This document shows positions 1 to 64,000 of a stretch of DNA of 64,000 nucleotides, one piece after another. The stretch comes from an uncultured delta proteobacterium. Its GTDB lineage: Bacteria; Desulfobacterota; Desulfobaccia; Desulfobaccales; 0-14-0-80-60-11. How positions within the stretch are numbered: the stretch's first letter is position 1; each line of letters begins with the position of its first letter. Made by a program: the position numbers and the translations under genes. Under the pieces are notes generated by a model. The model was not told the DNA's origin, ran no database searches, and saw only the letters and a list, made by a program, of their open reading frames with translations. The stretch is taken from assembly GCA_963797235.1 (NCBI GenBank), contig CAWCOX010000006.1:191668-255667 (forward strand), in the 5' to 3' direction.

Positions 1-414
1 GGTGCGGGTGCCGCCCAGGGGTTCGAACTCCCGGGCCTGGAGGACCCGCAGGATCTTGGCCTGGGTGGTCAGGCTGAGTTCGCCGATTTCATCCAGGAAG
101 AGGCTGCCCCGATGGGCCAGGAGGAAGCGGCCGTCCTTGCGATTGACCGCACCGGTGAAGGCGCCCCGTTCGTGGCCGAAGAGCTCGGACTCCAGCAGGG
201 TTTCGGGAAGCGCGGCGCAGTTGACCACCACAAAGGGCCCCTGGGCCCGGGGGCTGCTGCCATGGATGGCATGGGCCACCAGTTCCTTGCCGGTGCCGGT
301 CTCCCCCAGGAGCAGGACATTGGCTTCCGAAGGCGATACCAGTTCCAGCAGATGAAAGATCTCTTGCATCCGCGGCGCGGCGCCCAGGACCCCGAAGTGC
401 TCAAAGTTCGCCAT
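1..414 (-). CDS. sigma-54-dependent transcriptional activator, AAA+ domain (3' part runs off window start)
   Basis: Own minus-strand translation from ATG 414-412: [54 protein letters not shown]...[15 protein letters not shown]. Walker A and the GAFTGA loop are present. It is absent from the ORF track because there is no stop in the window. Confidence 0.85.
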
Positions 415-416
415 GT

Positions 417-1202
417 TTATATTAGACCGGGGACGGGGGACCGGGGACCGAAGTTGCCCTCCTGTTCACCGTCCCTCCTTCTATGCTTCCGGGTTATCGG
501 ACCGAAGAACGAAGTTTGTTCTCCCGTCTCCCGTCCCCCGTCTCCCGTCCTGTTAAGCCCATGCACCACCCCGTGGCAGCGGCAGGCGGTAGCGATCAGG
601 AGCTTGCCGGCCAGGCCGGTCAGTTCCCGGCCCAGAGCCAGCAATTCCCCGGGGGGATAGCCCCCCACCCCGGGGGCCAGCTGCCGGCTGGGGATGACCC
701 GGGTGGCCCAGCCGGGCAGGTTCACGGCCGCCAGTTCGGCGGACAGGGGCGCCTCCCGGGACTCGCCGCTCACCGGACAGACTGAGTCCGGCTCGGGACA
801 ATCATCCGGGCAGAGATGGGCGGCCCGGCTCAGATAGAGCTGCCCCTCGGGGCCTCGGAACCCGACCTTCGCCAAATGTTCCAGTTCTCCAGGGACCGCC
901 GCGGTCTCCCAGCCGTTCAAGGGGCCGGCCAGGAGCCAGGCAGAGGCCACGTGTACCGGCACCATGGGTATTAACCAATCCCAGGGCGAATTATCCGCCA
1001 GGTTGGCGGCCAGGAAGGCAATGGCCTCCGCCGCCACCCACTCAACCTCAGGGATCGCCAGAGCCCGGGCCGCGGCCAGGGCCTCCGGCCGCTGTTCCAC
1101 CACCAGAAATGAGGCCGCCGCCTCTTGCCGGGCCAGACGCGCCAGGGCCAGGCGCCCGAATTTACCCGCCCCCAGGATGAGGTATCTGGCCATCAGGCTC
1201 AA
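417..1202 (-). CDS. NAD(P)-binding Rossmann-fold protein with Cys-rich C-terminal half
   Basis: ILGAGKFG dinucleotide-binding motif at the N-terminus. Cys clusters [13 protein letters not shown] and ACRCHG. The stop lies 2 nt upstream of the activator ATG. The last ~45 codons run through heptamer arrays, so the true C-terminus is uncertain. Confidence 0.55.
429..449. repeat. tandem heptamer array (GGGGACS)x3
   Basis: GGGGACG GGGGACC GGGGACC. Inverted relative to 522-549. Confidence 0.8.
522..549. repeat. tandem heptamer array (YCCCGTC)x4
   Basis: TCCCGTC TCCCGTC CCCCGTC TCCCGTC. Its reverse complement belongs to the same unit family as 429-449. Confidence 0.85.
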
Positions 1203-2044
1203 TCCTGACGCGGAAAGACCCCCACCACGGTGGGCAGCCAGTAAACCTTCTGGTCAAAGATACTCCCGAGGGAGTTCTCCCACGACGGAGGGGAAAAAAA
1301 TTCCAGGTCCTTGGTCTTGATCAACAACTGCGCTTCGGCGCCGCCGTCCAGGTTCAGGGCGGAGTCGATATTGAACTTGCTGTTCTTCAGGAATTGCGCC
1401 AACTCCTTCAGGGTGAAAAAACGGTTGGAGGTATTGAAGACCAGGATGTTGCCCACCCGGTCGGTGGCGATTACCGTGCGGTTGGACCTTTTGTCACTGT
1501 CCCGCACCCGGATGTTGCCCTTGTAGTCCAGCAGCAGTGGAAAGGATTGCACCCCCTGGGTCCAGGGCAGGTTCTGGGGATTGACGGGGGTGGCCTGGAG
1601 GTCCAGGATGGTGGCCCGGGGCAGGTCCGGGGAGATGCCCTTGGGCTCGGCCACAAACATGCCGCGCATCTGCCGGTTGTTGGCCGGGCCGATGGCCTGG
1701 CCGTCAGCCATGATCAGACCCACCGGTTGATTGTTGGGTCCATAAAAGCTGGCATTAAAGACGATGGGGGCCTTCAGTTGCTGCTGCCATTGGGTGATGC
1801 TCTGGGGGGCCTGGTGAAAGACCCGGAAGGCATTGGTGGCCGGATCGATCTTGACCACCGCCAGGCTGGCCACGACCTCGGTGACCTCGCCTTCCCGAAG
1901 CACGTCCACCCGGGCGAAACTGAGACCCCGGCCCAGCGTTTGCCATTGGGGCGCAGTGTGGCTCAAGCCGGCGGCCCCCGCGGTTAAGGGGGCCAGGAGG
2001 CAAACCCAGCAAATGAGGATGATGCTATAAAGCCAGGCGGGCAC
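1199..2044 (-). CDS. secreted phosphodiester glycosidase family protein (DUF2233/NAGPA-like)
   Basis: N-terminal signal peptide (LLAPLTAGAAG). C-terminal ALNLDGGAEAQL motif. ATGA start/stop overlap with the downstream gene. Confidence 0.7.
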   Translation of the reverse strand: MPAWLYSIILICWVCLLAPLTAGAAGLSHTAPQWQTLGRGLSFARVDVLREGEVTEVVASLAVVKIDPATNAFRVFHQAPQSITQWQQQLKAPIVFNASFYGPNNQPVGLIMADGQAIGPANNRQMRGMFVAEPKGISPDLPRATILDLQATPVNPQNLPWTQGVQSFPLLLDYKGNIRVRDSDKRSNRTVIATDRVGNILVFNTSNRFFTLKELAQFLKNSKFNIDSALNLDGGAEAQLLIKTKDLEFFSPPSWENSLGSIFDQKVYWLPTVVGVFPRQD

Positions 2045-2112
2045 CGCCTCTCCTTGCAGACTACGAAAATATGGGATATTTTACCATGGCAGGGATGATT
2101 CGTCCACAAAGT

Positions 2113-2147
2113 TCAGTGATTAGTGGCCAGTAGTCAGTGGTCAGTAA
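2113..2147. repeat. tandem heptamer array x5
   Basis: TCAGTGA TTAGTGG CCAGTAG TCAGTGG TCAGTAA. Confidence 0.85.
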
Positions 2148-2211
2148 ATTCTCAGCCGGGTAGACTTCCGGTAATGTTGGAAAATCCGGATGGGCCTGGC
2201 TGTTTAACTAA

Positions 2212-2232
2212 AAACTCGGAACTCGAAACTTA
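2212..2232. repeat. tandem heptamer array x3 abutting the tatD start
   Basis: AAACTCG GAACTCG AAACTTA. The last A is the A of ATG 2232. Confidence 0.6.
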
Positions 2233-3044
2233 TGTCTATCCGTCTGGCCGATTCCCACGCCCACCTGGACCTGGAGGAGCTGCTGGCCGATCAGGCCGCC
2301 GTGGTGAACCGGGCCCGGGAGGCCGGGGTGGCCTTGATCGTCAACGTCGCCACCGGCCTGGGGGACGCCCGCCAGGTGGTCGCCACGGCCGGGAGCTACC
2401 CCGGGATCCGGGCCGCGGTGGGGGTCCATCCCCATGGGGCGCAGACCATAACTGAGCAGGACCTGGAGACCCTGGCCGCCCTGGCGGCCCATCCCCGCGT
2501 GGCGGCCATCGGCGAGATCGGCCTCGATTTTTACCGCCTGCGTTCGCCGGCCGAGACCCAGGAGCACTGGTTCCGCCGCCAACTGGAGCTGGCTGCCGGT
2601 CTGAAAAAGCCGGTGATCATCCACACCCGGGAGGCCACGGCCGCGACCTTAAAGATTCTCCGGGAATATCGCGGCCGCCTCCAAGGCGGGATCATGCACT
2701 GTTTTGCCGGGAGTCTGGCAGAAGCCCATGATTTTTTGGACCTGGGCCTGCACCTCTCCTTTTCCGGCACCCTCACCTACCCCAAGGCCGGGCCGTTGCG
2801 GGAGGTGGCCAAAGAGGCGCCCCTGGACCGCCTGCTGGTGGAGACCGACTGCCCCTATCTGCCGCCGCAACCCTGGCGGGGGAAGCGCAACGAGCCGGCT
2901 TACGTGGTCGCCACGGCCCGGCAACTGGCCGAGGTCCGGGGCCTCAGCCTGGAAGAGGTGGCCCGGGCCACCTGGGAGAATACCCTGCGGGTCTTCGGGA
3001 TAGAGGAAGAAGAGGTTTTAGTGGCACAGGCCTCCGGCCTGTGA
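2232..3044 (+). CDS. tatD: TatD family metal-dependent hydrolase/DNase
   Basis: N-terminal DSHAHLD metal-binding motif, IGEIGLDF and a 270-aa length. The last codons and the stop lie inside a REP hairpin. Confidence 0.9.
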   Translation: MSIRLADSHAHLDLEELLADQAAVVNRAREAGVALIVNVATGLGDARQVVATAGSYPGIRAAVGVHPHGAQTITEQDLETLAALAAHPRVAAIGEIGLDFYRLRSPAETQEHWFRRQLELAAGLKKPVIIHTREATAATLKILREYRGRLQGGIMHCFAGSLAEAHDFLDLGLHLSFSGTLTYPKAGPLREVAKEAPLDRLLVETDCPYLPPQPWRGKRNEPAYVVATARQLAEVRGLSLEEVARATWENTLRVFGIEEEEVLVAQASGL

Positions 3045-3080
3045 AGGGCACCGGCGCGTAGGGTGCACACCGCGCACCCC
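3019..3080. repeat. REP-like hairpins (family R2 then R3)
   Basis: TAGTGGCACAGGCCTCCGGCCTGTGA, then GTAGGGTGCACACCGCGCACCCC. Confidence 0.8.
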
Positions 3081-3156
3081 TTATTAAGGGTACACGGATA
3101 CCTATCCACTGCTTTTTCTTGGGGATGAAAACCAATAAAGGTGCTCGCAAATATCA

Positions 3157-3838
3157 ATGAGCCAAATCGCCCAAAATTTAGAGGAAGTGCGTCGCCGCAT
3201 GGCCGCCGCGGCCCGGCGGGCCGGCCGGGACCCGGCTGGGGTGCGCCTGGTGGCGGTGAGCAAGACGGTGCCGGTGGAGCTGATCCGCCAGGCCGTGGCC
3301 GCGGGCCAGCGCCTCTTCGGCGAAAATTATTTGCAGGAGGCCCGGGGCAAGATCGAGGCCCTGGGGGAGGCGGCGAGCTGGCATTTTATCGGCCATCTGC
3401 AAAGCAACAAGGCCAAGGCTGCGGTGGGGTTGTTCGAGCTGATCCACGGGGTGGACCGCCTGAAGCTGGCCGAGGCGCTGAATTCTGCCGCGGCCTCCAA
3501 AGGAACCTTACAAAAAATCCTGCATGCAGGTAAACCTGGCGGGCGAGGCCTCGAAATCCGGGACCAGCCTGGAGGCAGCCGCCGAGTTGTGGCGTGAAAT
3601 CAGCCAGTTGCCGCACCTGCGGCTGGTGGGCCTGATGACCATGCCGCCCTTGCTCTCGCCCGAGGCGGTGCGCCCTTATTTCCGGGCCCTGCGGGAGCTG
3701 CGGGAGCGGCTGCAAGACCTGGGCGGGACCCCCTTGCCGGAGTTGTCCATGGGCATGTCCGGCGACTTTGAGGTGGCCATCGAGGCAGGCGCCACCCTGG
3801 TGCGGGTGGGCACCGCCATCTTCGGCAGCCGGCTTTGA
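3157..3838 (+). pseudogene. yggS: YggS-family pyridoxal-phosphate homeostasis protein, apparent frameshift
   Basis: ORFs 3157-3597 and 3524-3838 together give a full YggS (VAVSKT...HFIGHLQSNK then MQVNLAGEASKSG...MGMSGDF). The frames switch near the A6 run at 3512-3517. Confidence 0.8.
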
Positions 3839-3866
3839 CAGTGAGCAGTGAGCAGTGAGCGGTAAG
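3839..3866. repeat. tandem heptamer array (CAGTGAG)x3 plus a degenerate unit
   Basis: CAGTGAG CAGTGAG CAGTGAG CGGTAAG. It starts directly after the yggS stop. Confidence 0.9.
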
Positions 3867-3999
3867 GACCCTTCTGCGTCTTTTCCATAATCCGAACTTT
3901 TCCTCTCTTTCATTTTTTCCCGCTTTAGATATGCTATTATTATCTAAGAGATTAGAAGGACTACGAAAATATGGAGGACAGGCGCAAGCGCCTCCTGCT

Positions 4000-4027
4000 C
4001 CGGTCATCGGTCTCCGGTCTCCGGTCC
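4000..4027. repeat. tandem heptamer array (YCGGTCN)x4
   Basis: CCGGTCA TCGGTCT CCGGTCT CCGGTCC. It ends 13 nt before ATG 4041. Confidence 0.85.
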
Positions 4028-4040
4028 AAAAACGCAAACC

Positions 4041-5048
4041 ATGACCCTCATTAAACCACCGCCCCCCGGCGCCCGGGTGGGCTTCACCACCACCATCCCG
4101 GTGGAAGTGGTGCTGGCCGCGGGCCTGACTCCGGTGGACCTCAATAACCTGTTCATTGTCGAGGCCGGGGCCCGGGCCCGGGTGGCCGAGGCCGAAGCCG
4201 CCGGCTTCCCCCGCACCGTCTGCGCCTGGATCAAGGGCATTTACACCGCCTTGCAGAATCATCCCGAGATCCGCACGGTCATCGTCGCCTGCCAGGGCGA
4301 TTGTTCTTACACTCAGGCCCTGGGGGAGATTTTGCAGGCGCAGGGCCAGGACGTGGTCCACTTTAAGTTCCCTTATCCCCGGAACCGGGAGCAACTGGCC
4401 CAGGAAATTCACGCCCTGATGGCCCGTTTGGGGGCCACTGAGTCCGAGGTGGCCCGGGTTCAGGCCAGGCTGGCGCCTCTGCGGCAAAAGTTGCAACGCC
4501 TGGACCGGCTCACCTGGGAGACCGGCCAGGTCTCCGGCGAGGAAAATTTCCTCTATCTGATCTCCTCCTCGGACTTCGCCTCTGACCTTGAGGCCTACGA
4601 AAACCGGGTGACGAATTTCCTGCGAGACGCGGCCGGCCGTCCGAGCCGGAACTACCCGGTGCGCCTGGGCTTTGCCGGCATTCCGCCCATCTTCACCGAC
4701 CTGTGGGACTACCTGGAGGAACTGGGGGCCGGGGTGGTGTTCCACGAATTTCCCCGGCAGTTCAGCATGCCCCAGGCCGGCCCGGACCTGGCGGAGCAGT
4801 ACCTGCACTACACTTATCCCTACGACATCTTCGGGCGCCTGGCCGACCTGGAGGAGGCGGTGCGCACCCGGCGCCTGGACGGGCTGGTGCACTATACCCA
4901 GAGCTTCTGCTTCCGCCAGATGTTCGACCAGATCATCCGGGAGCGCCTGAATATTCCGGTCCTCACCATCGAAGGGGACCGCCCCTCCCCTCTCGACTCC
5001 CGCACCCGCATGCGCCTGGAGGCCTTCGTCGATGTCCTGCGGCCGTAA
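4041..5048 (+). CDS. 2-hydroxyacyl-CoA dehydratase/benzoyl-CoA reductase (HGD-D) family protein
   Basis: 335 aa with conserved Cys contexts (RTVCAWIKG, ACQGDCS, QSFCFRQ). The family assignment is supported by the adjacent activase-type ATPase. Confidence 0.75.
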   Translation: MTLIKPPPPGARVGFTTTIPVEVVLAAGLTPVDLNNLFIVEAGARARVAEAEAAGFPRTVCAWIKGIYTALQNHPEIRTVIVACQGDCSYTQALGEILQAQGQDVVHFKFPYPRNREQLAQEIHALMARLGATESEVARVQARLAPLRQKLQRLDRLTWETGQVSGEENFLYLISSSDFASDLEAYENRVTNFLRDAAGRPSRNYPVRLGFAGIPPIFTDLWDYLEELGAGVVFHEFPRQFSMPQAGPDLAEQYLHYTYPYDIFGRLADLEEAVRTRRLDGLVHYTQSFCFRQMFDQIIRERLNIPVLTIEGDRPSPLDSRTRMRLEAFVDVLRP

Positions 5049-5055
5049 TAAAATC

Positions 5056-5123
5056 TTGGGGGAGGGGGCTAAGGGGCACAGCCCCTTACCTTACAAAAAA
5101 CTCCCCCAGACCCCCTCCCCCAA
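5056..5123. repeat. long imperfect palindrome
   Basis: TTGGGGGAGGGGGC...GGGGCACAGCCCC...CCCCCTCCCCCAA, between the HGD-D and activase genes. Confidence 0.7.
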
Positions 5124-5177
5124 TCCCGTATATTTTTTGAGGGAGCTTGCTGTGGCCTGGACTTCGGCAGTCGTTAT

Positions 5178-5918
5178 GTGAAGATAGTCTATGCCGGTGA
5201 CAACAAGCCGCTGACCCGGCGCCGGTTGGATACCATCACCTTTTATCGCGACTATCTCCTCCGGGAGAATGGCCGTCTGGCCATTGATTGGCCGCGACTG
5301 GGGCTGCCGAAGCCCGAAGCCCTGGTGGTCACCGGCTACGGCAAGAATCTCTTGCAGAAAAATTTCCCGGCCATCACCGAAATCCGGGCCCATTTCCTGG
5401 GCGCCCGGCAGCAGACGGGCCTGGACCATTTCATCCTGCTGGAGGTGGGGGGCCAGGACACCAAGGTCCTTTATGTCAAAGACGGCCGGGTCTTCGATTT
5501 CCTCACCAACGACCGCTGCGCCGCCGGCACCGGCCGCTACCTGGAGAACATGGCCCGGTTTCTGAAGATGCCGCTGACCGAGTTCGCCGCGGCCTGGGCG
5601 GACCCGGTGGAGATCTCCCAGACCTGCGCCATCTTCGGGGAAAGCGAGCTGGTGGGGCATCTGCTGGAAGGGGTCGACCCGGGGCGCATCGCCGCCGGGG
5701 TCAATGCCTCCGTGGCCCGGCGAGCCCTGGCCATGGTGCGCCGTTACCGCTGCGCCACCCTGGTGTGCGTCGGCGGCGTGGCCCGCAACCGCGCCGTGAT
5801 TCATTTTCTCCAGGAAGCCAATAAATTCCGGGTGTTGGTGCCGCCGTATCCCCAATTCAACGGCGCCCTGGGTTGCTGCCTGGAGGCGGCCCGCCGGCCG
5901 GCGCCGGAGCGGCCGTGA
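5178..5918 (+). CDS. BadF/BadG/BcrA/BcrD-type ATPase (HgdC-like activase)
   Basis: Motifs EVGGQDTK, NDRCAAGTGRYLE and GGVARN. The in-frame upstream extension encodes the phosphate-1 motif GLDFGS (5154-5171) but has no canonical start codon, so the start is uncertain. Confidence 0.8.
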   Translation: MKIVYAGDNKPLTRRRLDTITFYRDYLLRENGRLAIDWPRLGLPKPEALVVTGYGKNLLQKNFPAITEIRAHFLGARQQTGLDHFILLEVGGQDTKVLYVKDGRVFDFLTNDRCAAGTGRYLENMARFLKMPLTEFAAAWADPVEISQTCAIFGESELVGHLLEGVDPGRIAAGVNASVARRALAMVRRYRCATLVCVGGVARNRAVIHFLQEANKFRVLVPPYPQFNGALGCCLEAARRPAPERP

Positions 5919-6934
5919 CCAGGTTGGCGCCGCAGGCCCCCCTGGCCCTGGCCCTCGGGCGGCTGCTGGCCCCGGCCGGGGCCCCTCCCCTGACCGGCGA
6001 GGTGGCCCGGGAAACGCTGCCGTCTTCCCGAGAGGTCTGCCGCTTCACCTTCCGCGGCAACGGCGCCGCCGTGGTGGGCAAATTTTATGGCGCCTATCCT
6101 GCCGCCACGCCGGCGGACCAGGGCCTGGTCCAGGAATATGACCACTATCTCCGGGCTGCGGAACTGGGACTGACCGAGGGCTTAGCCAGGATTCCGCGGC
6201 TTCTGGGCCGCCGGCCGGACCTCCGCCTGGGTCTGCTGCTGGAGGCCGTTCCCGGGCCGGACCTGGATCGCCTCATGCGCGGCGCCATCGAGCCAGGTAA
6301 GCTGGCCGACCTCGGTCGGGGCCTGGAAAGCCTGGCTGAACTCCTGGCCTTTTTTCACTCCCGCCCCTTGCCGGAGACCGCGGTGTCGGGCCGGGAAGCC
6401 TTGAGTTACCTGGACAAACTATTATTGCAACTGCGGCGGCAGGGCCTGCTTTCTCCTGAAGACGAGGGTGACCTGATCTCGGAGAGGGCCGCCTGGGAAG
6501 TCAGGCTGGCGCAATTTCCCGACCGGCAGGTGCTGGTGCACGGCGACGCCACCCCCACCAATTTTCTCTTCCCCGACCACGACGGGCGGGGAGGCCCGCC
6601 CCACGGGAGGGCGGTGGCCCTGGACCTGGAGCGCCTGCGGGCGGCGGACCGCCTCTGGGACCTCTCCTGGGTGGCCGGCGAACTCAAGCACGCCTGGGCC
6701 TGGCGCACCGGCCATGCGGCCGCGGCTGAACCCGCCATCGGCCATTTTTTGGCGGCTTATCTGGAGTCGCAGCCCCATAACCCGGACCTGGCGCAGCGCC
6801 TCTATCTCCTCAATCCCTTTTACATGGCCCTGGCGGAGCTGCGCATCGCCCGGAATGGTTATCTCGCCTGGGAGTACCGCCGCTGGCTGGTGGCCGAGGC
6901 TACAAGATGTTTGACTTACGGCAGGCGGTTATAA
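5915..6934 (+). CDS. aminoglycoside-phosphotransferase-like kinase family protein
   Basis: HGDATPTNFL (HGDxxxxN catalytic loop) and DLERL. GTG 5915 overlaps the activase stop (GTGA). Everything upstream of this GTG in the track ORF overlaps the activase. Confidence 0.65.
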   Translation: MTRLAPQAPLALALGRLLAPAGAPPLTGEVARETLPSSREVCRFTFRGNGAAVVGKFYGAYPAATPADQGLVQEYDHYLRAAELGLTEGLARIPRLLGRRPDLRLGLLLEAVPGPDLDRLMRGAIEPGKLADLGRGLESLAELLAFFHSRPLPETAVSGREALSYLDKLLLQLRRQGLLSPEDEGDLISERAAWEVRLAQFPDRQVLVHGDATPTNFLFPDHDGRGGPPHGRAVALDLERLRAADRLWDLSWVAGELKHAWAWRTGHAAAAEPAIGHFLAAYLESQPHNPDLAQRLYLLNPFYMALAELRIARNGYLAWEYRRWLVAEATRCLTYGRRL

Positions 6935-6947
6935 GAATTGCCTCTTT

Positions 6948-6999
6948 AGAGCCGGCGCCCTCGCCGGCTCTAAAACCGCCGGGGGCGGCGGTTCTACAT
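6948..6999. repeat. double-hairpin element, family R1
   Basis: AGAGCCGGCGCCCTCGCCGGCTCT AAAACCGCCGGGGGCGGCGGTTCTACAT. Confidence 0.85.
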
Positions 7000-7007
7000 T
7001 CTTTCCT

Positions 7008-7039
7008 CTGGCGTCTTTGCGCTTCTGCGCCTTGGCGTG
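7008..7039. repeat. tandem octamer array x4
   Basis: CTGGCGTC TTTGCGCT TCTGCGCC TTGGCGTG, followed by AGATA. Homologous to 33821-33861. Confidence 0.7.
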
Positions 7040-7075
7040 AGATACATTCTTTTTTGCATATTCACGGAGATTAGC

Positions 7076-8431
7076 ATGAAAACCGTCCTGATCATCGCCG
7101 GGTCCGACCCGGGGGCCGGCGCCGGCCTGCAGCAAGACCTGAAGGTGGCCACCCTGCTGGGCACTTACGGCCTGACCGTGCCCACCGCCCTCACCGTGCA
7201 GAACAGCCTCGGGGTCCAGGCGGTGCACCCGGTGGCCCCGGAGGTGGTGGCGGCGCAGTTGGATGCAGTGCTCAGCGACTTCCCGGTGGACGCGGTGAAG
7301 GTGGGCTTGCTGGCCACCCAAGAGATCGTCGCCATCGTGGCCTCCCGCCTGCAGAAGCTGGGGCCGGTCCCGGTGGTCCTGGACCCGGTCCTGGCCGCGG
7401 GCGGCGGCTTCCCGTTGCTGGACGAGGCCGGCATCGCCGCCATGCAAGACCAGCTTTTTCCACTGACCACCCTGCTCACTCCCAACGCCCCGGAGGCCGC
7501 CCGGCTCACCGGTCTGAATATCGACAACCCGGCTGACCTGGAAGCGGCGGCCCGGCGCCTGCAGGCTTTGGGGCCTCGCTGGGTCCTGGCCAAGGGCGGT
7601 CACCTGCCGAATGATCCGGTGGACGTCCTGACCGACGGGAACAATTGTTACCACCTCCCCGGGGCGCGCCTGGCGGCCCCACACCAGCACGGCACGGGCT
7701 GTCTGCTGGCCAGCGCCTGCGCTGCCGGTCTGGCTCAAGGATTAGCCCTGCCGGAGGCGGTGAATCAGGCCCGCCGCCTTACCCGGCAGGCCCTCAAATT
7801 CGGCCTGCCTTTGGGCCGGGGCTCCGGGCCGGTGAACCCCTATGCCCCCTTTGCCCGGGAGCTGGCCCGGTTTGCGGTTTTGGCCGATTTGCAGGCGGCC
7901 GCGGCCCGGCTGCAAGCCGAGGACCTCAGCCCCCTGATCCCCGAAGTCATGACCAATTTGGGATTTGCCGTCCCCTACCCCGAAGGGCCGCAGGATGTGG
8001 CGGCCTTCCCGGGCCGCCTGGTGAAGAGCGCTTCCGGGGTGATCATCCCGGCCGCGCCGGCCTTTGGGGCCTCCCGGCACGTCGCCGCCATCATCCTCAC
8101 CGCCCTGGCGACGCACCCGGAACTGCGCAGCGCCATGAACCTCAAATACGTGGCAGGGATCGAAGACCTGGCTCCGCTGCTGCATTTGCGGGTAGCGTGC
8201 TTCGACCGGGCCCAGGAACCCGCAGACGTGAAGAGCCGGGAAGGCGGCACCCTGGCCTGGGGCGTGGCCTCGGTGCTGAAGGCCGGCCGGCCGGCCCCGG
8301 ATATCATTTATGATAAGGGGGATTTAGGCAAGGAAGCCATGCTCCGCCTCCTGGGTCCCAGCCCCATGGCCGTGGCCGAAAAGGCCCTGGCGCTTAAGCA
8401 TGCCTTGCAGGCGGGAGGGAAGCTGGAATAG
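7076..8431 (+). CDS. thiD: bifunctional hydroxymethylpyrimidine/phosphomethylpyrimidine kinase ThiD fused to ThiN-type thiamine-phosphate synthase domain
   Basis: N-terminus: IAGSDPGAGAGLQQD and HGTGC (ThiD). C-terminus: IPEVMTNLG, FGASRHVAAIIL and DLGKEAMLRLLG (ThiN-like). RBS GGAGA lies before ATG 7076. Confidence 0.85.
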   Translation: MKTVLIIAGSDPGAGAGLQQDLKVATLLGTYGLTVPTALTVQNSLGVQAVHPVAPEVVAAQLDAVLSDFPVDAVKVGLLATQEIVAIVASRLQKLGPVPVVLDPVLAAGGGFPLLDEAGIAAMQDQLFPLTTLLTPNAPEAARLTGLNIDNPADLEAAARRLQALGPRWVLAKGGHLPNDPVDVLTDGNNCYHLPGARLAAPHQHGTGCLLASACAAGLAQGLALPEAVNQARRLTRQALKFGLPLGRGSGPVNPYAPFARELARFAVLADLQAAAARLQAEDLSPLIPEVMTNLGFAVPYPEGPQDVAAFPGRLVKSASGVIIPAAPAFGASRHVAAIILTALATHPELRSAMNLKYVAGIEDLAPLLHLRVACFDRAQEPADVKSREGGTLAWGVASVLKAGRPAPDIIYDKGDLGKEAMLRLLGPSPMAVAEKALALKHALQAGGKLE

Positions 8432-8468
8432 GTGAGCAGTGAGCGGTGAGCGGTGAGCAGTGAGCAGT
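8431..8468. repeat. tandem heptamer array (RGTGAGC)x5
   Basis: GGTGAGC AGTGAGC GGTGAGC GGTGAGC AGTGAGC AGTAA. It starts at the last base of the thiD stop. Confidence 0.9.
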
Positions 8469-8571
8469 AAAAGCAAAAGAATGAAGCGCATTCAAAATCG
8501 TCAGAATGACCATTCTCACTAAGAGCAGGTTTTAAAATGTCTTGTAGGTTGAAATATCTGATGGTTTTTCT

Positions 8572-8599
8572 GCTCACTGCTTACTGCTCACTGCTTACC
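8572..8599. repeat. tandem heptamer array (GCTYACY)x4, inverted partner of 8431-8468
   Basis: GCTCACT GCTTACT GCTCACT GCTTACC. Confidence 0.9.
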
Positions 8600-8990
8600 T
8601 CTCCATCATGATCACCTTATACAGGGCCAGGCCCACCAGGAGGTGGCCCACCAGGATGGTGATATCAGAAAAGGTAGTTTGCAGCAGCCAGCCGAAGAAA
8701 TTCACGTCGGGCATTACCTTGACCTGCCCGGCCAGGGTGGCGCTGAGGGAGAAGTCGGCCATCATGATGATGCCCAGGTAGGCCAGGAAGCTGTTGAGGA
8801 TGACGGCCAGGATGGCAGTGTACCGAAAGAGGAACAACGGGCACACCAGCAACACGGCGATCCAGGAGAAGAGGTTGGGCCAGATATCGCTGATCAACGG
8901 GCTCGGCGGGTGAATCCGCAGATGCAGCAGGGCGCCGCTCAACGCCAGGGCCAGCAGGGCCACCCACAGGAGATAACGGATGTTTTTCAT
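8595..8990 (-). CDS. hypothetical integral membrane protein (about 4 TM)
   Basis: 131-aa hydrophobic ORF with normal codon bias. No recognisable motif. Confidence 0.5.
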   Translation of the reverse strand: MKNIRYLLWVALLALALSGALLHLRIHPPSPLISDIWPNLFSWIAVLLVCPLFLFRYTAILAVILNSFLAYLGIIMMADFSLSATLAGQVKVMPDVNFFGWLLQTTFSDITILVGHLLVGLALYKVIMMER

Positions 8991-8997
8991 GAGGCGC

Positions 8998-9220
8998 CTA
9001 AAATTTCATGGTGTAGCCCAGGAGAAACAGCAGGGCGATGGCCGTGGCGTGGAGCAGGAACCAGCCCAACCTGGGAAACAGGACATGGGAGAAGAACCGG
9101 ATCATCTCGTCACCCTTTCAGATACGCGGCGGTCAGGCGGCCGGCGGCATAGACCAGGGAGAACCCCAGAAAATGCACCAGCCACCAGCGCCAGGAGAGA
9201 AATTGCCAGCCTGGTCTCAT
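8998..9220 (-). pseudogene. possible small 2-TM membrane protein, split by a frameshift
   Basis: Own translation: MRPGWQFLSWRWWLVHFLGFSLVYAAGRLTAAYLKG* followed in the +1 frame by MIRFFSHVLFPRLGWFLLHATAIALLFLLGYTMKF*. Both pieces are below the track size cutoff. Confidence 0.25.
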
Positions 9221-9384
9221 CGTTTCACCGCTCCCCCCGGATTCTCGAACTTAACGCCTCAAAAAGGTAAGCACGGGAAAGGGAAAAATCCAGGTTGGGC
9301 GAGACAGAAAAATATACTGCCCAAACTTTAAATAATCTGTCGGTATTTCTGGAGGATTTCTTAAAGGAAAAAGGCAGGAAGAAG

Positions 9385-9428
9385 GGGGCGCACTGCGCCC
9401 CAAAGGGCACCGGCTGGAAAGCCGGTGC
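9385..9428. repeat. two adjacent REP-like hairpins
   Basis: GGGGCGCACTGCGCCCC and GCACCGGCTGGAAAGCCGGTGC. Confidence 0.75.
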
Positions 9429-9440
9429 TGCCGGGGAAGA

Positions 9441-10049
9441 TCAAAACCCGGACAGGCGGGCGATCTGCACCATGAGTTCGGCAGTGAGGGCCGGAGCCTG
9501 TTTCGGGAGGGCGGCGCGCAGGGGCGGCCCCAGGTTGACCTCCACCCGGCAGCCCCGTTCCAGGGGGTGATAGGAGACCCCCACGGGCACGAAGGGCAGC
9601 AGCCCCAGGCCGTCTCGATGTTGGAGCTTGAGCAGCATTTGAATGAGGCGGTGTTTGCCGGGCCCCACACACCCCCGGACATAGGTGCCTTCCGGAAACA
9701 GGACCACGTAAGCCCCGTCTTGCAGCAGAGGCAGCAGGCGCTTGAACGAGGACAGGGTGGCCCGGGGTCTCTCGCGGTCCAGCGGCACCCCGCCCCAGGC
9801 ATAGAGCACGTCGCGGATCACCGGCTGCTGGAAAAGCTCCACCTTGGCGATGTAGTGCAGCGGCGGCGGCAGGGCCATGCCGACGAGCGGGATGTCCTCC
9901 CAGCGCTGGTGCTTGGGGCAGATGATGGCCGGGCCGCGGGCCGGCAGGTTTTCTAACCCCTGGACCTCGAGTGCGAAATAGCGCCCGAGGGTCTGCCGGC
10001 AAAACCAGCGGCCCAGACGGTAGAAGGTGGGGGAGAGGGTGTGGGTCAT
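9441..10049 (-). CDS. lysophospholipid (1-acyl-sn-glycerol-3-phosphate) acyltransferase family protein
   Basis: HQRWEDI (HX4D) and FPEGT motifs. Confidence 0.8.
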   Translation of the reverse strand: MTHTLSPTFYRLGRWFCRQTLGRYFALEVQGLENLPARGPAIICPKHQRWEDIPLVGMALPPPLHYIAKVELFQQPVIRDVLYAWGGVPLDRERPRATLSSFKRLLPLLQDGAYVVLFPEGTYVRGCVGPGKHRLIQMLLKLQHRDGLGLLPFVPVGVSYHPLERGCRVEVNLGPPLRAALPKQAPALTAELMVQIARLSGF

Positions 10050-10162
10050 GAGAAATTACGGTGACCATCGGCAGGCTAACGATTCCCGCCGATGATGATT
10101 TTTTAATGCTAAAATATCAGAGGCCAGAAGCAGGTGTCAATTCAAGAAGCGGAGGAGGGCCT

Positions 10163-11290
10163 ATGATCTACCTGGACTACAACGCCACCACGCCGGTGGC
10201 CCCGGAGGTGGCCGCGGCCATGCAGCCCTTTCTGGGGCCGGAGTTCGGCAACCCGAGCTGCGACTATCCCCTGGGGCTGAAGGCCCGGGAGGCGATGCAC
10301 CAGGCCCGGCGAGAGGTGGCGGGGCTCTTGAACTGCGCCCCGGATGAGGTGGTCTTCACCAGCGGGGCCACCGAGGCCAACAACCTGGTCCTCAAGGGCG
10401 TGGCCCTGAGCCGCGGTTCGGGCCTGATCATCACCGCGGCCACCGAGCATCCCGCGGTGCTGGCGCCCTGCCGGTGGCTGGCCTCGCTGGGCATCGGCTT
10501 AACGGTGCTGCCGGTGGACCCGCAAGGTTTAGTGGACCCCGAGGCGGTACGCCGGGCCCTGACCCCGGACACCATGCTCATCAGCATCATGCACGCCAAC
10601 AACGAGACCGGGGCCCTGGCGCCCCTCAAAGAGATTGCCGCCATCGCCCGGGAGGCCGGCGTGCCGCTGCATACCGACGCGGCCCAGAGCGTGGGCAAGG
10701 TCAGGGTGGACGTGGAGGAATTGGGGGTGGATTTTCTCACCGTGGCGGGGCACAAATTCTACGCCCCCAAAGGGGTCGGAGCGCTTTACCTGCGCCGGGG
10801 CCGGGAACTGACGCCCCTGCTGCACGGCGCCTCCCAGGAGGGCGGCCGCCGGGCCGGCACCGAGAACCTGCCCTATATGGTGGCCCTGGGTGAGGCCTGC
10901 CGCCTGGCAAAGGTGCGGCAGACGGCCGACGCCGCCCACCTCAAAGAGCTGCGGGACCTGCTGCACGCCAAGCTCAAGGCCGGCTTCCCCGGCCTGGTCC
11001 TGAACGGCCCCGAGTCCGCGCGCCTGCCCAGCACCTTGAACGTCTCCTTTCTCGGGATTTCCGGGGCCGAACTTATGGCCGGGGTGCCGGAGGTGGCCGC
11101 CTCTCTGGGGTCCGCCTGCCACGCCGGCCAGGAGTCCATCTCCCCGGTCCTGGCGGCCATGGGGGTCGCGGCCGCAGTCGCCCGGGGCGCGGTGCGCTTC
11201 AGTCTGGGCCGGCCCACCACCCGGGAGGAGATTGAAAAGGCTGCGGCCTTGATAGTGAAACAGGCTCTGGCCCTGGCCGCAAAAAAATAA
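10163..11290 (+). CDS. cysteine desulfurase (NifS/IscS family)
   Basis: MIYLDYNATTP start after RBS GGAGGA. SGATEANN, PLP-lysine context AGHKFYAPKG and catalytic Cys in SLGSACHAG. Confidence 0.9.
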   Translation: MIYLDYNATTPVAPEVAAAMQPFLGPEFGNPSCDYPLGLKAREAMHQARREVAGLLNCAPDEVVFTSGATEANNLVLKGVALSRGSGLIITAATEHPAVLAPCRWLASLGIGLTVLPVDPQGLVDPEAVRRALTPDTMLISIMHANNETGALAPLKEIAAIAREAGVPLHTDAAQSVGKVRVDVEELGVDFLTVAGHKFYAPKGVGALYLRRGRELTPLLHGASQEGGRRAGTENLPYMVALGEACRLAKVRQTADAAHLKELRDLLHAKLKAGFPGLVLNGPESARLPSTLNVSFLGISGAELMAGVPEVAASLGSACHAGQESISPVLAAMGVAAAVARGAVRFSLGRPTTREEIEKAAALIVKQALALAAKK

Positions 11291-11315
11291 GGGCGAACAC
11301 CAGGTTCGCCCCTAC
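11291..11315. repeat. REP-like hairpin, family R3
   Basis: GGGCGAACACCAGGTTCGCCCCTAC, between convergent genes. Confidence 0.75.
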
Positions 11316-11338
11316 GGGTTCCAAGCAAAAATGCTGAC

Positions 11339-11586
11339 TCAGCGCTTCAAGTTTGACTCTTCGATAAGGATCTCGGCCAGCTTGGCGGAATCGATCTCAT
11401 AGGTCCCCTGGTCGATGGCCTCTTTCAGGCGCGCCACCTGGTCCGGGCGGACTTCCGGGGTCTGGTAGACGACTTCCCGGGCCAGGCGCTTCAAGCCTTC
11501 CAGGCAATCATCGCCCACCTCGGGGGTTCTCCGCTCGAGATCGAGTCTGGCTGGCAGCCAGGATGCTGTTTCTCGTCATTACTCAT
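11339..11586 (-). pseudogene. flgM: FlgM-like anti-sigma-28 factor, apparent frameshift
   Basis: Own translation: MSNDEKQHPGCQPDSISSGEPP then, after a 1-nt slip at the G5 run 11522-11526, EVGDDCLEGLKRLAREVVYQTPEVRPDQVARLKEAIDQGTYEIDSAKLAEILIEESNLKR. The C-terminus matches the FlgM signature. Both pieces are under 60 aa, so it is absent from the track. Confidence 0.45.
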
Positions 11587-11694
11587 AATTTCGAGTTCAT
11601 TTTAATATTTATCAATCAGGCAATCAAGAAGATAAATTTCTGGTTAAATTCAAGCCGCGCCCCGCTGAGGCGCAATAGCCACTCCTAGTTAGTC

Positions 11695-11721
11695 TTATCG
11701 GATTTGGACGCCGGAGCTTGA
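11695..11721 (-). promoter_or_regulatory. candidate sigma-28 (FliA) promoter upstream of the flgM-like gene
   Basis: The minus strand reads TCAA-N15-TCCGATAA, against the consensus TAAA-N15-GCCGATAA. Confidence 0.3.
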
Positions 11722-11788
11722 ATTATTGGAGAGTGCCGCGAGCCGCCTCCGACTCCCGCCTGGCCGGTGAGCGCGAGTCGGACGCGGC

Positions 11789-12721
11789 TCAAGTTTCTCC
11801 GGCCAGCCAGAGATAGAGGAACTGGGGGCCGGCGCTCTCCAGCTCCGGGACCATGGAGTAGATATTGGGGCGGTAAGTGCCGGGCCGGTGATAGCGAACG
11901 ATCCGGGCCCCGGAGATGCCGGCCAGGGCCTGGGCCTCCTTCAGGGCGTCGTCCAGGTAGCCGATCTGGTCGATCAATTTCAGGTCCCGGGCCTGGGGGG
12001 CGGTGAAGATGCGGCCGTCGGCCACCTGCCGGACCTCTTTGAGGCTCATCTTACGGCCCTGGGCCACCACGTTGATGAAGTCCCGGTAAAATTCCTCGAT
12101 GATCTGCTGCATCATCTCTTTTTCTTGGGGGGTGGCGGCCCGGAAGGGCGACCAGAAATCCTTCCAGGCCCCGGTCTTCACTACGTCGGTATCCACCCCC
12201 ACCTTGTCCATTAGGCCCCGGAAGTTGAATTTCATGGCGATGACCCCGATGGAGCCGGTGATACAGGTGGGATAGGCCATGATGGTGTCGCCGGCCTGGG
12301 CCACGTAATAGCCCCCGGAGGCGGCCAGGCCCTCCAGGCAGACCACGATGGGCAGGTGGCGCTCGGCCTTGAAGCTCTGCAGTTCGTGGAGGATGACGTC
12401 CGCGGCGCTCACGGTGCCCCCCGGGGAATTGATCTTCAGGACCACCGCCTTGATGTGGTCGTCCTTGGCGGCCTTCTCCAGTTCCTCCTTCACCCGGCTG
12501 GGGGTGGTGACGCCCTTGAAGAGGCCCAGAAGGCGCTGGGGGCCACTTTCCACGACCATGCCGTGGATGTCCAGCAGCAGGACCTTGTCCCGGCCGTAGC
12601 CCGATACGGTCTTCTCCTTCAAGGGTTCGGCCTCTTCGAAGAGGGGGACTTTGACGGTGATGCAGCCGGCCAGCACCAGGAGAACTAGACTAATTATGGC
12701 CAGGATAATTTTGGGACGCAT
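11789..12721 (-). CDS. sppA: signal peptide peptidase SppA (36K type)
   Basis: N-terminal TM segment. NSPGGTVSA and GLAASGGYYVA serine-protease motifs. Confidence 0.85.
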   Translation of the reverse strand: MRPKIILAIISLVLLVLAGCITVKVPLFEEAEPLKEKTVSGYGRDKVLLLDIHGMVVESGPQRLLGLFKGVTTPSRVKEELEKAAKDDHIKAVVLKINSPGGTVSAADVILHELQSFKAERHLPIVVCLEGLAASGGYYVAQAGDTIMAYPTCITGSIGVIAMKFNFRGLMDKVGVDTDVVKTGAWKDFWSPFRAATPQEKEMMQQIIEEFYRDFINVVAQGRKMSLKEVRQVADGRIFTAPQARDLKLIDQIGYLDDALKEAQALAGISGARIVRYHRPGTYRPNIYSMVPELESAGPQFLYLWLAGET

Positions 12722-12751
12722 AAGCCGCCTTTCTGAACTGGGTTATTCTTG

Positions 12752-12778
12752 GTAGGGGCGGCTCGCGAGCCGCCCCAC
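12752..12778. repeat. REP-like hairpin, family R3
   Basis: GTAGGGGCGGCTCGCGAGCCGCCCCAC. The core is identical to 32528-32554. Confidence 0.85.
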
Positions 12779-13169
12779 AGCCGTAGCTTTATCTCCTTAT
12801 AGATGATGTGGCCCGCGGGTGCAATCCTTCATTTGACAGGGAGGGTGGGAAGACATTCTCAGGGCGCCTGCCGAGGTGGTCGGGCGGGCTGTCCCGGCCC
12901 ACCGGCACCGGTTTTGTGCACTTGTACAAGCCTTTTTGAAGCCCTAACCGATTTTAGTATTGGAGGGCTCCAGGGCGAAACGGCAAAGTTGGGTCCAGAA
13001 AGAAAAAAGCACTTGACACTTTTAAAATAGATGATAAACAATAATCGTTTCAGAACTATCACCTTATCAACCTCAATAATCTTCTTTAATTGAAAAGACG
13101 CAAGTCGCGTTAAGGGGGACGAGGTTATTGCGATAGGTGCTATCTGACACGGGAGGAGGCGATAATTGC

Positions 13170-13370
13170 ATGCCCGGCGTCAGGGTCAAACCCAACGAAC
13201 CTTTCGAGGTCGCCTTAAAGCGCTTTAAGAAGCAATGCGAAAAGGCCGGGATTCTCTCTGAGATTCGTAAGCGGGAACATTACGAAAAACCCAGCATAAA
13301 GCGGAAGAAAAAAATTTTGGCGGCCAAGAAGCGGGCCTTGAAGAAGATGCGCAAGATCGAGGGGTCATAA
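13170..13370 (+). CDS. rpsU: 30S ribosomal protein S21
   Basis: [53 protein letters not shown] lies upstream. Confidence 0.95.
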
Positions 13371-13816
13371 TGCCCCTTTATCCGCAGCTTGATCAGGCCC
13401 TCAAAACGGCCCTCAAAAGTCAACAGCCGGTGGCGGCGTCCACGTTGAGGATGCTGAAAAGCGCCATTCGCTATCGGGAGGTGGAGTTGAAACGCAGCCT
13501 ATCCGAAGACGAACTGCTCGCCGTGGTCGCCACCCAGGCCAAACAACGTCGGGAAGCCGTAGCGGAGTACGACAAAGCCGGGCGGCCCGACCTAGCCAAA
13601 AAAGAAGAGGAGGAGCTTAGCATCCTCCTCTCTTTTTTGCCGCAACAACTGACTAATGCAGAATGTGAAGCTGAAGTATCCGGGATCATTGCTGAATTGG
13701 GGGCGTCGGGGCCCAAGGATTTGGGCCGGGTGATGAAGGCCGTTATGGCCCGCCTGGCCGGAAGGGCCGACGGCAAGGTGATCCAGGAGATGGCGCGGCG
13801 GCGCTTGAGTTCGTAA
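13370..13816 (+). CDS. GatB/YqeY domain-containing protein
   Basis: 148 aa with family-typical LKSAIRYREVE and KDLGRVMKAVM. The ATG overlaps the rpsU stop (TAATG). Confidence 0.85.
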   Translation: MPLYPQLDQALKTALKSQQPVAASTLRMLKSAIRYREVELKRSLSEDELLAVVATQAKQRREAVAEYDKAGRPDLAKKEEEELSILLSFLPQQLTNAECEAEVSGIIAELGASGPKDLGRVMKAVMARLAGRADGKVIQEMARRRLSS

Positions 13817-13850
13817 TCCTTCCAACCTTTCACTTTAGACCTGGAGTGCT

Positions 13851-16205
13851 ATGGCAGAGCAATCCTTGAGCGCCCTGGAGTTTCCGGGGCTCATCCGGGT
13901 CGTGCAGCAGTACGCCGTCGCGCCCCTGGGTCGGGATTATCTCAGCACCCTGGCGCCCCTCACCGATCTAAGCCTGATTCAGGCAAAATTTCAGCAAATT
14001 AAGGAATGGCAGGAACTGGAGAACCGGGAGGGCGCCTCGCCCCTGGACGATTTCTCCGACCTGGCGCCATGGCTCACCAAGGTGACGGTGCGGGGCAGCC
14101 TCCTGCCGGCCGAGGCCTTCAACGAGATCTTGCAGGTGCTGCGCCTGGCCGGCCACCTGAAGACTTATCTCAAGTCGAACGAATCCCTGACGCCGCAGTT
14201 ATCGGCCCTGAGCGGCGGCCTCAAGGACCTCTCCCGCCTCCAGGAAGCCATCCAGCAGTGCATCAGCCCGCACCATTTCATCCTGGACCAGGCGAGCCCG
14301 GGGCTGGCCGGGGTGCGCCGGGAACTGACCGAGACCCGGGAGCGGGTCAACCGCCAGATCAAGCAGGATTTTTTCCGGCCGGAATACCAGAACGCCCTGC
14401 AAAACCCCATCATCTCCCAGCGCCACGGGCGCTATGTCATCCCCATCAAGGCCGACCACCGGGGGGCGATCCCCGGCATCATCCACGATCAGTCCCAGAC
14501 CAAGGCCACCCTGTTCCTGGAGCCTCTGGCCATCGTGGAGCACAACAACGCCCTCAACCTGCTGCATAATCGGGAAAAGCGGGAAGAGGAACTGGTGCTG
14601 CGGCGCCTCACGGACCTGGTGCGCGATGCGCTCGAGGATATTCGCCAGACCCTGGCCACCCTGGCCGAGGCCGACGCCCTGCAGGCCAAGGTGCTCTTTG
14701 CCCGGGATTTCAAGGCCATAGAGCCCCTCTGGCGGAGCCGCGGCGGCCTGGATTTCAAGCAGGCCCGCCATCCCCTGCTGATTCAGCGCCACCGGGAGGA
14801 CCCCGGGGCGCCGGAAGTGGTGCCCATCGACCTGACGCTCACCCCGGAAAACCGCTGGCTGATCATCTCCGGGGCCAACGCCGGCGGCAAGACCGTGGCC
14901 CTGAAGACCCTGGGCCTGCTCACCCTCATGGCGCAGAGCGGCATCCCCATTCCGGTGGCCGAAGGCAGCGAGTTCTGCCCCTTCGACCGCGTCTTCGCCG
15001 ACATCGGCGACCCCCAGGATTTGCACCAGAGCCTGAGCACCTTTTCGGCCCACTTGAAAAAGGCCCTGGAAGTGCTTAATAGCCTGCCGGGGAGGGATCT
15101 CATCCTGCTGGATGAGCTGGGTACCGCCACCGATCCTACCGAGGGGGGCGCGCTGGCGTTAGCTCTGCTGCAAGTCTTCTATCAGAGGGGTGCTTACGGG
15201 GCGGCGACGACCCATATTCCCCTGTTGAAGGGGTTCGCCCAACGCACCGAAGGCTTCGAGAACGTGGCGGTGGTCTTCAATGAGGAGACCCGGCGGCCCA
15301 CCTATGGCCTGGCCTACGGGGTGGTGGGGGCCTCCAACGCCCTGAAGATCGCCCGGGAGTTGGGCTTGAGCGCCGAGATTCTGGCCCAGGCCGAGCGCTA
15401 TCTCGACCAGGACGAACTGCGGGCCTACCGGCTCTTGGGCGAAGTCGAGGCGGCCCAGCAGGAGGTGGCCCGGCGCGAGGCGGAGCTGGCGGCCCACACC
15501 CGGGAACTGGAGGCCAGGAACCGGGAGTTGGAGGCGCAGCAACGGGAACTGGAGACGGAGCGGCAGCGGCTGGTAACTGAAGTGAAGCGCCATGCCCTGG
15601 ACAGCATCAAAGAGGCGGAGGGGCAATTTAAGGAGATCGTCAAGCGGCTGCAAAGCGGCGGCGAGTCCTGGGGCAGGCTGCGCCAGGAGTTCTCCCGGCG
15701 CCAGGCCGACCTGCTCCAGGAACTGACCCCCGCCCCGAGCCTGACGCCGCCTCCGAGGCCGGTCTATACTCCCGGCCAGAAGGTCTTTTTGCCGGCGTTG
15801 GGGCTGACCGGCGAGATTCTTGCGCAAGATAGTAAGGATGGACGCTTGCAGGTACAGGTGCGCCAGGTGAAGATCCGCGTGCTGCCTGAAGAAGTGGCCC
15901 CGGTCGGGGAGAAGGGCCGGCCCAAAAAGGCCGCGGCGGCGCCGGCTTTGGTCTGCCTGCCGCCCCGGGAATTGGTGCAAAATCTGAACATCATCGGCCT
16001 CCGGGTGGACGAGGCCCTGCCCCTGGTGGACCGGCTCCTCGACCAGGCGGTGCTGAACGGCGCCGAACACGTGGACATCATCCACGGCGTGGGCACCGGC
16101 CGCCTCAAAAAGGCGGTCTGGGAACACCTGAAGCGCCACGGCGCGGTGAAGGAACTCCACGCCGACGCCAACCCCGGGGTGACCGTGGTGGATTTAAAGG
16201 ATTAG
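13851..16205 (+). CDS. mutS2: endonuclease MutS2
   Basis: Walker A GANAGGKT, DELGTATDP and a C-terminal Smr domain (DIIHGVGTGRLK). Confidence 0.9.
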   Translation: MAEQSLSALEFPGLIRVVQQYAVAPLGRDYLSTLAPLTDLSLIQAKFQQIKEWQELENREGASPLDDFSDLAPWLTKVTVRGSLLPAEAFNEILQVLRLAGHLKTYLKSNESLTPQLSALSGGLKDLSRLQEAIQQCISPHHFILDQASPGLAGVRRELTETRERVNRQIKQDFFRPEYQNALQNPIISQRHGRYVIPIKADHRGAIPGIIHDQSQTKATLFLEPLAIVEHNNALNLLHNREKREEELVLRRLTDLVRDALEDIRQTLATLAEADALQAKVLFARDFKAIEPLWRSRGGLDFKQARHPLLIQRHREDPGAPEVVPIDLTLTPENRWLIISGANAGGKTVALKTLGLLTLMAQSGIPIPVAEGSEFCPFDRVFADIGDPQDLHQSLSTFSAHLKKALEVLNSLPGRDLILLDELGTATDPTEGGALALALLQVFYQRGAYGAATTHIPLLKGFAQRTEGFENVAVVFNEETRRPTYGLAYGVVGASNALKIARELGLSAEILAQAERYLDQDELRAYRLLGEVEAAQQEVARREAELAAHTRELEARNRELEAQQRELETERQRLVTEVKRHALDSIKEAEGQFKEIVKRLQSGGESWGRLRQEFSRRQADLLQELTPAPSLTPPPRPVYTPGQKVFLPALGLTGEILAQDSKDGRLQVQVRQVKIRVLPEEVAPVGEKGRPKKAAAAPALVCLPPRELVQNLNIIGLRVDEALPLVDRLLDQAVLNGAEHVDIIHGVGTGRLKKAVWEHLKRHGAVKELHADANPGVTVVDLKD

Positions 16206-16235
16206 AGGGGAAAAGGGAAGTAAGAAGGAAAAGAG
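16206..16235. repeat. purine-tract short repeat (GGGGAAAA-like units)
   Basis: GAGGGGAAAA GGGAAGTAA GAAGGAAAA GAG, directly after the mutS2 stop. Confidence 0.6.
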
Positions 16236-16255
16236 CACAGGCTGGAAGCCTGCGC
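16235..16255. repeat. REP-like hairpin, family R2
   Basis: GCACAGGCTGGAAGCCTGCGC. Confidence 0.7.
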
Positions 16256-16288
16256 TACCAAAAGCCGACAGAGGAATAAGTTAACCGA

Positions 16289-16325
16289 AACTGACAACTG
16301 ACCACTGACAACTAGGCAACTGACC
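16289..16325. repeat. tandem heptamer array x5 abutting the dnaG ATG
   Basis: AACTGAC AACTGAC CACTGAC AACTAGG CAACTGACC, then ATG 16326. Confidence 0.85.
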
Positions 16326-18089
16326 ATGGCGTTTATCCCGGAAGACAAGCTCCTGGAGATCAAGGACGCGGCCCGCATCGAAGAGGTGGTGGGGCAGTAC
16401 GTCCAATTGGTCCAAAAGGGCAAGAATCTTTTGGGACTCTGCCCCTTCCACGCCGACACCAGCCCTTCTTTCACGGTATCCCCGGAGAAGGGCATTTTTT
16501 ATTGTTTCGGCTGCGGCGCCGGCGGCAACGTCATCTCCTTTCTGATGCAGCACCAGCGCCTGAGCTTCCCGGAGGCGGCCCAGGAGCTGGCCCGGCGCTA
16601 CGGCATCCCGCTCTCCTTCCAGGAACTGGGGCCGGAGGGCTCGCAGCAGACCCGCAAGCGCACCCTGGCCTATGAGATCAACCAGGCGGCGGCCAGTTTT
16701 TACGAGGCCACTTTGAGCAGCGCCGCGGGCAAGCCCGGCCGGGACTACCTGGCCAGGCGCGGCCTGACGCCGGAGGTCATCAAGGCCTTTCACCTGGGCT
16801 ATGCCGTGGAGGAATGGGACGCCCTGCGCCGCCATCTGCAGGCCCGCGGCCTCTCTTTAGAGGCGGCCCGGGACGCCGGCCTGCTGATGCCCCGGACCAG
16901 CGGCGGCTTCTACGACCGTTTCCGGGACCGCATCATCTTCCCCATCTTCGACCGGCAAAGCCGGGTGATCGCCTTCGGCGGCCGGATTATCGGCGTTGGT
17001 GAGCCCAAGTACCTCAACTCCCCGGAGTCCCAGCTCTATTCCAAGGGCCGCAACCTCTACGGCCAGCCCCAGGCCGCCGACGCCCTGCGCCTCACCAAAG
17101 TGGCCCTGGTGGTGGAGGGCTATCTCGACCTCATCTCTTTGCAGACCCAGGGCATCGCCAACGTCCTGGCGACGCTGGGCACGGCGCTCACCCGGGAGCA
17201 GGTGCGCCTGCTCAAAAGCCTGGCCGATAAAGTGGTCCTGGTCTACGACGGCGACGCCGCCGGCCTCAAGGCCATGCAGCGGGCCTTTCCGCTCTTTGCC
17301 CAGGAGAGTCTGCCGGTCAGGGCCCTGGCCCTGCCGGCCGGGCAGGACCCGGACGACTACGCCCGCAGCCAGGGGGTGGAGATCTTTAAGAACGCCTGGG
17401 ACTCGGCCCAGCCCTGGTTCACCTTCCTGCTGGAAGGGCTGGTTGCCACCCATGGTCTGGAGGTAGAAGGCCGGGTGCGCATCCTGGAAGAGCTGCGGCC
17501 TTATTTCCAGGCCATCACCGAACCGGTGGAGCAGGATTTATGGCGCAAGGCCGCGGCCCAACGCCTGGGCGTGGACGAAGGCGTCCTGCGCCAGAGCCTG
17601 GCCTCCTGCGCCCCCATCGCCGCCAGCCGGATCAGGCGCACCGCCGGGGTGACCGTCAGTATGGAAAAGGCCCTGCTGCGCTGGGTCTTGTGTCACCCCC
17701 AGGCAATGGAACTGGAGGAATTGGAACACTGGGCCCTGGAGTTCGAAACCGGGGATTTAAAGGAACTCCTGGCCCTCATTATCGAGAATTGCCGGCAACA
17801 CGGCAGACTGGATCACGGCTTGCTGGTGCAGCAGGTGGAGAGGGAGAGCTTGCGCCAGCAAATCTGCGCCTTAACCCTCACAGAGGAGGACACGAGCGGA
17901 ACCGCAACAGATCTCCAGGCCGAAGACTTGCGTCGAATTCTAAAGGTTCGTCAGCTTAAGAAGGCCCGGGTTCAACTGAAAGAAAGAATGCATCATATTG
18001 GCACTACGCAAGTCAAGGAAGACCTGACAGACCTGCAAGTCCAATGGCAGGAGATCGACCGCCAACTTAAAGAACTTTCGGCTCATTAG
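16326..18089 (+). CDS. dnaG: DNA primase
   Basis: Zinc ribbon [30 protein letters not shown] and Toprim EGYLD. Confidence 0.95.
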
Positions 18090-18105
18090 CAAAAGGAGAG
18101 AATGG

Positions 18106-19833
<1,728 letters not shown>

Positions 19834-19843
19834 GGGCAGAGAC

Positions 19844-19871
19844 GGGAGACCGAGGACGGGAGGCGGGAGCA
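19844..19871. repeat. tandem heptamer array (GGGAGRC-like)x4
   Basis: GGGAGAC CGAGGAC GGGAGGC GGGAGCA, 10 nt after the rpoD stop. Confidence 0.75.
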
Positions 19872-19955
19872 AGCCCCGGTCTGCCGTCTTAAGTTGATTT
19901 CGCCATGATTGCCATCGCCCTATTGAAGAATTGCAGAGGAGAGTTATAATAAATC

Positions 19956-19992
19956 GAGGGGCGGGGAGACTACCCCGCCCCTCCCGATTTTT
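19956..19992 (+). terminator. rho-independent terminator downstream of rpoD
   Basis: 11-bp stem GAGGGGCGGGG/CCCCGCCCCTC with a 6-nt loop, followed by CCGATTTTT. Confidence 0.7.
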
Positions 19993-20082
19993 CGTAAGTC
20001 GGCATCAACCGAATATTTTGTCGGGGGCTAACCGGGTACCGCACCCGTGGCAAGTTAATGAGCTCCCACGAGCCCGATCTGC

Positions 20083-20158
20083 GGGCCCATAGCTCAGCGG
20101 TCAGAGCAACCGGCTCATAACCGGACGGTCCCTGGTTCAAATCCGGGTGGGCCCACCA
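20083..20158 (+). tRNA. tRNA with CAT anticodon (elongator Met or lysidine-modified Ile2)
   Basis: Acceptor stem GGGCCCA/TGGGCCC, D arm AGCTCAGCGGTCAGAGC, anticodon loop CTCATAA, T arm CCTGGTTCAAATCCGGG and an encoded CCA. Confidence 0.9.
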
Positions 20159-20227
20159 TTTGATCAGGAGAAACGGATATAAGCAAATATCCACAAGGAG
20201 CGGCAGTCTTAAAGGGGCCTGACCCCG

Positions 20228-20254
20228 GGGGTGCTTTCTGCGCACCCCTTTTTT
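20228..20254 (+). terminator. rho-independent terminator after the tRNA
   Basis: Stem GGGGTGC/GCACCCC with a 7-nt loop, then T6. Confidence 0.65.
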
Positions 20255-20261
20255 ATGTCCT

Positions 20262-21381
20262 ATGAGCGCCACGCTGCAAGAGATCATTAAGCTACTGAAT
20301 GCCCAATATCCAGCGGCCTGGGCGGCGCCAGGGGACCGCACCGGCCTCCAGGTGGGGCGCCCGGACAGTTCGGTGAGCACGGTGCTGGTGGCCCTGGAGG
20401 TCTCCCCGGCGGTGGTCCGGGAGGCCCAAGGTCTGGGGGCGCAGCTCCTCCTGACGCACCATCCCCTGATTTATCAGTCCCTGGCCGAGGTGCGCGAGGA
20501 CCAGCCCGGCGGGGAGTTGATCAGCGCCTTGATCCGGGCCGGGATTGCCTCGGTTTCCTGCCACACCAACCTGGACGTGGCCCCCGGAGGGCTGAACGAC
20601 TATCTGGCCCGGGCCCTGGAACTGACCGACCTGGAGGTGCTGGCGGAGACCGGCCGCGACCACCTGTACAAACTGGCGGTCTTTGTACCGCTCGCTTACG
20701 CCGACCGGGTGCGGGAGCAGCTGGCCGAGGCCGGGTTGGGGGTCATCGGCCGTTATTCCCACTGCAGCTTTGCCGTCCGGGGTCAGGGCACCTACCGGCC
20801 GTTGGAGGGAGCCCGGCCTTTCCAGGGCGAAGCGGGGCAACTCTCCCGGGCCGAGGAAGCCCGCCTGGAGATGCTGGCCCCCGAGTCCCTGCTGCCGGCC
20901 GCCCTGGCTCGGCTAAAAGAATCGCACCCCTATGAAGAAGTGGCCTACGATCTCTACCCTCTGAAAAATTGCCGGGGCGGCCCGGGGTTTCGGCCGCATC
21001 GGCAACTGGCCGGCAGCCAGGCCGGTCGCCGAGGTTATGTCGCTGGTCAAAACAATTTTCCAGGTGAGCGCCGTGAAGGTCTGGGGCGCCCCGCCCCAGG
21101 CGGTGCAGCGCCTGGCGGTGCTGGGAGGCAGCGGTGGCGAGTTCATCTCCGCGGCCCGGGACCGGGGGGCCCAGATCTATGTCACCGGGGAGGTGCGGCA
21201 CCATCAGGTCGCACCGGAGAGCCTGGAGGATTTTGCCGTCCTCGAGGTCGGCCATTACAGCAGCGAAGCAGTCTTCATGGGCCCCTGGGCCGAACAACTC
21301 AGGGGCTTTCTTGCGGCCGCGGGGCTGAAAGTGCAAGTCGAAGTGGCGCAGTCTTCCCAGGCGCCATTCGCATTTTTATAA
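20262..21381 (+). pseudogene. Nif3-like dinuclear metal centre protein (YqfO/YbgI family), apparent frameshift
   Basis: THHPLIY and CHTNLD in the first frame. GFGRIGNWPAARPVAEVMSLVKTIF...GEVRHH...LEVGHYSSE in the second frame. The slip is at the G4 run 20984-20987. Confidence 0.8.
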
Positions 21382-21409
21382 ACCGAAAACGGTATCACGG
21401 AGGTCGAAC

Positions 21410-22144
21410 TTGTTGCCGGAGTTAAGCAAACTTATTGAAGTCCAGGAGTTGGATAAAGTTATTCAGGAGGTCGTCGGGGAGTTGGAGCGGCTTCCGGGCG
21501 GACTCAAGACCGCAGAGGCGGCCCTGGAGGACCTGAAGGCCCAGCAGGCCGCCGGCTTGCAGGATCTGGAGGACCTGCAAAAGCAGCGACGGGACACGGA
21601 GACGGAAACCGCGGACATGGAAGACGGCATCAAAAAGAGCCGCGGCCGGCTGATGGAGATCAAGAGCAACATTGAATACAAGGCGATGCTTAAAGAAATC
21701 GCCTTCAAGGAAGATCAGCGGGACAAGCAGGAGACCCGCATGCTGGAACTCCTGGAGCAGGCGGAGGCCCGGAAGCGGACCCTGGCGGAGGTCGAGGCGG
21801 AAATTAAGGAGCGCCAGGACGTCCTGGCTCAGGAGTCGGGGAGAGTGGCGGTGGAGGTGAAGAAGCTGGAAGAGCGCCTGGCGGGCCTGGAGGAGCAGCG
21901 GAAAAAATTGCGCAAAAAGGTGCCGGCCCAACTCCTGAAGCGCTATGAGTTCATTCGCCAGCGCCGCAACGGCACCGCCATCGCCCCGGTCTACGAAGGC
22001 GTCTGCTTCGGCTGCCACATGAACATCCTGCCCCAGCAGTTCATCGACCTGCAGAAGGGCGTAGAGATTCTCCAGTGCCCGCATTGCCAGCGCATCCTCT
22101 ACTGGCAGGAGGAAGAGGCCGAAGGGACAGTGGCCCAATCCTGA
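21410..22144 (+). CDS. coiled-coil zinc-ribbon protein (COG1579 family, typical Nif3 neighbour)
   Basis: Long coiled coil followed by CFGCHMNILPQ...CPHCQRILYW. TTG start 6 nt after GGAGG. Confidence 0.75.
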   Translation: MLPELSKLIEVQELDKVIQEVVGELERLPGGLKTAEAALEDLKAQQAAGLQDLEDLQKQRRDTETETADMEDGIKKSRGRLMEIKSNIEYKAMLKEIAFKEDQRDKQETRMLELLEQAEARKRTLAEVEAEIKERQDVLAQESGRVAVEVKKLEERLAGLEEQRKKLRKKVPAQLLKRYEFIRQRRNGTAIAPVYEGVCFGCHMNILPQQFIDLQKGVEILQCPHCQRILYWQEEEAEGTVAQS

Positions 22145-22701
22145 AGGGAGCCGGCAGCCGGGCCGCGGTCTTCCGGGCCCTGGCGGAGGGACAGGACCCG
22201 GCCCGGGTGCGGGAGCGGTTCGGCCTCAGCGCCGAGGCCCTCCAGGACCTCTTTCGGGCGGCGGCCGACCATTATGCCGATCTGGAGGAAGGGGTGTGGT
22301 CCCTCTACTGTGACGGCGCCTCCCGGGGCAACCCCGGTCTCGCCGGGGCAGGCGTGGTCCTGATCGATCCGGGCGGCGAGGTCCGTGAGCAACAGAGTGA
22401 ATTCCTGGGGCAGGTTACCAACAACGTGGCGGAATACCGGGGCCTGCTCCTGGGCCTGAAAAGGGCCCGGGACCTGGGGGTCAAAAAAATCCGGGTCTAC
22501 TCCGACTCCGAACTGCTGGTCCGGCAGATCAACGGCTCCTATCGCGTCAAGCAACCCCACCTCCTGGTCCTCTGGCAGGAAGCCCACCGGGAATTGCAGC
22601 AGTTCGGGGCCTTTGAGGTGACCCACGTGCCCCGGGAATTAAATCGGGAGGCCGACCGTCTGGCCAATGAGGCCATTGACCGGAGAACGCCGCCGCGGTA
22701 G
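22075..22701 (+). CDS. ribonuclease H family protein (type 1 RNase H fold)
   Basis: YCDGASRGNPG, AEYRGLL, SDSELLVRQ and READRLAN (DEDD residues). The start is uncertain: ATG 22075 overlaps the upstream gene by 70 nt. Confidence 0.7.
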   Translation: MPALPAHPLLAGGRGRRDSGPILKGAGSRAAVFRALAEGQDPARVRERFGLSAEALQDLFRAAADHYADLEEGVWSLYCDGASRGNPGLAGAGVVLIDPGGEVREQQSEFLGQVTNNVAEYRGLLLGLKRARDLGVKKIRVYSDSELLVRQINGSYRVKQPHLLVLWQEAHRELQQFGAFEVTHVPRELNREADRLANEAIDRRTPPR

Positions 22702-22737
22702 AATGAATTTAGGCGAGGTTGTTATACCAATTTTGTA

Positions 22738-22782
22738 GCCGCAGGCTTTAGCCTGCGCCTGCACAGGCGAGACGCCTGTGCC
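22738..22782. repeat. two REP-like hairpins, family R2
   Basis: GCCGCAGGCTTTAGCCTGCGCC and GCACAGGCGAGACGCCTGTGCC, just upstream of rnpB. Confidence 0.75.
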
Positions 22783-22802
22783 ACGTTCGAATCTCAAAGG
22801 GC

Positions 22803-23170
22803 CGCGGAGCAGGCCAGATGATCGCCGGATGGGCGTCATGCCGCCGGAGGAAAGTCCGAGCTCCACAGGGCAGGGTGCTGGGTAATCCCCAGCGGGGGCG
22901 ACCCCAGGGAAAGTGCCACAGAGACCAGACCGCCGTGGTACGTCCACGGTAAGGGTGAAAAGGTGAGGTAAGAGCTCACCAGCGGCGGGGGCGACCCCGT
23001 CGGCTAGGAAAACCCCACCCGGAGCAAGACCAAATAGGGGAGCGCTTGAGGGTGGCCCGCCTGAAGCTCCCGGGTAGGTTGCTGGAGGCCCCGGGCAACC
23101 GGGGTCCTAGAGGAATGATCATCACCGGGGCAACCCGGGACAGAACTCGGCTTACGGCCTGCTCCGCGTT
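22803..23170 (+). ncRNA. rnpB: RNase P RNA, bacterial type A
   Basis: GGAGGAAAGTCCGAGCTCCACAGGGCAGGGTGCTGGGTAATCCCCAG..AGTGCCACAGAGA... and the 3' ACAGAACTCGGCTTAC (P4 pairing CCGAG/CTCGG). Terminal P1 pairing GGAGCAGGCC/GGCCTGCTCC. Confidence 0.9.
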
Positions 23171-23179
23171 TTCTTTGAG

Positions 23180-23216
23180 ACCACCGGCCACTTCAGGTGG
23201 CGGGTGGGTTTTTTTT
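23180..23216 (+). terminator. rho-independent terminator of rnpB
   Basis: Hairpin CCACCGGCCAC-TTCA-GGTGGCGGGTGG followed by T8. Confidence 0.8.
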
Positions 23217-23273
23217 AAAATAAATATTTTTCCACCAACAGAATCACATACATGCAACTTGTGGAGATGCAGC

Positions 23274-24164
23274 GTGCAGCTCAAAGGTGACACTCAAGCG
23301 CTATCCCAATTTCTCGATGATGGGATAACACGTGGTGATGCCTTGGACCTATTGCCACGCCTTCCCCAAGGCAGCATCGACCTTTTCTTCACGAGTCCCC
23401 CGTATGCCGATGCGCGAGCCTATAGTCGGATACACCCAGACCATTATGTTGAATGGTTCCTCCCGTTTGCCAAAGCGATGTTTGATGTTACGTGTGCAAG
23501 TGGTAGCCTCATCCTTAATATCAAGAATCGCGTAGCAAAACAGGGTCAACTAAAGGGTCAGAGGCACCCATACGTATATGAGTTGGTTCTTGCCATCCAA
23601 CGGCTGGGTTGGCGTTGGATTGAGACATACATATGGGCGAAACCCAATGCAGTTCCAGGTAGGTTTGGTCCAAGGACTAAAGATAGTTTTGAGTATGTTT
23701 ATCATTTTGCCCGTGGCGTCAGACCATATTTTGATCTGGATGCAGTTAGAGTTCCATATAAGGCAGACTGCGCAGAGATCGCCAGGCGAAAATTAGACAG
23801 ACTTGGCAGGCGAAATACCGAGGCCGGCTTTGGCCGTGATCGAACGAAGACCTATTTACTAGGTGGAGCGGACCCAGGAAACGTGGTGTCTGTTGCACAG
23901 ACGTACAACCAGTATCGAGGTGTAGCACACACAGCAGCAATGCCGGAGGGACTAGCCGAGTTCTTTATTAAAATCGCCAGCCCTATGGGCGGAATAGTAA
24001 TAGACCCGTTTGCAGGCGGGGGGACTACAATTGTTATAGCTCGTCGTCTTGGACGTAAGGCGGCGGGATTTGAAATTCACGAGCAATTCGTTGACGAGTC
24101 CCGTCGACGTATCGCCGAAAATTCTGCTAATGATATTCCCGGATATCTATTCAAGGTCGGATAA
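23274..24164 (+). CDS. beta-class DNA amino-methyltransferase (N4-cytosine or N6-adenine; SPPY favours m4C)
   Basis: Motif IV FTSPPY precedes motif I DPFAGGGTT (beta permutation). GTG 23274 lies 8 nt after GGAG. The track ORF 5' extension (23046-23273) overlaps rnpB and its terminator and is discounted. Confidence 0.85.
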   Translation: MQLKGDTQALSQFLDDGITRGDALDLLPRLPQGSIDLFFTSPPYADARAYSRIHPDHYVEWFLPFAKAMFDVTCASGSLILNIKNRVAKQGQLKGQRHPYVYELVLAIQRLGWRWIETYIWAKPNAVPGRFGPRTKDSFEYVYHFARGVRPYFDLDAVRVPYKADCAEIARRKLDRLGRRNTEAGFGRDRTKTYLLGGADPGNVVSVAQTYNQYRGVAHTAAMPEGLAEFFIKIASPMGGIVIDPFAGGGTTIVIARRLGRKAAGFEIHEQFVDESRRRIAENSANDIPGYLFKVG

Positions 24165-24169
24165 AATCA

Positions 24170-25276
24170 GTGTCGAATATCCAAGACACAATCAAAAAGA
24201 TTGCCGAAGCGCACAGTTGGGATCAGCGAATCGCTCAGATTCGATTAATTCCTATGAATCATGGGACAAACGAGCATACAAGCATTTACGCTGAAATTGC
24301 GCGATTGCTGTATGTGCCGCACCTTGCCCCTGATTTCGCGTACATACATGAAGACCATTTTTATGGACAAGAATATTTCGAGCAGGTATACGCCGATGCT
24401 TATGTGGCAACGAAAGGATTCACTAGAGTTGTGGAAGACGAGCTATTTTCGGTTCTCGAGAATAATCCCAGAACACTGCTGGTATTTCGTACCATCACGG
24501 GCCTCAGAAAAGCAGAATTCGCACACGCAACCATCATGGCTGGGGAGCCAATTGGCCTAAGCCCCTTGAGTTCGAATAAGGTGGACTCAATGGAGCGAGA
24601 CGGGACGCCAGCCACACATGAACAAGCCAGAGTCGCGGCCAAGACAATTTCCCAAATCATTGATGGTTCTCTTTTTGGTGTTCCACCCGGCGACCTTGTC
24701 AGCAAGCAAGCAAAACCGGACACCGAAAATGGTTGGCCAAGTGTACGCCGCTTTGCTTCCGCTGGTATTCCTTTCTCATTGTTTTTGCACCAACGTCACT
24801 ATGGGGGCTCGTTCCGGCAGATATTGGATGCCACATCAAAAAAACGCGGCGATCTGATTGAGGATGCAGTAGACGCGTTATTCAGACAGAATGGTATCCC
24901 ATACATTCGCACAGGCAGTCACAACCAGGGTGAAATCGCTAATCGGTTTGAGGTCAGGGTTACGCCGGCACCAGACTTTGTGGTTTTTGATCATTCAGAA
25001 ACACTTCGAGCGATCCTGGAATGCAAGACAATAAATGACGGAGGCACGGCTCGCGACAAGGCACCTCGCTTTACGAAACTGCGGGGAGAGTCGAATCGAC
25101 TGGGTGGAATCCCGCTGATCGCTATTTTAGGTGGCATCGGTTGGGCCCGAGTCAACGATGCCTTGGGACCCGTGGTTCGAGACACGGATGGTCGAGTTTT
25201 TACTTTATCGACCCTTTCGACAATGCTCGAAGTGGCACCCTTCCCATCACTGATTGGGCTTGAGCCGACCACATAA
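24170..25276 (+). CDS. putative type II restriction endonuclease (PD-(D/E)XK candidate)
   Basis: Starts 5 nt after the methyltransferase stop. C-terminal APDFVVFD-x10-LECK fits PD...ExK. The N-terminal ~250 aa have no motif I recognise. Same low-G+C composition as the methyltransferase. Confidence 0.55.
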   Translation: MSNIQDTIKKIAEAHSWDQRIAQIRLIPMNHGTNEHTSIYAEIARLLYVPHLAPDFAYIHEDHFYGQEYFEQVYADAYVATKGFTRVVEDELFSVLENNPRTLLVFRTITGLRKAEFAHATIMAGEPIGLSPLSSNKVDSMERDGTPATHEQARVAAKTISQIIDGSLFGVPPGDLVSKQAKPDTENGWPSVRRFASAGIPFSLFLHQRHYGGSFRQILDATSKKRGDLIEDAVDALFRQNGIPYIRTGSHNQGEIANRFEVRVTPAPDFVVFDHSETLRAILECKTINDGGTARDKAPRFTKLRGESNRLGGIPLIAILGGIGWARVNDALGPVVRDTDGRVFTLSTLSTMLEVAPFPSLIGLEPTT

Positions 25277-25299
25277 GAGGCAACGCTAAGGTAAAATTT

Positions 25300-26281
25300 A
25301 TGACCCCACAGGTCGCCCCTTTGAACACTAACTTGCCAGCCCCCTATATCTCCGTCATCATTCCCGTTTATAACGAAGAAGAGAACCTTCGGGAGTTGGG
25401 GGAGCGGCTGATGCAGACGCTTACCGGCGATGGACCGCCCCTTCGAAATCATCCTGGTGGACGACGGCTCCGGCGACCGCTCCTGGGAGATCCTCACCGA
25501 ACTGCACGCCAGGTATCCGGAAAACCTCCGGGCCTTGCAATTTAACCGCAATTTCGGCCAGCACCAGGCCATCTTTGCCGGCTTCCAGGCGGCCCGGGGG
25601 CAGGTGATGATCACCCTGGACGCCGACCTGCAAAACCCGCCGGAGGAGATTCCCCGCCTGGTGGCCAAGATCGAGGAGGGCTACGACACCGTGGGCGGCT
25701 GGCGGGAGAACCGCCGGGACTCGCTGTTCCGGAAACTCCCCTCCCAACTGATGAACGTGGTGATGTCCCGGGTCACCGGGGTCAAGCTGCGGGACTACGG
25801 CTGCATGTTGCGGGCCTACCGCCGGGAGGTGATTGACAGCATCAACCAGTGCCATGAATCCTCCAGTTTCATCCCGGCCCTGGCCAATCTCTTTTCCCGC
25901 CGGGTGGCGGAGATTCCCGTGGGCCACGCCGAGCGCGAGCGGGGCCAGTCCAAGTACGGCCTGATCAAGCTGCTCCGCCTCAACTTCGACCTGGTGACCG
26001 GCTTCTCCAACCTGCCCATCCACGCCGTGGGCTTCACCGGGGTGGCCATCGCCTTTTTGGGGGTGCTCTTCGGGTTCCTCCTGATCCTCCGCCGGCTGTT
26101 CGTGGGCCCGGAGGTGGAGGGGGTCTTCACCCTGTTCGCCATCCTGTTCGTCTTCGTGGGCCTCAACACCCTGGGCCTGGCCCTGATCGGCGAATACGTC
26201 GGCCGCATCTACCGGGAGGTGCGCGGCCGGCCGCGCTATGTCATTAGGCAGACCCTGGGGCCGGAACCGAAACAGCCATAA
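25300..26281 (+). pseudogene. arnC: undecaprenyl-phosphate 4-deoxy-4-formamido-L-arabinose transferase (ArnC-like GT2), apparent frameshift
   Basis: ISVIIPVYNEEENL in the first frame. MDRPFEIILVDDGSGD...LDADLQNPPEEI and 2 C-terminal TM segments in the second frame. The slip is near 25425-25431. Confidence 0.8.
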
Positions 26282-26292
26282 AACTTCTTTTA

Positions 26293-26320
26293 ACTGACTA
26301 CTGACTACTGGCTACTGATC
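26293..26320. repeat. tandem heptamer array (ACTGRYY)x4 abutting the formyltransferase ATG
   Basis: ACTGACT ACTGACT ACTGGCT ACTGATC, then ATG 26321. Confidence 0.9.
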
Positions 26321-27274
26321 ATGCGCCTCATTTTCATGGGTTACCACAACATCGGCCACGCCTGCCTGGAAGTCCTGATTGATCTCTGCCGCCATTGCGG
26401 CGACGAGATCGTGGCGGTGGTCACCCATGCGGACGACCCCCGGGAAAACCACTGGTTCGCCTCGGTCAGGGACCTGGCCTTCGAGAATTATCTGCCGGTC
26501 TACCAGCCCCGGGACCCCAACGCCCCGGAATTCGTCGAGGTCATGCGGAAGCTGGCGCCGGATTTTCTCTTTTCCTGCTATTATCGCCACATGCTGACCA
26601 AGCCGCTGCTCGATCTGCCCGCTAAAGGGGCGCTCAATCTGCACGGCAGCCTGCTGCCCCGCTACCGGGGCCGCTGTCCGGTGAACTGGGTCCTGATCCA
26701 CGGGGAGACCGAGACCGGCGTCACCCTGCACTACATGGAGGAAAAACCGGACAAGGGCGACATCGTCGGGCAGGAGCGGGTCGCCATTCAGCCGGAGGAT
26801 ACGGCGCTGACCCTGTTTGCCCGGATGACCGCGGCCGCCGGCACCTTAATGCGGGAGGTCTATCCCCTGCTGCGGGCGGGCACTGCCCCCCGGCTCCCCC
26901 AGGATCAGAGCCGGGCCTCCTATTTCGGCGGCCGCCAACCTTCAGACGGCCTCATTTCTTGGGACAAAGACGCCCTGGAGGTATATAATCTGGTCCGGGC
27001 CGTTACCCACCCCTACCCCGGGGCCTTCACCCACCTCCGGGGCAAGAGGCTGTTCATCTGGGCCGGCAAGCCCCTGGCGGAGCCGCCGGCCTCAGACCAG
27101 GCCATCCCCGGCAGGCCGGGGCTGGTATCGGGCTATTTGCCGGGGCAAGGGCTGCTGGTGACCACCGGCCGGGGCCACTTCCTCATCACCCAGGCCCAGT
27201 GGGAGGGGCAGCCGGAGTTTTTAGGGCCGGTCGTCGCCACCTGGGATTATCTGGTGGGGGAAAGGTTGGGTTAA
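26321..27274 (+). CDS. arnA: formyltransferase, ArnA N-terminal-domain type (stand-alone)
   Basis: HGSLLPRYRGRCPVNW formyltransferase motif and a C-terminal OB-like domain. 317 aa. Confidence 0.8.
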   Translation: MRLIFMGYHNIGHACLEVLIDLCRHCGDEIVAVVTHADDPRENHWFASVRDLAFENYLPVYQPRDPNAPEFVEVMRKLAPDFLFSCYYRHMLTKPLLDLPAKGALNLHGSLLPRYRGRCPVNWVLIHGETETGVTLHYMEEKPDKGDIVGQERVAIQPEDTALTLFARMTAAAGTLMREVYPLLRAGTAPRLPQDQSRASYFGGRQPSDGLISWDKDALEVYNLVRAVTHPYPGAFTHLRGKRLFIWAGKPLAEPPASDQAIPGRPGLVSGYLPGQGLLVTTGRGHFLITQAQWEGQPEFLGPVVATWDYLVGERLG

Positions 27275-27276
27275 GG

Positions 27277-27329
27277 ATGTAGCGCCGGGACGGTTCTGAG
27301 CTGAACCGCCGAGGGCGGCGGTTCTACAT
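27277..27329. repeat. double-hairpin element, family R1, with ATGTAG/CTACAT termini
   Basis: ATGTAGCGCCGGGACGGTTCTGAGCTGAACCGCCGAGGGCGGCGGTTCTACAT. Confidence 0.85.
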
Positions 27330-27383
27330 TTTTCTGGTCCCCAGCTCAACTTGGGACCGGATAACGATAAAATTAGGAACCTA

Positions 27384-28415
27384 ATGAAAATACTGATTCT
27401 AGGCGTCAACGGCTTCATCGGCAATGCCCTGACCCGGCGCATCCTCAAGGAGCGGGACTGGGAAGTCTACGGCATGGACCTCTACTCCAACAAGCTGGAC
27501 GAGTCCCTGGGCCATCCCCGCTTCCATTTCCTGGAAGGCGACATCGCCATCAACAAGGAATGGATCGAATATCACATCAGGAAATGCGACGTGGTCCTGC
27601 CCCTGGTGGCCATCGCCACCCCCATGACCTACGTGAAGCGGCCGCTCCGGGTCTTTGAGCTGGACTTCGAAGAGAACCTGCGCGTCGTGCGCCAGTGCGT
27701 CAAGTACGGCAGCCGCATCATCTTCCCGTCCACCTCCGAGGTCTACGGCATGTGCCCGGACGCCGAGTTTTCCGAGGACGACAGCACCCTGGTGCTGGGG
27801 CCCATCCACAAACAGCGCTGGATCTACAGCTGCTCCAAGCAGCTCCTGGACCGGGTCATCTGGGCCTACGGCGAGTCCGGGCAGCTCCGCTTCACCCTGT
27901 TCCGGCCCTTCAACTGGGTCGGCCCGAAGCTGGACGACCTCTACGCCGCCAAGGAGGGCAGTTCCCGGGTGGTGACCCAGTTCGTCCTCAACCTGATCCA
28001 GCGGGAGCCCATCCTGCTGGTGGACGGCGGCCATCAAAAACGCTGCTTCACCTACGTGGAAGACGGCATCGACGCCTTGATGAAGATCATCGAGAACCCC
28101 GGCGGCGTGGCCGACAGCCAGATCTTCAATATCGGCAACCCGGATTGCGAGGCCTCGATCAAAGAGTTGGCCCACCTGCTCCGGGACCTCTTCAAGGAGC
28201 ACCCGGACCATAAAGGCGACGGGGCCTACTCGGAGATCGTCGAGACCCGCCACGAGGACTATTACGGCAAGGGCTACCAGGACATCACCAGCCGCAAGCC
28301 CTCCATCGAGAAGGCGCGCCGGCTCCTGGGCTGGGAGCCAAAGACGGACCTGACCGCCTCCCTGAAGATCACCCTGGACTCGTTTTTGGAAGAGGCCAGG
28401 ACGGCCAAGGTCTAA
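27384..28415 (+). CDS. arnA: UDP-glucuronate oxidative decarboxylase, ArnA C-terminal-domain type (stand-alone SDR)
   Basis: [24 protein letters not shown] and YSCSK (YxxxK). Confidence 0.85.
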
Positions 28416-28574
28416 GAGTTGAGCTTAGCTTAGCGTCAGCAAGAAAGCTCTTTTGGGATTTCAGGTACGTATCCGTTGAAAACGTGGCGGTTCGTAAGAC
28501 CACCTAATCATATTTTTCCAAGTTACGGTAGTCAGGTTTCTTGGCTGAAGCTCCGCACTGAAGCTTTGGAGCCA

Positions 28575-29499
28575 ATGAGCGGCAAACTGGCCATCAAAGT
28601 AGACGTAGACACTTTGGAGGGTTACTGTAAGGGGGTGCCGGCCTTGTTGCGGGTTTTGGCCGAGCAGGCGGTCCAGGGCCAGCTTCTTCCTGGCCCTGGG
28701 GCCGGATAACTCCGGCCGCGCTATCTGGCGCGTCTTTCGCCAGCCGGGCTTCTTGCAAAAAATGTGGCGCACCCGGGCGCCGGCGATCTATGGCTTCAAG
28801 ACCATGTGTTACGGCACTTTGCTGCCCGCGCCCCTGATCGGGGCCGCGGCCCCGGAAATCCCCGGCCTGATTGCCGCGGCCGGCCACGAAGTGGGGCTGC
28901 ACGGCTACGACCACGTGCGCTGGCACGACCAGCTTTTCCGGCTGCCCCTCCGGGAGATCTCCCGGGAGATCGGGGCGGCCCAGGAGACGCTGGCCTCATT
29001 AACGGGTCGCCGGGCCGACTCCTTTGCAGCCCCGGGCTGGCAATGCAGCGAGGAGAGCCGCCAGGTGCAGGCAGCCCAGCATTTTCTTTATGCCAGCGAC
29101 ACCCGGGGCTTCACCCCCTATTTCCCCCGGTTCGGGAAGACCGTCTCGAAGGTATTGGAGATCCCCACCACCCTGCCCACTCTGGATGAGGTGTTGGGCC
29201 TGGACGGCTGCCGGCCCGGAGATTTCAGCGATCTGGTCCTGGCTCGCCTGAACCCGGAGCGGCCCCAGGTGCTCACCGTCCACGCCGAACTGGAGGGCGG
29301 GCCGTACCTGGATGACTTTGGCCGTTTATTGCAGCGCGGCCGCCGGCAGGGGGTGGAATTCTTCCGCCTGGAGGATTGGGCCCGGGAACTGTTGCAGGCG
29401 CCGGGTAAGATCCAGGTGGCGCCGGTCGCTTCCCGGCGCCTGCCGGGACGGGCCGGCACGGTTTCCTGCCAGGGTGCTCTGGAGGCCCCGTTATCATGA
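28575..29499 (+). pseudogene. arnD: 4-deoxy-4-formamido-L-arabinose-phosphoundecaprenol deformylase (ArnD-like polysaccharide deacetylase), apparent frameshift
   Basis: MSGKLAIKVDVDTLEGYCKGVPALL in frame 1. SFFLALGPDNSGRAIWRVFRQPGFLQKMW...HGYDHVRWHD in frame 2. The slip is at the G3 run 28676-28678. Confidence 0.75.
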
Positions 29500-30227
29500 T
29501 CGCCGCCATCGTCGCCGCCGCCGGCCTCGGCCTCCGCATGGGGAACGACACCCCCAAGCCTTACCTGGCCCTGGGGGGCAAACCCATCCTGGTCCACACC
29601 CTGGGGGTCTTCGAAAAGATCGCGGAGATCCGGGAGGTCGCCCTGGTGGTGCATCCCGAAGAACTGGACTACTGCCAGGAAAAGGTCATCTCCCCTTATG
29701 GGTTCAAGAAGGTGTTGCGCCTGGTGCCCGGGGGCAAGGAACGCCAGGACAGCGTTTACAACGCCCTCAAGGCCCTGAAGAATGAAGATGAACTGGAAAT
29801 CGTGCTGGTGCACGACGGGGTGCGGCCTTTCATCACCCCGGAACAGGTCTGCCGGGTCATTCAGGCGGCCCGGACCCACGGTGCGGCAGTCCTGGGCCTG
29901 CCGGCCCAGGATACCCTGAAGACCGTCACGGCGGAGGGTGAGGTCCGCCGGGTTCGCCAGACCCTGGAGCGCAAGGATGTCTGGCAGATCCAGACGCCTC
30001 AGGCCTTCCAGGCCGCGCTCTTGCGCCGGGCCTTTGTTACGGCCTACAGCCGCAATTTTTACGGCACCGACGAGGCCTCCCTGGTGGAGGCGCTCAACCA
30101 GCCGGTGGTGGTAGTCACCGGCTCACCCTTGAACCTGAAGATCACGACGCCGGATGACCTGGCCCTGGCCGAGGCCATCCTGCCCCTGATGAGGAAAAAG
30201 AGACGTGCGAGTCGGGATGGGGTATGA
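29496..30227 (+). CDS. ispD: 2-C-methyl-D-erythritol 4-phosphate cytidylyltransferase
   Basis: AAGLGLRMG, PGGKERQDSV and VLVHDGVRPF. Confidence 0.9.
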   Translation: MIAAIVAAAGLGLRMGNDTPKPYLALGGKPILVHTLGVFEKIAEIREVALVVHPEELDYCQEKVISPYGFKKVLRLVPGGKERQDSVYNALKALKNEDELEIVLVHDGVRPFITPEQVCRVIQAARTHGAAVLGLPAQDTLKTVTAEGEVRRVRQTLERKDVWQIQTPQAFQAALLRRAFVTAYSRNFYGTDEASLVEALNQPVVVVTGSPLNLKITTPDDLALAEAILPLMRKKRRASRDGV

Positions 30228-30678
30228 CGCCCACCGCCTGGTGGAGGGCCGCCTCCTGATTCTGGGGGGGGTGACCGTCCCCTATCATCTGGGCCTGTTG
30301 GGCCACTCGGACGCCGACGTCCTGAGCCACGCCATCGGCGACGCCTTCCTGGGAGCGGTGGGGGCCGGCGACCTGGGCCGCCATTTCCCGGATAAGTATC
30401 CGGCCTATGAAGGCATCTCCAGCCTGATCCTGCTGGAAAAAATCATGCAGATCGTGCGGCAGCGGGGCTTTGCGCCGGTGAACGTGGACGCCACCGTGGT
30501 CTGCGAGGCGCCCCGCCTGGGGCCGCATTTTCCGGAGATGATCGGCAAACTGGCGCCGATATTGGGCCTGGCCCCGGATGAGATTAATTTGAAGGCCACC
30601 ACCACCGAACACATGGGCTTTGCCGGCCGGGGGGAAGGGATGGCGGCGTACGCCGTGGTGCTGGTGAAGAAAGCCTAA
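30205..30678 (+). CDS. ispF: 2-C-methyl-D-erythritol 2,4-cyclodiphosphate synthase
   Basis: MRVGMGYDAHRL, GHSDADVLSHA and TTTEHMGFAGRGEG. GTG start overlaps ispD. Confidence 0.95.
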   Translation: MRVGMGYDAHRLVEGRLLILGGVTVPYHLGLLGHSDADVLSHAIGDAFLGAVGAGDLGRHFPDKYPAYEGISSLILLEKIMQIVRQRGFAPVNVDATVVCEAPRLGPHFPEMIGKLAPILGLAPDEINLKATTTEHMGFAGRGEGMAAYAVVLVKKA

Positions 30679-30698
30679 TCGAAGTTGATATTTGGTGA

Positions 30699-30773
30699 GC
30701 GAAGGGGTTAAAAGGGAAAATGATCCAAAGGTTAACAAGTTTTTACCCTTTCGCCTGTTCCCCTTTTTGCCCC
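30699..30773. repeat. inverted pair of A/G-rich and T/C-rich short-repeat tracts
   Basis: GCGAAGGGGTTAAAAGGGAAAA ... TTTTACCCTTTCGCCTGTTCCCCTTTTTGCCCC. Confidence 0.6.
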
Positions 30774-30788
30774 TGACTTAATGAAGAA

Positions 30789-31430
30789 ATGAAAATCATC
30801 CATGCTGCCCGGGCTGCTGAAAGAGCCCCGATATTACTGCCCACCTACGACGACTGTCTGGCCTTGATGGACGTCCACGCCATGCTGGACAACATCCGGG
30901 AGCACTCCTTCCGGGTGATGCAGGTGGCCGACCGGCTGGGCCAGGCCCTGGCCGCGGCGGGCCTGGTGCTGCATCTGCCCCTGATCAGCACCGGGGCATT
31001 GCTCCATGACCTGGGCAAGACCGCCTGCCTGGGCACGACCGAAAATCACGCCCAATTGGGCGCCGACATCCTGGCCTCCCTGGGCTTCCCGGAACTGGCC
31101 CAGGTGGTTAAAGAGCACGTGCGTCTGGAAGAGGAAATTAACGACCCCCGGCCGCTGCGGGAGTCCGAGGTGGTCAATTACGCCGACAAGCGGGTGCTCC
31201 ACACCCAGGTGGTCACCCTGGCGGAGCGCTTCGCCGACCTCCAGGTGCGCTACGGCCGGACGCCTGCGGCCCGAGGGCGCATCGCCGCCATGGAGATCCA
31301 GACCCAGGCCCTGGAGGAAAAGCTGTTTGCGCCCTTAAACCTTGGTCCCCTGGACCTGCTCCGGGAAAACAGCTATCAGCCGTCAGCTTTCCGCGGTCAG
31401 CCGGAATCGGCCAAGGGCGAAGGCCGCTAA
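30789..31430 (+). CDS. HD domain-containing phosphohydrolase
   Basis: HSFRV...GALLHDLGK...NYADKR (H-HD-D pattern). Confidence 0.7.
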   Translation: MKIIHAARAAERAPILLPTYDDCLALMDVHAMLDNIREHSFRVMQVADRLGQALAAAGLVLHLPLISTGALLHDLGKTACLGTTENHAQLGADILASLGFPELAQVVKEHVRLEEEINDPRPLRESEVVNYADKRVLHTQVVTLAERFADLQVRYGRTPAARGRIAAMEIQTQALEEKLFAPLNLGPLDLLRENSYQPSAFRGQPESAKGEGR

Positions 31431-31534
31431 ATGGGGATAGGATAAGCATTATTAAAGAACAGCCGAAGATAGCTGTTCTGCAATTGCTTTCACTTTGCCT
31501 GAAGAAATACCGTTCCTACGGAATTCTGTCTTGT

Positions 31535-31562
31535 GCTGAAAGCTGAAAGCTGACCGCTGAAA
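31535..31562. repeat. tandem heptamer array (GCTGAMM)x4
   Basis: GCTGAAA GCTGAAA GCTGACC GCTGAAA. Confidence 0.9.
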
Positions 31563-31586
31563 GCGATTTCTTAACCGGAGGGAAGC

Positions 31587-32519
31587 ATGGCAAAAATGCG
31601 GCTGGCCCTGATCGCCGGGGGTAAATCCTCGGAACGGGAAGTCTCCTTGAAGAGCGGGGCCCAGGTTTATGAGGCCCTGGATAAGAGCAAGTACGACATC
31701 CGGCGCTACGATCCCCGCAATGATCTGGCCCGGCTGGTGCAGGACGCCCCGGAACTCCAGGTGGCCTTGATCATCATGCACGGCCGGGGTGGTGAGGACG
31801 GCGCCATGCAGGGCTTCCTGGACCTCCTGGAGATTCCTTACCAGGGCTCCGGGGTCCTGGCCTCGGCCCTGGCCATGGATAAGGAACTGAGCAAGGCCCT
31901 TTATCAGATGGCCGGGCTCAGGGTGCCCACCGCCATGGCCTTTGGCCGCGAGAAGACCCCCACCCCGGCGGAGATCGGCGAGGCTTTGGGGCTGCCCGTG
32001 GTCATCAAACCGGCCACCGAAGGTTCCAGCATCGGTATCAGCCTGGCCCGCACCCTGGGAGAGTTGCAAACCGGGCTGGCCGCGGCCTTTCGCTATGATT
32101 CCCAGTTGCTGGTGGAGGAATTCATCCAGGGCATCGAGGTCACCGGCGCGGTCTTGGGGAACCGGGACCTCAAGGCCCTGCCCCTGGTGGAGATCGTCCC
32201 CGCCGAAAACTACACCTTTTTCGATTACGAGGCCAAGTACCAGCCCGGGGCCAGCCAGGAGATCTGCCCGGCCCGCCTCAGCCCGGAGTTGACCGCCCAG
32301 GCCCAGCGCTGCGCCCTCGAGGCCCACGACGTCCTGGGCTGCCGGGGTTACAGCCGCACCGACATGATCGTCCGGGACGAGCAGATTTATGTCCTGGAGA
32401 CCAACACCATTCCCGGCATGACCGCCACCAGTCTCTTTCCCCAGGCGGCCCAGGCCGCGGGGCTGGCCTTCCCGGCCTTATTGGACGAGCTCATCCGACT
32501 GGCGCTGGAAAAGGATTAG
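31587..32519 (+). CDS. ddl: D-alanine--D-alanine ligase
   Basis: GGKSSEREVSL, HGRGGEDGAMQG, EGSSIG and ETNTIPGMT. Confidence 0.95.
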   Translation: MAKMRLALIAGGKSSEREVSLKSGAQVYEALDKSKYDIRRYDPRNDLARLVQDAPELQVALIIMHGRGGEDGAMQGFLDLLEIPYQGSGVLASALAMDKELSKALYQMAGLRVPTAMAFGREKTPTPAEIGEALGLPVVIKPATEGSSIGISLARTLGELQTGLAAAFRYDSQLLVEEFIQGIEVTGAVLGNRDLKALPLVEIVPAENYTFFDYEAKYQPGASQEICPARLSPELTAQAQRCALEAHDVLGCRGYSRTDMIVRDEQIYVLETNTIPGMTATSLFPQAAQAAGLAFPALLDELIRLALEKD

Positions 32520-32527
32520 CGAAATAA

Positions 32528-32554
32528 TAGGGGCGGCTCGCGAGCCGCCCCTAC
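32528..32554. repeat. REP-like hairpin, family R3
   Basis: TAGGGGCGGCTCGCGAGCCGCCCCTAC. Confidence 0.85.
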
Positions 32555-32588
32555 AATCTATCAACATTGCGGTTTTCTCCCCACCGAT

Positions 32589-33705
32589 ATGGCCGACCGC
32601 TGGATTCCCTTAAAGCAACTTCTGGAAGACGGCCTGGCCCGAGGCGTCTACACCGCGGCCGTGGCGTGCGTGGGCTGGCGAGGGGAACTGCGGTGGCAGG
32701 CCGCCGTGGGCCGGGTTTCTCGGGACCCCGCGGCCTTACCCACGACGCTTGACACCAGCTTCGATCTGGCTTCGCTGACCAAACCCCTGGCCACCGCCCT
32801 GGCCCTGATGGTTTTGACGGAGGCCGGGAAACTCACGCCCGACGCCACCCTGGGGGAATTGCTGCCCGTCGCCTGGCTGCCGCCGGACAAGCGCTCCCTG
32901 ACCCTGGCCCAGCTTTTGGCCCACCGGGCCGGGCTGCCGGCCTGGGAGCCGTTTTACCGGGAAGTCCTGCCAGCCCCCCCCGAGGCCAGGGTGAGCCTCC
33001 TGCCGCGCCTGGCCGCGGCCACACCCCTGGCCCAGCCGCCGGATACCGCCACCCTCTACAGCGACCTGGGCTTCATGCTGCTGCAGGCGGTGGTGGAGGC
33101 CGTCTCGGGCCTGGGCCTGGATCGTTTTTGCCGGGAACAAATCTACCAGCCGCTGGGATTGAGACTCTGGGTTTCACCCCAGTTAAGCCAGGCCCGGCGG
33201 AAATACCTTGAGCTATGCCTGCACCGAGCCGGGGCTCATTCCGGGGCGCCACGTCTGCGGCGAGGTGCACGATGAAAACGCCTGGGCCGCCGGGGGCGTG
33301 GCCGGGCACGCCGGGCTCTTCGGCCGGGGCTCGGAAGTTTTCGCCTTGGTGGCGGCCCTGTACCGCGCTTTTCACGGGGAAGCCGGATTGCCCTGCTCTC
33401 CGGCAACGGTGCGCCGTTTTTTGACCCCGGTGGCCCCGGGAGCCCGGGCCTTGGGGTTCGACGTCCCCAGCCCTGCGGCCGCCCAGTGCTCGGCGGGGCG
33501 CTACTTCTCGCCCCGGAGTGTCGGCCACCTGGGCTTCACCGGCACCTCTTTTTGGCTGGACCTGGAACTGGGGCAGATGATAGTCTTACTCACCAACCGG
33601 GTGCACCTGGGCCGGGACGACAAGACCAGAATCCAGGCCTTCCGGCCGCGCTTTCATGAGGCGGCCTCGAGGGCCCTGGGGTTTGACCAAGGGTTTCGGA
33701 ATTAG
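32589..33705 (+). pseudogene. serine hydrolase (class C beta-lactamase/esterase family), apparent frameshift
   Basis: SLTKP (SxxK) and YSDLGF in frame 1. LSYACTEPGLIPGRHVCGEVHDENAW...GHAGLFG...GFTGTSFW in frame 2. The slip is at the A3 run 33201-33203. Confidence 0.75.
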
Positions 33706-33783
33706 TGTAATTGAGGAGACCTTAAACTCTCCATTGCAGTCGCTCATGGGCTTTTGGCCCACCCATAAATTATGAAAAGCTTT

Positions 33784-33810
33784 GGTGGGGCGGGCGTCCC
33801 TGCCCGCCAT
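33784..33810. repeat. REP-like hairpin, family R3
   Basis: GGTGGGGCGGGCGTCCCTGCCCGCCAT. Near-identical to 63470-63495. Confidence 0.8.
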
Positions 33811-33820
33811 TTTCTTTATT

Positions 33821-33856
33821 TTTGCGTCTTTCTTTGCGACTTTGCGTCTTTGCGTG
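33821..33856. repeat. tandem octamer array (TTTGCGWS)x4
   Basis: TTTGCGTC (TTTC) TTTGCGAC TTTGCGTC TTTGCGTG, followed by AGGTA. Confidence 0.85.
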
Positions 33857-33913
33857 AGGTAATCTTTTCGGAACAGGGAATCAAAAAGTTCAAAGGTGAC
33901 AGGTGCCCAAACC

Positions 33914-34249
33914 ATGAGAATAATTAACGCCTTCGCTCCCAGTGTGCCCATGTGGGAAATACATTATTTCCCGGCAGAAGATAAAACCTGGATTACCCCG
34001 ATAATCTGTATTGCTGTGGTTGAAACGCGCTATACCAGAGCGCATCCGGGGGAAGAACACACTTTAGAAACCGAATTGCGGCCTCTGGGTTTTATGGAAA
34101 GCGAACCCAATGGCTTGGATGCGTGGCATGAAAAATCTGATGCCATGGGCTATGCGCTGTCGCCTCTATCCGACGCCGAAATCAGAGAGAAATGGGCCGG
34201 CGAAATCGCCGCTTTGCAGCGCCAGCACGAAGCTGAGAAAACCAAATAA
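33914..34249 (+). CDS. hypothetical protein
   Basis: 111-aa ORF from ATG 33914. Lower G+C than its neighbours. No recognisable motif. Confidence 0.4.
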   Translation: MRIINAFAPSVPMWEIHYFPAEDKTWITPIICIAVVETRYTRAHPGEEHTLETELRPLGFMESEPNGLDAWHEKSDAMGYALSPLSDAEIREKWAGEIAALQRQHEAEKTK

Positions 34250-34280
34250 GGATTAACAGTAAGGACAAGACCTCCCACTG

Positions 34281-35759
34281 ATGAACTCCAAGGCAGCGCA
34301 ACATATCCATCTCCTGGGCATCTGCGGCACCGGCATGGCGGCGCTGGCCGGGATTCTTCAGGAACAGGGCTACCGGGTCAGCGGCTCCGACGAACACGCC
34401 TACCCGCCCATGAGCACTTTTCTGGAGGGTCTGGGCATCCGGGTGCAAAACGGTTACGCCGCGGCCAACCTGAATCCCCGGCCGGACCTGGCCGTGGTGG
34501 GCAACGTCATCCGCCGGGACAATCCCGAGGCCCAGGCCCTGTTGGCCGGCGACCTCCCCCGCCTGTCGATGCCGGAAGCGCTGAACCGCTTCCTGGTGGG
34601 CGAGCGCCGGAGCCTGGTGGTGGCCGGCACCCACGGCAAGACCACCACCACGGCGCTCCTCAGTTGGCTGCTCTACGCCCTCGGGCTCGACCCCGGCTTC
34701 ATGGTGGGCGGCATCGCCCGGAATTTCCAGGCCAACTACCGGGTGGGCCGCGGCCCCTACGTGGCCCTGGAGGGCGACGAATACGACACCGCCTTTTTCG
34801 ACAAGCGCCCCAAGTTCGTGCACTTCCGGCCCCGGGTGGCGATCCTCACCTCCATCGAATTCGACCACGCCGACATTTATACCGACCTGGACCACGTCAT
34901 CCGGGCCTTCGAGGCTTTCCTTGCGACGGTCGCTCCGGACGGCCGGGTCCTGGCCTGGGGGGATGCGCCCCTGGTGCGCCAGGTCTGCGGGCGCCGCGGG
35001 GCGCCGGTCTCGTTTTACGGCCAGGGCCCCGATTGCCAGTGGCAGGCCACGGATCTAGCCCCGGCCGCCGGCGGCATGCAGTTCAGCGTCCGGCGGGACG
35101 GCAAGCCGTGGGGCGAGTTTTTCCTGCCGATGATCGGCCGGCATAATGTCTGGAACGCCCTGGCCGCCCTGGCGGCCCTGGCGGAGGTGGGGGCCGAACC
35201 CGGGCCGCTGCAAGAGGCCCTGGCCGGCTTTAAGGGGATTCACAAGCGCCAGGAGGTGGCCGGGGAATTTCAGGGGGTGCTGGTCCTGCAGGATTTCGCC
35301 CACCATCCCACCGCGGTGGCCGTGACCCTGGCGGCGGTGCGCCAGGGCTACCCGGACCGCCGCCTGGTGGCGGTCTTCGAGCCCCGCACCAACACCTCCA
35401 GGCGCCGCATCTTCCAGGAGCACTACGCCAAGGCCTTCCAGGACGCCGACCTCATCTTGGTGCGGGAGCCGCCGGACCTGTGGAAGGTGGAGCCGGAGGA
35501 ACAGTTTTCCTCGCAGCAACTGGTGGCGGACCTGGAGCGCCAGGGCAAAACCGCCGCCTACTTTCCCGATACCGATCAGCTCCTGGCAGGATTGCTGCCG
35601 CGGCTCCAGCCCGGCGACCTGGTGCTGGTCATGTCCAACGGCGACTTCGACCACCTGGTGCCGCGCCTGTGCGAGGCGAAAGAAGATGCGGGGAGAAATA
35701 TAAATTATAAGGAAATGAAAATTCTGTGTCTTGGTTCTTATGTGAGATTTATAATCTAA
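34281..35759 (+). CDS. mpl: UDP-N-acetylmuramate:L-alanyl-gamma-D-glutamyl-meso-diaminopimelate ligase
   Basis: LGICGTGMAALA and GTHGKTTTT, Mur-ligase architecture. The last ~25 codons (KEDAGRNINYKEMKILCLGSYVRFII) are encoded by the AT-rich tract. Confidence 0.85.
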   Translation: MNSKAAQHIHLLGICGTGMAALAGILQEQGYRVSGSDEHAYPPMSTFLEGLGIRVQNGYAAANLNPRPDLAVVGNVIRRDNPEAQALLAGDLPRLSMPEALNRFLVGERRSLVVAGTHGKTTTTALLSWLLYALGLDPGFMVGGIARNFQANYRVGRGPYVALEGDEYDTAFFDKRPKFVHFRPRVAILTSIEFDHADIYTDLDHVIRAFEAFLATVAPDGRVLAWGDAPLVRQVCGRRGAPVSFYGQGPDCQWQATDLAPAAGGMQFSVRRDGKPWGEFFLPMIGRHNVWNALAALAALAEVGAEPGPLQEALAGFKGIHKRQEVAGEFQGVLVLQDFAHHPTAVAVTLAAVRQGYPDRRLVAVFEPRTNTSRRRIFQEHYAKAFQDADLILVREPPDLWKVEPEEQFSSQQLVADLERQGKTAAYFPDTDQLLAGLLPRLQPGDLVLVMSNGDFDHLVPRLCEAKEDAGRNINYKEMKILCLGSYVRFII

Positions 35760-36176
35760 AAGCAGGTAATAATTCGTTTAAGACTCTGAATTGAGCCTTT
35801 TACAAGACCTTTTTCTTTAAGAACGCTTTTGTAAAATGAGAACATGTTTGTGATGGCTACACTTGATGAATGTTAATTTCAGAAAAGTTAGTTTGATAGT
35901 AATCAATACCACTTATTGCGATATTATTAAGAAACTGGTTTTAGGCTTCTTTATTAAGTTAAGGTGATAAGATTAATAAGATAATTACAATAAGATATTT
36001 TATTGGTTTAATAAATTTTTTTCACACCATGAACAATCACCCCAAAGATATTATATTAAAAACTTTGCTCAACTATTCCATTAGATAGCACAACACGCAA
36101 TTTTAACGATTACTAAAGCTGTGCTTGAAAAGGGTAGTCCACACTGGGGAGCACCACATGTGCCTCACCCGGGAGA

Positions 36177-36280
36177 TGAAAATCTCCCCTCCCCCCGTTT
36201 TGCAAAGGGAGGGGTTAAAGTCCCCCTTTGAAAAAGGGGGATTTAGGGGGATTTGAAGTTTTCGCGCTAAAGTCTGCGGC
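36177..36280. repeat. ~100-bp composite palindromic element, family R4 (copy A)
   Basis: GAAAATCTCCCCTCCCCCCGTTTTGCAAAGGGAGGGG..TCCCCCTTTGAAAAAGGGGGATTTAGGGGGATTTGAAGTTTTCGCGCTAAAGTCTGCGGC. Confidence 0.9.
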
Positions 36281-36317
36281 AACCGGCATAGTAGCGCCGG
36301 TCTCCGGCCAGTGAAAG

Positions 36318-36373
36318 ACCACAGGCTGGAAGCCTGTGCCACTATGATTTGGGGCGACCCCGCTGGGTCGCCC
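36318..36373. repeat. REP-like hairpins (R2 then R3)
   Basis: ACCACAGGCTGGAAGCCTGTGCCACT, then GGGGCGACCCCGCTGGGTCGCCC followed by a T-rich run. Confidence 0.8.
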
Positions 36374-36383
36374 TTTAATTTTT

Positions 36384-37369
36384 TTAGATTAGCAAATCCT
36401 TGAAGCGGTCCTTAGGCGGCGCCTCCAGATATAGAACCCGAACGGACCCGCCAGCTTCCAGGCTCACCCGCACCGCCGCCCCTAAAGGCGCGTCGCTGTA
36501 GGCTGCGGCCAGGCCGGCGGCCTCCTGCAAGTCTCCCTCCGAAACCGATCCGATCACCAGGACCAGGGGTCCGGGATAATCCTCCACCTGCAAGCCGTGG
36601 TCTCCCGGCGCCATCAGGCCGGCGAGGGCCTCGTTATCCCGCTGGGTGCGGCCCACCGCGGCCTTGGCGCCGCCGGGCAGGCGGAAGTGCCGGCCCCACT
36701 CGCAGCAACTCCAGGTCCCGGCGGCCGGGCCTTTCCTGATGCCGCAACAGCTCCTTGATCCGCAGGGCGTAACCCGGGTCGGTCAGCAGACAGCCGCCGG
36801 CGGGGGCGGGATAGCGGGTGATGCCGTACTCCGCGGCCAGGGCGATCTGGCGCTTGCGCCCCCGGCCGCTGAGGTTCAGCAGGCGCTCCCGGTCCACCCA
36901 GCCCTCGAGTTCCGGCCGGGTGGTCTTGAGCATCCTGGCGCTCAGGGGCCTCAGCAGGAGTTCCTCCAGGCCGGACTCCCTGGCCACCACGTTCAGGGAG
37001 CCGCGGTTCTGGCTCATGGGCCGCTGCCCCAGGACCTCGCCGGTGAAGACGAAGTCGAAGCCCTCGGCCGCCATCACCGCCCCGGCCTCCCGGATCATCA
37101 GGGCGTGGCAGTCGATGCAGGGGTTGTGCCCCTTGCCGAAGCCGTGGGGCGGCGCATAGAGCAGAGGCTCGAATTTTTCAGTGAGATCAACTTCTTGCAG
37201 GGGCAGGCCGAGATGGGCCGCGGCCTCCCGGGCCTTCACCGCCCCGTAAAAGGGCGTGACGAAACAGATGAAGGTGACCGTCAATTCCCTGGGCGCGCAG
37301 CACCGCCCCGGCCAGCATACTGTCCAGCCCCCCGGACAGGAGGCCTAAGGCTTTGATTTTTCTAGGCAT
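36384..37369 (-). pseudogene. PP-loop ATPase (ThiI/MnmA-like putative sulfurtransferase), two apparent frameshifts
   Basis: MPRKIKALGLLSGGLDSMLA (SGGxDS), NPCIDCH and GGCLLTD. The pieces are 37369-37280, 37284-36634 and 36656-36384, with slips at CC 37278-37279 and the C4 run 36684-36687. Confidence 0.7.
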
Positions 37370-37385
37370 AATTGTTGATTTTGGC

Positions 37386-37412
37386 GTAGGGGCAGCGCTT
37401 GCTGCGCCCTTA
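37386..37412. repeat. REP-like hairpin, family R3
   Basis: GTAGGGGCAGCGCTTGCTGCGCCCTTA. Confidence 0.75.
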
Positions 37413-37430
37413 ATGATGCATGAGGAAAAA

Positions 37431-37535
37431 GAAAATCCCCCCTGCCCCCCTTTGTCAAAGGGGGGGTCCAAAAAGTCCCCCTTTGAAAAAGGGGGATTTA
37501 GGGGGATTTGAAGTTTTCACGCTAACGTCTGCGGC
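37431..37535. repeat. ~100-bp composite palindromic element, family R4 (copy B, same orientation as A)
   Basis: GAAAATCCCCCCTGCCCCCCTTTGTCAAAGGGGGGG..TCCCCCTTTGAAAAAGGGGGATTTAGGGGGATTTGAAGTTTTCACGCTAACGTCTGCGGC. Confidence 0.9.
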
Positions 37536-37582
37536 TATAAGTTTATCTACCCGGCCTCTTTTTCCGAAAGAGGAATAGGCTT

Positions 37583-38350
37583 TCATCTGGGCAAATCCAG
37601 GGAGAAGCGGCTGAAGCCCAGACGGAGCAAGTCCGCCATGAAACGGCTCGCCGGACCTGGGGGGCCAGGAAGGCCGGCCACTCCTCCGGGGCCAATTCCA
37701 GGCGGGCGGCCGCGGCCTCCGGCACCCGCAGGCGCACCTGGGAAAAACCCCGGCGTCGCAGCCAGGCCTCCCCCTGCCCTACCCGGCCCAGGTCTTCCCG
37801 GGTCAAGGTGGCGCCGTAAGGAAACCGGGTGGCCAGGCAGCTCTGGGGCGGCTTGAGAGGAAGGTTTAGGGCCCGGCTCAGGGCCGCGGATGGCCGCCTT
37901 ATCGAGCCCCGCAGCCAGCAAGGGGCTGGCTACCCCCAGTTCCCGGGCCGCCTGCAGGCCGGGGCGGAAATCCCCCAGGTCGTCCAGGTTGGTGCCGTCC
38001 CACAGGACCTCGGCGCCCTGCTCCCGGGCCACCTGCCAGGCCTGGGCAATGATGGCCCGTTTGCAGGCATAACAACGCCTGCGGCTATTTTCCCGAAAAT
38101 CGGGGAGGGCCAGGGGATCAAAGGCCCGCACCAGGTGCCTGACCCCGAGACGCCGGGCCAGGCCCCAGGCTGCGGCCAGTTCTCCGGGAACGAGATGCGG
38201 GCCGACCAGGGTAATGGCGCAGAGGCCGGGCCCCAGGGCCCGGGCCGCCGCGGCCAGCAGCAGGCTGGAGTCCAGGCCGCCGGAGAACAGCAGCGCCGCC
38301 CGGCGGTGCCGGCGGAGGTTGTTTGTCAAGTTCTCCATTAAGTCAGTCAT
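37583..38350 (-). pseudogene. larE: LarE-type ATP-dependent sulfur transferase, two compensating frameshifts
   Basis: FSGGLDSSLL and CYACK in the ORF frame. The neighbouring frame (ORF 37543-37806 and its upstream extension) gives LSRALNLPLKPPQSCLATRFPYGATLTREDLGRV, which contains the LarE cysteine motif. Confidence 0.75.
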
Positions 38351-38450
38351 TCCAGCAATTCCCCAGAATGAAAAAGGGCACGGTAGGCCGTGCCCTGATT
38401 ATAACATATTTCCACGTCATTTTTGAGCCGACAGGGTTGTAAAGGAAAAA

Positions 38451-38471
38451 GGCGGGCAACGCCCGCCCTAC
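38451..38471. repeat. REP-like hairpin, family R3
   Basis: GGCGGGCAACGCCCGCCCTAC. Confidence 0.7.
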
Positions 38472-38509
38472 CCTCTTGGCTTCCCGCCGGCGGCGCGAAT
38501 TTCGGCTTG

Positions 38510-38555
38510 CCCCGTTTTCCCCCTTCCCCTTTTCCCCTTTTCGCCTCCGCCTTTT
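38510..38555. repeat. short-repeat tract (CCCCTTTT-like units)
   Basis: CCCCGTTTT CCCCCTT CCCCTTTT CCCCTTTT CGCCTCCGCCTTTT. It abuts the stop of the COG1900 gene. Confidence 0.75.
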
Positions 38556-39762
38556 AACTGTCCCGGCTGGCGGTGGGGACGCAGTGTATCTGGTCGCTGC
38601 CGGGCAGCGGTTCCACCGGTTCGCCCAGCAGGAACTGGCCGGAAGTGATCCAGTCCTTCAGGAGATGGGCGATCTCCCGGGCCCGCACCATGCTGGACAG
38701 AGGCACGGTGGGCACTTCCTGGCCCTCCAGGATGAGGTGGCCCGTCTTCAATTGGGCGTAGCTCACCTGCCCCAGAACGCGGCCGGTGGCGGCGGGATAA
38801 TCGCTGCCGTAGTCCACGATGGGGGCCAGCAGCTCTTCGTCGGACAGCCCGCAAAAATGGGCGATCTCCTCATTCAGCATGGGGATAGGAATACCCGCCC
38901 CCACGCTCAGGGAGCAGCCGTAGCCCAGGAGACTCACCCCCACCAGGTAGCGGGAAGTCATATTTTTCAAATCGCCCATGAGGAACAGGGTGCCGGCCGG
39001 CCCCAGGGGCACGCCGTGTTCGGAGCGCGGCTTGCCGGGGTTGTGCTGGGTGCCGGGAAAGACGACGTAGCCCACCCCGCCTCCCAGGAAAATCCGGGTG
39101 CCGATGCCGATGGTGCGGTAATACGGGTCGTTGAACAGGGGGCTCAAGGCGCCGGCGGTGCAGAAATTGGCGTTGCCCGCCTTGGGCCGGAGCGGCCCCA
39201 TGTAAGTGTAAATGGTGCGCTTGGACAGGTTCACCGCCACATTGTAGTTTTGGTAGCAATTGCGGGGATTGCACAGCACCGCGTTGGTCATCTGCTTCAG
39301 GGTGATCTCCCGATCCAGCCGCTTATTGGGGTAACAGTCGGTGCCGTAGGCCTCGGCCTCCAGGTGCACGGCCTTGCCCGCCACCAGGTCCTGGATGACG
39401 TGGCCGCCGCCGTATTTGAATTCGCCCGGGTAGACCTTATTCAGAGGATCATCGACGGTGGGCTCGGTGGCCCCGATATAGACGTCCACCGCGGCCAGGC
39501 CGGCATAGGCCCGCACGTTGTTGATCCAGACCTTCGAGGCCTTGATGGGCGGCTTGCTGTGGCCGAAATTGAGGAAGGCCCCGGAAGAGCACATGGGCGA
39601 AAAGGTGCCGGTGGTGACCACGTCCACGGTGCGGGCCGCGGCCGCCTCGCCCTTGGTGCGCACGATATCGATCATTTCCTCGGCGGTGACCACGACCGCT
39701 TGACCTTTCCTGATTTTGTCATTAATTTCCTGATAGGTCTTATTCACCTGATAATTCGCCAT
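38554..39762 (-). CDS. COG1900/DUF39 homocysteine-biosynthesis-type sulfurtransferase
   Basis: 402 aa with VVTTGTFSPMCSSGAFLNFGH and NPRNCYQNYNVAVN, characteristic of the MA1821-like family. No NIL-ferredoxin partner is seen. Confidence 0.75.
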   Translation of the reverse strand: MANYQVNKTYQEINDKIRKGQAVVVTAEEMIDIVRTKGEAAAARTVDVVTTGTFSPMCSSGAFLNFGHSKPPIKASKVWINNVRAYAGLAAVDVYIGATEPTVDDPLNKVYPGEFKYGGGHVIQDLVAGKAVHLEAEAYGTDCYPNKRLDREITLKQMTNAVLCNPRNCYQNYNVAVNLSKRTIYTYMGPLRPKAGNANFCTAGALSPLFNDPYYRTIGIGTRIFLGGGVGYVVFPGTQHNPGKPRSEHGVPLGPAGTLFLMGDLKNMTSRYLVGVSLLGYGCSLSVGAGIPIPMLNEEIAHFCGLSDEELLAPIVDYGSDYPAATGRVLGQVSYAQLKTGHLILEGQEVPTVPLSSMVRAREIAHLLKDWITSGQFLLGEPVEPLPGSDQIHCVPTASRDS

Positions 39763-39794
39763 AACCCACCCTTCTCTTGAGGTAACCCTTCGCC

Positions 39795-39896
39795 ATGGCT
39801 CACAACTTCCTACCCATCTGGTCCATTTTTATCACCAGCCTGGTTTCTCTGTTCGTGATTCTCGACCCGCTGGGCAATATCTCATCCAGGGCCTGA
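39795..39896 (+). pseudogene. N-terminal remnant of a MarC/UPF0056 family membrane protein
   Basis: Own translation: MAHNFLPIWSIFITSLVSLFVILDPLGNISSRA*. The FxILDPxGN motif is typical of the MarC N-terminus. It is truncated after 33 codons next to the radical SAM gene's 3' end. Confidence 0.4.
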
Positions 39897-39918
39897 AGAG
39901 CGCCTTTCCCCGGCTGGC

Positions 39919-41256
39919 TCAATAAAAGTCCACCGGGTCGATCTTCCGCATCGCCGCCCAATGGAAAAAGAGGTTGCTGGGCAGCCCCTGAAAGATGTAA
40001 CCGGTGGGTGGCGACAATAACCGGTGCCAGATGGAACGGAAGGAGTAAAATTTCTGAAAGCACCGCCAGACGCCGGCTTCGCACTGGTCAGGGGTCATGT
40101 GCTTGGGGAAGAAGTTGCACACCATCCCCAGGTACTTTTCGGCGTCGGGGTTGTGCATCCGGCCTTCCTTATTGAGCTGGTCCCACATGGGGGTGCCCCG
40201 GCGGGGAGTGGCCACGTTGAAGAAGGCCATGGGCGCCTTGACCTTATCCAGGAAATCCAGGGTCTCGTCGAACAGCTCCTGGTGGTCGCCGTCCAGCCCG
40301 AACATGAAGTTCAGGGAATAAAAGATCCCCTTTTTCCGCAACTGGCCCAGGAGCCAGCCGTACTCCGCCACCGGGTTCTGCACCTTGTCGATGGAGGAGA
40401 TGGACTCGGAGCAGACGTTTTCGATGCCGATGTTGACGTGGCTGCAGCCGGAACGCTTGGCCAGGTCCAGCAGGTCCTCGTCCCGGGAGGTGTTGATGGT
40501 CCACAGGCAGCTCCAGTGGATCTTCAGGGGCATCAGGGCCTGGAACAGTTCCTTGGCGTAGTCCCGGTGGCCGGTGAGGTTGTCGTCGATGAAATAGATG
40601 TTTTTGAGGCCGGTGATGCGCACGTTGGCCTGAATTTCGGCGATCACCTCAGCAATGGGCCGCCGGCGATAGGTGTGGCCGTAGACGATGGGCACCTCGC
40701 AGAAGGCGCAGTGGTACGGACAGCCCCGGCTGGTCTGGGTGGGGAGGATCTTGACCCGGTAGTTCCGGTAATCCACCAACTCCAGGCGGGGCCGGGGCAG
40801 ACCGGCCAGGTCGTGAAAATCCGCGGCCTGGTAACGACGCTGCAGGCGTTTGACCCGGGCGTCCTCCAGGACCTGCTCCCAGACCGACTCCGCCTCGCCC
40901 ACCACCACGGCGTCGCAATGCTCCATGGCCTCTTCGGGGTGCAGGGTGACATGGAAGCCGCCCATGACCACCGGCACGCCCCGGCGGCGAAACTCCGCGG
41001 AAATTTCATAGGCCCGCTCGGCCGTGGCGCAGGTGGAGGTGATCCCCACCAGATCATACTGGCGGTGATAGGGGAGGTCCATTAGGCGGTCATCCGCCAG
41101 GTCCACCTGGATGCCGCGGGGCGTCAGCCCGGCCAGATAAGGCAGGGTGATGCCCAAAAGCCAGCGGGTGCGGCTGCGCAGCAGCTTCCGGTTCGGATAT
41201 TTAGTTGTGGGCTGAACCAGCAAAATTCTCATGGAAACGGGCATCTCCCGGCGCAC
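39919..41256 (-). CDS. B12-binding domain-containing radical SAM protein
   Basis: The N-terminal Rossmann-like B12-binding region (ILLVQP...VVMGGFH) is followed by SRGCPYHCAFCEV (CxxxCxxC). The start may instead be ATG 41232. Confidence 0.85.
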   Translation of the reverse strand: MRREMPVSMRILLVQPTTKYPNRKLLRSRTRWLLGITLPYLAGLTPRGIQVDLADDRLMDLPYHRQYDLVGITSTCATAERAYEISAEFRRRGVPVVMGGFHVTLHPEEAMEHCDAVVVGEAESVWEQVLEDARVKRLQRRYQAADFHDLAGLPRPRLELVDYRNYRVKILPTQTSRGCPYHCAFCEVPIVYGHTYRRRPIAEVIAEIQANVRITGLKNIYFIDDNLTGHRDYAKELFQALMPLKIHWSCLWTINTSRDEDLLDLAKRSGCSHVNIGIENVCSESISSIDKVQNPVAEYGWLLGQLRKKGIFYSLNFMFGLDGDHQELFDETLDFLDKVKAPMAFFNVATPRRGTPMWDQLNKEGRMHNPDAEKYLGMVCNFFPKHMTPDQCEAGVWRCFQKFYSFRSIWHRLLSPPTGYIFQGLPSNLFFHWAAMRKIDPVDFY

Positions 41257-41392
41257 ACAAGGGCAGTTGAATTTGGCTCACTCCAGACGCACAGAAAGCC
41301 TGCCGGCGCCAATCCTTGGCTAAAGCGAAAGCCGGCCAGGGATAGCCATTCTCAAAGAAAACCCCCCGGCTTCTGCAGGGAGGTTAGTCTCT

Positions 41393-41420
41393 ATTGTAAT
41401 ATATAGTATAGGCCTTTCAA
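41393..41420 (-). promoter_or_regulatory. candidate sigma-70 promoter for the radical SAM gene
   Basis: The minus strand reads TTGAAA-16 nt-TACAAT. Confidence 0.4.
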
Positions 41421-41466
41421 TGGGAAAAGTCATCAGCGGCCCGGTGAGGTTCTCAGGTAACCGCTT

Positions 41467-41527
41467 GTGTAAAACCGCCGCCCTCGGCGGTTCCTCTCAG
41501 ACGCCGGTGAGGGCGCCGGCGCTACAT
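41467..41527. repeat. double-hairpin element, family R1 (inverted orientation)
   Basis: The reverse complement reads ATGTAGCGCCGGCGCCCTCACCGGCGTCTGAGAGGAACCGCCGAGGGCGGCGGTTTTACAC. Confidence 0.85.
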
Positions 41528-41538
41528 TATTAACTAAT

Positions 41539-42291
41539 TCAATCCTTTCGATTGATCAACGCCGCCAGGAAGCCGGCGCCGAAGCCGTTGTCGATGTTGA
41601 CCACCGCCACTCCGGTGGCGCAGGAATTGAGCATGGCCAGCAGGGCCGCCAGGCCGCCGAAGGAAGCGCCGTAGCCCACGGAGGTGGGCACGGCGATCAC
41701 CGGCCGGTCCACCAGACCGCCCACCACGCTGGGCAGGGCGCCTTCCATGCCCGCCACCACCACGAAGACGGTGGCCTGGGCCAGCAGCTCCCGGTGGGCC
41801 AGCAGCCGGTGCAGGCCGGCCACCCCCACGTCATAGACCGGCTCGGCCCGGTGCCCCATGATGCGGGCCGTGAGCAGCGCCTCTTCGGCCACCGGGATGT
41901 CGGAGGTGCCGGCGGAGAGCACCACGATCACGCCCCGGCCCCGGTCGGGGACCTGGCCCCGGCTGAGGGTCAGCACCCGGGAATCGGGGTGGTAACGGGC
42001 CTGGTCGAATTCGGCCAGCAACACCGCGGCCTTTTCTCCGTCCAGGCGGGTCACCAGGACGTGGTCGGACCGGCGCGTCAGGGCCTCTATAATCCCCCGA
42101 ATCTGCTCCAGGCTCTTGCCCTCGGCGAAGACCACCTCCGGGAAGCCCTGGCGCAGCTGCCGATGGTGGTCCACCCGGGCGAAACCCAGGTCTTCGAAAG
42201 GCAAGGTCCGGAGCCGCTCCACCGCCTGATCGACGGACAATTGCCCCTCTTTAACTTCGGAGAGCAACTGCTCTAAAACTTTGATATCCAT
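41539..42291 (-). CDS. larB: LarB-type (PurE-like) nickel-pincer cofactor biosynthesis protein
   Basis: N-terminal extension with ARVDHHR. PurE-like core [13 protein letters not shown] and [16 protein letters not shown]. Confidence 0.8.
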
Positions 42292-42341
42292 GCATAATCC
42301 TTTATGAATCAGGGGTCAGGGAAAGCTTAATATAACTGCCT

Positions 42342-43490
42342 TCACTTTTCCGCGGCCACCAACTTGCCTTCCCGCGTCACCCGATAAGTTTTTCCGCCCC
42401 AGGTGACCCGATGGCCCAGGAAGCTCAGGGACCACAGAACGAAGGCCAGCAGGTCTTTCAGGGGCAGCAGCCACAAATCGCGCCTGGCCAGGTGGCCCCG
42501 GAGACAGGTCCACTCCGAGAAGCCGGCCAGGATCCAGCGCAGGGACAGGGTCGCCGCGGCCAGTCCCAGGGTCCAGGAGGCTGCCCCGGTGGCCCAGACC
42601 AGGATCAGGCTGTAGACCAGGGCGTGGGTGATGCCGTAGGCCAGGAAGCCCTTGGGGCGGCAGACCCGGTAAGTGCGGGCCCAACGCAGCTGGTGCACCA
42701 GATAATCCTTCAGGCTCAGGTCCGGATCTTGCGTCTCCACCACATAGGGGAGAATCTTCACCCCCAAAGCGGCCGCGGCCACCCGCCAGCCCAACTGGTA
42801 GTCATCCGCCAGGAAGTCGGCCAGGGGGGCCAGGCCGCCGATGGTCTGCAAGGCCCGGCGGTTCAGGGCCATGGCGGCCCCCAGGGCGAAGCGGATGCCC
42901 TCCACGTAGTGGGCCGTGGCCACCGAGGGGATGAAATCCGCGGCAATGGTCAGGGCCTCCAGTTTGGCCCCCAGGGTAGAGGCCGGGCCGCAACGATACG
43001 GACAGCTCACCAGGCCCATCTCCGGTTCCTGCAAGGCCGCGGCCACCCGGGAGAGGAAATCCGGCCCCACCTTGACGTCGGCGTCGGCAATGACCAGCAG
43101 GTCGTAGGCGGCCCGCGCCTCCATCTGCCGTAGCTTGCTGATCTTGGGGTTCAGCCCCAGGCTCTCGGGGCAAAAGACCAGGTCGGTCGCCAGGTCAGGA
43201 TGCGCCTGCTGGAGTTCCCGGAGCAGGCCCACCACCGGGTCCTCGGGGTCCCGGACGCCGAAAATTACCTGATAGGGCTGATAAGCCTGAGACAAAAAAC
43301 TCTCCAGGCACTCCCGGGTGTTGGACTCCAGGCCCTTCACGGGCTTGAAGACGGTGATGCCGGGGCCGGTCGCGGCCGCAGGCGGGGCGCCGGCCGGGGC
43401 GAAGAAACGCCGCAGGGATACCAGGGCCAGGAACTGGTAGCCGCAGGCGGCGATCAGAAGCAGGAGCACTAGGAAAGCCGGAATTCCCAT
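42342..43490 (-). CDS. glycosyltransferase, family 21/2 (ceramide glucosyltransferase/HpnI-like)
   Basis: N-terminal TM segment. ITVFKPVKG...VIFGV...ADADVKV (DxD). C-terminal TM bundle with QLRWARTYR. Confidence 0.7.
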   Translation of the reverse strand: MGIPAFLVLLLLIAACGYQFLALVSLRRFFAPAGAPPAAATGPGITVFKPVKGLESNTRECLESFLSQAYQPYQVIFGVRDPEDPVVGLLRELQQAHPDLATDLVFCPESLGLNPKISKLRQMEARAAYDLLVIADADVKVGPDFLSRVAAALQEPEMGLVSCPYRCGPASTLGAKLEALTIAADFIPSVATAHYVEGIRFALGAAMALNRRALQTIGGLAPLADFLADDYQLGWRVAAAALGVKILPYVVETQDPDLSLKDYLVHQLRWARTYRVCRPKGFLAYGITHALVYSLILVWATGAASWTLGLAAATLSLRWILAGFSEWTCLRGHLARRDLWLLPLKDLLAFVLWSLSFLGHRVTWGGKTYRVTREGKLVAAEK

Positions 43491-43665
43491 GATAGCCCAA
43501 GGGTGATCTCAATAAGGCCCAGACTTGCAATTCGCTCATCATATCACGAAGCTACAAAAAGAACAGATGCTACCGGGAAAAACGGCGGCACCGGGGCTGT
43601 CTGCCTTGCCTCGGGCCAGGAGCATCTTATCTTTAAGGACATCCTCGGCGTATAAGGAGAAAATC

Positions 43666-44010
43666 ATGACGGAAGCAGTGGTCTATTGGCGTGACAGTTG
43701 GAATGCGGCCCTGGAAGAAGCCAAAAAGGCCAACCGGCCTCTGGTGCTGGAACTCTATATGGAAGGCTGCCCCCACTGCCAGCATATGCACCGGGAGACC
43801 CATGCCGACCCGGCGGTGGCCGCGGCCTTGAACACCCGCTTCATTCCGGTGCGCCTGGAAGGGCGACAACACATGGATGTGGTGAAACAGTTCAACGTTA
43901 CCGGGGCGCCCACCACTATCATTGTATCGCCTGAGGGGAAGGAACTGCACCGCATTGCCGGGTTCCTCTCACCGGCGGAGTACCTCAAAGAGATAGAAAA
44001 ATACGGCTGA
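43666..44010 (+). CDS. thioredoxin-fold protein
   Basis: CPHC active-site motif. ATG 43666 follows AAGGAGA. The track ORF upstream part is discounted. Confidence 0.7.
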   Translation: MTEAVVYWRDSWNAALEEAKKANRPLVLELYMEGCPHCQHMHRETHADPAVAAALNTRFIPVRLEGRQHMDVVKQFNVTGAPTTIIVSPEGKELHRIAGFLSPAEYLKEIEKYG

Positions 44011-44090
44011 AGCGCCTCAAGGCGCGGAGATAAGTCGACCCGGCGTCAGCTTGGAGTCGAGGCGTCAACCAGGGCCCCAGGGAGTCAACC

Positions 44091-44116
44091 GGGCGGCCAA
44101 GCCCCGCCTTTTTTTT
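44091..44116 (+). terminator. rho-independent terminator
   Basis: Short stem GGCGG/CCGCC followed by T8. Confidence 0.5.
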
Positions 44117-44156
44117 CACGGAGTGCCGGAGAAAGGCTCGGAAGCGCCATTCTCAT

Positions 44157-44185
44157 TTGCCAAGCCGCGTTTTTTTTCGTATCAT
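44157..44185 (+). promoter_or_regulatory. candidate sigma-70 promoter for the carboxypeptidase gene
   Basis: TTGCCA-17 nt-TATCAT. Confidence 0.45.
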
Positions 44186-44248
44186 AATACAGCCGGTGGG
44201 CGCAGATATCCTGGTTCACCGGGCTAATCACGGCAGGCAAGAGGGCTC

Positions 44249-45232
44249 ATGAAACAAGGCAACAAATTGGCACTGGTGTTTTTCGGGTTGCTGGCGGTTT
44301 TGTGGTTGGCGGTGGCGCCGGCCGGCGCTCAGGATGAAGAGGGTTTTCAGGTTTCGGCCAAATCGTTCGTCCTGATGGATGCCAAAACCGGCCAGATATT
44401 ACTCTCCCTTAACCCCCAGCTGTTTATCCCTCCTGCCAGTACCATGAAGGTCATGACGGCCTTGTCGGTGGTGGAGCACCTGAAGATGGACGACACCGTG
44501 ACGGTGAGCGCCTACGCCGCCTCCGCCCCGGCCTCCAAGATCGGCATTAAGGCCGGAGAGACTTACACGGTTCAAGACCTGCTCTATGCCCTGCTGCTCT
44601 CTTCGGCCAACGACTCGGCCCGGGCCCTGGCCGAGAAGGTGAGCGGCAGCGAAGAGGCCTTTGCCCAACAGTTGACCCGGGAAGTCCGGCAATGGGGGGC
44701 CTACCGCACCACCCTGGCCACGGCCAACGGCCTGCCGGCGGACAACCAGTTTTCCACCGCCCAGGACCTGGCTCTGATGTTCAAGAAGGCCATGGAAAAT
44801 CCGGAGTTGGCCAAGATTATGGGGACCAAGTATTACACCATCAAGGGGGACAAGGAACTGCGCAACCATAACCGCTTCCTGTTCACTACCCCCCTGGCGG
44901 TGGCGGGCAAGACCGGCTATACCATAGCCTCCAAAACCACTTACGTCGGCGAGTTTCAAAAGGACGACAAGGCCGTAATCGTCGCCATGATGGGGAGTAC
45001 GAAGAAATGGGCCGACTTGCGGCCCCTCGTCGAGAAGGGCTTTGAACTGGAAGGCGCCCCCATCGCCAAGCTGCCGCCGGCGGAAGAAAAGCTCTATGTC
45101 GGCAGGGGCCACGGCACCGGGGTCGCGGCCCGGAGGTCCAAACGGAGCAAGGCGATCGGCTCCGCCGGCTGCCCTCCCAGGAAAAAGGCTTTGAGCCGGA
45201 AAAAGTCCAAGCAGAAGGAAGAGGAATCTTGA
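44249..45232 (+). CDS. D-alanyl-D-alanine carboxypeptidase (S11 penicillin-binding protein)
   Basis: Signal peptide. ASTMK (SxxK), SSAND (SxN) and GKTGYT (KTG). Confidence 0.85.
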   Translation: MKQGNKLALVFFGLLAVLWLAVAPAGAQDEEGFQVSAKSFVLMDAKTGQILLSLNPQLFIPPASTMKVMTALSVVEHLKMDDTVTVSAYAASAPASKIGIKAGETYTVQDLLYALLLSSANDSARALAEKVSGSEEAFAQQLTREVRQWGAYRTTLATANGLPADNQFSTAQDLALMFKKAMENPELAKIMGTKYYTIKGDKELRNHNRFLFTTPLAVAGKTGYTIASKTTYVGEFQKDDKAVIVAMMGSTKKWADLRPLVEKGFELEGAPIAKLPPAEEKLYVGRGHGTGVAARRSKRSKAIGSAGCPPRKKALSRKKSKQKEEES

Positions 45233-45242
45233 GGCGAGGGTT

Positions 45243-45518
45243 ATGAGGCCCGCCAAGGGTTTGTTCAATAAAGTCAAGAACCTGCCTACCCGCCGGCGGT
45301 TTGTGATTTCCACCATCAAGAAGGAAGAGGGCCGCTTCGAAACCGCGGTGTTTGAGGCCGGCTTCTTTTACACGCCCCGGCACCTGTCCAAGCCCGATCT
45401 GGCGGTGGAGAACCACTCGCAAGAAGAGGCCTGGGACCTGCACTACCGCCTGACCGTCCGTTTGGCCCAGGAATACCCAACCAGGGTTTTCGAAGATTAC
45501 CGTCAGCCGCCCGCCTGA
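45243..45518 (+). CDS. hypothetical protein
   Basis: 91-aa ORF with host-like codon bias, 10 nt after the upstream stop. Confidence 0.5.
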   Translation: MRPAKGLFNKVKNLPTRRRFVISTIKKEEGRFETAVFEAGFFYTPRHLSKPDLAVENHSQEEAWDLHYRLTVRLAQEYPTRVFEDYRQPPA

Positions 45519-45752
45519 ACCACCACCGGATTAAAGCCTCCCGGTCAAAGAGCCGAATCTAATAACAGGCCGGTGGCCGCCGCGCCGCGGGGACCGGCCC
45601 CGCCAGACGCCGCGGGCCTCTGGACCGGATCAGTGGCCACCTGTAACCATCGCCAAAAGCTCCTGCCGGTTTATCCCCACTGCCCCAATGGGTGAGGAGG
45701 ATGAGGGGGAATAAGCAAAAACTTTTGGCAATTCCTGTAACCGGGTCGGATC

Positions 45753-46259
45753 ATGGCTAGGCCGAAATTTGCTCGGGTGGGCGGAGGCTGGGGCGAAACG
45801 GGTAACGTCGTGGTGGAATTGGCCCTGGTCCTCCCCCTGCTGCTGCTGATGTTGGCCGGCATTGTCGACCTGGGCACCCTTTACTGGGAAAAACAGATCC
45901 TGACCGACGCCGCCGACGAGGGGGCCAGGGTGGCCTCGTGGGCCGCCGCCGACGGGTCTGCGGCCCAAAACGCCGTGCAAGTCATGCAGATCGTCCAGGG
46001 CCAATTGGACCAATACCACCTGCGGGACGCCGGCGGCAGCCGGATCGTCTTGACCTCGGGCAGCAACTTCAACTACCATTGGGATGCTACCGTTACCCCG
46101 GTGGTGTTGTGGGTGGAGATTAAGAACATTCCGGTGGGGATGCTGCTGCTGCCTAATGTGCTGCCGCTTTTTGGGAGTGGCGGCAATTTCAGCCCGCCGG
46201 CCTTGCAGGCCAAAACCACGGTGGCGGCGGAGTGGACCACCCCGCCGCCTCTGAGGTGA
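45753..46259 (+). CDS. TadE/TadG-like pilus assembly protein
   Basis: N-terminal GNVVVELALVLPLLLLMLAGIVDLG, typical of TadE-like pseudopilins. No other tad genes are in the window. Confidence 0.6.
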   Translation: MARPKFARVGGGWGETGNVVVELALVLPLLLLMLAGIVDLGTLYWEKQILTDAADEGARVASWAAADGSAAQNAVQVMQIVQGQLDQYHLRDAGGSRIVLTSGSNFNYHWDATVTPVVLWVEIKNIPVGMLLLPNVLPLFGSGGNFSPPALQAKTTVAAEWTTPPPLR

Positions 46260-46305
46260 GGGCTTTGTTTCGGGGGCGGCCCCAAAGTGGCCTTGAAGGT
46301 CTCGC

Positions 46306-46986
46306 CTAAAAGTCCAAATCCACGCTTTTCACCCCCTCCATAGCAAAGACCTCCTGCAAGACCTCCCGGCTGGGATGCACGGTGCGCATCCGTAAGAGAA
46401 AGCTGGCCCGCACCTCTTTTCTCTCCAGGTCTTTTTTCAAACCGAAGTTGACGATCTCGAATTGATTCTTAGCGATGATCTCCTGAATGCGGTTGAGTTG
46501 GCCGGCTTCGTCTCGGGCCACTACGGTCATCTCCTTATACCAATCCTTCTTCAGCCGCCGCTCCAGGGCCTTGAGCCCCACCAGAGACACCAGGGTGAGG
46601 CTGGTCACCGCGCCCCCGAAGAGATAAAACCCGGCGCCGATGGCCAGACCGACGGCGCAGGCCACCCAAATGGCGGCCGCGGTGGTCAGGCCGCGGATGG
46701 TGTCTTTATAACGCAGGATGACGCCGGCCCCCAAAAAGCCGATGCCGGTGATGGCCTGGGCCGCGATGCGCCCCGGGTCGGCCCGCAGGATGTCGGTCAG
46801 CCCCTTGGCCTCATATTTGAAAAAGAGCAATTCCGAGACCACCATGATCAGGGCCGAGCCCATGCACAGGAGCAGATAGGTCCGGATGCCGGCCGGCCGG
46901 CCGTGCACCTCCCGTTCGAGCCCCACCACCGCACCCAGGATCGCGGCCAGGAACAACCTGAAGAGAATCTCGTAATTGCTTACCAT
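46306..46986 (-). CDS. mgtC: MgtC/SapB family membrane protein
   Basis: GAVVGLEREVHGRPAGIRTY, 4-5 TM segments and a C-terminal ACT-like domain. Confidence 0.85.
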   Translation of the reverse strand: MVSNYEILFRLFLAAILGAVVGLEREVHGRPAGIRTYLLLCMGSALIMVVSELLFFKYEAKGLTDILRADPGRIAAQAITGIGFLGAGVILRYKDTIRGLTTAAAIWVACAVGLAIGAGFYLFGGAVTSLTLVSLVGLKALERRLKKDWYKEMTVVARDEAGQLNRIQEIIAKNQFEIVNFGLKKDLERKEVRASFLLRMRTVHPSREVLQEVFAMEGVKSVDLDF

Positions 46987-47034
46987 GGTCGGCTCCTTGC
47001 TTGGAGGAATGCGGGATTTTGTCCAGTTTTCTTT

Positions 47035-47838
47035 TTAAACTCCCCAGACCGCGATCTTGGCCCGATTGGCGGCGGTGAGCATCTGGTCGCGGTCGAAGGT
47101 GAGGGTTTTGTGGGCTTCGAGGGCCAGGACCGCGGCCTGGGCCTCGATCATGGATTGGATGGTGTCCAGGCCGACGGCGGGGACGTCGAAGCGCAGGTCC
47201 TGGTTGGGTTTGCTCGTTTTCACCACCACCGTGCCGGGTCCGGCCAGGGCGCCTGCCCGGCGGATGCAGGCGTCGGTGCCTTCGACGGCCTCCAGGGCCA
47301 CCACCACGTGATGGCGGACTACCACGGTCTGGCCGATGTCGAGGGCGCCGATCTCCTTGGCGATTTGGAAGCCGAAGTCGATGTCCTGCAGCTCTGCCTG
47401 GGTGGGGGAGCGTTTGCCCAGTTTGCCGGCGGGAGCCAGGAGGTCGTCCAGAAAGAGGGTGGAGGGGGCGATGCTGATGCCTTCGGACTCGAATTCGGCG
47501 GCCACCGCCTGGAGCAGGCGGTCGTCCTGACCGGCCCCGGCCCGGCGGACGACGCTCAAGGCGCGGAGGTCCGGGCGGAACTCCCGGAAGAGGCGGCCCC
47601 GGGTGATGCCCCCGGCCATCACGGCCCGCTGCACCCCGGCATCCTTAAAGATGCGGATCATCTTGCCCAACTGGCCGACGTAGATCCAGTGGATTTCGTC
47701 CACCAGGTCGGCTAAAGAAGGATCGGTCTCATAATGGTGCGCCACGGCGATGACCCGGGCCCCGTGGTCCCGGGCGGCCTGGGCGAAGAGCCGCGGAAAC
47801 TGGCCTTTACCCGCGATTAAGCCGATGTTCTCGGACAT
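47035..47838 (-). CDS. lpxI: UDP-2,3-diacylglucosamine diphosphatase LpxI
   Basis: IGLIAGKGQFP and DIGQTVVV...LEAVEGTDACIRR. Position downstream of lpxA. Confidence 0.8.
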   Translation of the reverse strand: MSENIGLIAGKGQFPRLFAQAARDHGARVIAVAHHYETDPSLADLVDEIHWIYVGQLGKMIRIFKDAGVQRAVMAGGITRGRLFREFRPDLRALSVVRRAGAGQDDRLLQAVAAEFESEGISIAPSTLFLDDLLAPAGKLGKRSPTQAELQDIDFGFQIAKEIGALDIGQTVVVRHHVVVALEAVEGTDACIRRAGALAGPGTVVVKTSKPNQDLRFDVPAVGLDTIQSMIEAQAAVLALEAHKTLTFDRDQMLTAANRAKIAVWGV

Positions 47839-48616
47839 CTGCCGGCAGCAGCCCCCGTTCCGAGGTCTCCAGGAAGTGCAGGAATTCCTGGACCTCCGGA
47901 TTTTCGGGGAATTCCTGGCGCACCTGGTCCATGGCCTCTTTCAGCTTGAGGTCGGAGAGGAACAGCAGTTCGTAGGCCCGTTTCAGGCCGTGCAGGGAGG
48001 AGTCGGTGAAGCCGGCCCGTTTCAGGCCCACCAGGTTGAGGCCGACGATCTTGGCCCGGTTGCCCACCGCCATGGCGTAGGGCGGCACGTCCCGGTGCAC
48101 CGCGGAGCAGCCGCCCACGAAGGCGTAGCGGCCGATGCGGCAAAACTGGTGCACCGCCGACAGGCCCCCCAGGTTGGCGTGGTCACCCACGGTGATGTGG
48201 CCCCCCAGGGTGGCGTTGTTGGACATGATGACGCCGTCGCCCACCCGGCAATCGTGGGCCACGTGGGTGTAGGCCAGGAAGAGGTTGCCCCGGCCCACGC
48301 TGGTGACGCCGCCGCCGCCGGCCGTGCCCCGGTGCATGGTGGCAAATTCCCGGATGGTGTTGTCGTCGCCGATGACCAGCCGGGTTTCTTCGCCCTTAAA
48401 CTTCAAGTCTTGGGGAACTTCCCCCAGAACGGCGAACTGAAAAATCTGGCAGCGGCTGCCGATGGTGGTGAAGTCCCGGATCACCACGTGGGGGCCGATG
48501 TGGGTGTCGGGTCCGATGGCGACCCGGCCCTCAATGATGCTGAACGGACCGACGGTGACCCCGTCGGCCAATTGCGCCGCCGGATCCACCAGGGCGGTGG
48601 GATGGATCGTGGCCAT
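47807..48616 (-). CDS. lpxA: acyl-ACP--UDP-N-acetylglucosamine O-acyltransferase
   Basis: IHPTALVDP start, hexapeptide repeats and MHRGT. Confidence 0.95.
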   Translation of the reverse strand: MATIHPTALVDPAAQLADGVTVGPFSIIEGRVAIGPDTHIGPHVVIRDFTTIGSRCQIFQFAVLGEVPQDLKFKGEETRLVIGDDNTIREFATMHRGTAGGGGVTSVGRGNLFLAYTHVAHDCRVGDGVIMSNNATLGGHITVGDHANLGGLSAVHQFCRIGRYAFVGGCSAVHRDVPPYAMAVGNRAKIVGLNLVGLKRAGFTDSSLHGLKRAYELLFLSDLKLKEAMDQVRQEFPENPEVQEFLHFLETSERGLLPADVREHRLNRG

Positions 48617-48618
48617 CC

Positions 48619-49077
48619 TCAGGCCTCTTCCTTGCTCACCGCGGCGATCATCTCCCCTTCCATCACCAGGGTATCGTTGACGTAAACCTTACCGCGCATC
48701 TTCCAATACTTTTTACCGGAGCGCAGAGTCTCCACCTCCAGCCGCATTTGATCACCCGGCACCACCGGCTGCCGGAAACGCACCTTGTCCAGACCCATGA
48801 GGTAAACGGAGGGACTGCCCATATTTTCCGGGGTGGACAGCAGGGCCAGGATGCCGCCCACCTGGGCCAGGGACTCCACAATGAGCACCCCGGGCATGAT
48901 GGGGCGTCCGGGAAAGTGCCCCTGGAAGAAGGGCTCGTTGATACTGACGTTCTTCAGGCCGACGATGCTTTTTCCCGGTTCCAGGGCGATGATCCGGTCC
49001 ACCAGGAGGAAGGGAAAGCGGTGCGGCAGGATGCGTTGAATCTCTTCCACGTTCAGGGGAAGCGGCGGCAGGCTCAT
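48619..49077 (-). CDS. fabZ: 3-hydroxyacyl-ACP dehydratase
   Basis: [13 protein letters not shown] and [16 protein letters not shown]. The start was chosen at MSLPPLPLN (ATG 49077). Confidence 0.95.
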
Positions 49078-50117
49078 GTTTCCGGCTCCTTGTCCAGCCC
49101 GGCGGCCAGTTCGGCCAGTTGTTTTTCCACGAGTTTCAATCTCCGATAGAGGTCCGGAAGTTTGGGGATATGGCCCATGCTCTTGAGCCAATCTTTATGG
49201 GAAAAGGCGGGGCTGCCGGAGACGTCCTGGCCGGCGGGCACGGAATGGTTGACCCCGGATTGGGCCCCCACCCGGACGCCGTCGCCCAGTTCGATGTGGC
49301 CCACCAGGCCCACCTGGCCGGCCAGGATCACCTTCCGGCCCAGTTTGGTGGAGCCGGACACCCCCACCTGAGCCACCAACAGGGAGTGCTCGCCCACCGT
49401 GACATTGTGGGCCAGGTGCACCAGGTTGTCAATCTTGACCCCCCGGCCGATCCGGGTTTCTCCCAGGGCGCCCCGGTCAATGGCGCAGTTGGCCCCGATC
49501 TCCACTTCGTCTTCGATGACCACCGTACCCAGCTGGGGGATCTTCTCATTGCCGGCCGGGGTGGGGACAAAGCCGAAGCCGTCGGAGCCGATGACCGTGC
49601 CGCTGTGGATGAGGCAACGCCGGCCCACCTGGCAGCGCTCCAGGATGGTGACGTTGGGATAGATCAGGGTGCCGGCCCCGAGGTGCACCTCATCACCCAG
49701 ATAGCAGCCGGGCATGACGGTAACTCCGTCATCCAGGCGCACCCGGTCGCCGATGAAGACCAGGGGAGCGATGGAGACCTCCCGGCCCAGCTTCAGGTCC
49801 CGGCCCAGGGAGGCTTGGTCGCTGATGCCGGCCCAGCGCCGTGGGGCCGGGGCAAAGAGAGCCGCCACCCGGGCATAGGCCAGATAGGGGTGGGGCACGA
49901 TGATCAGGGGCCGGGGCAGGTCAGCCAGGTCCGGGGCCACGATGAAGGCCCCGGCCCGGCTGCTGCTCACCAATCGGGCATAGCGCCTTTGGGCGATAAA
50001 GGTAATTTCCCGGGGACCGGCGCCTTCAACCGCAGCGATACCCTCGAGCTCCAGGTCAGGGGGGCCTTTTACTTCCCCTTGCAGCAGGGCCGCCAGTTCT
50101 CCCAGGGTGCGTTTCAT
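49074..50117 (-). CDS. lpxD: UDP-3-O-acylglucosamine N-acyltransferase
   Basis: N-terminal LpxD domain, hexapeptide repeats and a C-terminal helix. Confidence 0.95.
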
Positions 50118-50125
50118 GCCATCAT

Positions 50126-50635
50126 TTAATGACCGAATGCGGCTTGCACTTTGTCATTGACGTCCAAGGCTTTATTGCCCAGATATAAAACCATCCTCTT
50201 ATCCAGAATCAGATCCAGCTTTTCATTCTTGGCAACCTGTTCCATGGCGCTATCCATCTTCTTGGACAGCGGGGCCAGCTGACTTTGCTTGAACAGGTTT
50301 AGCTGTTTTTCGGCGTCGGCCGCCTGCTTTTCAAACTCCTGGGCCTTCTTTTCCAACTCCTGGCCCTTGGTCTTCCTGGCGTCTTCCTTCATCATGCTGG
50401 CCTGCTTTTGGAATTCCTCCATTTGCCGGCCGATATCCTGCCGTTTGGTACTCAGGGGCTTGCCCAGTTCCTCGGCCTTCTTCTTGATGGAATCCTGGAC
50501 CGATTTGCCGGCGGGGGAGTTCATCAGGATGCTATCGGGATCGGCTACCCCGATTTTAAGCTCAGCGGCCACGGCCGCCAACGGGCCGAACATCAGGGTC
50601 ATGGCTAATAAGGCGCTAACAACTAATTTAAGCAT
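50126..50635 (-). CDS. skp: OmpH/Skp family periplasmic chaperone
   Basis: Signal peptide and a Lys/Glu-rich coiled region. Located between bamA and lpxD. Confidence 0.85.
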
Positions 50636-50776
50636 TTAAACCTCCTGACGGTTCAATTAAATTTATCCCTGGCGGAGGTCTAAAGACTCGCCGCCGGAAG
50701 TAATTCCTAAAATGGAGTCGGTTTTGCCGGGACTTTTCCCATTCCCCTTTGGGGGAGTTACCTGGCCCTGTAGTGT

Positions 50777-50811
50777 AACCGAAAACCGCAGACAAAGAAC
50801 TGAAAACTGCC
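50777..50811. repeat. tandem heptamer array x5
   Basis: AACCGAA AACCGCA GACAAAG AACTGAA AACTGCC, in the bamA-skp spacer. Confidence 0.7.
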
Positions 50812-50868
50812 ATTCTTCGTCCCGGCCTCGCTCCCGGAGCTTTACCCGAAGGCCTGCCTCCGGCTTTC

Positions 50869-53527
50869 CTAGAACGAGCCGCCCATGGTGAATTCCCAGA
50901 CGCTCTTTTTCTCACCGTTCTTGTGGGTTAGATTGTAGCCCCATTCCACCCGCAAGGGACCCATGGGCGAAAACCAGCGCAACCCGGTACCCACCGTGGG
51001 CCGCAAAAATGGCTCCGCCATCCCTTGGCCGTAAACATTGCCGGCGTCGAAAAAGAGCGTGCCCATCAGACCCAGCTTCTTATAGACCGGGAAACGGATC
51101 TCTTGGTTCAACTGGATAAACTTGTCGCCGCCGATACGCTCGTTGGTGGACGGATCACGGGGACTGATATCAGCATATTTAAAGCCGCGGATGGTGTCAA
51201 TGCCACCCAGGTAGAACTTTTCATAGACGGGCAACGCACCCAAGCCGGGCAGATTTTGCATATAGCCCACCCGGCCGTGGAGCACACCCACCAGGTTCCA
51301 TTTCAAGGGAATGTACCAGCCCGACTCGGCGATATACCTCATAAAGGCGACATCGCCGCCGATGCCGGCCATTTCCGTGGAAATACTGTTGTCCGAGCCG
51401 TGGGTGGGGGCGAACAGGGAGTCCCGGGAGTCCCGCCGAAAGGTAAAGGAGGTGGCGCTGGTATTATGGAGCTTGGAGGCCTCGACGATGGACGGAGCGG
51501 GGTTGACGGCCAGGTTTGTGAGCTTCACATATTCGTAGCGGTACATCCAAAAAAGGCGGGTATATTGCCACTTCATCGGATGACTCAGGCGCAAGTCCCC
51601 ACCGGCGCTTATCCGGGTATATTCATCATAGGCCCGCTCCCAGTTAAAGGCGTCGACGCCGGCGCTCAAGGGTCGGTCGAAGAGATACGGTTCGGTGAAG
51701 GAGGCGCGGTAGCGGTGGGAAATGGAACCGATGATCCCCTGGATCTTGACCTGCTGGCCCCGGCCGAACAGGTTATTCTGGCTGACTTCCACCATGCCCA
51801 CCAGGCGGTCCTGGGTGCTGTAACCGGCGCCGACCCCGAAGGTCCCGGTGGGCCGCTCCTTCACGGTGATCTTCAGATTCATGCGGTCGGGGGCCGACCC
51901 TGGCGTGGTGCTGAAGTTGACGTCTTCAAAATACTCCAGGCGCCGCAGGTTTTTAATGCTCTCCTTGAGTTTGGTGGCGGAGAAAAGTTCCTGTTCATAC
52001 ACCCGCAGTTCCCGCCGGATCACCTTATCCCGGGTCTTGACATTGCCGGCGATGTCGATGCGTTCGTAATAGACCTTATTGCCTTGATGGATGTCGAAGG
52101 TCACATCCACCTTGAGGGTCTGATCATTTTCCTTGATCAGCGGGGCGATATCGGCGTTGGCATAGCCCTTGTCGGCGTACAGGTCGGACAGGGTGGTCAG
52201 GTCCGCCTGCAACTCCTCCCGGCTGTAAATTTTGCTCTTGGAAATTGCGAGCTTTTCCAGAAGCTTTTCTTTGTCCTCCATGAGATCCCCCTGGAAGTCG
52301 ATCTTGCCGACCAGGTATTGGGGGCCTTCCTGGATGGCAATGGTGATATAGATGTATTTCCCTTTGATGTCTACCTTGGGTTCGGCCACTTTGGCCTTGA
52401 TGTAGCCGTGGTTGTAATAGAAGGCCGCCAGCTTTTCACTGTCCCGTTCCAGGACGTCCTTGGTTAATTTTCCGGACCCGGTGATCCAGTTGATCGCAAA
52501 GAACCAGGACTTTTCTTTGGTCTCCATCACGTCCCGAAGTTCCTTGGCCTTGAAGTGCTCATTGCCTTCAAAGTTGATCTCCTTGACGATCATCTTGCCG
52601 CCTTCGTCTATCTTCAGCACCAAATTGACTTCGGTATTGGTCACGGGGATCAGTTCATAAGCTGATGTGGACCTCGTAGAAACCCTTCTCCCGGTACATG
52701 CTCTGGATTTTGTTGATGTTTTCCCGGATAGCGCCCTCCGAGGCCACCGAAAAGGGCTTGATGTCCATGACTTCCAGGATCTTGTCATGCTTCACCTTAT
52801 GGTTGCCCTTGGTGATGATCTCTTTAATGGCGGGCTTTTCCTTCACCAGGACCGTGAGCACCAGGCCTTCCGGGGTATCGCTGACGTCCATCTTGACGTC
52901 GGTGAAGTAGCCCATCTTATAGACGGCTTTTAAATCCTCCCGCAGGCGGGCCGGGTTGACGGTCTCGCCTTCCCTGGTCTGCATGACCCCCAGGATGGCG
53001 TCTTTTTCGATGCGGCGGTTGCCTTTGACGTTGAGATGGGCCACCTTCTCTTTGCCGAGGATCTTCAGGCTCAACTCCTGGGCCAGCTGTTTGCTCAGGC
53101 CGGGGAGGGCCTTAAGCCCGGTCCCTTGGGCCTTCAAGGTTTGCAAAGGCAGCCGGCTGCTCAGATCCACCAGACGGCCTTCCAGGGACAGGACGTCGCC
53201 CACCTTGACCAGGGTGCCGTAGATGACGATATCGGCCCCCGTCTTTCTGCCGATCTCCTTGGCCGCGGCGTCATCCAGCGGTTCCTTCCGGCCGGCCAGC
53301 GCCTTGACCAGGTCGGCCTGGGACACCAGGGAAAAGCCGTCGGATTTGAGGCGTTCCTCAATATCCTGCCGCACTTTGTCTCCCAGGGTTTCCAAGGGTT
53401 CCCGGCTGGCCACGGTAAAGGGAACGACCGCCACCTTCTTGAGGACCACCTCTTCTTCCTGCGCCAGGGCTGTGTGGGGCAGAGACATTACCACCAGAAG
53501 GACTAAAAGTATGAGCCGTCGTAACAC
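50869..53527 (-). pseudogene. bamA: outer membrane protein assembly factor BamA, apparent frameshift
   Basis: POTRA repeats and a C-terminal barrel ending WEFTMGGSF. ORFs 52655-53527 and 50869-52788 join as ...GFYEVHIS/YELIPVTNTEV. The slip is at 52659-52660. Confidence 0.9.
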
Positions 53528-53528
53528 C

Positions 53529-54239
53529 TTATTCTCCCTGCATAACCACGGCCTTGCCGTCCATCAGGGTTATGCGTCGGTCCAGGGCTTGGGCCAACTC
53601 CAGGTTATGAGTGACGATCACCGAAGTGAGCCCCCGCTCTCGATTGAGTTCCAAAATGAGTTCCTGCACCCGGGCGCCGCTCTTGGGGTCCAGGTTGCCG
53701 GTGGGTTCGTCCGCCAGCAGGACTTCCGGGTCCAGGACCAGGGCCCGGGCCACCGCCACCCGCTGCTGCTCGCCGCCGGACAGGGTGGTGACCCGGTGCG
53801 TCAGGCGCTCCTTCAGACCGACCCGCACCAGGATGGCTTCGGCCTTCTCCCGGGCCGCCCCTTGGGGCTGCCGGGCAATGAGGGCCGGCATCATGACGTT
53901 TTCCAGGGCATTGAACTCGGACAGCAGGTGATGAAACTGGAAGACAAAACCCACCTTGCGATTCCGAAAGGCCGCCAAAGGCTTATCCTCCATGGCGAAG
54001 ATATCCAGTCCTTCCCACAGAACCTGTCCGCGGCTGGGCCGCTCCAGGGTTCCCAGGATATGGAGGAGGGTGGATTTGCCCACCCCTGAGGCCCCGACCA
54101 CCGCCAGGGTCTCTCCCTGAAATACGTCCAGGTCTATCCCGGTGAGCACCGGCACCTGGATGCCGTTGTTCTTAAAGGTTTTGGCCAGTCCCCTGATCTT
54201 AATCTTCACCGGGGTCTCAGGTCCGCTGCGTTCTGCCAT
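53529..54239 (-). CDS. lolD: lipoprotein-releasing ABC transporter ATP-binding protein
   Basis: GASGVGKSTL, LSGGEQQRVAVARAL and LLADEPTGNLD. Confidence 0.9.
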   Translation of the reverse strand: MAERSGPETPVKIKIRGLAKTFKNNGIQVPVLTGIDLDVFQGETLAVVGASGVGKSTLLHILGTLERPSRGQVLWEGLDIFAMEDKPLAAFRNRKVGFVFQFHHLLSEFNALENVMMPALIARQPQGAAREKAEAILVRVGLKERLTHRVTTLSGGEQQRVAVARALVLDPEVLLADEPTGNLDPKSGARVQELILELNRERGLTSVIVTHNLELAQALDRRITLMDGKAVVMQGE

Positions 54240-54307
54240 GTCCGCCCATTACCGCGCTAAGCACCTTACCACTTTTCATACGGGTGCGTCAATGCCGCGG
54301 AGTCTTA

Positions 54308-54342
54308 AGTTTCGAGTTTCGAGTTTTGACTTTTCAGTTTGG
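54308..54342. repeat. tandem heptamer array x5
   Basis: AGTTTCG AGTTTCG AGTTTTG ACTTTTC AGTTTGG, in the lolC-lolD spacer. Confidence 0.85.
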
Positions 54343-54386
54343 TTGACGGCCCAACCCTGCACCAACTGCAAAACCGCTGATCGTGC

Positions 54387-54410
54387 AACTGACTAGGCCT
54401 GGCTACTACT
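54387..54410. repeat. degenerate ACTGACT-family array
   Basis: AACTGAC TAGGCCT GGCTACT ACT, overlapping the lolC stop. Confidence 0.45.
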
Positions 54411-55641
54411 CATAACGAATCGCTTCCACCGGGTCCATCCGCGCCGCCTGCCAGGAGGGGTAAAGGGTGGCCAGAAAGCTGATGGCCATGGCGGCCAGGA
54501 CGATGGACAACACGTCCAGGGGCTGAATCAGCACCGGCAAGGTGGAGATGGGATAGACGTCTTTGGGCAAGTGGATGAATTCATAGCGTTTCAGCAGGCC
54601 GCAGAGCGCCAGGCCCAGGATCAGGCCCAGGCCGGTGCCCAGGCCCCCGATGACCAGGCCGTTCAGCATGAAGATCTTCATGATCGACTGGCGGGTGGCG
54701 CCCATGGACTTGAGGATGGCGATATCCCGGGTCTTTTTCATCACCATCATGAACAGGGTGCTGGCGATCCCGAAGGCGGCCACCAGGACGATGAGGGTGA
54801 GGATGACGAACATGGTGACCTTTTCCAGCTTCAGGGCCGCGAAGAGGCTGGCATTCATCTGGATCCAGTTCTTGGTGTAGAAGCCGGGCCCCAATTTTTT
54901 CAGAATTTCCTGGGATATCTGAGGCGCGGCGTAAATATCCTTGATCTCCACCTCCAGGCCGGTGATGCGGCTCCCCAGCCCCAGGAATTCCTGGAGTGCC
55001 GGGATGCTGGTGAAGACCAGGGAGTTATCGAATTCGTACATGCCGGAGTGGAAGATGGCGCTCACGCGGAAGGCCTTCATCCGGGGCATGCGTCCCATGG
55101 GAGTGAGGGTTCCCAGGGGCGAGATGATGTTCAGATAATCTCCCACGCTGAGATTGAGGTTGCGGGCCATCTCGTTGCCGATGGCGATGCGGGGCGGGTC
55201 TTCTGGCGAGCCCTCCGCCAGGTCGGCGAACCGCCCTTGCAGTATCTTCAGGGTCGCGGGGCCGCCCCGGCGGATGATTTCCGGGTCGAGCCCCCGGATC
55301 ACCCCGCCCGAGACGTTGCCCGGCGCCGAGAACATCACCTGGGTGTAGATAAAAGGGGTGGCGGAGACCACGCCGGGGATCGCCTTGATCTCGGCCTCTT
55401 CCTTCTGGTAGGCAGTGAGGGCGCCGCCGGCCTTCAGGGCCAGGACATGGGCATTGACGCTGAGGATCTTGTCCTTCAACTCCTGGGTGAAACCGGTCAT
55501 CACCCCGATGACGATGATCAGGGCCATGACCCCCACGGCCACCCCGGCGGTGGAGATGAAGGTGCTGAGCGACAGGAAGCCTTTCTGACGTTTGACTCCC
55601 CGCAGCAGGCGCAGGGCCACGAAGGTTTCAAAAAAACCCAA
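54406..55641 (-). CDS. lipoprotein-releasing ABC transporter permease (LolC/E family)
   Basis: MacB/FtsX-type topology. ILKSMGA motif. Adjacent to lolD. Confidence 0.9.
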   Translation of the reverse strand: MGFFETFVALRLLRGVKRQKGFLSLSTFISTAGVAVGVMALIIVIGVMTGFTQELKDKILSVNAHVLALKAGGALTAYQKEEAEIKAIPGVVSATPFIYTQVMFSAPGNVSGGVIRGLDPEIIRRGGPATLKILQGRFADLAEGSPEDPPRIAIGNEMARNLNLSVGDYLNIISPLGTLTPMGRMPRMKAFRVSAIFHSGMYEFDNSLVFTSIPALQEFLGLGSRITGLEVEIKDIYAAPQISQEILKKLGPGFYTKNWIQMNASLFAALKLEKVTMFVILTLIVLVAAFGIASTLFMMVMKKTRDIAILKSMGATRQSIMKIFMLNGLVIGGLGTGLGLILGLALCGLLKRYEFIHLPKDVYPISTLPVLIQPLDVLSIVLAAMAISFLATLYPSWQAARMDPVEAIRYE

Positions 55642-55643
55642 GA

Positions 55644-57139
<1,496 letters not shown>

Positions 57140-57234
57140 TTTTTAGCCTGTTCCAAGGGAGAAGATGGACTCGCGCCGAGTTTGCTCAAACTTCAAATTT
57201 TTAGATTATTCCGCCGCCATAGTCAAGCCTTAAT

Positions 57235-57269
57235 GGACCGGGGACGGGAGACGGAGGACCGGGGAGCAG
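57235..57269. repeat. tandem heptamer array x5
   Basis: GGACCGG GGACGGG AGACGGA GGACCGG GGAGCAG, upstream of lysS. Confidence 0.75.
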
Positions 57270-57496
57270 AGCGAAGTTTGGTGATCCGGGCCTCCGCGCC
57301 CGCCGCCGGCCTCAATCTTTAGACTTAGAGGGCTGCCGCTTCGTTAAAATCATAAAATCGACGGGTCGGGGCTTATTGGACGGAAGCAGGCATTGGTGGC
57401 AGGGGCTTCCAGTCTGTGCCTGGACGACCGGTGGGCGCTGCTGTAACTGCGGCAAAAAAACCGGCGGATTAGGCTGAGGAAAATATTGCGTTATGC

Positions 57497-57525
57497 TTGA
57501 CGTAACGAATAAAGTTGAATAAAAT
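57497..57525 (+). promoter_or_regulatory. candidate sigma-70 promoter of higBA (possibly a leaderless transcript)
   Basis: TTGACG-17 nt-TAAAAT. The -10 ends 5 nt before ATG 57531 and there is no SD. Inverted repeat CGTTA...TAACG flanks the -35. Confidence 0.5.
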
Positions 57526-57530
57526 AGATC

Positions 57531-57698
57531 ATGATCGTCAGTTTCAGAGACAAGCGAACCCGTGAATTCGCCGAAGCGCTTAAGGGGACGCGCCAGGGCC
57601 AATACAGTATACGCCTCAATGACCGCTGGCGGATTTGCTTCGCCTGGCCAAAAGGCTCTCCGGGGCCGGTCAATGTTGAGATTGTCGATTACCATTGA
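57531..57698 (+). pseudogene. higB: HigB-like (RelE/ParE superfamily) toxin with an internal in-frame deletion
   Basis: Own translation: MIVSFRDKRTREFAEALKGTRQGQYSIRLNDRWRICFAWPKGSPGPVNVEIVDYH (55 aa). The N-terminal and C-terminal family signatures are present, but the central ~35 aa of the ~92-aa family are missing. Confidence 0.6.
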
Positions 57699-57708
57699 GA
57701 GGTGCATT

Positions 57709-58035
57709 ATGGCACGCACAGCCATCCATCCCGGCGAGCATCTCGCCGAACAACTCGAAGCGCTGGGCATGAGCGCCGCGGAATTGGCGCGCCAGTTAAG
57801 GGTGCCAACCAACCGCATCACGCAAATCCTCAAGGGCCAGCGCGCCGTAACCGGCGACACGGCCCTGCGCCTGGGGCATTTCTTCGGAACGAGCCCGGAA
57901 TTCTGGCTGAATCTCCAGAAAATCTACGAGCTCCGCCAGGCCGAAAAGCAGACCGGAGAAACCATCAAGGACTTGCCGACCCTCGCCACGGCGACGAAAA
58001 AACCGGGTGCTGCTGCCCTGCCGCACCCCCATTAA
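57709..58035 (+). CDS. higA: HigA family antitoxin (XRE-type HTH)
   Basis: IHPGEHLAEQLEALGMSAAELARQLRVPTNRITQILKGQRAVTGDTALRLGHFFGTSPEFWLNLQ. Confidence 0.85.
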   Translation: MARTAIHPGEHLAEQLEALGMSAAELARQLRVPTNRITQILKGQRAVTGDTALRLGHFFGTSPEFWLNLQKIYELRQAEKQTGETIKDLPTLATATKKPGAAALPHPH

Positions 58036-58167
58036 ATGGAAAAATTATCCTTTCCTAGTTTTTTCGGATATTTGTCTTTACCCCCGGCGGGTCATTTTAT
58101 GATAGAATTTCTGGGTGACTAGATAGTTGTGGCTATTAATTTTTTCTGGTAAAATCCGCTCGCTTAG

Positions 58168-58605
58168 ATGTTTTTTCTGAAAACCTTTAATCTGGAAATG
58201 CAGACCACGGCGGGGACCGATATTTTGGACCTCACCGGGCCGGTTCAGGAACGGGTGCAGCAAACCGGGGTGACCGCCGGTTTATTGACCCTGTTCATCC
58301 CCGGCTCCACCGCGGCCTTGACCACCATCGAATATGAGAGCGGTGCAGTGCACGACTTAAAGGCCGCCGTCGAGCGGCTTTTTCCCCAAGACCTGGACTA
58401 CGCCCACGACCGCCGCTGGGGGGATGGCAACGGCTATGCGCACGTCCGGGCGGCCTTCCTCAAGCCGTCACTCAGCCTCCCCATCGACCAGGGACGGCTC
58501 CAGTTGGGAACCTGGCAGCAGATCGTGCTGCTGGATTTCGACAACCGTCCCCGGCAGCGCCAGATCCGGGGCCAGGTCCTGGGATTCACGCCAGCCAACG
58601 GATAA
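58168..58605 (+). CDS. yjbQ: YjbQ/UPF0047 family protein (secondary thiamine-phosphate synthase)
   Basis: DITGPVQ, PGSTAALTTIEYESG and NGYAHVRAAFL...QQIVLLDFD. Confidence 0.8.
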   Translation: MFFLKTFNLEMQTTAGTDILDLTGPVQERVQQTGVTAGLLTLFIPGSTAALTTIEYESGAVHDLKAAVERLFPQDLDYAHDRRWGDGNGYAHVRAAFLKPSLSLPIDQGRLQLGTWQQIVLLDFDNRPRQRQIRGQVLGFTPANG

Positions 58606-58630
58606 AGCTCACCTTACCTAAACTCCCACC

Positions 58631-59606
<976 letters not shown>

Positions 59607-59617
<11 letters not shown>

Positions 59618-62057
59618 AGAACCGGGCGGCACCATCCGCCACATCTTCGGCCTGGAGCGCCTGCGCTCCCGCCTGCCCCGCTCACTAAGCAAGTTGGCGC
59701 CGCCCACCTGGGATGAACGGCTCATCAAAGTGGCTCTGCTCCTGGTCCTGAGCCTCGGCCTGGCCTTCGTGCTGGCGCCCAGGACCTCCACCACCTCCCG
59801 GCAGTACCATGTGGGGGATATCGCCCGGGAGAACGTCAAGGCCACCGGCGAGTTCCTGGTGGAGGACGTGCAGACTACCGCGCAGCGCCAGCAGGAACTC
59901 CTGGCCCAGACCCCGCCGGTCTTCGACCTGGAAGAGCAGATGGCCGACAAGGTGCAGCAGCGCCTCCAGAAGGCCATGGACTACATGCGCCGTCTTTCCC
60001 AGGAAAACGCCGGCATTGAGCGGCCGACCGCCGACGCCAAGGCCAAGCCCAAGGCCAAGGCCAGGCCCAAACCGGCCGGCCCTCACAAGGTGTTCATGGA
60101 GCATAAGGCGGAGTTTGACAAGCTCCTGGGGGTGTCCATCCCCAATCCCACCTTTCAGCTCCTGGTCAAGGGGGATTTCTCCCCTTACCTGGAGGCCATG
60201 ACCAGTCAGGTTTTAACCCAATTTTTCAATCAGGGAGTGGTCAGCAGCCGCAACGTCCTGCAGCCGCCTCCCAAGGAACTCGTGGTGCGGCGCCTGCCCT
60301 CCAAGAAGGAAAAGCTGGAACGGGCACCCTTCCCCTTCCTGGAGATCGATGAGGGGCGCAAATCCGCCGCGGGTTATTGCCGGGAGAACGCCGTGGAGGT
60401 TTCCCCGGCGGATCGTTGGGTGGTCTGCGACCTGACCCAGTATCTGCTGGTTCCCAACGTCTCGCCCAACTGGGCCGAAACCCAGGAACGCCAGCAGGCC
60501 AAGCTGAAGGAATTGCAGCCGGTCTACTTCAAGGTCAAACGGGGCGAGATGCTCATCCGGGAAGGCGAGCCCATCACCGCCCTGCACCTGGCGCAACTGC
60601 ATGCCCAGAGCATGCTCTACCCCCGCAGCCGGGCCGTGATGATCTTTCTGGGCATATTTTTCTGCCTGGTGGTGCTGCTGTCGGTGTTTTATCAGCTGGC
60701 CAGCCTCTCCCTGCGGAATTTCTCCCAGCGCCCCCGGGACCTGGCTTTTCTGGCCGCCTTGCTGCTCACCAGCGCCCTGGCGAATAAATTTCTCCTATTT
60801 CTAGGTGACCACCTGGCTCGGAACTTGCCGGCGGTGGGCCTCAACCTGGTCTATCTGCTGCCCCTGGGCCTGCCCGCCATCTTCGCCGCCATGTTCCTGG
60901 GCCTGGAAACCGGCGTAGGCGTAGCCTTTCTCAACGCCACCTTCACCGCCCTGATGGTGCCCCGGCCCTTCCCCTTATTCCTCTATTTTGTCATCGGCGG
61001 TCTGGTAGCGGTCTGGGGCGTCAAAAACAGCCGCCGCCGCAACTCCCTGATCAAGGCCGGCCTGGACATCAGCCTGGCCAACATTTGTCTTCTGGCGGCC
61101 TTCAAGATGCTGGAATATCCCTTCGCCTGGCGGGATTTACTCGATGGCGAGGTCTTCGCCCTCTTCGGAGGCCTGCTCACCGGCATCCTGGCCTTGGGCT
61201 TAACCCCCATCATGGAGGCGACCTTCCGCTATTCTTCCAACATCCGCCTCCTGGAACTCCTGAACCTGGACCAGCCGATCCTCCGGGAATTTATGCTGGT
61301 GACCCCGGGCACCTACCACCATTCCCTGGTGGTGGGCCAGATGGTGGAGGCCGCCGCCGAGACCATCGGCGCCAACCCCATGCTGGCCAAGGCCGCGGCT
61401 TACTACCACGACGTCGGCAAGATCAAGAAGCCGGTCTATTTCGTGGAAAACCAGATGGCCGGGGAAAACAAGCACGAAAAGCTGGCCCCGTCCATGAGCA
61501 GCCTGATCCTCATCGCCCACGTCAAGGACGGAGTGGAACTGGCCCGGAAACACCATCTGGGCGAGGCCATCGTCGACATCATCCGCCAGCACCACGGCAC
61601 CAGCTTCATCAGCTATTTTTATCACAAGGCCAAGGCCCAGGCCGCCAATCCCCAGCAGGTGAACATCGAGGACTATCGCTATCCCGGTCCCCGGCCCCAA
61701 ACCAAGGAAGCCGGCCTGGTGCTCCTGGCGGACCAGGTGGAGGCCGCCTCCAAAACCCTGACCGAGCCCACCCCGGCCCGCATCCAGGGACTGGTGCAGA
61801 AGATCATCAACAACGTCTTCGCCGACGGCCAGTTGGACGAATGCGAACTGACCCTGAAAGACCTGCACCACATCGCCAAGAGCTTCCACAAGATCCTGGG
61901 GGGCATCTTCCACCAGCGTATCCAATACCCCCAGTCCGCCGAAAAGAAAAAGAGCAATGAAGATCTGGATAAGCAACCGCCAAAGAAAAACGGCCATAAA
62001 CCCGGAGAGGGTCAGGAAAAGAGCCGGGAAGATCTTAAGCGCCTTGGGATGGTCTGA
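59607..62057 (+). CDS. 7TM-receptor HD/HDIG phosphohydrolase (YqfF-like)
   Basis: Extracellular domain, 7 TM helices, then HHSLVVG...YYHDVGK...HHGT. GTG 59607 overlaps the phoH stop. The track ORF 5' part lies inside phoH. Confidence 0.85.
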
Positions 62058-62445
62058 GGCCGAACTGAGCCTCACCCTGCTGGGCGACCGGGCCATGGCC
62101 CGCCTCAACCGGGAGACCTTCGGCCGCCGGGGTCCCACCAACGTCATCTCCTTCCCTATGGATGGAGAACAGGCGCCCTCGCCGGTTCATTTACAGCCGA
62201 GGGCGGCTGTTCCACATCCCTCGCCCCTCTTGGGCGAAGTGGCCATCTCCATCGAAACCACCCGCCGCCAGGCCAAAGAATTCGGCTGGCCCTGGCAGGA
62301 ACTCTTCGACTTTTTCCTCATTCACGGTATATTACATCTGATGGGCTACGACCACGGCGCCCCCGGGGAAGAAACGGCCATGACCGCCAAAACCTGGGAG
62401 CTGATGAAACTGCTGCATCCCAAAATAGTAGTCAGTGGCCAGTAG
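61957..62445 (+). CDS. ybeY: rRNA maturation endoribonuclease YbeY (contains an in-frame repeat insertion)
   Basis: GPTNVISFP and HGILHLMGYDH. About 16 extra residues (QAPSPVHLQPRAAVPHP) are encoded by a REP-like element. Confidence 0.9.
   Translation: MKIWISNRQRKTAINPERVRKRAGKILSALGWSEAELSLTLLGDRAMARLNRETFGRRGPTNVISFPMDGEQAPSPVHLQPRAAVPHPSPLLGEVAISIETTRRQAKEFGWPWQELFDFFLIHGILHLMGYDHGAPGEETAMTAKTWELMKLLHPKIVVSGQ
62171..62217. repeat. degenerate family R1 element embedded in frame in ybeY
   Basis: AGGCGCCCTCGCCGGTTCATTTACAGCCGAGGGCGGCTGTTCCACAT aligns with 6952-6999. Confidence 0.7.
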
Positions 62446-62459
62446 TCAGTTGCCAGTAA
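62425..62459. repeat. tandem heptamer array x5 containing the ybeY stop codon
   Basis: ATAGTAG TCAGTGG CCAGTAG TCAGTTG CCAGTAA. It shares AGTGGCCAGTAGTCAGT with 2113-2147. Confidence 0.85.
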
Positions 62460-62521
62460 AAGCTTTCTTAAACTGTGAGGTTGCATTTGAAAATGCAGCC
62501 GATAGCTTTACCGCGAAAAAA

Positions 62522-62606
62522 CAAAATCCCCCTGCCCCCCTTTTTCAAAGGGGGACTTAAACCCCCCTTTGAAAAAGGGGGGCAGGGGGGATTTGAAATT
62601 TGCTTG
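62522..62606. repeat. composite palindromic element, family R4 (copy C)
   Basis: CAAAATCCCCCTGCCCCCCTTTTTCAAAGGGGGACTTAAACCCCCCTTTGAAAAAGGGGGGCAGGGGGGATTTGAAATTTGC. Confidence 0.85.
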
Positions 62607-62635
62607 ACTTATTAGTTCGCCAGCCGAAGATCAAA

Positions 62636-62663
62636 GCTGACCACTGGCTACTGACTACTGAAA
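62636..62663. repeat. tandem heptamer array x4, inverted relative to 62425-62459
   Basis: GCTGACC ACTGGCT ACTGACT ACTGAAA, followed by RBS GGAGA for pdxJ. Confidence 0.85.
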
Positions 62664-62675
62664 GGAGACACCGGC

Positions 62676-63392
62676 GTGCCTCGACTGGAAGTGAACGTTG
62701 ACCATATTGCCACCCTGCGGCAGGCCCGGCTCATTGACGAACCCGACCCGGTGACCGCCGCTGCCCTGGCGGAGCTGGCCGGGGCCGACGGCATCATCGT
62801 GCACCTCAGGGAAGACCGGCGCCATATCCAGGACCGGGATTTGCGGCTGCTGCGCCAGACCATCAAGACCCGCCTCAACCTGGAAATGGCCGCCACCCAG
62901 GAGATGCTGGAGATCTCCACCGAGGTGAAGCCCGACCTGGTGACCCTGGTGCCGGAGCAGCGCCAGGAACTCACCACCGAAGGCGGCCTGGAAGTGGCGG
63001 GCAACCGGGCCTTTTTGAAGGATTACCTCCGGCAACTGCAAGCTGGGGGCCTCAGGGTCAGCCTCTTCGTGGACCCGGTAACCCCCCAGATCGACGCGGC
63101 CAAGGAAGTGGGGGCCGAATGGGTGGAATTGCACACCGGCGCCTATGCCGACGCCCCCAGCCGGCACGAAGCCACCCAACTCTTCCAGGAATTGCTCAAC
63201 GCCGCCCGGCACGCCCGGAGCCTCGGCCTCAAGGTGAAATGCGGCCACGGCCTCAACTATCGCAATATCAAACCCTTCCGGGGCCGGGAGGAATTCGCCG
63301 AATATTCCATCGGCCACGCCATCATGGCCCGGGCCATCCTGGTGGGGCTCGAACGGGCCGTCCGGGAGATGATCGAGCTGATCCGGGGCTAA
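62676..63392 (+). CDS. pdxJ: pyridoxine 5'-phosphate synthase
   Basis: [24 protein letters not shown] and GHGLNY. GTG start after AAGGAGA. Confidence 0.95.
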
Positions 63393-63400
63393 ATTTTCAT

Positions 63401-63586
63401 AGTGGCACAGGCTTCCAGCCTGTGTGTCTCACAGGCCGGAGGCCTGTGCCACTAAGATTGCAGCTCCATGGTGGGGCGGGCGTCTCGCCCGCCATCGGTG
63501 TAGGGTGCGCACTGCGCACCATTATTCAACGACCGGTCGCACAGGCGTCTCGCCTGTTTACTAATAGAAGGTGCGCAGTGCGCACC
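63401..63586. repeat. cluster of at least five REP-like hairpins (R2 double hairpin plus four R3-type)
   Basis: AGTGGCACAGGCTTCCAGCCTGTGTGTCTCACAGGCCGGAGGCCTGTGCCACT; GGTGGGGCGGGCGTCTCGCCCGCCAT; GTAGGGTGCGCACTGCGCACC; GCACAGGCGTCTCGCCTGT; GGTGCGCAGTGCGCACC. Confidence 0.85.
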
Positions 63587-63607
63587 CTGCACGGAAATAG
63601 ACGAAAT

Positions 63608-64000
63608 ATGGCAGCAAAGGACAAACCCGACCGGGAGAACCTGAAAGGCCTCGCCTTCGGCATGGTCAGCGATCTCAGCCGGCTCATGGCGGATCACGGC
63701 CTGGCCGACCGGCCCATCGACCTGGTGGAGGCCCTGGCCTTTGCCATGTTTATCGTGGCCGACACCTATTCCCTGGCCAAATGCGACCAGGATCAGGCCA
63801 TCGCCGTAATCCACGGGTTTTATGATGAGGTGCAGGATTATTTCATCAAGCAGATCATTATTAAGGACCGCCGGATTGCCGAGGCCGACGAGATTCAGGC
63901 CCTGGCCGCTAAATTTCACGACCTCAGCCGCCGCCGCTTTGAGGAGTATGGGAAACGATTCAAACAGGACGTTCTGGACCCCATGTCCATGTCCTGCCCG
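63608..64000 (+). CDS. hypothetical protein (5' part; runs off window end)
   Basis: Own translation from ATG 63608: MAAKDKPDRENLKGLAFGMVSDLSRLMADHGLADRPIDLVEALAFAMFIVADTYSL..., open to the window end with host-like codon bias. Preferred over antisense ORF 63452-63919, which runs through REP hairpins. Confidence 0.5.
   Translation, partial: MAAKDKPDRENLKGLAFGMVSDLSRLMADHGLADRPIDLVEALAFAMFIVADTYSLAKCDQDQAIAVIHGFYDEVQDYFIKQIIIKDRRIAEADEIQALAAKFHDLSRRRFEEYGKRFKQDVLDPMSMSCP

Follow-up and report, generated by a model that had tools for sequence, protein, structure and literature searches.

Cyanobacterial STRR are reportedly short tandemly repeated repetitive heptamers, and a preliminary description of the DNA studied here had compared its intergenic arrays with them. 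That resemblance holds, and STRR sequences serve strain fingerprinting (e.g. PMC5088731), but two closer precedents had been missed. In marine Beggiatoaceae, as well as in some cyanobacteria and Bacteroidetes, TAACTGA heptamers adjoin Shine-Dalgarno-less start codons on their upstream side (MacGregor 2015, PMC4679880). Geobacter metallireducens has 49 elements of four GGACCGG repeats each (Aklujkar 2009, PMC2700814), together with sites that come in pairs on opposite strands and consist of three TCTCCGTS(Y) or five MTYCTGA units. Many of the Geobacter elements lie inside genes, and they have been read as small RNAs or as sites for IHF/HU or a global regulator (PMC2700814). Similar heptamer repeats are thus already described in other bacteria. 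The further claim that they are undescribed for genomes of this type is valid for the order Desulfobaccales only, for which our literature search found no paper on heptamer arrays, because the Geobacter units and their paired layout recur here.

In the window, the whole 64,000-nt stretch analysed, which comes from a Desulfobaccales bacterium, Tandem Repeats Finder (score of at least 30) located 17 period-7 arrays, compared with a mean of 1.4 and a maximum of 4 in 30 dinucleotide-preserving shuffles of the window. With two period-8 arrays (33821–33855 and 38511–38546) and weak ones spotted by eye (at 16206, about 50800 and 57240), the total comes to about 20, near the approximately 23 first reported, and the unit families match those listed then. 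The arrays are as follows.

425–450, minus strand: C-rich array, sense CGGTCCC ×3.7 (Tandem Repeats Finder), ending 10 nt 5′ of a sigma-54-activator-like ORF (ATG at 414); no Shine-Dalgarno sequence intervenes
520–549, minus strand: G-rich array, sense GACGGGA ×4.3, in the 3′ tail of ORF 417–1202
2122–2150, minus strand: forward array, sense ACTGACC/ACTGACT/ACTGGCC, about 80 nt 5′ of the gene 1199–2044 start
2212–2230, plus strand: AAACTCG ×2.7, adjoining the tatD ATG at 2232, without a Shine-Dalgarno sequence
3839–3860, plus strand: CAGTGAG ×3.1, beginning right behind the yggS stop codon (3838)
3998–4026, plus strand: CTCCGGT ×4.1, ending 14 nt 5′ of the ATG of an HGD-D family gene (4041)
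8432–8468, plus strand: GTGAGCA ×5.3, beginning right behind the thiD/thiN stop (8431)
8570–8595, minus strand: reverse-complement partner of 8432–8468, sense AGCAGTG, right behind the stop of ORF 8595–8990
16206–16220, plus strand: weak purine-rich array AGGGGAAAAGGGAAG, right behind the mutS2 stop
16289–16324, plus strand: dnaG leader array, AACTGAC ×5, ending 1 nt 5′ of the ATG at 16326
19841–19869, plus strand: G-rich array GACGGGAG ×4, beginning 7 nt 3′ of the rpoD stop and followed by the partly complementary CCCCGGTCTGCCGTCT
26293–26318, plus strand: ACTGACT ×3.7, filling the 39-nt glycosyltransferase–formyltransferase spacer and ending 2 nt 5′ of the formyltransferase ATG at 26321; unstructured
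31535–31564, plus strand: GCTGAAA ×4.3, ending 22 nt 5′ of the ddl ATG, then a normal Shine-Dalgarno sequence, GGAGG
33821–33855, plus strand: octamer array TTTGCGTC ×3, about 115 nt 3′ of the stop of a beta-lactamase-like gene
38511–38546, minus strand: period-8 array, sense AAAAGGGG, 8 nt 3′ of the stop of the COG1900/HcyBio gene
50790–50830, minus strand: weak G/T-rich array, sense CAGTTTT/CGGTTTT, in the bamA–skp spacer, 3′ of the bamA stop
54308–54326, minus strand: sense AAACTCG ×2.7, in the lolC–lolD spacer, 68 nt 5′ of the lolD start
57240–57272, strand not assigned: GGACCGG/GGGAGAC-type array in a 533-nt spacer, owner gene uncertain
62427–62458, plus strand: AGTAGTC/AGTGGCC array, lying across the ybeY stop (62445)
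62637–62661, plus strand: forward array CTGACCA/CTGGCTA/CTGACTA, ending 14 nt 5′ of the pdxJ start, then a normal Shine-Dalgarno sequence, AAGGAG

According to gene calls that rest on a crude codon-usage model, non-coding DNA makes up 12.5% of the window, yet it holds 14 of the 17 period-7 arrays. The median distance from an array to a start or stop was 7 nt, compared with 37 nt when arrays are placed at random in those spacers that hold them (P<5e-5), which bears out the proposed location at gene boundaries. Pfam confirmed the gene names given for the arrays after stops (yggS, thiD, mutS2, rpoD and the COG1900/HcyBio gene), before starts (tatD, dnaG, formyltransferase and the HGD-D gene) and in operon spacers (lolC–lolD and bamA–skp). 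The statement that almost every spacer longer than about 30 nt has an array proved wrong, as only 13 of 45 such intergenic spacers carry one. Several genes in the window are frameshifted, so some indel errors are possible, and this is the observation that would fit an origin of the arrays in assembly or sequencing errors; against it, the same class of array occupies the same dnaG position in 3 metagenome contigs and about 50 genomes, all assembled independently and spanning different projects, assemblers and sequencing platforms, and we regard the chance of an artefact as negligible. As the preliminary description proposed, the heptamer repeats between genes are real and form a system that extends over the genome.

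The arrays showed strand polarity: among those of the window, read on the sense strand, C outnumbers G in 9 of 10 before starts, and G outnumbers C in 9 of 10 after stops. The A+C content of arrays in relatives agrees with this polarity, with an exception in one relative (L010), where the A/C-rich arm of a CACCAAG-type pair comes first. Complementary arrays sharing one spacer are predicted to fold into 25–31 bp stems, and the predicted folds of paired arrays are far stronger than those of shuffles: z is −8.9 for the 31-bp stem of arrays 8432–8468 and 8570–8595, −11.8 for arrays 62427–62458 and 62637–62661, whose closing stem measures about 25 bp, and −3.15 for the long stem of the complementary arrays 425–450 and 520–549. 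By an eye count, about 9 of the 11 opposite-polarity pairs within one spacer share a complementary unit.

A GGAG or GAGG at −20 to −4 was found in 7% of array-preceded genes, compared with 72% of closely spaced and 31% of other genes (Fisher P = 6e-5), and the mean folding energy from −40 to +20 was −6.3 versus −14.0 kcal/mol (P = 8e-20), both contrasts being phylogenetically non-independent because dnaG orthologues account for about 40 of the 55 genes with an array in front. The dnaG leader of the window has no Shine-Dalgarno sequence, and it folds, as does the formyltransferase leader, no better than shuffles. On the sense strand of the mutS2–dnaG spacer, no sigma-70-like promoter or terminator-like site was found, and none coincides with the array.

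Across 856 kb of Desulfobaccales DNA, arrays occur at 41 per 100 kb of non-coding and 4.6 per 100 kb of coding sequence, with 7 as the main non-coding period. Array lengths are 17–68 nt (median 31). In 44 of 48 Desulfobaccales relatives (DnaG identity 60–92%), the dnaG ATG is preceded by an array of period 7 in the same position and on the same strand, with 2–39 nt (median 9) between array end and ATG. Among the remaining genes whose spacers measure 70 nt or more, only 5% score this high, and no other period gave a signal. The dnaG unit drifts across lineages (AACTGAC, TACTGAC, CACTGGC, AACCGAA, AACGGAA, AACAGAA, AACTCAA, AACTAAA) and is uniform inside one array, the copy number ranges from 2 to 9, and within the heptad consensus AACYGAM the A-C at positions 2–3 is invariant. 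In the 21 other gene families examined across relatives, arrays are sporadic. In close relatives, the glycosyltransferase–formyltransferase and thiD spacers hold other arrays or no array at all; the rpoD-side array recurs in one of the relatives checked (L038) and is missing from most; and the GCTGAAA unit also appears in L010 and a further relative (L046), there upstream of orthologues of window gene 28753–29499 rather than ddl.

Like the TAACTGA repeats of Beggiatoaceae (PMC4679880), the system consists of 2–6 tandem heptamers per array, nearly all intergenic, with the same position and orientation, the usual absence of a Shine-Dalgarno sequence, a minority directed at stop codons and RNA predicted to be unstructured, and its CAACTGA, AAACTGA and CTACTGA units are near-identical to TAACTGA. 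It differs in having many unit families, G-rich ones included, where one unit dominates there, in its prominent post-stop class and inverted pairs, in the order-wide conservation of the dnaG site with unit turnover, which is not reported for TAACTGA, and in its host, an anaerobic member of the Thermodesulfobacteriota whose G+C content is 62% and whose other genes make normal use of Shine-Dalgarno sequences. With G. metallireducens, a former deltaproteobacterium like this host that current taxonomy places in a different phylum, it has in common the unit types GACCGGG, TCTCCCG/CTCCGGT and xxACTGA, 3–5 units per site, opposite-strand pairs at variable distance within a spacer, and sites inside operons (proB–proA there; lolC–lolD and glycosyltransferase–formyltransferase here); the start-codon and Shine-Dalgarno relationship and the comparative conservation given here have no counterpart in the Geobacter report. 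STRR are likewise dispersed tandem heptamers in non-coding DNA with CAGT/ACTG-containing units, but their hosts and canonical units differ, their arrays can be much longer, and we found no gene-boundary polarity rule reported for them. REP/BIME, the enterobacterial intergenic palindromes, also place long stems from inverted pairs in spacers 3′ of stops, including between convergent genes, whereas the stems here are built of tandem heptads whose sequence differs from spacer to spacer. In mechanism rather than membership, the array leaders compare with standby sites, CA-repeat leaders and the TMV omega sequence, a G-poor, A/C-rich direct-repeat leader: both kinds are unstructured, G-poor direct repeats that adjoin an AUG without a Shine-Dalgarno sequence. 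Omega-type leaders can reportedly replace the Shine-Dalgarno sequence in E. coli via S1, but those examples are viral or synthetic, were assayed in E. coli and have no 7-nt register.

The arrays might be multimeric sites of a global regulon, read by a dedicated sequence-specific protein with one heptad per subunit or domain, either an RNA-binding post-transcriptional regulator built, for example, from cold-shock or S1-type OB folds, or a DNA-binding nucleoid protein in the manner of the IHF/HU role proposed for Geobacter. In favour of this, the period is strictly 7, the A-C of the heptad stays invariant across deeply diverged lineages and about 10 types of unit, and cold-shock domains bind about 6–7 nt each. 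AACTGA-like units also recur in distant phyla (TAACTGA, PMC4679880; MTYCTGA, PMC2700814), and deletion of heptamer repeats in Nostoc, for which an unknown binding partner was proposed, alters reporter output (bioRxiv 10.1101/2022.06.06.494920). We nevertheless consider this unlikely: a single genome combines numerous unrelated families of units (AACTGAC, GGACCGG, AAAGGGG, TTTGCGTC), too diverse for one protein to read, sites other than dnaG are not kept among relatives as those of a regulon should be, no candidate protein was identified, and the CsrA (GGA) and Hfq (ARN triplet) motifs do not match the units.

The fast turnover at most sites and the variable dnaG copy number would suit functionless products of slippage favouring 7-nt units, surviving only where harmless, with selection merely filtering orientation, for instance by purging from leaders G/T-rich arrays with spurious GTG or TTG starts; in the summary of Mrazek 2007 given in PMC4679880, the long simple-sequence repeats of many prokaryotes are most often heptanucleotides, which have been ascribed to polymerase slippage. 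The order-wide retention of the dnaG array down to 60% protein identity, the placement so close to boundaries and the shared complementary units of opposite-polarity pairs make such neutrality distinctly improbable. Because the strand of each array with more C than G reads into the adjacent gene, the arrays could also load Rho as rut-like sites and stop untranslated transcripts that run into a gene at its 5′ or 3′ side, by attenuation in 5′ leaders and by suppression of antisense transcription at 3′ ends. An excess of C over G in unstructured RNA is a hallmark of rut sites, the strand reading into the gene is unstructured and G-poor, and the polarity follows the spacer rather than gene orientation. 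The arrays are, however, shorter than typical rut regions of about 60–80 nt, many units (AAAACGG, AAAACAG and GCTGAAA among them) are not C-rich and lack YC dinucleotides, and attenuation of the essential dnaG throughout the order would seem to carry a high cost, so that we hold a role in Rho loading to be very unlikely.

The explanation we tentatively prefer, plausible if not quite probable, is that the repeats are born by slippage and kept by strand-specific selection, with the forward arrays acting as Shine-Dalgarno-independent translation leaders. Arrays of 7-nt, more rarely 8-nt, units would arise and change size by replication slippage, and selection on RNA would retain them at gene boundaries. 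Reverse arrays, whose sense strand is G/T-rich or G-rich and which lie just 3′ of stop codons, would pair with a complementary forward array in the same spacer, and the resulting 25–31 bp stem could stabilise the 3′ end, mark a processing site or serve as a coupling hairpin. Several observations speak against the leader role or the polarity behind it: placement at stop codons is as tight as at starts and is not accounted for by leaders, the ddl and pdxJ arrays have a normal Shine-Dalgarno sequence downstream, and the polarity rule has exceptions such as the L010 pair. The invariant A-C of the heptad suggests specific sequence recognition rather than mere lack of structure. Under slippage with strand-specific retention, forward arrays, whose sense strand is A/C-rich and G-poor and which lie immediately 5′ of start codons, would stand in for the Shine-Dalgarno sequence by offering the 30S subunit an unstructured landing or standby site, probably via ribosomal protein S1. 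The dnaG array, retained across the order and replacing the Shine-Dalgarno sequence, is therefore probably functional, and would be the conserved example of leaders that may set the level of Shine-Dalgarno-independent initiation.

Scanning the 64-kb window with Tandem Repeats Finder at a score cut-off of at least 30 recovered 17 period-7 arrays, compared with a mean of 1.4 and a maximum of 4 in 30 dinucleotide-preserving shuffles. An excess was also observed at periods 6, 9 and 12, but those arrays lie inside coding sequence. With two period-8 arrays and three weak ones recognized by eye, the total comes to about 20, somewhat below the approximately 23 of the preliminary description. By use of a gene map obtained from a rough codon-usage call and corrected with Pfam, 14 of the 17 period-7 arrays were placed in non-coding DNA, which makes up 12.5% of the window, and the median distance from an array to the nearest start or stop codon was 7 nt, versus 37 nt for random placement in the same spacers (P<5e-5). 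All gene assignments proposed initially hold on the corrected map, namely arrays following the stops of yggS, thiD, mutS2, rpoD and the COG1900 gene, arrays preceding the starts of tatD, dnaG, the formyltransferase and the HGD-D gene, and arrays inside the lolC-lolD and bamA-skp operon spacers. That almost every spacer carries an array was an overstatement, as an array is found in only 13 of the 45 that measure 30 nt or more. Rfam matches in the window were confined to RNase P RNA and tRNA-Met, and the arrays matched no family at the gathering score. The reading frames of yggS (3157-3838), a beta-lactamase-like gene (32589-33705) and a lysyl-tRNA-synthetase-like gene (55712-56945) are each split across frames, which points to assembly indel errors or pseudogenes.

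Individual arrays in the window
16289-16324, forward, dnaG leader, AACTGAC x5
26293-26318, forward, formyltransferase leader
19841-19869, G-rich array 3′ of rpoD
33821-33855, period-8 array
38511-38546, period-8 array
16206, weak array found by eye
about 50800, weak array found by eye
57240, weak array found by eye

Within the window, pre-start arrays have more C than G on the sense strand of the adjacent gene in 9 of 10 cases, while post-stop arrays have more G than C in 9 of 10. Likewise in the relatives, A+C is at least 0.59 in every pre-start array and below 0.5 in most post-stop arrays, and the sense strand is A/C-rich in 47 of the 50 arrays located no more than 30 nt from a start. The A/C-rich strand usually reads toward the neighbouring gene, at either gene end.

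Searching species-representative genomes with the DnaG of the window yielded 54 loci (DnaG identity 60-92%; designated L0xx below), nearly all of them from MAGs labelled Desulfobaccales, Desulfobaccia or "delta proteobacterium", and period-7 arrays were found in these loci at roughly 1-4 per 10 kb. The window is accordingly assigned to an uncultured member of Desulfobaccales (Thermodesulfobacteriota). Across 856 kb of relatives' sequence, their density was 41 per 100 kb in non-coding and 4.6 per 100 kb in coding DNA, and 7 was the dominant non-coding period, followed by 8 and 10. The variety of projects, assemblers and sequencing platforms behind these genomes excludes an assembly artefact. 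Heptamer arrays were also found in the alphaproteobacterial outgroup locus L045 (618-649, 2944-2968, 3018-3042 and 14012-14038), including an inverted pair, GAGGCAC / CCTCGTG, and an AAAACCG array; the phenomenon therefore reaches beyond Desulfobaccales.

Beside 21 orthologous gene families other than dnaG, arrays are sporadic and reach no more than about 15% of members. The glycosyltransferase-formyltransferase spacer, for example, holds ACTGACT x3.7 in the window and CCGAAGG x2 in L004, and none in most other relatives. A conserved post-rpoD array was rejected, because the window and L038 alone have one and most relatives have the tRNA-Met promoter at that place. In the window this tRNA gene (20083-20158) is preceded by a sigma-70-like promoter (TTGAAG, 16 nt, TATAAT) at 19923-19950. 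Most relatives keep this promoter downstream of rpoD; in the window the G-rich array is inserted between it and the rpoD stop.

Upstream of the dnaG ATG, a 7-periodic array was found in 44 of 48 Desulfobaccales loci, and just 24 of 484 other genes (5%) scored as high for this periodicity. No signal was seen at periods 5, 6, 8 or 9 at dnaG, and the array was absent from both outgroup loci inspected (L045 and L047). The array ends 2-39 nt before the ATG in the relatives (median 9) and 1 nt before it in the window. The conserved N-terminus MAFIPEDK makes the start codon secure. In 45 loci the array comprises 2-9 units (17-68 nt), and its copy number differs between related genomes, as slippage predicts for long simple-sequence repeats. 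A metagenome scan for the array-ATG junction returned three contigs, all with 5-6 units at dnaG and none a near-identical strain. Units are uniform inside any single dnaG array and vary by lineage (AACTGAC, TACTGAC, CACTGGC, AACCGAA, AACGGAA, AACAGAA, AACTCAA/AACTCGA, AACTAAA and AACCAAA). Aligned to one register, the units give the heptad A-A-C-Y-G-A-M (AACYGAM), with A-C at positions 2-3 in 45 of 45 arrays and drift at positions 4, 5 and 7; as the phase was picked to maximise A-C, what counts is that no array lacks such a dinucleotide and that the remaining positions fall into line with it. In the clade with AAAACCG-type units (dnaG leaders of L016, L027, L028, L044, L050, L052, L053 and others), the array is flanked 5′ by GCTTTTAA(C) and 3′ by GGCTTTTAA, both of which echo the coding-sequence start ATGGCTTTTATC. 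Among the matches listed in the DnaG homologue search, which have at least 67% identity, many database models (P0001-P0120) are 593-595 aa long, versus 584-587 aa from the conserved MAFIPEDK start; gene callers have probably extended the N-terminus into the stop-free arrays.

A promoter and terminator scan of the sense strand of the mutS2-dnaG spacer detected no sigma-70-like promoter or terminator-like site, and none coinciding with the array. Therefore, dnaG is probably co-transcribed with mutS2, and its translation must start afresh behind the array. Two other candidates were discarded: an upstream mini-ORF through the array ending TAA-ATG is in frame in L009 and without a start codon in L016 and others, and a sigma-54 promoter in the conserved CTGGCAACTGACC has a GG-to-GC spacing off by 2.

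Arrays near starts in the window end 1 nt (dnaG and tatD), 2 nt (formyltransferase), 10 nt (ORF 1-414) or 14 nt (HGD-D and pdxJ) away. A GGAG or GAGG motif at −20 to −4 was found in 72% of closely spaced genes, 31% of other long-spacer genes and 7% of array-preceded genes (Fisher P = 6e-5), and predicted folding of −40 to +20 averaged −6.3 kcal/mol for array-preceded genes versus −14.0 kcal/mol for the others (P = 8e-20), both tests being phylogenetically non-independent because about 40 of the 55 array-preceded genes are dnaG orthologues. Outside array-preceded genes, the lineage uses Shine-Dalgarno sequences normally; ddl and pdxJ are exceptions that have both an array and a Shine-Dalgarno sequence. 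For the leaders of dnaG and the formyltransferase, predicted folding was no stronger than in shuffled versions.

Where arrays of opposite polarity share a spacer, their units are complementary in approximately 9 of 11 pairs, as judged by eye.

Opposite-strand array pairs
425/520, window
8432/8570, window
62427/62637, window
18921/19357, L004
6297/6352, L006
14460/14583, L029
175/256, L026
20149/20323, L011
244-394, L010, thiD/ORF8595 spacer
1328-1496, L011, thiD/ORF8595 spacer
1568-1713, L014, thiD/ORF8595 spacer

The pairs form predicted stems of 25-31 bp that are far more stable than shuffles (z = −8.9, −11.8 and −3.2 for the window pairs 8432/8570, 62427/62637 and 425/520). On inspection, no T run follows the stems at 8432-8595 and 62427-62661, which thus do not have the form of intrinsic terminators, and the terminator scan placed no terminator-like site on the arrays at 16206-16324 or 19841-19869. 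At the convergent thiD/ORF8595 spacer of the relatives, inverted pairs of short tandem units (CACCAAG.../...CTTGGTG, or G-rich/C-rich) recur but are quite different in L010, L011 and L014, and it seems that a long hairpin, and not any particular sequence, is conserved at this site. L010, in which the A/C-rich arm comes first, contradicts a universal rule of G/T-rich arm first, and a MITE with heptamer terminal inverted repeats was dismissed, as the pair interiors share no similarity.

Other repeated elements were observed in the same spacers and elsewhere. A dispersed palindrome of about 90 nt, with the core CCCCCTTTGAAAAAGGGGG followed by ATTTAGGGGGATTT, lies at ~36190-36260, ~37440-37515 and ~62520-62600 of the window and also occurs in L004, L010, L018, L022, L025, L035, L043 and L053. 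Its core has 6 matches in the window against 0.02 expected; the element is often located 60-250 nt upstream of dnaG in the relatives and matched no Rfam family. REP-like GC-rich hairpins with conserved flanks recur at 16234-16256, 63393-63577 and in many other spacers, as well as between mutS2 and dnaG in relatives (examples are CACAGGCTGGAAGCCTGTGCCAC; GGCGGGCA...TGCCCGCCCTAC; and AACCGCCGAGGGCGGCGGTTCTACAT). In the region 22806-25276, two genes of lower GC content come directly after RNase P RNA (22806-23169), one for an N6/N4 DNA methylase and the other for a weak DpnII-like endonuclease; together they probably form an acquired restriction-modification island.

In cyanobacteria, heptamer repeats close to genes have been on record since 1990; those of Geobacter and Beggiatoaceae were noted later. 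The (heterocystous) cyanobacterial hosts of STRRs carry the canonical STRR1-3 units; dispersed non-coding tandem heptamers and CAGT/ACTG cores are common to both systems, whereas the host here differs (closest relatives Desulfobaccales) and so do the units from canonical STRR1-3. According to a preprint on Nostoc, reporter expression changes when the heptamer repeats preceding recF and recO are removed (bioRxiv 10.1101/2022.06.06.494920). In a study of the TAACTGA repeats of marine Beggiatoaceae, of 170 sets 147 point toward a start codon and 12 toward stop codons, the commonest class ends 1 nt upstream of the start, about 90% lack a Shine-Dalgarno sequence, and S1, Csp or CsrA-like proteins were suggested as readers (MacGregor 2015, PMC4679880). 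The pre-start arrays of Desulfobaccales are likewise forward, end a few nt from the start codon and, apart from exceptions such as ddl and pdxJ, have no canonical Shine-Dalgarno sequence between repeat and start; the TAACTGA unit itself is absent, and one- or two-base variants (CAACTGA, CTACTGA, AAACCGA, AAACGGA and others) are found instead. Geobacter metallireducens has 49 elements of four GGACCGG repeats and paired opposite-strand sites of three TCTCCGTS(Y) or five MTYCTGA heptamers, as in proB-proA, which were interpreted, as a hypothesis, as global-regulator or IHF/HU sites (Aklujkar et al. 2009, PMC2700814). GC-rich heptamers of this GGACCGG/TCTCCGT type occur in the window at 425-450 (GACCGGG), 520-549 (TCTCCCG), 3998-4026 (CTCCGGT), 19841-19869 and 57240-57272, and the layout of opposite-strand pairs at variable distance recurs in the window and the relatives too. 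The window arrays are also head-to-tail and beyond chance, like long simple-sequence repeats with units of 5-11 nt, of which heptanucleotides are the commonest in many prokaryotes and for which polymerase slippage was suggested as the source (Mrazek et al. 2007, as summarised in PMC4679880). We found no description of such arrays in the literature on Desulfobaccales.

Slippage would generate the arrays, as their period and copy-number variation suggest, and conservation at dnaG, proximity to gene boundaries and strand polarity together show that they are under selection. The mechanism best supported for the forward class is one in which the array would provide an unstructured region for initiation independent of a Shine-Dalgarno sequence. 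Such a region would be comparable to enhancer leaders that are G-poor and A/C-rich, like TMV omega, and that act through S1. Translation from such leaders could be strong or deliberately weak; dnaG is essential and primase is a low-abundance protein. The main rival is a sequence-specific reader of the heptads, which stays a candidate given the invariant A-C and the presence of AACTGA-like units in phyla far apart. Among the explanations that were dropped, the motifs of CsrA (GGA) or Hfq (ARN) misfit most units, and stop codons in all frames (TGA/TAG/TAA) would suit ACTGACT, CAGTGAG and AGTAGTC and fail for AAAACCG, AAACTCG and G-rich units.

A leader role leaves the post-stop arrays and the pair stems unexplained. 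These may be 3′-end or processing hairpins, the post-stop orientation may be the only one tolerated after a stop codon, or the post-stop arrays may serve as Rho-loading sites for antisense transcripts. A joint reading, which we regard as rather improbable, would take AACYGAM heptads as a sequence-specific translation-initiation or regulatory signal in a 7-nt register, read by S1, another OB-fold protein or primase on its own leader, adopted independently or exchanged among Desulfobaccales, Geobacter, Beggiatoaceae, cyanobacteria and Bacteroidetes, and setting dnaG expression order-wide, with the reverse arrays and pair stems as the matching 3′-end or processing half.

The arrays are thus a real, lineage-wide feature belonging to a known, functionally unexplained class, and not a new category of element. 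They offer a comparative handle on the old question of whether heptamer repeats are selected at all, to which they add evidence of selection in a primase-gene array kept across a whole order despite turnover of its unit sequence, a motif defined as AACYGAM with A-C invariant, and a polarity rule by which arrays at starts and stops are opposite in strand composition. Should the forward arrays prove to be sites of initiation independent of a Shine-Dalgarno sequence, they ought to be considered in gene finders and ribosome-binding-site models.

Follow-up and report, generated by a model that had tools for sequence, protein, structure and literature searches.

Opposed heptamer arrays on the stop codons of two convergent genes: a possible gene-end RNA hairpin in an uncultured deltaproteobacterium

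We have found that the gap between two convergent genes of an uncultured deltaproteobacterium is bordered by a pair of slippage-prone heptamer arrays, each of them sitting on the stop codon of one gene and reading inward, towards the other. Convergent pairs of heptamer arrays are known from Xanthomonas and Geobacter, and this locus is another example of a widespread class of oriented gene-boundary repeats. As a tentative explanation, and the one that we prefer, the pair may act as a gene-end RNA hairpin of the REP type and not as a canonical terminator.

The convergent arrays and their predicted helix

The locus (8431–8599) is located within a stretch of 64 kb that was analyzed as a whole (the window), and consists of the following features:

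7076–8431, plus strand: thiDN, a ThiD-ThiN fusion gene (hydroxymethylpyrimidine kinase plus thiamine-phosphate synthase ThiN), stop codon TAG at 8429–8431
8431–8468, plus strand: left heptamer array, (GTGAGCR) x5.3, its first base being the final G of the thiDN stop
8469–8571: AT-rich spacer, 103 nt, 34% GC versus 62% for the window
8570–8599, minus strand: right heptamer array, read on the minus strand as (GTRAGCA) x4
8595–8990, minus strand: gene of a 131-aa hydrophobic protein with about four predicted membrane segments
8430–8460, plus strand: 5′ arm of the predicted helix of the plus-strand RNA, pairing with 8570–8600
8570–8600, plus strand: 3′ arm of the same predicted helix, pairing with 8430–8460

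The fusion gene has the Pfam domains Phos_pyr_kin (2.5e-81) and ThiN (2.2e-51), and the Pfam search gave no family for the 131-aa membrane protein. The arrangement described in the original prediction, i.e., opposed heptamer arrays bracketing a 103-nt AT-rich spacer between convergent genes, was borne out by the sequence and by Tandem Repeats Finder, which detected the left array at 8432–8468 (period 7, 5.3 copies, 93% matches) and the right one at 8570–8598 (period 14, 2.1 copies, 100%). Written as RGTGAGC, five units of the left array occupy 8431–8465, with the G of the TAG stop as the opening base, just as had been claimed; TGA is present in all three frames of this array. The right array (GCTYACY x4 at 8572–8599 on the plus strand) had been said to end 4 nt past the stop of the membrane-protein gene, which is wrong, as this stop (TAA at 8597–8595 on the minus strand, TTA at 8595–8597 on the plus) falls within the outermost unit, and the array enters the membrane-protein ORF by 2 nt. 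Both arrays read GTRAGCR inward and each follows the stop of its own gene. They are indeed opposed, but the perfect complementarity attributed to them does not hold at the level of DNA, where the arms are 87% complementary over 31 nt.

When folded as plus-strand RNA, the arms were predicted to form a continuous helix of 31 bp (27 Watson-Crick and 4 G.U pairs, −85 kcal/mol) around a loop of 109 nt, with all four DNA mismatches turned into G.U pairs. The z-scores against shuffled sequences were −9.5 for the plus strand and −5.9 for the minus strand; both are strong and speak for a hairpin. According to the folding, a long stem enclosing the spacer can form on either transcript that spans the whole gap. 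An interrupted stem of ~28 bp had been expected on either transcript; the stem was recovered, with a predicted length of 31 bp, and it is interrupted only in the minus-strand RNA. The G.U asymmetry is not a marker of the functional strand: of two close relatives described below, L001 has its better fold on the minus strand, and L008 folds about equally on both. In the tandem-gene pairs of the window the better-folding strand did not match the sense strand, and the G.U bias of the metagenome set was an artefact of the search pattern itself.

A read-through transcript carrying both arrays would zip into the 31-bp helix, with its base on the two stops and the whole non-coding gap enclosed. In the cell, such a hairpin might block 3′ exonucleases and/or be cut by a double-strand-specific RNase; in either case the 3′ end would be defined or stabilized, and there would be less antisense read-through into the neighbor gene. 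As the stop codon is where the helix begins, ribosomes that terminate there would need to melt the helix base. There is precedent for both sides of this model in REP elements, which stabilize upstream mRNA and in many cases lie so near the stop codon that they can stall ribosomes (PMC12306157); by likeness to them, the RNA-stability element proposed earlier for this locus is plausible. On the other hand, if both genes terminated within the spacer, an RNA with both arms would not exist.

Heptamer arrays in the rest of the window

Period-7 arrays were ~20 times over-represented in the window (11, versus 0.5 and a maximum of 2 in first-order Markov shuffles), and all of them sit at or between ORF ends. 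Besides the pair at thiDN, we identified:

425–550, minus strand: opposed pair, (GACCGGG)n at 425–451 and (TCTCCCG)n at 519–550, between tandem minus-strand genes, imperfectly complementary, z −3.0
2108–2230, no strand assigned: two arrays (2108–2146 and 2205–2230) between divergent genes, mutually non-complementary
3837–4028, plus strand: (CAGTGAG)3 directly past a stop and (CTCCGGT)4 ahead of a start, non-complementary
16288–16325, plus strand: single array (AACTGAC)n that runs up to the dnaG start codon, without Shine-Dalgarno
26292–26320, plus strand: single array (ACTGACT)n that runs up to the start codon of a formyltransferase gene, without Shine-Dalgarno
31370–31564, plus strand: opposed pair, (CAGCNNN)n at 31370–31401 and (GCTGAAA)n at 31533–31564, in the gap between an HD-domain gene and ddl, z −5.2
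54305–54410, minus strand: two degenerate arrays between genes of an FtsX-like permease and an ABC ATPase, non-complementary
62425–62661, plus strand: opposed pair, (CAGTRGY)n at 62425–62458, covering the last six codons and the stop of ybeY, and (RCYACTG)n at 62637–62661, ending at the pdxJ Shine-Dalgarno, z −12.8

The window arrays have 3.6–5.7 units and use at least six unrelated heptamer sequences in this one genome, but 14 of 16 contain more G than C in the inward-reading orientation (p 0.004). The design had been reported to recur at three other sites; two of these (429–549 and 62425–62663) correspond to the first and last pairs listed above, whereas at 30699–30773 we found no heptamer array and a fold similar to that of shuffles (z −0.8). 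The complementary pair at 31370–31401/31533–31564 had been overlooked. True REP-like palindromes are also present at other sites in the window.

Four of the seven pairs in the window are mutually complementary. When the actual partners were compared with random pairings of the window's own arrays, these four, with a duplex energy of −39 kcal/mol or lower, made the partners more complementary than expected (exact permutation p = 0.0095; p = 0.02 for the summed energy), in agreement with a hairpin. The three non-complementary pairs count against it.

Arrays in metagenomes and viral contigs

The paired arrangement had been expected elsewhere, and we found it, apart from the window itself, in close relatives and in metagenomes. 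From metagenomes we collected 80 loci with (GTGAGCR)n, of which 78 could be scored downstream and 74 upstream. An in-phase opposed array was present downstream in 23/78 and upstream in 0/74 (p 2e-7), with spacers of 11–178 nt. The second heptamer, CAGTRGY, had an opposed partner in viral contigs 40 times downstream and 5 times upstream. One phage contig (containing a portal protein) and a second viral contig carried opposed arrays at almost every gene junction. In the GTGAGCR hairpins, part of which have short loops, T-runs were found past the 3′ arm in 8/23 (p 3e-5) and A-runs ahead of the 5′ arm in 6/23 (p 0.002), over a background of 6%. Judging from these flanking sequences, part of the class appears to be tied to transcript ends, and some members look terminator-like. 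All of these observations favor the hairpin, as does the fact that the arrays abut ORF ends.

The majority of the GTGAGCR arrays are unpaired (55/78), which counts against a hairpin, as does the lack of a positive correlation between the arm lengths of the 23 pairs (rho −0.38), by which coordinated arm length is not supported. The unpaired arrays obey the same rule of position and orientation, their median distance to an ORF boundary being 0 nt at the 5′ side and 77 nt at the 3′ side. Many of the metagenome ORFs have as their stop a TGA supplied by the array itself (offsets +1, +8, +15, and +22), and in many loci the array is located directly upstream of a start codon without Shine-Dalgarno. 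The same heptamer was found in contigs of 35–72% GC.

Conservation and the case for neutral repeats

Two close relatives (L001 and L008, 93% nucleotide identity, independent assemblies) retain the element, and the same long stem was predicted in both, although the better-folding strand varies among the three orthologs. The left and right arrays have 5/4 units in the window and 4/3 in both relatives. The spacer is collinear and in the same orientation in the three genomes, with common ends (AGTAAAAGCAAAAGA ... GATGGTTTTTC), and a 64-nt indel affects its middle. The identity of the intergenic element was 83–96%, compared with 88.5–89% at third codon positions, and purifying selection on the element is not supported by these values, since conservation does not exceed the synonymous rate. 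No compensatory double substitutions were seen among the three close sequences, in which the register of the arrays is ambiguous. In relatives with 77–80% ThiDN identity the element is absent. The same gap of distant relatives contains G/C-rich hairpins beside each stop codon, an indication that the slot past the stop is habitually occupied by structure-forming sequence. This last observation and the shared stem favor the hairpin; the conservation level, the absence from these relatives, the lack of compensatory changes, and the varying strand count against it.

It is possible, although somewhat unlikely, that the arrays lack a dedicated function and are simply replication-slippage repeats, the heptamer being the favored unit in many bacteria; heptamer abundance has been attributed to polymerase slippage (Mrazek, 2007, cited in PMC4679880). 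Template switching within the hairpin, or duplication, would account for the matching arms, and position and orientation would show no more than the tolerance of selection at gene ends. Past a stop, for instance, (GTGAGCA)n gives TGA in all three frames, and ahead of a start its complement offers neither a start codon nor Shine-Dalgarno-like G-runs. The change in unit number between 93%-identical genomes, the conservation at no more than the synonymous rate, and the absence of the arrays from distant relatives are what such repeats would display, and among close relatives the adjacent intergenic region has been completely replaced. The uncorrelated arm lengths and the many ORFs ending on an array TGA agree as well, and the thiDN ORF of L001 extends 7 codons into the array. 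However, from slippage alone one would not expect the exclusive configuration (23:0 and 40:5), nor the enrichment in flanking T- and A-runs, nor the same heptamer over such a range of GC content, nor a compact phage genome with arrays at almost every junction. All-frame stops, in turn, fit GTGAGCA and CAGTAGT, but they fail as the cause of the orientation rule, which is the same for CAGTTTT, CGGTTTT, AGTTTCG, and GACGGGA.

Comparison with known repeats

Heptamers at gene boundaries have been reported before in cyanobacteria, Beggiatoaceae (TAACTGA), Xanthomonas (GGGAATC), and Geobacter (pairs), without an assigned function. A literature search for the GTGAGCA array itself found no bacterial report. 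The GGGAATC/GGGGAYT repeats of Xanthomonas and Nostoc form 70–75 convergent inverted pairs per genome, always with one array per strand; the G-rich strand is the coding one after a stop or the non-coding one before a start, and the neighbors are housekeeping genes (Rehm et al., 2015, PMC4692102). Like these repeats, the arrays described here are tandems of 7-nt units enriched in non-coding DNA, with a preference for about four units and a unit number that changes among related species without a change in the type of site (PMC4692102), and they share the G-rich orientation and the convergent pairs. In contrast, the G-tracts of Xanthomonas and Nostoc form G-quadruplexes in vitro, while GTGAGCR has no run of three G and cannot; among the window arrays, G-tracts were found only in the GACGGGA-type at 425–550. 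In addition, one heptamer dominates there and at least six are used in this genome.

Geobacter metallireducens, a deltaproteobacterium too and thus of the same broad lineage, has paired elements of 3–5 tandem 7–8-nt units as well as GGACCGG x4 elements (Aklujkar et al., 2009, PMC2700814). By their description the pairs are similar to ours (opposite strands, variable distance, intergenic, e.g., proB/proA); the sequence was compared for a single array, that at 425–451, whose GACCGGG is the same heptamer as GGACCGG. Unlike at this locus, some of the GGACCGG copies are intragenic, and no RNA-level reading was proposed, the authors assigning the repeats, without evidence, to a global regulator yet to be identified (IHF/HU; PMC2700814).

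TAACTGA repeats have been described in marine Beggiatoaceae, cyanobacteria, and Bacteroidetes (MacGregor, 2015, PMC4679880), and Nostoc has heptamer repeats near start codons (bioRxiv 10.1101/2022.06.06.494920). The single arrays at dnaG and the formyltransferase gene are comparable, being located a few nucleotides upstream of starts that have no Shine-Dalgarno, and their units (AACTGAC and ACTGACT) are one base off the AACTGAT unit. Nearly all TAACTGA repeats are single direct arrays, with one indirect repeat in the Beggiatoaceae genome, unlike the convergent pair on two stops found here. As for the REP/BIME of enterobacteria, they too are extragenic, form stems at gene ends, and are often arranged as inverted pairs, and REP elements are transcribed. 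By definition, however, our pair is not one of them, since a REP unit is an imperfect palindrome of 20–40 nt with one conserved sequence in many copies per genome, and here the arms are direct heptamer arrays up to ~180 nt apart whose sequences vary by locus.

Alternative explanations

A broader reading, which we consider unlikely, is that the arrays are an orientation-coded mark of gene boundaries (about four units, G-rich inward), read by a conserved trans-acting factor or written by a conserved DNA/RNA transaction. It would be common to Desulfobacterota, Xanthomonas, cyanobacteria, sulfur bacteria, and some phages, and both the stem and, in the Xanthomonas type, the G-quadruplex would be secondary. 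This is permitted because heptamers unable to form a G-quadruplex follow the rules of position, orientation, and length published for those that do, because one of the two conceivable inverted configurations does not occur, and because the two viral contigs carry arrays at almost every junction.

Also unlikely, although the unpaired majority and its adherence to the same rule speak for it, is that the arrays are bound by a protein reading the 7-nt register, with partner pairing being incidental. RNA or single-stranded DNA could be the target of a HutP/TRAP-like protein (ring-shaped or multimeric), of S1, or of a cold-shock protein, and duplex DNA that of a nucleoid protein such as the IHF/HU proposed for Geobacter. 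The sense strand past stop codons often shows NAG every 7 nt, the register recognized by HutP. Also in favor are the typical size of ~4 units (~28 nt), found here and in the Xanthomonas and Geobacter reports, and the arrays upstream of starts without Shine-Dalgarno (dnaG, formyltransferase, and the metagenome loci), which match the proposal made for the TAACTGA of Beggiatoaceae. Against it, six or more unrelated heptamers in one genome would be hard for one sequence-specific reader, and the matching of partners beyond chance is left unexplained.

That the bidirectional terminator suggested by the original prediction is a canonical intrinsic (Rho-independent) one for both genes is very improbable. 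Like such terminators, the element lies between convergent stops and has a symmetric hairpin usable on both strands, and part of its class does have short loops and flanking A- and T-runs. At this locus, though, the loop is of 109 nt instead of the ~3–10 nt expected, and the flanks are GGAATAG and TCTCCATC, so that a U-tract follows neither arm (TCTCCATC on the plus strand, CTATTCC on the minus). A scan of 8300–8750 for consensus promoters and terminators gave 0 sites, and the T- and A-runs of the locus are confined to the loop. The long loop, the missing U-tract, and the empty scan are also points against the REP-type hairpin. Just inside the arrays, both strands allow small AU-rich hairpins with a U-rich run behind them, but the stems are too weak to count.

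Finally, it is hardly credible that function resides in the spacer, be it as a small RNA gene, as a miniature mobile element, or as a DNA segment that inverts, with the arrays as its terminal inverted repeats: being AT-rich, located between inverted repeats, and having ends common to three genomes would suit it, but the small RNA suspected earlier lacks sites resembling a promoter or a terminator and matches no Rfam family (Rfam 15 gave nothing relevant for the whole window at gathering scores or for 8380–8650 at E ≤ 1, where a chance microRNA match scored 17 bits versus a threshold of 80), the 64-nt indel lies in its middle, conservation is not above the neutral rate, and other pairs, whether from the window or from metagenomes, enclose spacers (11–178 nt) of unrelated sequence. 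These unrelated spacers and the absence of a direct repeat (target-site duplication) at the outer ends argue against a miniature inverted-repeat transposable element, and the lack of a promoter-like site together with the single orientation in all three genomes argues against an invertible switch. Nor is the spacer coding, as its sole ORF (13 codons, 8482–8523) does not survive the indel in L001 and L008.

Significance

The pattern points to something linked with transcript or gene ends. That the same rules apply in a lineage using many heptamers, some of them unable to form G-quadruplexes, weakens the G-quadruplex as an explanation. With the arrays exactly on two stops and the gap closed by a predicted helix of 31 bp, this locus provides a clean test case for a role in RNA ends or processing. 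If they have such a role, these arrays would represent a repeat-built alternative to REP elements and terminators that is ignored by current genome annotation.

Opposed arrays at the thiDN locus

The opposed heptamer arrays of the original prediction were borne out with small corrections. The features of the locus are:

8431 (ORF end), + strand: ThiD-ThiN fusion gene, thiDN (Pfam Phos_pyr_kin 2.5e-81, ThiN 2.2e-51)
8429-8431, + strand: thiDN stop TAG, whose final G is base 1 of (RGTGAGC)x5
8431-8465, extending to 8468, + strand: left array (RGTGAGC)x5, from the sequence and Tandem Repeats Finder (TRF)
8572-8599, written as + strand: right array (GCTYACY)x4, from the sequence
8595-8597, - strand: membrane-gene stop TAA (TTA on +), within the last unit of the right array
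8595..8990, - strand: membrane-protein gene (131-aa hydrophobic product, ca. four membrane segments predicted)

No Pfam family was found for the 131-aa product. The right array had been placed as ending 4 nt after the minus-strand stop, but this stop sits in its last unit, so that the array overlaps the stop instead of following it. The spacer between the arrays (8469-8571) has 103 nt and a GC content of 34%, compared to 62% for the window. At 8466-8485 the G-rich array decays at its inner end into in-phase A-rich units (CAGTAAA AGCAAAA GA), which are very similar to CAGTAAAGGCAAAAGCAAAGATAG at the corresponding position of unrelated phage contigs (L165, ca. 8192-8220, and L199).

The arrays had been called perfectly opposed. 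Opposed they are, but the DNA arms (8430-8460 and 8570-8600) are just 87% complementary across 31 nt. All four mismatches are G:T on the + strand, and the + RNA is predicted to form a 31-bp helix without interruption (-85.3 kcal/mol, z -9.5). Folding, the check proposed with the original prediction, gave a long stem for the - RNA as well, in this case interrupted (-61.2 kcal/mol, z -5.9). The base of the predicted helix lies on both stop codons and thus exactly the non-coding interval is enclosed.

Heptamer arrays across the window

Under a strict criterion the window contains 11 period-7 arrays, against a mean of 0.5 and a maximum of 2 in first-order Markov shuffles, and TRF gave additional weaker ones. 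Every array sits between ORFs or at ORF ends, next to genes with ordinary housekeeping roles (thiDN, YggS-like, hgdD-like, ybeY, pdxJ, dnaG, formyltransferase, ddl, tatD, mutS2 and lolCD-like). At least six heptamer types are present (CAGTGAG, CAGTRGY, GAGTTTC, CAGCNNN, GACCGGG and GACGGGA). Reading inward from the adjacent gene boundary, G exceeds C in 14 of 16 arrays (p 0.004); on the sense strand, arrays directly 3' of stop codons are of CAGT or G-rich type and those directly 5' of start codons of ACTG or C-rich type. A (CAGTGAG)3 array begins directly 3' of the stop of the YggS-like (Ala_racemase_N) gene (3157-3838), which is broken into two overlapping frames (ORF 3157-3597, profile positions 2-115; ORF 3524-3838, positions 125-218) by either a frameshift, pseudogene formation or an assembly error. 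The following arrays abut start codons that lack a Shine-Dalgarno:

2205-2230: AACTCGR array, at the tatD start codon
16288-16325: (AACTGAC)n, at the dnaG ATG
26292-26320: (ACTGACT)n, at the formyltransferase ATG

The paired design had been claimed to recur at three sites. Two of them do carry pairs, while at 30699-30773 there is no heptamer array and folding equals that of shuffles (z -0.8); one further complementary pair had been missed.

425-451/519-550: pair, imperfect pairing, fold z -3.0
31370-31401/31533-31564: pair missed originally, complementary, z -5.2
62425-62458/62637-62661: pair, good pairing, 178 nt enclosed, -130 kcal/mol, z -12.8
2108/2205 (divergent genes), 3837/3998, 54305/54384: two-array gaps without complementarity

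Partner arrays match better than when the window's seven left arrays are paired at random with its seven right ones, with four partners at -39 kcal/mol or below (exact permutation p 0.0095; summed energy p 0.02).

Other repeats and RNAs were noted. An intergenic element (36222-36285, 37475-37535 and 62522-62595) consists of the palindrome CCCCCTTTGAAAAAGGGGG followed by ATTTAGGGGGATTTGAAGTTTTC; it has two near-identical copies ca. 1.25 kb apart and a version with 33-nt arms (94% complementary) within the ybeY-pdxJ spacer. Similar G/C palindromes occupy the thiDN gap in other relatives (L002-L004, L010). A second family, the REP-like palindromes GGCACAGGC...GCCTGTGCC, lies directly 3' of gene ends in the window (36321-36348, 63397-63457) and in related genomes (L002, ca. 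855-880; L009, ca. 4455-4480). The class A bacterial RNase P RNA (22806-23169, 310 bits) and a tRNA-Met gene (20083-20158) are ordinary.

Retention and turnover among relatives

A genome scan with ThiDN placed the window among Desulfobaccales-like MAGs. Two close relatives (L001 and L008; thiDN 92.5-92.9% identical in nucleotides, 88.5-89% at third codon positions) retain the arrays and the spacer ends, but each array is shorter by one unit and a 64-nt indel interrupts the central part of the spacer. All three genomes are predicted to form the long stem, the better-folding strand not being constant, and intergenic identity among them (83-96%) showed no excess over the synonymous level. In L001 (3283-3312) the thiDN stop has been lost, and seven extra codons (RVSSEQ plus stop) end on the array's TAA. 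Heptamer arrays were found in none of five relatives that share the gene pair at 77-80% ThiDN identity; G/C-rich palindromes adjoin each stop instead.

The gap 5' of thiDN is wholly different in the window (6935-7075, hairpins), L001 (1805-1930, (AGTTTCG)5 right after the stop) and L008 (2895-3030, unrelated sequence), with flanking genes ca. 93% identical. The position of (AGTTTCG)5 is taken by (CAGTTTT)n in L002 and (CGGTTTT)n in L004, and L006 has a further opposed pair, (CTGTTTT)n ... (AAAACAG)n. Intergenic cassettes are evidently replaced very fast in this clade. The presence, swaps and unit changes of arrays among relatives indicate that they are common in the clade, with quick turnover and variable unit number.

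The array design itself was already known. GGGAATC and GGGGAYT arrays occur in Xanthomonas and Nostoc; each Xanthomonas genome has 70-75 inverted pairs in convergent arrangement, and the type of site is kept while length differs among species; G-quadruplexes were proposed and the function left open (Rehm et al., PMC4692102). In Geobacter metallireducens a four-unit element of GGACCGG, the same heptamer as the 425-451 array, is present 49 times, together with 24 + 21 + 8 pairs of opposite-strand tandem-repeat sites at variable distance, guessed to serve a global regulator (Aklujkar et al., PMC2700814). The TAACTGA arrays of Beggiatoaceae, immediately 5' of start codons without a Shine-Dalgarno, have the same arrangement as those at dnaG, formyltransferase and tatD, the unit being one base different; according to earlier work summarised there, no long simple repeat is commoner in bacteria than the heptamer (MacGregor, PMC4679880). 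In Nostoc, deleting heptamer repeats near recF and recO is reported to have regulatory effects (preprint, bioRxiv 10.1101/2022.06.06.494920). Our literature search found no report of the GTGAGCA heptamer itself.

The same heptamers in metagenomes and viruses

An exact-pattern scan of metagenome contigs with (GTGAGCR)x3.3 gave at least 120 stretches, and 80 loci among the matches listed, to which all figures for this class refer. Their GC content (35 to 72%) indicates that they stem from many taxa. Of 78 cases with downstream sequence, 23 had an in-phase (YGCTYAC)n within 300 nt, against none of 74 on the upstream side (p 2e-7), i.e., among the matches listed the sole order is 5'-(GTGAGCR)n ... 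(YGCTYAC)n-3', identical read from either strand. The arms of these pairs are 11 to 178 nt apart among the matches listed, so many pairs are plain long hairpins; no positive correlation of arm lengths was found across these pairs. Among listed unpaired arrays with both flanks present, the 5' end adjoins an ORF boundary (median 0 nt, vs. 77 nt on the 3' side; 20/36 vs. 7/36 within 30 nt). The array's own TGA is often the ORF stop, and 20 of the listed loci have the array 3-35 nt away from an opposite-strand gene's start codon. T-runs 3' of the 3' arm (8/23 listed pairs, p 3e-5) and A-runs 5' of the 5' arm (6/23, p 0.002) are enriched over a 6% background.

In viral contigs, (CAGTRGY)x3.5 gave 98 stretches, with an opposed array downstream in 40/108 and upstream in 5/107. 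Two contigs, L149 (10 kb) and L160 (7.2 kb), have opposed arrays (CAGTGGY ... RCCACTG or ATTACTG) at nearly all gene junctions. L160 codes for a Mu F-like protein as well as a phage portal protein and so is a real phage. Many viral array hairpins share a recurrent short loop, AAAGGCAAAA / TTTTGCCTTT.

Possible role of the arrays

Our tentative reading is that the helix may form on read-through RNA and act as a REP-type gene-end hairpin, which might block 3' exonucleases or be a target of double-strand RNase, and might limit antisense read-through. The precedent comes from REP elements, for which ribosome stalling beside stop codons is described as well (PMC12306157). Against it, GTGAGCR-class arrays are mostly unpaired among the matches listed, three of the seven window pairs are unmatched, and neither conservation excess nor covariation was found among the window, L001 and L008. 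If both transcripts end inside the spacer, the helix would never form. Also against it, 8431-8599 lacks a U-tract and a short loop, and a terminator scan gave no hit. The interpretation originally proposed holds in part: its stem stands as a predicted fold, the terminator and stability roles are putative, and canonical terminator features are absent at this locus.

The main rival, rather doubtful in our view, takes the arrays to be slippage products without a dedicated role, shaped by gene-end tolerance alone. Array turnover and the absence of excess conservation fit, but this rival leaves unexplained why one configuration is exclusive, why T- and A-runs are enriched and why phage genomes are array-rich. 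A periodic protein-binding site would fit the unpaired arrays and those just 5' of start codons, but is improbable given the many different heptamers within one genome.

The main value of the locus is comparative. Heptamers unable to form G-quadruplexes obey the same rules as G-quadruplex-forming ones, an argument against taking the published G-quadruplex explanation as the general one.

Follow-up and report, generated by a model that had tools for sequence, protein, structure and literature searches.

A low-G+C predicted Type II restriction-modification cassette between rnpB and an arn-type operon in Desulfobaccales

Background

Among described systems, those closest to the locus reported here are two-gene Type II restriction-modification (R-M) systems built around M.PvuII-type N4-cytosine methyltransferases (MTases; solved structure 1boo). 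The single methylase of such a system has about 300 aa and carries its elements in the order motif IV (SPP[Y/F]), TRD and motif I (FxGxG); the methyltransferase of our locus (M) has the same size and the same order, the two being distant relatives only. To our knowledge, the protein encoded directly downstream of M (R; 368 aa, with a helix-turn-helix (HTH) and a PD-ExK signature) belongs to a family apart from the nucleases that pair with characterised M.PvuII-type methylases. The SPPY form of motif IV has been described as a hallmark of N4-methylcytosine (m4C) chemistry (PMC10855626, PMC10406627).

For R, a Foldseek search with the full predicted model returned a sole significant match, BstEII in complex with DNA (9ibq, released 2026; E 7e-4, probability 1.00, 339 aligned columns), and both are PD-(D/E)XK Type II enzymes, R by prediction. 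The match is weak, at 12% identity with TM-scores of 0.39/0.48 and an rmsd of 9.4 Å between proteins of 286 aa (BstEII) and 368 aa (R), and BstEII is neither matched at the sequence level by the R family profile nor retrieved by the N-terminal 218 residues of R alone. Weak matches also connect the catalytic region of the R family (residues ~223-340) with the families DpnII (PF04556), PDDEXK_11 (PF20472), EcoRII-C and RE_BanI. Residues ~89-165 bear a local likeness to HTH proteins of the Xre/cI type—including the R-M controller C.Esp1396I—and to sigma-70 region 4, with the difference that the HTH of R forms part of a larger all-alpha domain joined to the nuclease, whereas regulators of the C.Esp1396I type are free-standing.

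As to its genomic setting, the locus resembles the defence hot spots found between core genes, which likewise hold bare cassettes of atypical G+C, patchily distributed at one site and without mobility genes, but here the cassettes are anchored at the rnpB terminator and in spacers within an arn-type operon. Oliveira et al. 2014 (PMC4176335) reported that a complete R-M system mostly moves on its own or as part of a small element; decay in situ to a solitary methylase is uncommon in that study (PMC4176335) and is seen in the cassettes described below. Here we describe an island next to rnpB that is very probably a self-contained Type II R-M cassette of ~2.07 kb, consisting of a leader, M and R, and exchanged via homology in its flanks.

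Results

A low-G+C island between rnpB and an arn-type operon

Within the window—the whole 64,000-nt stretch of DNA that we analysed—the 2073-nt stretch of lowest G+C is 23218-25290, at 0.493 compared with 0.623 for the rest (z = -4.8) and 0.549 for the next-lowest stretch of that length elsewhere, which bears out the initial annotation of this DNA, where a low-G+C island had been placed between the rnpB terminator and the arn operon. G+C at third codon positions (GC3) is 0.43 in M and 0.48 in R, against 0.79-0.91 in five flanking genes. The low-G+C stretch beside rnpB is a real island: it spans 23217-25299, starting at the base after the T8 of the rnpB terminator, with a right edge 23 nt short of arnC. 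Two ORFs with coding support, and no others, lie inside it, 5 nt apart, and they agree in both coordinates and motifs with the beta-class methyltransferase and the 368-aa protein 5 nt downstream that had been annotated. The locus is laid out as follows.

22806-23169, plus strand: rnpB, bacterial RNase P RNA of class A, the conserved left flank (Rfam RF00010, 310 bits, E 1.3e-100, full length)
23182-23216, plus strand: intrinsic terminator of rnpB, a G+C-rich hairpin followed by T8 (from sequence, a terminator scan and conservation in relatives with an empty site)
23217-23273, plus strand: cassette leader, with a candidate promoter and the ribosome-binding site of M
23274-24164, plus strand: gene for M, a 296-aa beta-class DNA methyltransferase, probably N4-cytosine specific (GTG start; Shine-Dalgarno sequence GGAGA at 23263-23267)
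24170-25276, plus strand: gene for R, a 368-aa putative Type II restriction endonuclease, starting 5 nt after the M stop codon
25277-25299, plus strand: what is left of the spacer (23 nt), including the arnC ribosome-binding site, the right island edge (from sequence and from the junctions of occupied versus empty loci)
25300-26281, plus strand: arnC-like GT2 gene, the conserved right flank (Pfam GT2 on both pieces; NCBIfam PRK10714, E 6e-107, on the 3' part)

In a comparison of about 50 Desulfobaccales loci the left flank, rnpB, shows 88-99% identity, and the arn-type genes downstream of the island encode an ArnC-like GT2, an ArnA-type formyltransferase and a UDP-4-keto-pentose synthase. The arnC gene of the window is split by a +1-nt insertion (frameshift) near 25428, reading ACCGGCGATGG as compared with ACCGG-AATGG in an alignment with the relatives L007, L081 and L012.

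A stretch of ~40-55 nt immediately 5' of M (...ACAGAATCACATACATGCAACTTGTGGAGATGCAGC-GTG) is conserved among cassette copies, both at rnpB and at other genomic sites (L074, L076, L077 and L078), and the leader of several copies contains TTGACC-N17-TACAAG. A simple sigma-70 scan found no promoter in the window copy of the leader. From the leader sequences taken together, we infer a putative promoter of the cassette's own.

Searches for ORFs and repeats agree with the initial observation that integrase, transposase and flanking direct repeats are absent: the island holds no integrase or transposase ORF, and no direct or inverted repeats or att sites bracket it. An integrase-mediated island at an RNA gene was considered as a candidate and rejected, there being neither an integrase or recombinase ORF nor flanking direct repeats (att). 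At the junctions of occupied versus empty loci the spacer is replaced, not duplicated, and a cassette free of mobility genes would have taken the place of the native rnpB-arnC spacer.

Patchy occupancy and exchange of the cassette among Desulfobaccales

Comparison of the rnpB-arnC junction in relatives, which the initial annotation had suggested as a check, revealed that most sites are unoccupied. Among 49 related Desulfobaccales species, 40 are empty, with a spacer of 200-400 nt as the sole sequence between rnpB and arnC, while M and R together are present in 5, M alone in 2 and other cargo in 1; in the remaining species M lies at a contig end. The closest relative of the window (L007; 93% identical in the zn protein and 99% in rnpB) has an empty site. 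The same two low-G+C genes are found in the occupied relatives. Host-like composition of these genes at this locus, which the initial annotation had named as counting against the island, was seen nowhere: the cassettes have a G+C of about 0.49-0.55 and their hosts one of 0.57-0.63, without amelioration. Occupied loci also have the site, the orientation and a conserved leader in common, and the window and L001 are collinear through the island at 80% nt identity.

The bare two-gene low-G+C cassette is additionally found at other loci, namely within rml genes (L076), between dnaN and gyrB (L078) and after lon (L079). Other spacers of the same operon hold other R-M cassettes in relatives, with every piece of cargo in the orientation of the operon. 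L001-L003 and L012 carry a PLD + DpnI_C nuclease in addition to the cassette.

Between the window and the locus L073, R is 92-95% identical at the nt level (dS 0.275) and M 83-84% identical (dS 0.81), as compared with 60-77% in the flanking zn and rnh genes (zn dS 1.08) and 70-76% at the 5' end of arnC. This mosaic with one distant lineage shows an apparent lateral exchange of R at rnpB-arnC. Pairwise identity is also correlated with host identity (Spearman 0.60 for R and 0.44 for M), and part of the identity pattern would fit vertical descent with losses.

One ancient insertion, in the ancestor of the Desulfobaccales, followed by vertical descent with many losses and no lateral exchange, would be compatible with this partial tracking of host identity, with the uniform site, orientation and leader of occupied loci, and with the collinearity of the window and L001. 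We nevertheless consider it unlikely, given that ~40 independent losses would be needed, that the closest relative is empty, that the cassettes are unameliorated in their hosts, that near-identical cassettes lie at unrelated loci, and that R of the window and of L073 is so much more similar than the sequences on either side. Insertion of the island is best explained, from the one clear mosaic and the patchy distribution, by homologous recombination in the conserved flanking sequences, and recombination of this kind—through rnpB, arnC and the conserved M gene—would be the route by which Desulfobaccales lineages have acquired, exchanged and lost the cassette.

M is a beta-class methyltransferase, most likely specific for N4-cytosine

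Two motifs define the class of M.

23394-23405, plus strand: SPPY (residues 41-44) of motif IV, TSPPY (residues 40-44)
24003-24029, plus strand: motif I, DPFAGGGTT (residues 244-252; FAGGG 246-250)

Since motif IV lies N-terminal to motif I, M has the beta order. It matches Pfam N6_N4_Mtase (E 3.5e-36, 125.7 bits against a cut-off of 26.7) and PADLOC MTase_II (E 5e-46); its PADLOC matches are to MTase models only, with Type II MTase models ranked at the top and two weaker orphan-MTase matches, among the best 25 of 68. The best solved relative is the N4-cytosine MTase M.PvuII (1boo, E 6e-25, full length), whereas the named adenine MTases CcrM, RsrI and MboIIA reach E 1e-14 at best, and a Geodermatophilus obscurus protein 77% identical to M bears an NCBI name specifying it as cytosine-N4-specific. 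In L127 and L155, R is paired with an MTase of a different lineage (30% identity), which is also of the SPPY type. SPPY is a strong, though not absolute, sign of N4-cytosine over N6-adenine chemistry, and to judge from its motifs and relatives M is most likely N4-cytosine specific.

The same R-M cassette with an M specific for N6-adenine is, in our view, very unlikely. The Pfam N6_N4_Mtase family does span both chemistries, and the next-best NCBIfam and PDB matches are adenine MTases (the three named above), but motif IV reads SPPY rather than D/NPPY, the full-length match to M.PvuII is stronger than those to the adenine enzymes, and the independent MTase lineage paired with R is SPPY-type as well. 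A weak and indirect further point is that the PLD + DpnI_C nuclease co-residing with the cassette in L001-L003 and L012 would, by homology to DpnI, be expected to target adenine-methylated DNA.

R is a predicted PD-(D/E)XK nuclease of a widespread family

Two regions can be distinguished in R.

24434-24568, plus strand: HTH (residues ~89-133) within the all-alpha N-terminal region (residues 1-~220)
24860-25027, plus strand: predicted catalytic core, with E231 (24860-24862), P268-D269 (24971-24976), E284 (25019-25021) and K286 (25025-25027)

Across 35 sequences, down to 27% identity, three residues (E231, P268, E284) never vary, and another two (D269, K286) are conserved in at least 90%. The PD...ExK motif noted in the initial annotation is invariant or nearly so across the R family; the spacing between APDFVVFD and LECK is 8 residues and not the 10 originally given. 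The AF2 model of R (pLDDT 92) contains an alpha-beta-beta-beta-alpha-beta core, formed by helix 223-240 (with E231), strands 245-247, 270-273 (after D269) and 279-287 (with E284 and K286), helix 299-310 and strand 316-321. Its BFVD fold matches are PD-(D/E)XK nucleases at probability 1.0, and the significant or probable fold matches of R as a whole are to nucleases only; we accordingly predict with confidence that the C-terminal part of R is a PD-(D/E)XK domain.

At the level of sequence families, R reached the threshold for no family in Pfam, NCBIfam or PADLOC, and it matched no non-nuclease family, in keeping with the nuclease role first proposed for the 368-aa protein. Sub-threshold Pfam matches across the R family all fall to restriction-enzyme PD-(D/E)XK families or to HTH_31 (which matches 2 members). 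On R itself, DpnII scores 17.0 bits against a gathering threshold of 23 and PDDEXK_11 15.2 against 23.7, and any one Pfam restriction-enzyme family matches 1-6 of the 35 R family members, at E 2.6e-4 or weaker. Since all of these lie below gathering thresholds, R falls outside DpnII, PDDEXK_11, EcoRII-C and RE_BanI. The R family comprises 1631 proteins (451 clusters at 50% identity) from several phyla, all of which, distant members included, are called "hypothetical protein" or left unnamed in the sources examined. A search of a phage collection, like those of NCBIfam and PADLOC, gave no match to R, and a plasmid collection yielded one unnamed homologue, on plasmid pMspBDGP8A of Microbacterium sp. 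BDGP8.

The N-terminal region, in which the initial annotation had recognised no motif, includes an HTH-like part; residues 1-218, searched alone, gave no significant fold match. Among PDB sequences, the sole match of the R family profile is the HTH of sigma-70 region 4 (E 0.003), the single R sequence matching none, and comparison of the region with HTH structures gives TM-scores of 0.53-0.56 (target-normalised) at E > 4, which is not significant. Part of the N-terminal region may accordingly be described as a putative Xre/sigma-r4-like HTH, and this helical region probably serves in sequence recognition and/or dimerisation.

M and R behave as a Type II module

M lies directly upstream of R on the same strand, at a spacing of 5-60 nt, in 71/71 testable loci from several phyla, one of them on the Microbacterium plasmid. 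No third conserved gene was found beside the pair in relatives, and no ATPase/helicase or specificity subunit lies beside M and R in the island. With dN/dS of 0.05-0.12 for M and 0.09-0.13 for R, both genes are, by this measure, under purifying selection, their function apparently retained.

R is intact in 92 of 96 loci. Elsewhere it has been deleted with M kept (L039 and L059) or carries nonsense codons next to an intact M (L072/L073, L084 and L125), and these are the sole forms of decay seen; no locus that allows a judgement has R without M, but some have M without functional R. Loss or inactivation confined to R is what toxicity of R in the absence of M would be expected to produce. The observations support treating M and R as a Type II R-M module, and the reading favoured from the outset, a type II R-M system, gains from the placement of M in Type II MTase models, the PD-(D/E)XK domain predicted for R and the adjacency in 71/71 loci.

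That the locus is not a classical R-M system—R being a methylation-dependent or other effector, an HTH regulator or a repair nuclease, or M being an orphan or regulatory methylase—is highly improbable, for although R lacks curated family membership, carries an Xre/C-protein-like HTH and has an N-terminal domain without a known fold match, its unbroken same-strand linkage to an SPPY methylase, the absence of a third conserved gene, the placement by PADLOC of M chiefly in Type II MTase models and of R in no system, and the one-sided loss of R all speak against it, as does the self-destructive nature of a modification-dependent nuclease beside its own modifying enzyme. Other methylase-linked defence (BREX, DISARM or Type I/III R-M) was rejected, as PADLOC matches M, among the best 25 of 68 matches, to MTase models only and finds nothing for R, and the neighbours of M are rnpB and arn genes, with no BREX, DISARM or Type I/III markers.

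Palindrome statistics in carriers and non-carriers

We also searched for palindromes avoided in cassette carriers. CGATCG occurs once in the window compared with 13 occurrences expected, but relatives without the island are equally depleted (34 vs. 113), so this word is not informative on the R-M site. In pooled carrier flanks (421 kb), GAGCTC, AACGTT and AGTACT looked carrier-specific; GAGCTC was rejected as a recognition site on account of a taxonomic confound, its value within Desulfobaccales being 0.83 in carriers and 0.86 in non-carriers. The 6-mers with an AGCT core are rare inside cassettes, but they too were set aside, since the cassette copies are non-independent and the same words are rare in controls. 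Carriers showed no avoidance of GGTNACC, the BstEII site, and palindrome-avoidance tests overall returned nothing specific to carriers.

Discussion

In the Type II R-M cassette that we propose, M would most likely place an N4-methyl group on cytosine in a short recognition sequence, and R would act as a Mg2+-dependent PD-(D/E)XK endonuclease, employing E231, D269, E284 and K286, that cuts the recognition sequence when it is unmethylated. Since R would cut unmethylated sites, the pair would restrict incoming DNA and also penalise the loss of M, in the manner of a toxin-antitoxin system.

A more far-reaching reading, which we offer tentatively and hold to be possible rather than probable, is that R founds an uncharacterised endonuclease family, with an HTH-containing helical N-terminal domain that has no solved relative, a new site and invariable protection by m4C, and that the rnpB terminator and the arn spacers form a dedicated capture site at which promoter-bearing R-M cassettes are exchanged purely by flank homology.

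Current concepts are left unchanged by the cassette, which would be an ordinary kind of bacterial defence or selfish element. Our analysis assigns a predicted function to the widespread R family, which reaches across several phyla and onto a plasmid and could yield a new Type II enzyme, m4C-protected systems being the least studied class. The locus also provides a natural example of R-M cassettes that move without mobility genes, with a breakpoint pattern inside the cassette and a putative route of homologous recombination through conserved flanking DNA, and it documents the in situ decay of an R-M pair to a solitary methylase. For the Desulfobaccales themselves, it marks out the rnpB-arn operon as a local restriction-system hot spot.

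Composition and gene content of the island

Immediately after the rnpB terminator, the window drops to a G+C content of 0.493 (from the base after the T8 run to 25290), vs. 0.623 in the remaining window, making this island the lowest-G+C 2-kb stretch in the 64 kb (z = -4.8; next lowest elsewhere 0.549). It holds two co-oriented genes, M and R, set among the following features:

22806-23169, rnpB (Rfam RF00010, 310 bits)
T8 end at 23216, G+C-rich hairpin and T8 run after rnpB (sequence, terminator scan)
23274-24164, M, beta-class DNA methyltransferase of 296 aa; GTG start with GGAGA ahead of it; TSPPY at residues 40-44 and DPFAGGGTT at residues 244-252
24170-25276, R, putative nuclease of 368 aa, starting 5 nt past the M stop
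Downstream, arn-type genes by family matches: ArnC-like GT2, formyltransferase PRK06988 and UDP-4-keto-pentose synthase PRK11908

Third-codon-position G+C is 0.43 in M and 0.48 in R, vs. 0.79-0.91 in five flanking genes, and the arnC ATG (25300) follows the R stop after a mere 23 nt, arnC ribosome-binding site included. Neither an integrase nor a transposase ORF lies within the island, and we found no direct or inverted repeats bracketing it, on which grounds an integrase-type island was rejected. ORF, composition and repeat searches thus bear out the initial annotation, which had described a composition drop, two genes, their motifs and no mobility gene, with one correction: in R, APDFVVFD and LECK stand 8 residues apart rather than 10.

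Two further observations concern the surrounding sequence. The arnC gene (25300-26281) is split into two frames by one extra base near 25428 (window ACCGGCGATGG; ACCGG-[A/G/C]ATGG in comparison loci L007, L081 and L012), reflecting either a true frameshift adjoining the island or an assembly error. Separately, positions 35500-36100 form a short intergenic stretch that is very rich in A+T (G+C 0.32-0.42, no long ORF), preceded by a gene that appears Mur-ligase-like when the sequence is judged by eye.

M is very probably an N4-cytosine methylase

M scores 125.7 bits against Pfam N6_N4_Mtase (cut-off 26.7) and also hits the Type II MTase models of PADLOC (E down to 5e-46), with motif IV preceding motif I in the beta permutation. 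It carries SPPY as motif IV, a sequence described as characteristic of N4-cytosine methylases, vs. DPPY in CcrM and other adenine enzymes (PMC10855626, PMC10406627). The best solved relative is the N4-cytosine methylase M.PvuII (1boo, E 6e-25, whole-length alignment), with named adenine methylases much weaker (CcrM 1.5e-14, RsrI 3.5e-11, MboIIA 6e-8); intermediate PDB matches (8urk and 9c3u, ~4e-17; 2zie, 9e-14) bear no label beyond "methyltransferase" or "putative modification methylase". Homologues at 77-80% identity occur in Actinobacteria and Acidobacteria, such as one in Geodermatophilus obscurus that NCBI names cytosine-N4-specific. Judged by motif and homology, M is very probably an m4C methylase, an M.PvuII-like member of the beta-class N4/N6 family.

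Palindrome avoidance tests for the recognition sequence were uninformative or taxonomically confounded. CGATCG is strongly under-represented in the window and in comparison loci L007-L067, with or without the island (34 observed vs. 113 expected in non-carriers), and CTAG and CGCG are also low across the clade, which suggests another widespread restriction pressure or a mutational bias.

R belongs to a widespread family with a predicted restriction-nuclease fold

No NCBIfam or PADLOC model matches R, and Pfam gives only sub-threshold DpnII and PDDEXK_11 matches at residues 223-340. The R family comprises 1631 proteins in a 90% clustered database (451 clusters at 50% identity), whose named members, including distant ones looked up separately, are all "hypothetical protein". 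Across an alignment of 35 members (lowest identity 27%), D184, T185, G188, L206, R209, E231, P268, E284, G292, T293, R300, G324 and G341 are invariant, with D269 and K286 at least 90% conserved. A Pfam scan of these 35 yielded scattered sub-threshold matches to PDDEXK_11 (6), DpnII (4), EcoRII-C (2), RE_BanI (1) and HTH_31 (2).

An AlphaFold2 model built from this alignment is confident (mean pLDDT 92.2), with residues 1-~220 all-alpha and ~223-321 folding as alpha-beta-beta-beta-alpha-beta. The first helix carries E231, the second strand begins at D269 and the third holds E284-x-K286, so that the modeled active site has the canonical PD-(D/E)XK layout. Foldseek returned one significant PDB match, the DNA-bound Type II enzyme BstEII (9ibq, E 7e-4, prob 1.0); any structural kinship of R with BstEII is remote at best (modest TM-scores of 0.39/0.48, 12% identity). 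All weaker PDB fold matches are PD-(D/E)XK nucleases, as are the only matches in a viral structure library. The family profile additionally matches sigma-70 region 4 at residues ~91-133 (E 0.003). A separate model of the N-terminal 218 residues (pLDDT 88.5) retrieves nothing significant from the PDB, showing only local, non-significant likeness to Xre/cI repressors and to C.Esp1396I, an R-M controller protein. Together, the fold and profile results predict a restriction-type nuclease domain in the C-terminal half, and in the N-terminal half a helix-turn-helix embedded in a helical domain for which PDB fold search gives no known relative. R is accordingly a predicted PD-(D/E)XK enzyme, and it falls below the threshold of each curated family searched; its cleavage activity and the role of its N-terminal domain are inferred.

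The cassette replaces a native spacer in a minority of relatives

Scanning the upstream zinc-ribbon protein (zn) over one genome per species gave 64 loci, mostly Desulfobaccales, with a conserved gene order of zn - RNase H-like (rnh) - rnpB - arnC - formyltransferase - epimerase. The rnpB-arnC interval was readable at 49 of these, where 40 have a bare 200-400 nt spacer, among them L007, the window's nearest relative (zn 93%, rnpB 99% identical); five carry M+R, two M alone, one ends after M, and one (L034) holds a different cassette. This junction comparison, which the initial annotation had proposed, revealed that the native spacer is replaced, not interrupted. In occupied relatives the cassette stays low in G+C (0.49-0.50; GC3 0.43-0.47 vs. 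host GC3 0.76-0.85) rather than host-like, so the observation that the initial annotation had named as refuting an island was not made.

In two occupied loci, L031 (~11745-11824) and L039 (~11748-11826), the rnpB terminator lacks its 3' half and T-run, with the cassette leader immediately next, so the left junction differs between lineages. REP-like palindromes, CCCCCTTT(N)CAAAGGGGG then GGGGGATTT, are present in empty spacers (L007 ~3330-3420, L009 ~5930-6000, L040 ~11830-11950); the window, with the cassette in place of the spacer, lacks them.

M and R are linked, and R alone decays

In 71/71 loci with enough upstream sequence, R is immediately preceded by a same-strand M homologue; these loci comprise metagenomic and viral contigs plus one Microbacterium plasmid, in which M and R abut end to end beside a recombinase and a Shedu gene; Desulfobaccales genome loci have the same arrangement. 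In L127 (2974-5086), L128 and L155 (2926-5050), an R homologue of 53-64% identity partners a beta-class methylase just 30-32% identical to M that retains SPPY, which by sequence is a replacement of the partner with its chemistry type kept.

Purifying selection acts on M and R alike (dN/dS 0.05-0.12 for M, 0.09-0.13 for R), and R is intact in 92/96 loci. Every form of decay found is a loss of R with M intact:

L039 ~12707-12874, clean deletion of R
L059 ~3458-3702, deletion of R leaving its last ~20 codons
L072:89-1189 and L073:4001-5101, codon 245 changed from TAC to a TAA stop, ahead of the catalytic core
L084:4001-5098, two nonsense codons in R
L125:4001-5107, one nonsense codon in R

Such loci illustrate in situ decay toward a solitary methylase, as predicted for a toxic nuclease restrained by its methylase.

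Exchange of the cassette

The same low-G+C cassette also occurs as a bare two-gene insert elsewhere, such as in rml genes (L076), between dnaN and gyrB (L078) and after lon (L079). Copies at these unrelated sites keep a ~40-55 nt conserved leader that may contain a promoter, and versions in other phyla have host-like G+C. Pairwise identities are only partly congruent with those of the hosts (Spearman 0.44 for M, 0.60 for R).

Nucleotide identity and dS between the window and L073
zn/rnh: 60-77%; dS 1.08 (zn)
M: 83-84%; dS 0.81
R (24225-25124): 93-95%; dS 0.275
arnC 5' end: 70-76%; dS 0.44 (GT2 HSP, from near codon 44)

With R far closer than its flanks, this comparison is, at sequence level, decisive for a recent exchange of the R segment between distant lineages at the rnpB-arnC locus, with apparent breakpoints that fall within or close to the conserved M gene and the beginning of arnC. 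As mobility genes and repeats are lacking, the best-supported route would be homologous recombination through the conserved flanks. Oliveira et al. 2014 (PMC4176335) report that the transfer of complete R-M systems is mostly autonomous or by way of small elements.

Other cargo in the rnpB-arn operon

Other spacers of this operon in other species carry different low-G+C cargo, co-oriented with the operon in all cases examined:

L034:11900-13310, rnpB-arnC spacer, D12 (Dam-like) methylase and 173-aa protein
L045:6689-8244, arnC-formyltransferase spacer, N6_N4 methylase and BglII-family endonuclease
L064:12930-14506, N6_N4 methylase and 236-aa protein; 15493-16561, next spacer, PDDEXK_4 nuclease
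L027:8885-9625, operon spacer, Methyltransf_24 protein
L002:7205-8065, L003:8174-9034, L009:7076-7939, L012:14904-15764 and L013:5456-6316, between arnC and formyltransferase, PLD + DpnI_C nuclease gene

The last of these (286-287 aa, G+C 0.31-0.32), whose DpnI_C domain is a methyl-DNA-binding winged helix, co-resides with the M+R cassette in L002, L003 and L012 and is absent from the window, where the arnC-formyltransferase gap is 39 nt.

Collectively, every defining feature that can be examined in silico (adjacent M and R, linkage, motifs and fold) agrees with the type II R-M system originally proposed, and it is highly likely that the cassette works as a classical one; another methylase-linked defence system was rejected on the PADLOC matches and neighbouring genes. 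The M+R island is a real but ordinary feature, to which an unannotated, widespread nuclease family and a clear picture of probable flank-mediated exchange and in situ decay add modest interest, and its sequence context marks the rnpB-arn operon of Desulfobaccales as an apparent local R-M hot spot.

Follow-up and report, generated by a model that had tools for sequence, protein, structure and literature searches.

Known-family genes in a probable mosaic around a B12-binding radical SAM gene of Desulfobaccales

Described systems and gene content of the locus

Nickel-pincer nucleotide biosynthesis is represented by the lar operon of Lactiplantibacillus plantarum and by many LarE-LarB-LarC clusters. 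A catalytic [4Fe-4S] type of LarE has been described for Thermotoga maritima, and [4Fe-4S] LarE depends in vitro on an external sulfane-sulfur donor (PMC9283937). The DUF39 (COG1900a) pathway involves a NIL-ferredoxin and COG2122 and is known from Methanosarcina (MA1821/MA1822) and Desulfovibrio. MA1821 carries, according to work cited in PMC5764234, a persulfide on a conserved cysteine in vivo. The Desulfovibrio vulgaris genes for DUF39, NIL/ferredoxin and COG2122 bear locus tags far from one another, DvMF_1464, DvMF_0262 and DvMF_0044 (PMC5764234); a scattered arrangement of the partners is normal for this pathway. Two further families have members at the locus described here, namely the class B cobalamin-dependent radical SAM enzymes (AprD4, TsrM, HpnJ, BchE and PhpK) and the ThiI+DUF814 (NFACT-R) proteins of Burroughs and Aravind (2014).

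The window, which is the whole 64-kb stretch of DNA that was analysed and comes from a Desulfobacca-like bacterium, contains five minus-strand genes that a first-pass annotation had placed in the order LarB, radical SAM, COG1900, LarE and PP-loop ATPase. Profile matches reproduced this order, and the Pfam and NCBIfam families of the products agreed with the identifications. The features of the region are listed below.

42342-43490, minus strand: GT21 glycosyltransferase, HpnI-like (TIGR03472, 342 bits against a cut-off of 310; PF13506)
41539-42291, minus strand: LarB (NaAD carboxylase/hydrolase, nickel-pincer cofactor synthesis), intact, 250 aa
41393-41500, minus strand: LarB terminator hairpin (about 41500-41470), then sigma-70-like promoter of the radical SAM gene (41420-41393)
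39919-41232, minus strand: class-B (B12-binding) radical SAM protein, orphan, 437 aa, cluster motif CPYHCAFC
39763-39918, no strand: intergenic scar, site of a lost MarC gene (blastn against the related locus L008)
[quoted passage not shown]
38375-38469, minus strand: two terminator-like hairpins in the L-ASST/LarE gap (38469-38449 and 38396-38375)
37583-38350, minus strand: LarE of the CxxC...C ([4Fe-4S]) type, frame broken (TIGR00268)
37425-37535, no strand: REP-like double-hairpin repeat in the LarE/ThiI+DUF814 gap (64-nt direct repeat)
36384-37369, minus strand: ThiI+DUF814 (NFACT-R_2) PP-loop ATPase, frame broken (PF18297, PF02568)
36186-36280, no strand: REP-like double hairpin again (second copy), on the downstream side of ThiI+DUF814

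Both Lar proteins exceeded their NCBIfam cut-offs: LarB (also Pfam AIRC) matched NF033503 with 299 bits against 175, and LarE, with its frames joined, matched TIGR00268 with 226 bits against 150. LarE aligned to the L. plantarum LarE structure 5UDQ (E=1e-25) and shares its PP-loop and substrate phosphate-binding arginines, together with the CxxC...C motif of the T. maritima type. The arrangement, however, differs from that of the nickel-pincer clusters. LarB and LarE of the window are not adjacent and have no common operon, three unrelated genes lie between them, and in other Desulfobaccales the two are found in different genome regions. LarE-LarB-LarC clusters are the common arrangement of LarE homologues elsewhere; of 80 diverse LarE loci, 19 had LarB as a direct neighbour and about 18 had LarC. 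LarC was absent from the 64-kb window when searched with an HMM built from 17 PF01969 proteins, as was NIL-ferredoxin with a tblastn query, and no Pfam match to LarA, LarC or NIL was found among 30 scanned window ORFs or in the Pfam annotation of syntenic relatives. The reported lack of larC, larA and NIL-ferredoxin was thus confirmed for the window.

The L-ASST matched PF01837 over its full length (518 bits), and is 98% identical to the relative P0121. Its invariant Cys58 and Cys143 lie near the published Cys54 and Cys131 of the DUF39 pathway, although it has no fused CBS domain and the window encodes no NIL-ferredoxin. In five relatives (L017, L020, L021, L024 and L031), whose L-ASST orthologues are 83-84% identical to that of the window, a NIL-ferredoxin gene (PF09383, 57 bits, plus Fer4) is located directly upstream. 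The canonical partner of COG1900, the finding of which the first-pass annotation had held would count against a variant pathway, is therefore present beside these orthologues. Desulfobacterales L-ASST (67-71% identical) lies between M23 peptidase and LigT, RecA and AlaS, a context in which it is a housekeeping gene.

The radical SAM ORF extends over 39919-41256; translation probably begins at 41232. Its product shares the N-terminal B12-binding domain and CxxxCxxC core of the class B enzymes (PF02310 and PF04055) and a weak DUF4070 tail; among solved structures, AprD4 (6fd2, E=8e-15) and TsrM (6wte) come closest to it. Since it scored only about 60-100 bits against the curated NCBIfam subfamilies, missing every cut-off (251-775) and matching no equivalog, it belongs to no curated subfamily. 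The second PP-loop ATPase combines a ThiI domain with NFACT-R_2 and shares with the proteins of Burroughs and Aravind (2014) the two-domain architecture, the CxxC, the internal cysteine and GRxRxxQ; its CIDC and GRGRKRQ motifs fit the family description in PMC4075521. Proteins of this family are predicted to be alternative tRNA 4-thiouridine synthases, and so is this one. A search for a solved structural relative found none. The neighbour reported as conserved in the family is TusA, whereas the usual neighbour in Desulfobaccales is LarE.

Gene order in related loci

About 170 related loci were compared. In one block of conserved order (block A), Skp, LpxD, FabZ, LpxA, LpxI, MgtC, PBP5, a thioredoxin-like gene, GT21 and LarB follow one another. 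GT21 is its last-but-one gene and stands upstream of LarB in L008, L089, L090 and L091; in the last three of these loci LarB closes the block and unrelated genes come next. The second block (block B) is made up, in this order, of radical SAM, (MarC), (NIL-ferredoxin), L-ASST, LarE, (ThiI+DUF814) and Mpl. LarB adjoined the radical SAM gene in only one of the 30 related loci with enough flank, and that relative, L008, has about 92% DNA identity to the window (98% identity between the LarB proteins; LarB dN/dS 0.06). In one genome a single contig carries both LarB and L-ASST, with about 36 kb between them (L025 and L090). The five genes thus do not form a conserved unit. The order of the radical SAM gene, L-ASST, LarE and ThiI+DUF814 is conserved, but only within one order of bacteria; LarB is not part of this set, and the evidence favours it as a coincidental neighbour.

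Of 35 Desulfobaccales-like loci, 32 had the radical SAM gene upstream of L-ASST, against none of 33 other Thermodesulfobacteriota loci; the gene accompanies L-ASST only inside Desulfobaccales. Its orthologues in Geobacter, Nitrospirota, Binatia and Elusimicrobia are 55-59% identical. Those in Geotalea, Nitrospirota, Binatia and Elusimicrobia had no sulfur genes as neighbours, the Nitrospirota gene being placed among Mla/MMPL genes. In 29 of 38 related loci, moreover, an opposite-strand MarC gene (PF01914) separates the radical SAM gene from L-ASST. Alignment of the window to L008 by blastn showed that about 520 nt are missing at the MarC site, with the junction at about 39882. As far as can be judged from these neighbourhoods, a coincidental clustering, which the first-pass annotation had offered as one of two readings, is favoured for the radical SAM gene as well as for LarB.

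The intergenic gaps between all five genes measure 150-280 nt and contain hairpins and a promoter-like site. The promoter and terminator features named in the first-pass annotation are thus present. The promoter scan gave 10 of 12 matches at 41420-41393, and the LarB terminator hairpin was read straight from the sequence. ThiI+DUF814 is flanked on both sides by REP-like repeats; the 64-nt repeat within 37425-37535 is 97% identical to 36217-36280, and a third copy lies at about 62536-62581. The five genes are most likely transcribed separately.

We consider it likely that five genes of known families, each with its own transcript, form a mosaic here that is due to rearrangement and inherited order, and that they are not one pathway. 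Blocks A and B would have been joined between LarB and the radical SAM gene; their meeting at this point would make the LarB-radical SAM adjacency a junction that arose by rearrangement and is limited to this genus. Within Desulfobaccales, the succession of radical SAM, L-ASST, LarE and ThiI+DUF814 would be inherited synteny. Judging from family membership, LarB and the [4Fe-4S]-type LarE would produce a dithiocarboxylated pyridinium as the precursor of the nickel-pincer cofactor, into which a presumed LarC encoded elsewhere would insert nickel. COG1900a would use aspartate semialdehyde and sulfide to form homocysteine, and its partners NIL-ferredoxin and COG2122 would have their genes elsewhere; ThiI+DUF814 would act in tRNA thiolation, and the B12 radical SAM enzyme would have a substrate unrelated to the other four genes.

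Adjacency of L-ASST and LarE

There is another possible interpretation, in which L-ASST, LarE and perhaps ThiI+DUF814 are kept together by a shared sulfur or Fe-S supply or by a common regulator, LarB and the radical SAM gene still being bystanders. A persulfide-forming COG1900a, or its sulfide pool, could for example feed the non-core sulfur of [4Fe-4S] LarE; the donor requirement of that enzyme and the persulfide of MA1821 are consistent with this idea. L-ASST is followed by LarE in 33 of 35 Desulfobaccales-like loci and in two further lineages (L070; L071, L077, L080, L092 and L093) with LarE only 32-41% identical, thus in three separate LarE clades. The two genes abut or overlap in L006 and in the loci of these two lineages, L071, L077 and L080 among them, and LarB lies near the pair in L070. 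This adjacency is the only one that recurs outside Desulfobaccales. In addition, ThiI+DUF814 adjoins LarE in two unrelated metagenomic contigs, L099 (4-nt overlap) and L129, and a CysK-like PLP enzyme is encoded directly upstream of LarE in 21 loci of another clade. Such repeated associations suggest that the sulfur-insertion genes may be coupled to some extent in function or regulation. However, most of the 33 cases represent one inherited arrangement, because the Desulfobaccales LarEs form a single clade. HcyBio was adjacent in only 2 of the 80 diverse LarE loci, and LarE in only 4 of 34 non-Desulfobaccales HcyBio loci; the L-ASST-LarE gap of the window is 203 nt long and holds two terminator-like hairpins, and the literature searched gave no COG1900-LarE link. 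We therefore regard such a partial module as unlikely.

Frame breaks and significance of the locus

Relative to the 92%-identical L008, LarE carries two insertions (+1 near 37886, +2 near 37645), and so does ThiI+DUF814 (+1 near 37281, +1 near 36702). These two frameshifts in each gene were unmentioned in the first-pass annotation. The SCLATRFPYG motif that it assigned to LarE is present, but because of the frameshifts it and the LarE N-terminus are not read in one frame.

The four frameshifts are most likely assembly indels arising from long-read errors. Essential genes elsewhere in the window are broken too (BamA is split in two and LysS truncated), the closest relatives are long-read MAGs in which different genes are interrupted (in L005 the PP-loop gene and HcyBio, in L008 the IspD gene), and the dN/dS values of LarE (0.26) and ThiI+DUF814 (0.21) are on a par with their neighbours, without relaxed selection. 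On the other hand, when 19 genes were compared with those of relatives, four of the five frame breaks lay in a stretch of 1.9 kb (LarE and ThiI+DUF814), which is more clustered than random error predicts, so that real pseudogenisation is possible. None of the four is in a homopolymer run, and no break affects LarB, the radical SAM gene, L-ASST, GT21, Mpl or Ddl. LarE and ThiI+DUF814 would then be recent pseudogenes of this strain, and the same local decay would have removed MarC; several relatives without MarC, however, still keep LarE. We find this reading doubtful. It concerns the frameshifts only and is thus compatible with any other explanation. If it were real, the nickel-pincer pathway and ThiI+DUF814-dependent tRNA thiolation would be lost in this strain.

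A new thio-cofactor or thio-metabolite pathway of all five genes, the other reading offered before, in which the LarB/LarE-derived dithiocarboxylated pyridinium or a COG1900-made thiol would be modified, for instance methylated, by the B12 radical SAM enzyme, accords with the lack of larC and larA in the window and with a physical adjacency seen only here and in L008/L009, but is extremely improbable and largely refuted by the synteny data given above and by the separate hairpin or promoter signals at each gene.

The locus as a whole is ordinary, consisting of genes of known types with no new cofactor pathway. The link between L-ASST and LarE may reflect a shared sulfur supply, or it may just be old synteny.

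Family assignments of the five genes

[quoted passage not shown] Pfam and NCBIfam matches confirmed that the genes are real and that the first-pass annotation had named and ordered them correctly. The features are as follows.

36384-37369, minus strand, second PP-loop ATPase (ThiI+DUF814); ThiI PF02568, 31 bits; NFACT-R_2 PF18297, 58 bits
37583-38350, minus strand, LarE; TIGR00268, 226.5 bits against a cut-off of 150 (frame-repaired protein)
38554-39762, minus strand, COG1900/HcyBio (L-ASST); PF01837, 518 bits, profile positions 1-349 of 349
39919-41256, minus strand, B12-binding radical SAM protein; PF04055, PF02310 and a weak DUF4070 tail
41539-42291, minus strand, LarB; NF033503, 299 bits against a cut-off of 175; PurE-like AIRC domain PF00731, 51 bits
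42342-43490, upstream of LarB, GT21 glycosyltransferase; HpnI equivalog, 342 against a cut-off of 310
10052-11287, NifS/IscS-type cysteine desulfurase, a window ORF from the Pfam scan
36217-36280, 37472-37535 and ~62536-62581, three copies of a REP- or MITE-like element

LarB passed the curated equivalog cut-off of NF033503. The LarE sequence contains the PP-loop SGGLDS, which fits SGGxDS, and a CxxC...C motif (CYAC and SCLATR); in Thermotoga maritima, whose LarE is catalytic rather than sacrificial, the motif has been shown to bind a [4Fe-4S] cluster (PMC9283937). The alignment with L. plantarum LarE (5UDQ; E=1e-25) spans the whole protein. The phosphate-binding residues Arg212 and Arg214 (L. 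plantarum numbering) are both kept (VRLRV versus VRVRF), whereas Ser180 of the L. plantarum enzyme is replaced by Thr. In the repaired ThiI+DUF814 protein, CIDC, GGCLL and GRGRKRQ correspond to the CxxC, the internal cysteine and the GRxRxxQ of the family, which Burroughs and Aravind predicted to be an alternative tRNA 4-thiouridine synthase (PMC4075521). Our search found no solved structure for a ThiI+DUF814 protein. LarE and the ThiI+DUF814 protein are predicted to be independent PP-loop sulfurtransferases.

L-ASST scored far under the methanogenesis-marker-16 model (126 bits versus 364). Its Cys58 and Cys143, invariant in an alignment of 15 orthologues, have residue numbers near those of Cys54 (essential) and Cys131 discussed for MA1821 (PMC12068725). 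The reported absence of larC, larA and a NIL-ferredoxin from the window was borne out. An HMM built from 17 LarC proteins adjoining LarE and LarB in metagenomic loci (one was checked: PF01969, 473 bits) matched neither the window nor the related loci L001-L091 (~1.4 Mb), and a NIL-ferredoxin query gave no match in the window. Pfam scans of 30 window ORFs were free of LarA, LarC and NIL domains, and so was the Pfam annotation precomputed for syntenic relatives. No publication pairing Desulfobacca with lactate racemase turned up in a literature search.

A canonical partner of COG1900 is encoded in related loci; none was found in the window. In five Desulfobaccales loci (L017, L020, L021, L024 and L031), a 140-aa ORF directly 5' of an L-ASST 83-84% identical to that of the window encodes a 2x[4Fe-4S] ferredoxin joined to a NIL domain that scored 57 bits (cut-off 24), and a remnant of this ORF was found in the related locus L032. 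In Desulfovibrio vulgaris, DUF39, NIL/ferredoxin and COG2122 carry the far-apart locus tags DvMF_1464, DvMF_0262 and DvMF_0044 (PMC5764234). Since these partner genes are far apart, the lack of a NIL-ferredoxin beside L-ASST is normal for the phylum. L-ASST is predicted to be a housekeeping homocysteine enzyme, with a predicted NIL-ferredoxin elsewhere in the genome.

The start of the radical SAM protein is most likely the ATG at 41232, giving 437 aa, a length shared with almost all homologues. The B12-binding domain (PF02310, 43 bits versus 32) and the radical SAM domain (PF04055, 61 bits versus 29.5), with the cluster motif CPYHCAFC fitting the CxxxCxxC core, characterize it as a class B (cobalamin-dependent) enzyme. 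It reached no curated subfamily, scoring 60-100 bits against the HpnJ, PhpK, BchE and ladderane-type models (cut-offs 360-775); among solved structures, AprD4 and TsrM are the closest to it. HpnJ was considered on account of the nearby HpnI-like glycosyltransferase and was rejected (TIGR03471, 96.6 bits versus a cut-off of 577.6), as was an HpnJ partnership with GT21, the two genes being in different blocks in other Desulfobaccales. The HpnI-type (hopanoid glucosamine) GT21 gene itself lies directly 5' of LarB across Desulfobaccales (the window and the related loci L089, L090 and L091); it is surrounded by LPS and peptidoglycan genes, with no further hopanoid genes in sight.

Orthologues of the radical SAM protein with 55-59% identity were found in Geobacter/Geotalea, Nitrospirota, Binatia and Elusimicrobia. 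Each of these groups has different neighbours. In Geotalea they are genes for chemotaxis and an RNase H-like protein, and in Nitrospirota they are Mla/MMPL genes, one contig having the radical SAM gene within a cluster for Mla/MMPL lipid transport. The Binatia gene is accompanied by genes for a sigma factor and for ABC export, the Elusimicrobia gene by heme and PPDK genes. No sulfur-insertion genes lie beside the orthologues in these four groups of loci, and gene context in other phyla was rejected as a guide to function. With the loci L003, L007, L172 and L173, the family spans Thermodesulfobacteriota, Nitrospirota, Binatia and Elusimicrobia without conserved neighbours. The gene is an orphan whose synteny with L-ASST is at the level of the order. 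The protein is a member of an uncharacterised family, 55-59% identical across several phyla, to whose function gene context gives no clue.

Synteny of the two gene blocks

It had been proposed that the five genes were either clustered by coincidence or encoded a variant thio-cofactor or thio-metabolite pathway. A search anchored on COG1900, using an orthologue alignment, gave 80 genome loci, which were taken with flanks of up to 10 kb. These were divided into Desulfobaccales-like loci (HcyBio at least 72% identical; 39 loci) and the remaining Thermodesulfobacteriota (65-71%; 41 loci).

Table. Genes around HcyBio, counted only in loci with enough flank (Desulfobaccales-like; other Thermodesulfobacteriota)
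Radical SAM gene upstream: 32/35; 0/33
MarC, opposite strand, between the radical SAM gene and L-ASST: 29/38; 0/39
LarE directly downstream: 33/35; 4/34
ThiI+DUF814 nearby: 20/29; 0/29
LarB nearby: 1/30 (L009, of the closest relative, only); 1/28

Gene order was largely kept for the radical SAM gene, LarE and ThiI+DUF814 among the Desulfobaccales-like loci, and it broke down outside them, where the radical SAM and ThiI+DUF814 genes were never found and LarE only four times. In most of the other Thermodesulfobacteriota loci, the HcyBio gene is flanked by an M23 peptidase on one side and by LigT, RecA and AlaS on the other. MarC has been lost from the window by a clean ~520-nt deletion at ~39882, within the intergenic region 39763-39918; short remnants of both MarC gene ends remain there.

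LarB belongs to another block. Its homologues, with 78-94% identity, are common in Desulfobaccales, and in three other genomes (L089, L090 and L091) LarB closes a conserved block with the order Skp, LpxD, FabZ, LpxA, LpxI, MgtC, PBP5, thioredoxin-like protein, GT21 and LarB, followed by unrelated genes such as those for acetolactate decarboxylase and a flavodoxin-like protein. The Skp...GT21 block of the window is located at 42342-50635. In one genome (L090 and L025), LarB and L-ASST are ~36 kb apart on the same contig. Since LarB ends a separate conserved block in other genomes, the adjacency of LarB and the radical SAM gene in the window is a junction of two blocks, and LarB was probably placed beside the other four genes by rearrangement.

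The set is not kept past close relatives, LarB adjoining in 1/30 related loci. We therefore concluded that the five genes do not form one pathway: the apparent clustering is a rearrangement junction combined with inherited gene order, and four of the genes are ordinary members of described families. Since the five-gene pathway does not hold up, the finding adds little.

Transcription signals and frameshifts

Intergenic distances within the five-gene set are 282, 156, 203 and ~213 nt. There is a hairpin after LarB (~41500-41470), a promoter-like TTGAAA-16-TACAAT site ahead of the radical SAM gene, and two hairpins in the gap between L-ASST and LarE. All these signals are matches to a consensus and not proof. 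Taken together with the opposite-strand MarC of the relatives, the hairpins and the promoter-like site argue against one operon. A REP-like double hairpin lies on either side of ThiI+DUF814, the two copies sharing 64 nt at 97% identity; the element consists of two CCCCCTTTGAAAAAGGGGG-type hairpins flanked by AAATCCCCC / GGGGGATTT. The gene bracketed by these copies is the one present in only 20/29 related loci. The idea that the sulfur genes share an upstream operator motif was rejected, the repeat search having given only the REP-like hairpin, which also occurs at 62.5 kb. A riboswitch or leader RNA in the long gaps was also rejected: at the gathering threshold, Rfam matches were confined to RNase P RNA and one tRNA, both at other places in the window, and a permissive scan of 36000-43700 gave chance-level matches only.

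Three-frame translation showed that LarE has no intact ORF, the frame changing before the SCLATRFPYG part and returning at the C-terminus to that of the N-terminus, and that the ThiI+DUF814 gene is spread over three frames. The break positions were taken from the alignment with the closest relative, L008/L009, a MAG contig 91-95% identical in DNA. Relative to it, LarE has insertions of +1 at ~37886 and +2 at ~37645, and ThiI+DUF814 has +1 at ~37281 and +1 at ~36702; none of the four lies at a homopolymer. Both genes are intact in L008 (254 aa and 327 aa, respectively).

The frames of BamA (50872-53563; two ORFs), LysS (55715-56641; both ends missing), a beta-lactamase-family gene (32589-33702; two frames) and probably YggS (3139-3835) and NIF3 (20965-21378) are also broken in the window. 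These breaks look like long-read assembly indel noise. Related long-read MAG contigs have other broken genes, HcyBio in L005 and IspD in L008. The dN/dS values between the window and L008 are 0.26 for LarE and 0.21 for ThiI+DUF814, in the same range as those of Mpl (0.25) and Ddl (0.26). Since other window genes are broken, the relatives break other genes and dN/dS is like that of the neighbours, the frameshifts in LarE and ThiI+DUF814 are probably assembly indels. It is worth noting that the two genes may instead have undergone recent pseudogenisation, with which the packing of four frameshifts into 1.9 kb is consistent; relaxed selection, the expected sign of a pseudogene, was not seen in dN/dS. 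On the reading as assembly indels, long-read MAG indels can look like pseudogenes in exactly the genes being studied.

The window has a G+C content of ~62%. A lower-GC island (0.54-0.58) at 23046-25276 adjoins the RNase P RNA gene (22806-23169). It contains an ORF showing motifs of DNA methyltransferases (SPPY, DPFAGGGTT), next to which lies a second ORF of 368 aa. The island is likely an inserted restriction-modification system, and methylation by it could add to systematic nanopore base-calling errors. Two further coding-looking ORFs, 5825-6931 (369 aa) and 420-1253 (278 aa), had no Pfam match; the former comes after two genes (3948-5915) that look like those for the D-component of a 2-hydroxyacyl-CoA dehydratase and for its activator.

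LarE and its sulfide-assimilating neighbours

A LarE-anchored metagenome scan gave 80 loci, in which LarE is adjoined by LarB in 19, by LarC in ~18, by HcyBio in two (both of the L071 lineage) and by ThiI+DUF814 in two. In the last two, L099 (3996-5869) and L129 (1198-3082), contigs unrelated to Desulfobaccales with GC contents of 0.69 and 0.58, ThiI+DUF814 and LarE are immediate neighbours, overlapping by 4 nt in L099. LarE is not among the neighbourhoods reported for the ThiI+DUF814 family. Within one metagenomic clade, 21 loci encode a CysK-like PLP enzyme (PF00291) directly 5' of LarE and in the same orientation. These loci, within L097-L169 (e.g. L119), have GT9, IspD and CarD nearby, and LarB and LarC are absent from their flanks.

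In a neighbour-joining tree the Desulfobaccales LarEs formed one clade, with the L071 group and L070 outside it. The gene order in L070 is LarB, an unrelated ORF, a CBS protein, L-ASST and LarE; that in L071, L077 and L080 is a CBS protein, acetyl-CoA synthetase, L-ASST and LarE, the last two genes abutting. L-ASST followed by LarE is the only association that extends beyond the order. A genuine functional link between the two is nonetheless rather doubtful, and a literature search for a link between COG1900 and LarE found none.

We consider it unlikely that in sulfide-rich anaerobes the COG1900a L-ASST, or a sulfur-handling route serving it, would feed non-core sulfur to [4Fe-4S]-type LarE and perhaps to ThiI+DUF814. 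Such a supply could explain why LarE is found repeatedly directly 3' of a sulfide-assimilating enzyme, namely L-ASST in three LarE clades and the CysK-like enzyme in a fourth. The recurrence of [4Fe-4S]-type LarE after a sulfide-assimilating enzyme bears on the question of the in vivo sulfur donor of catalytic LarE.
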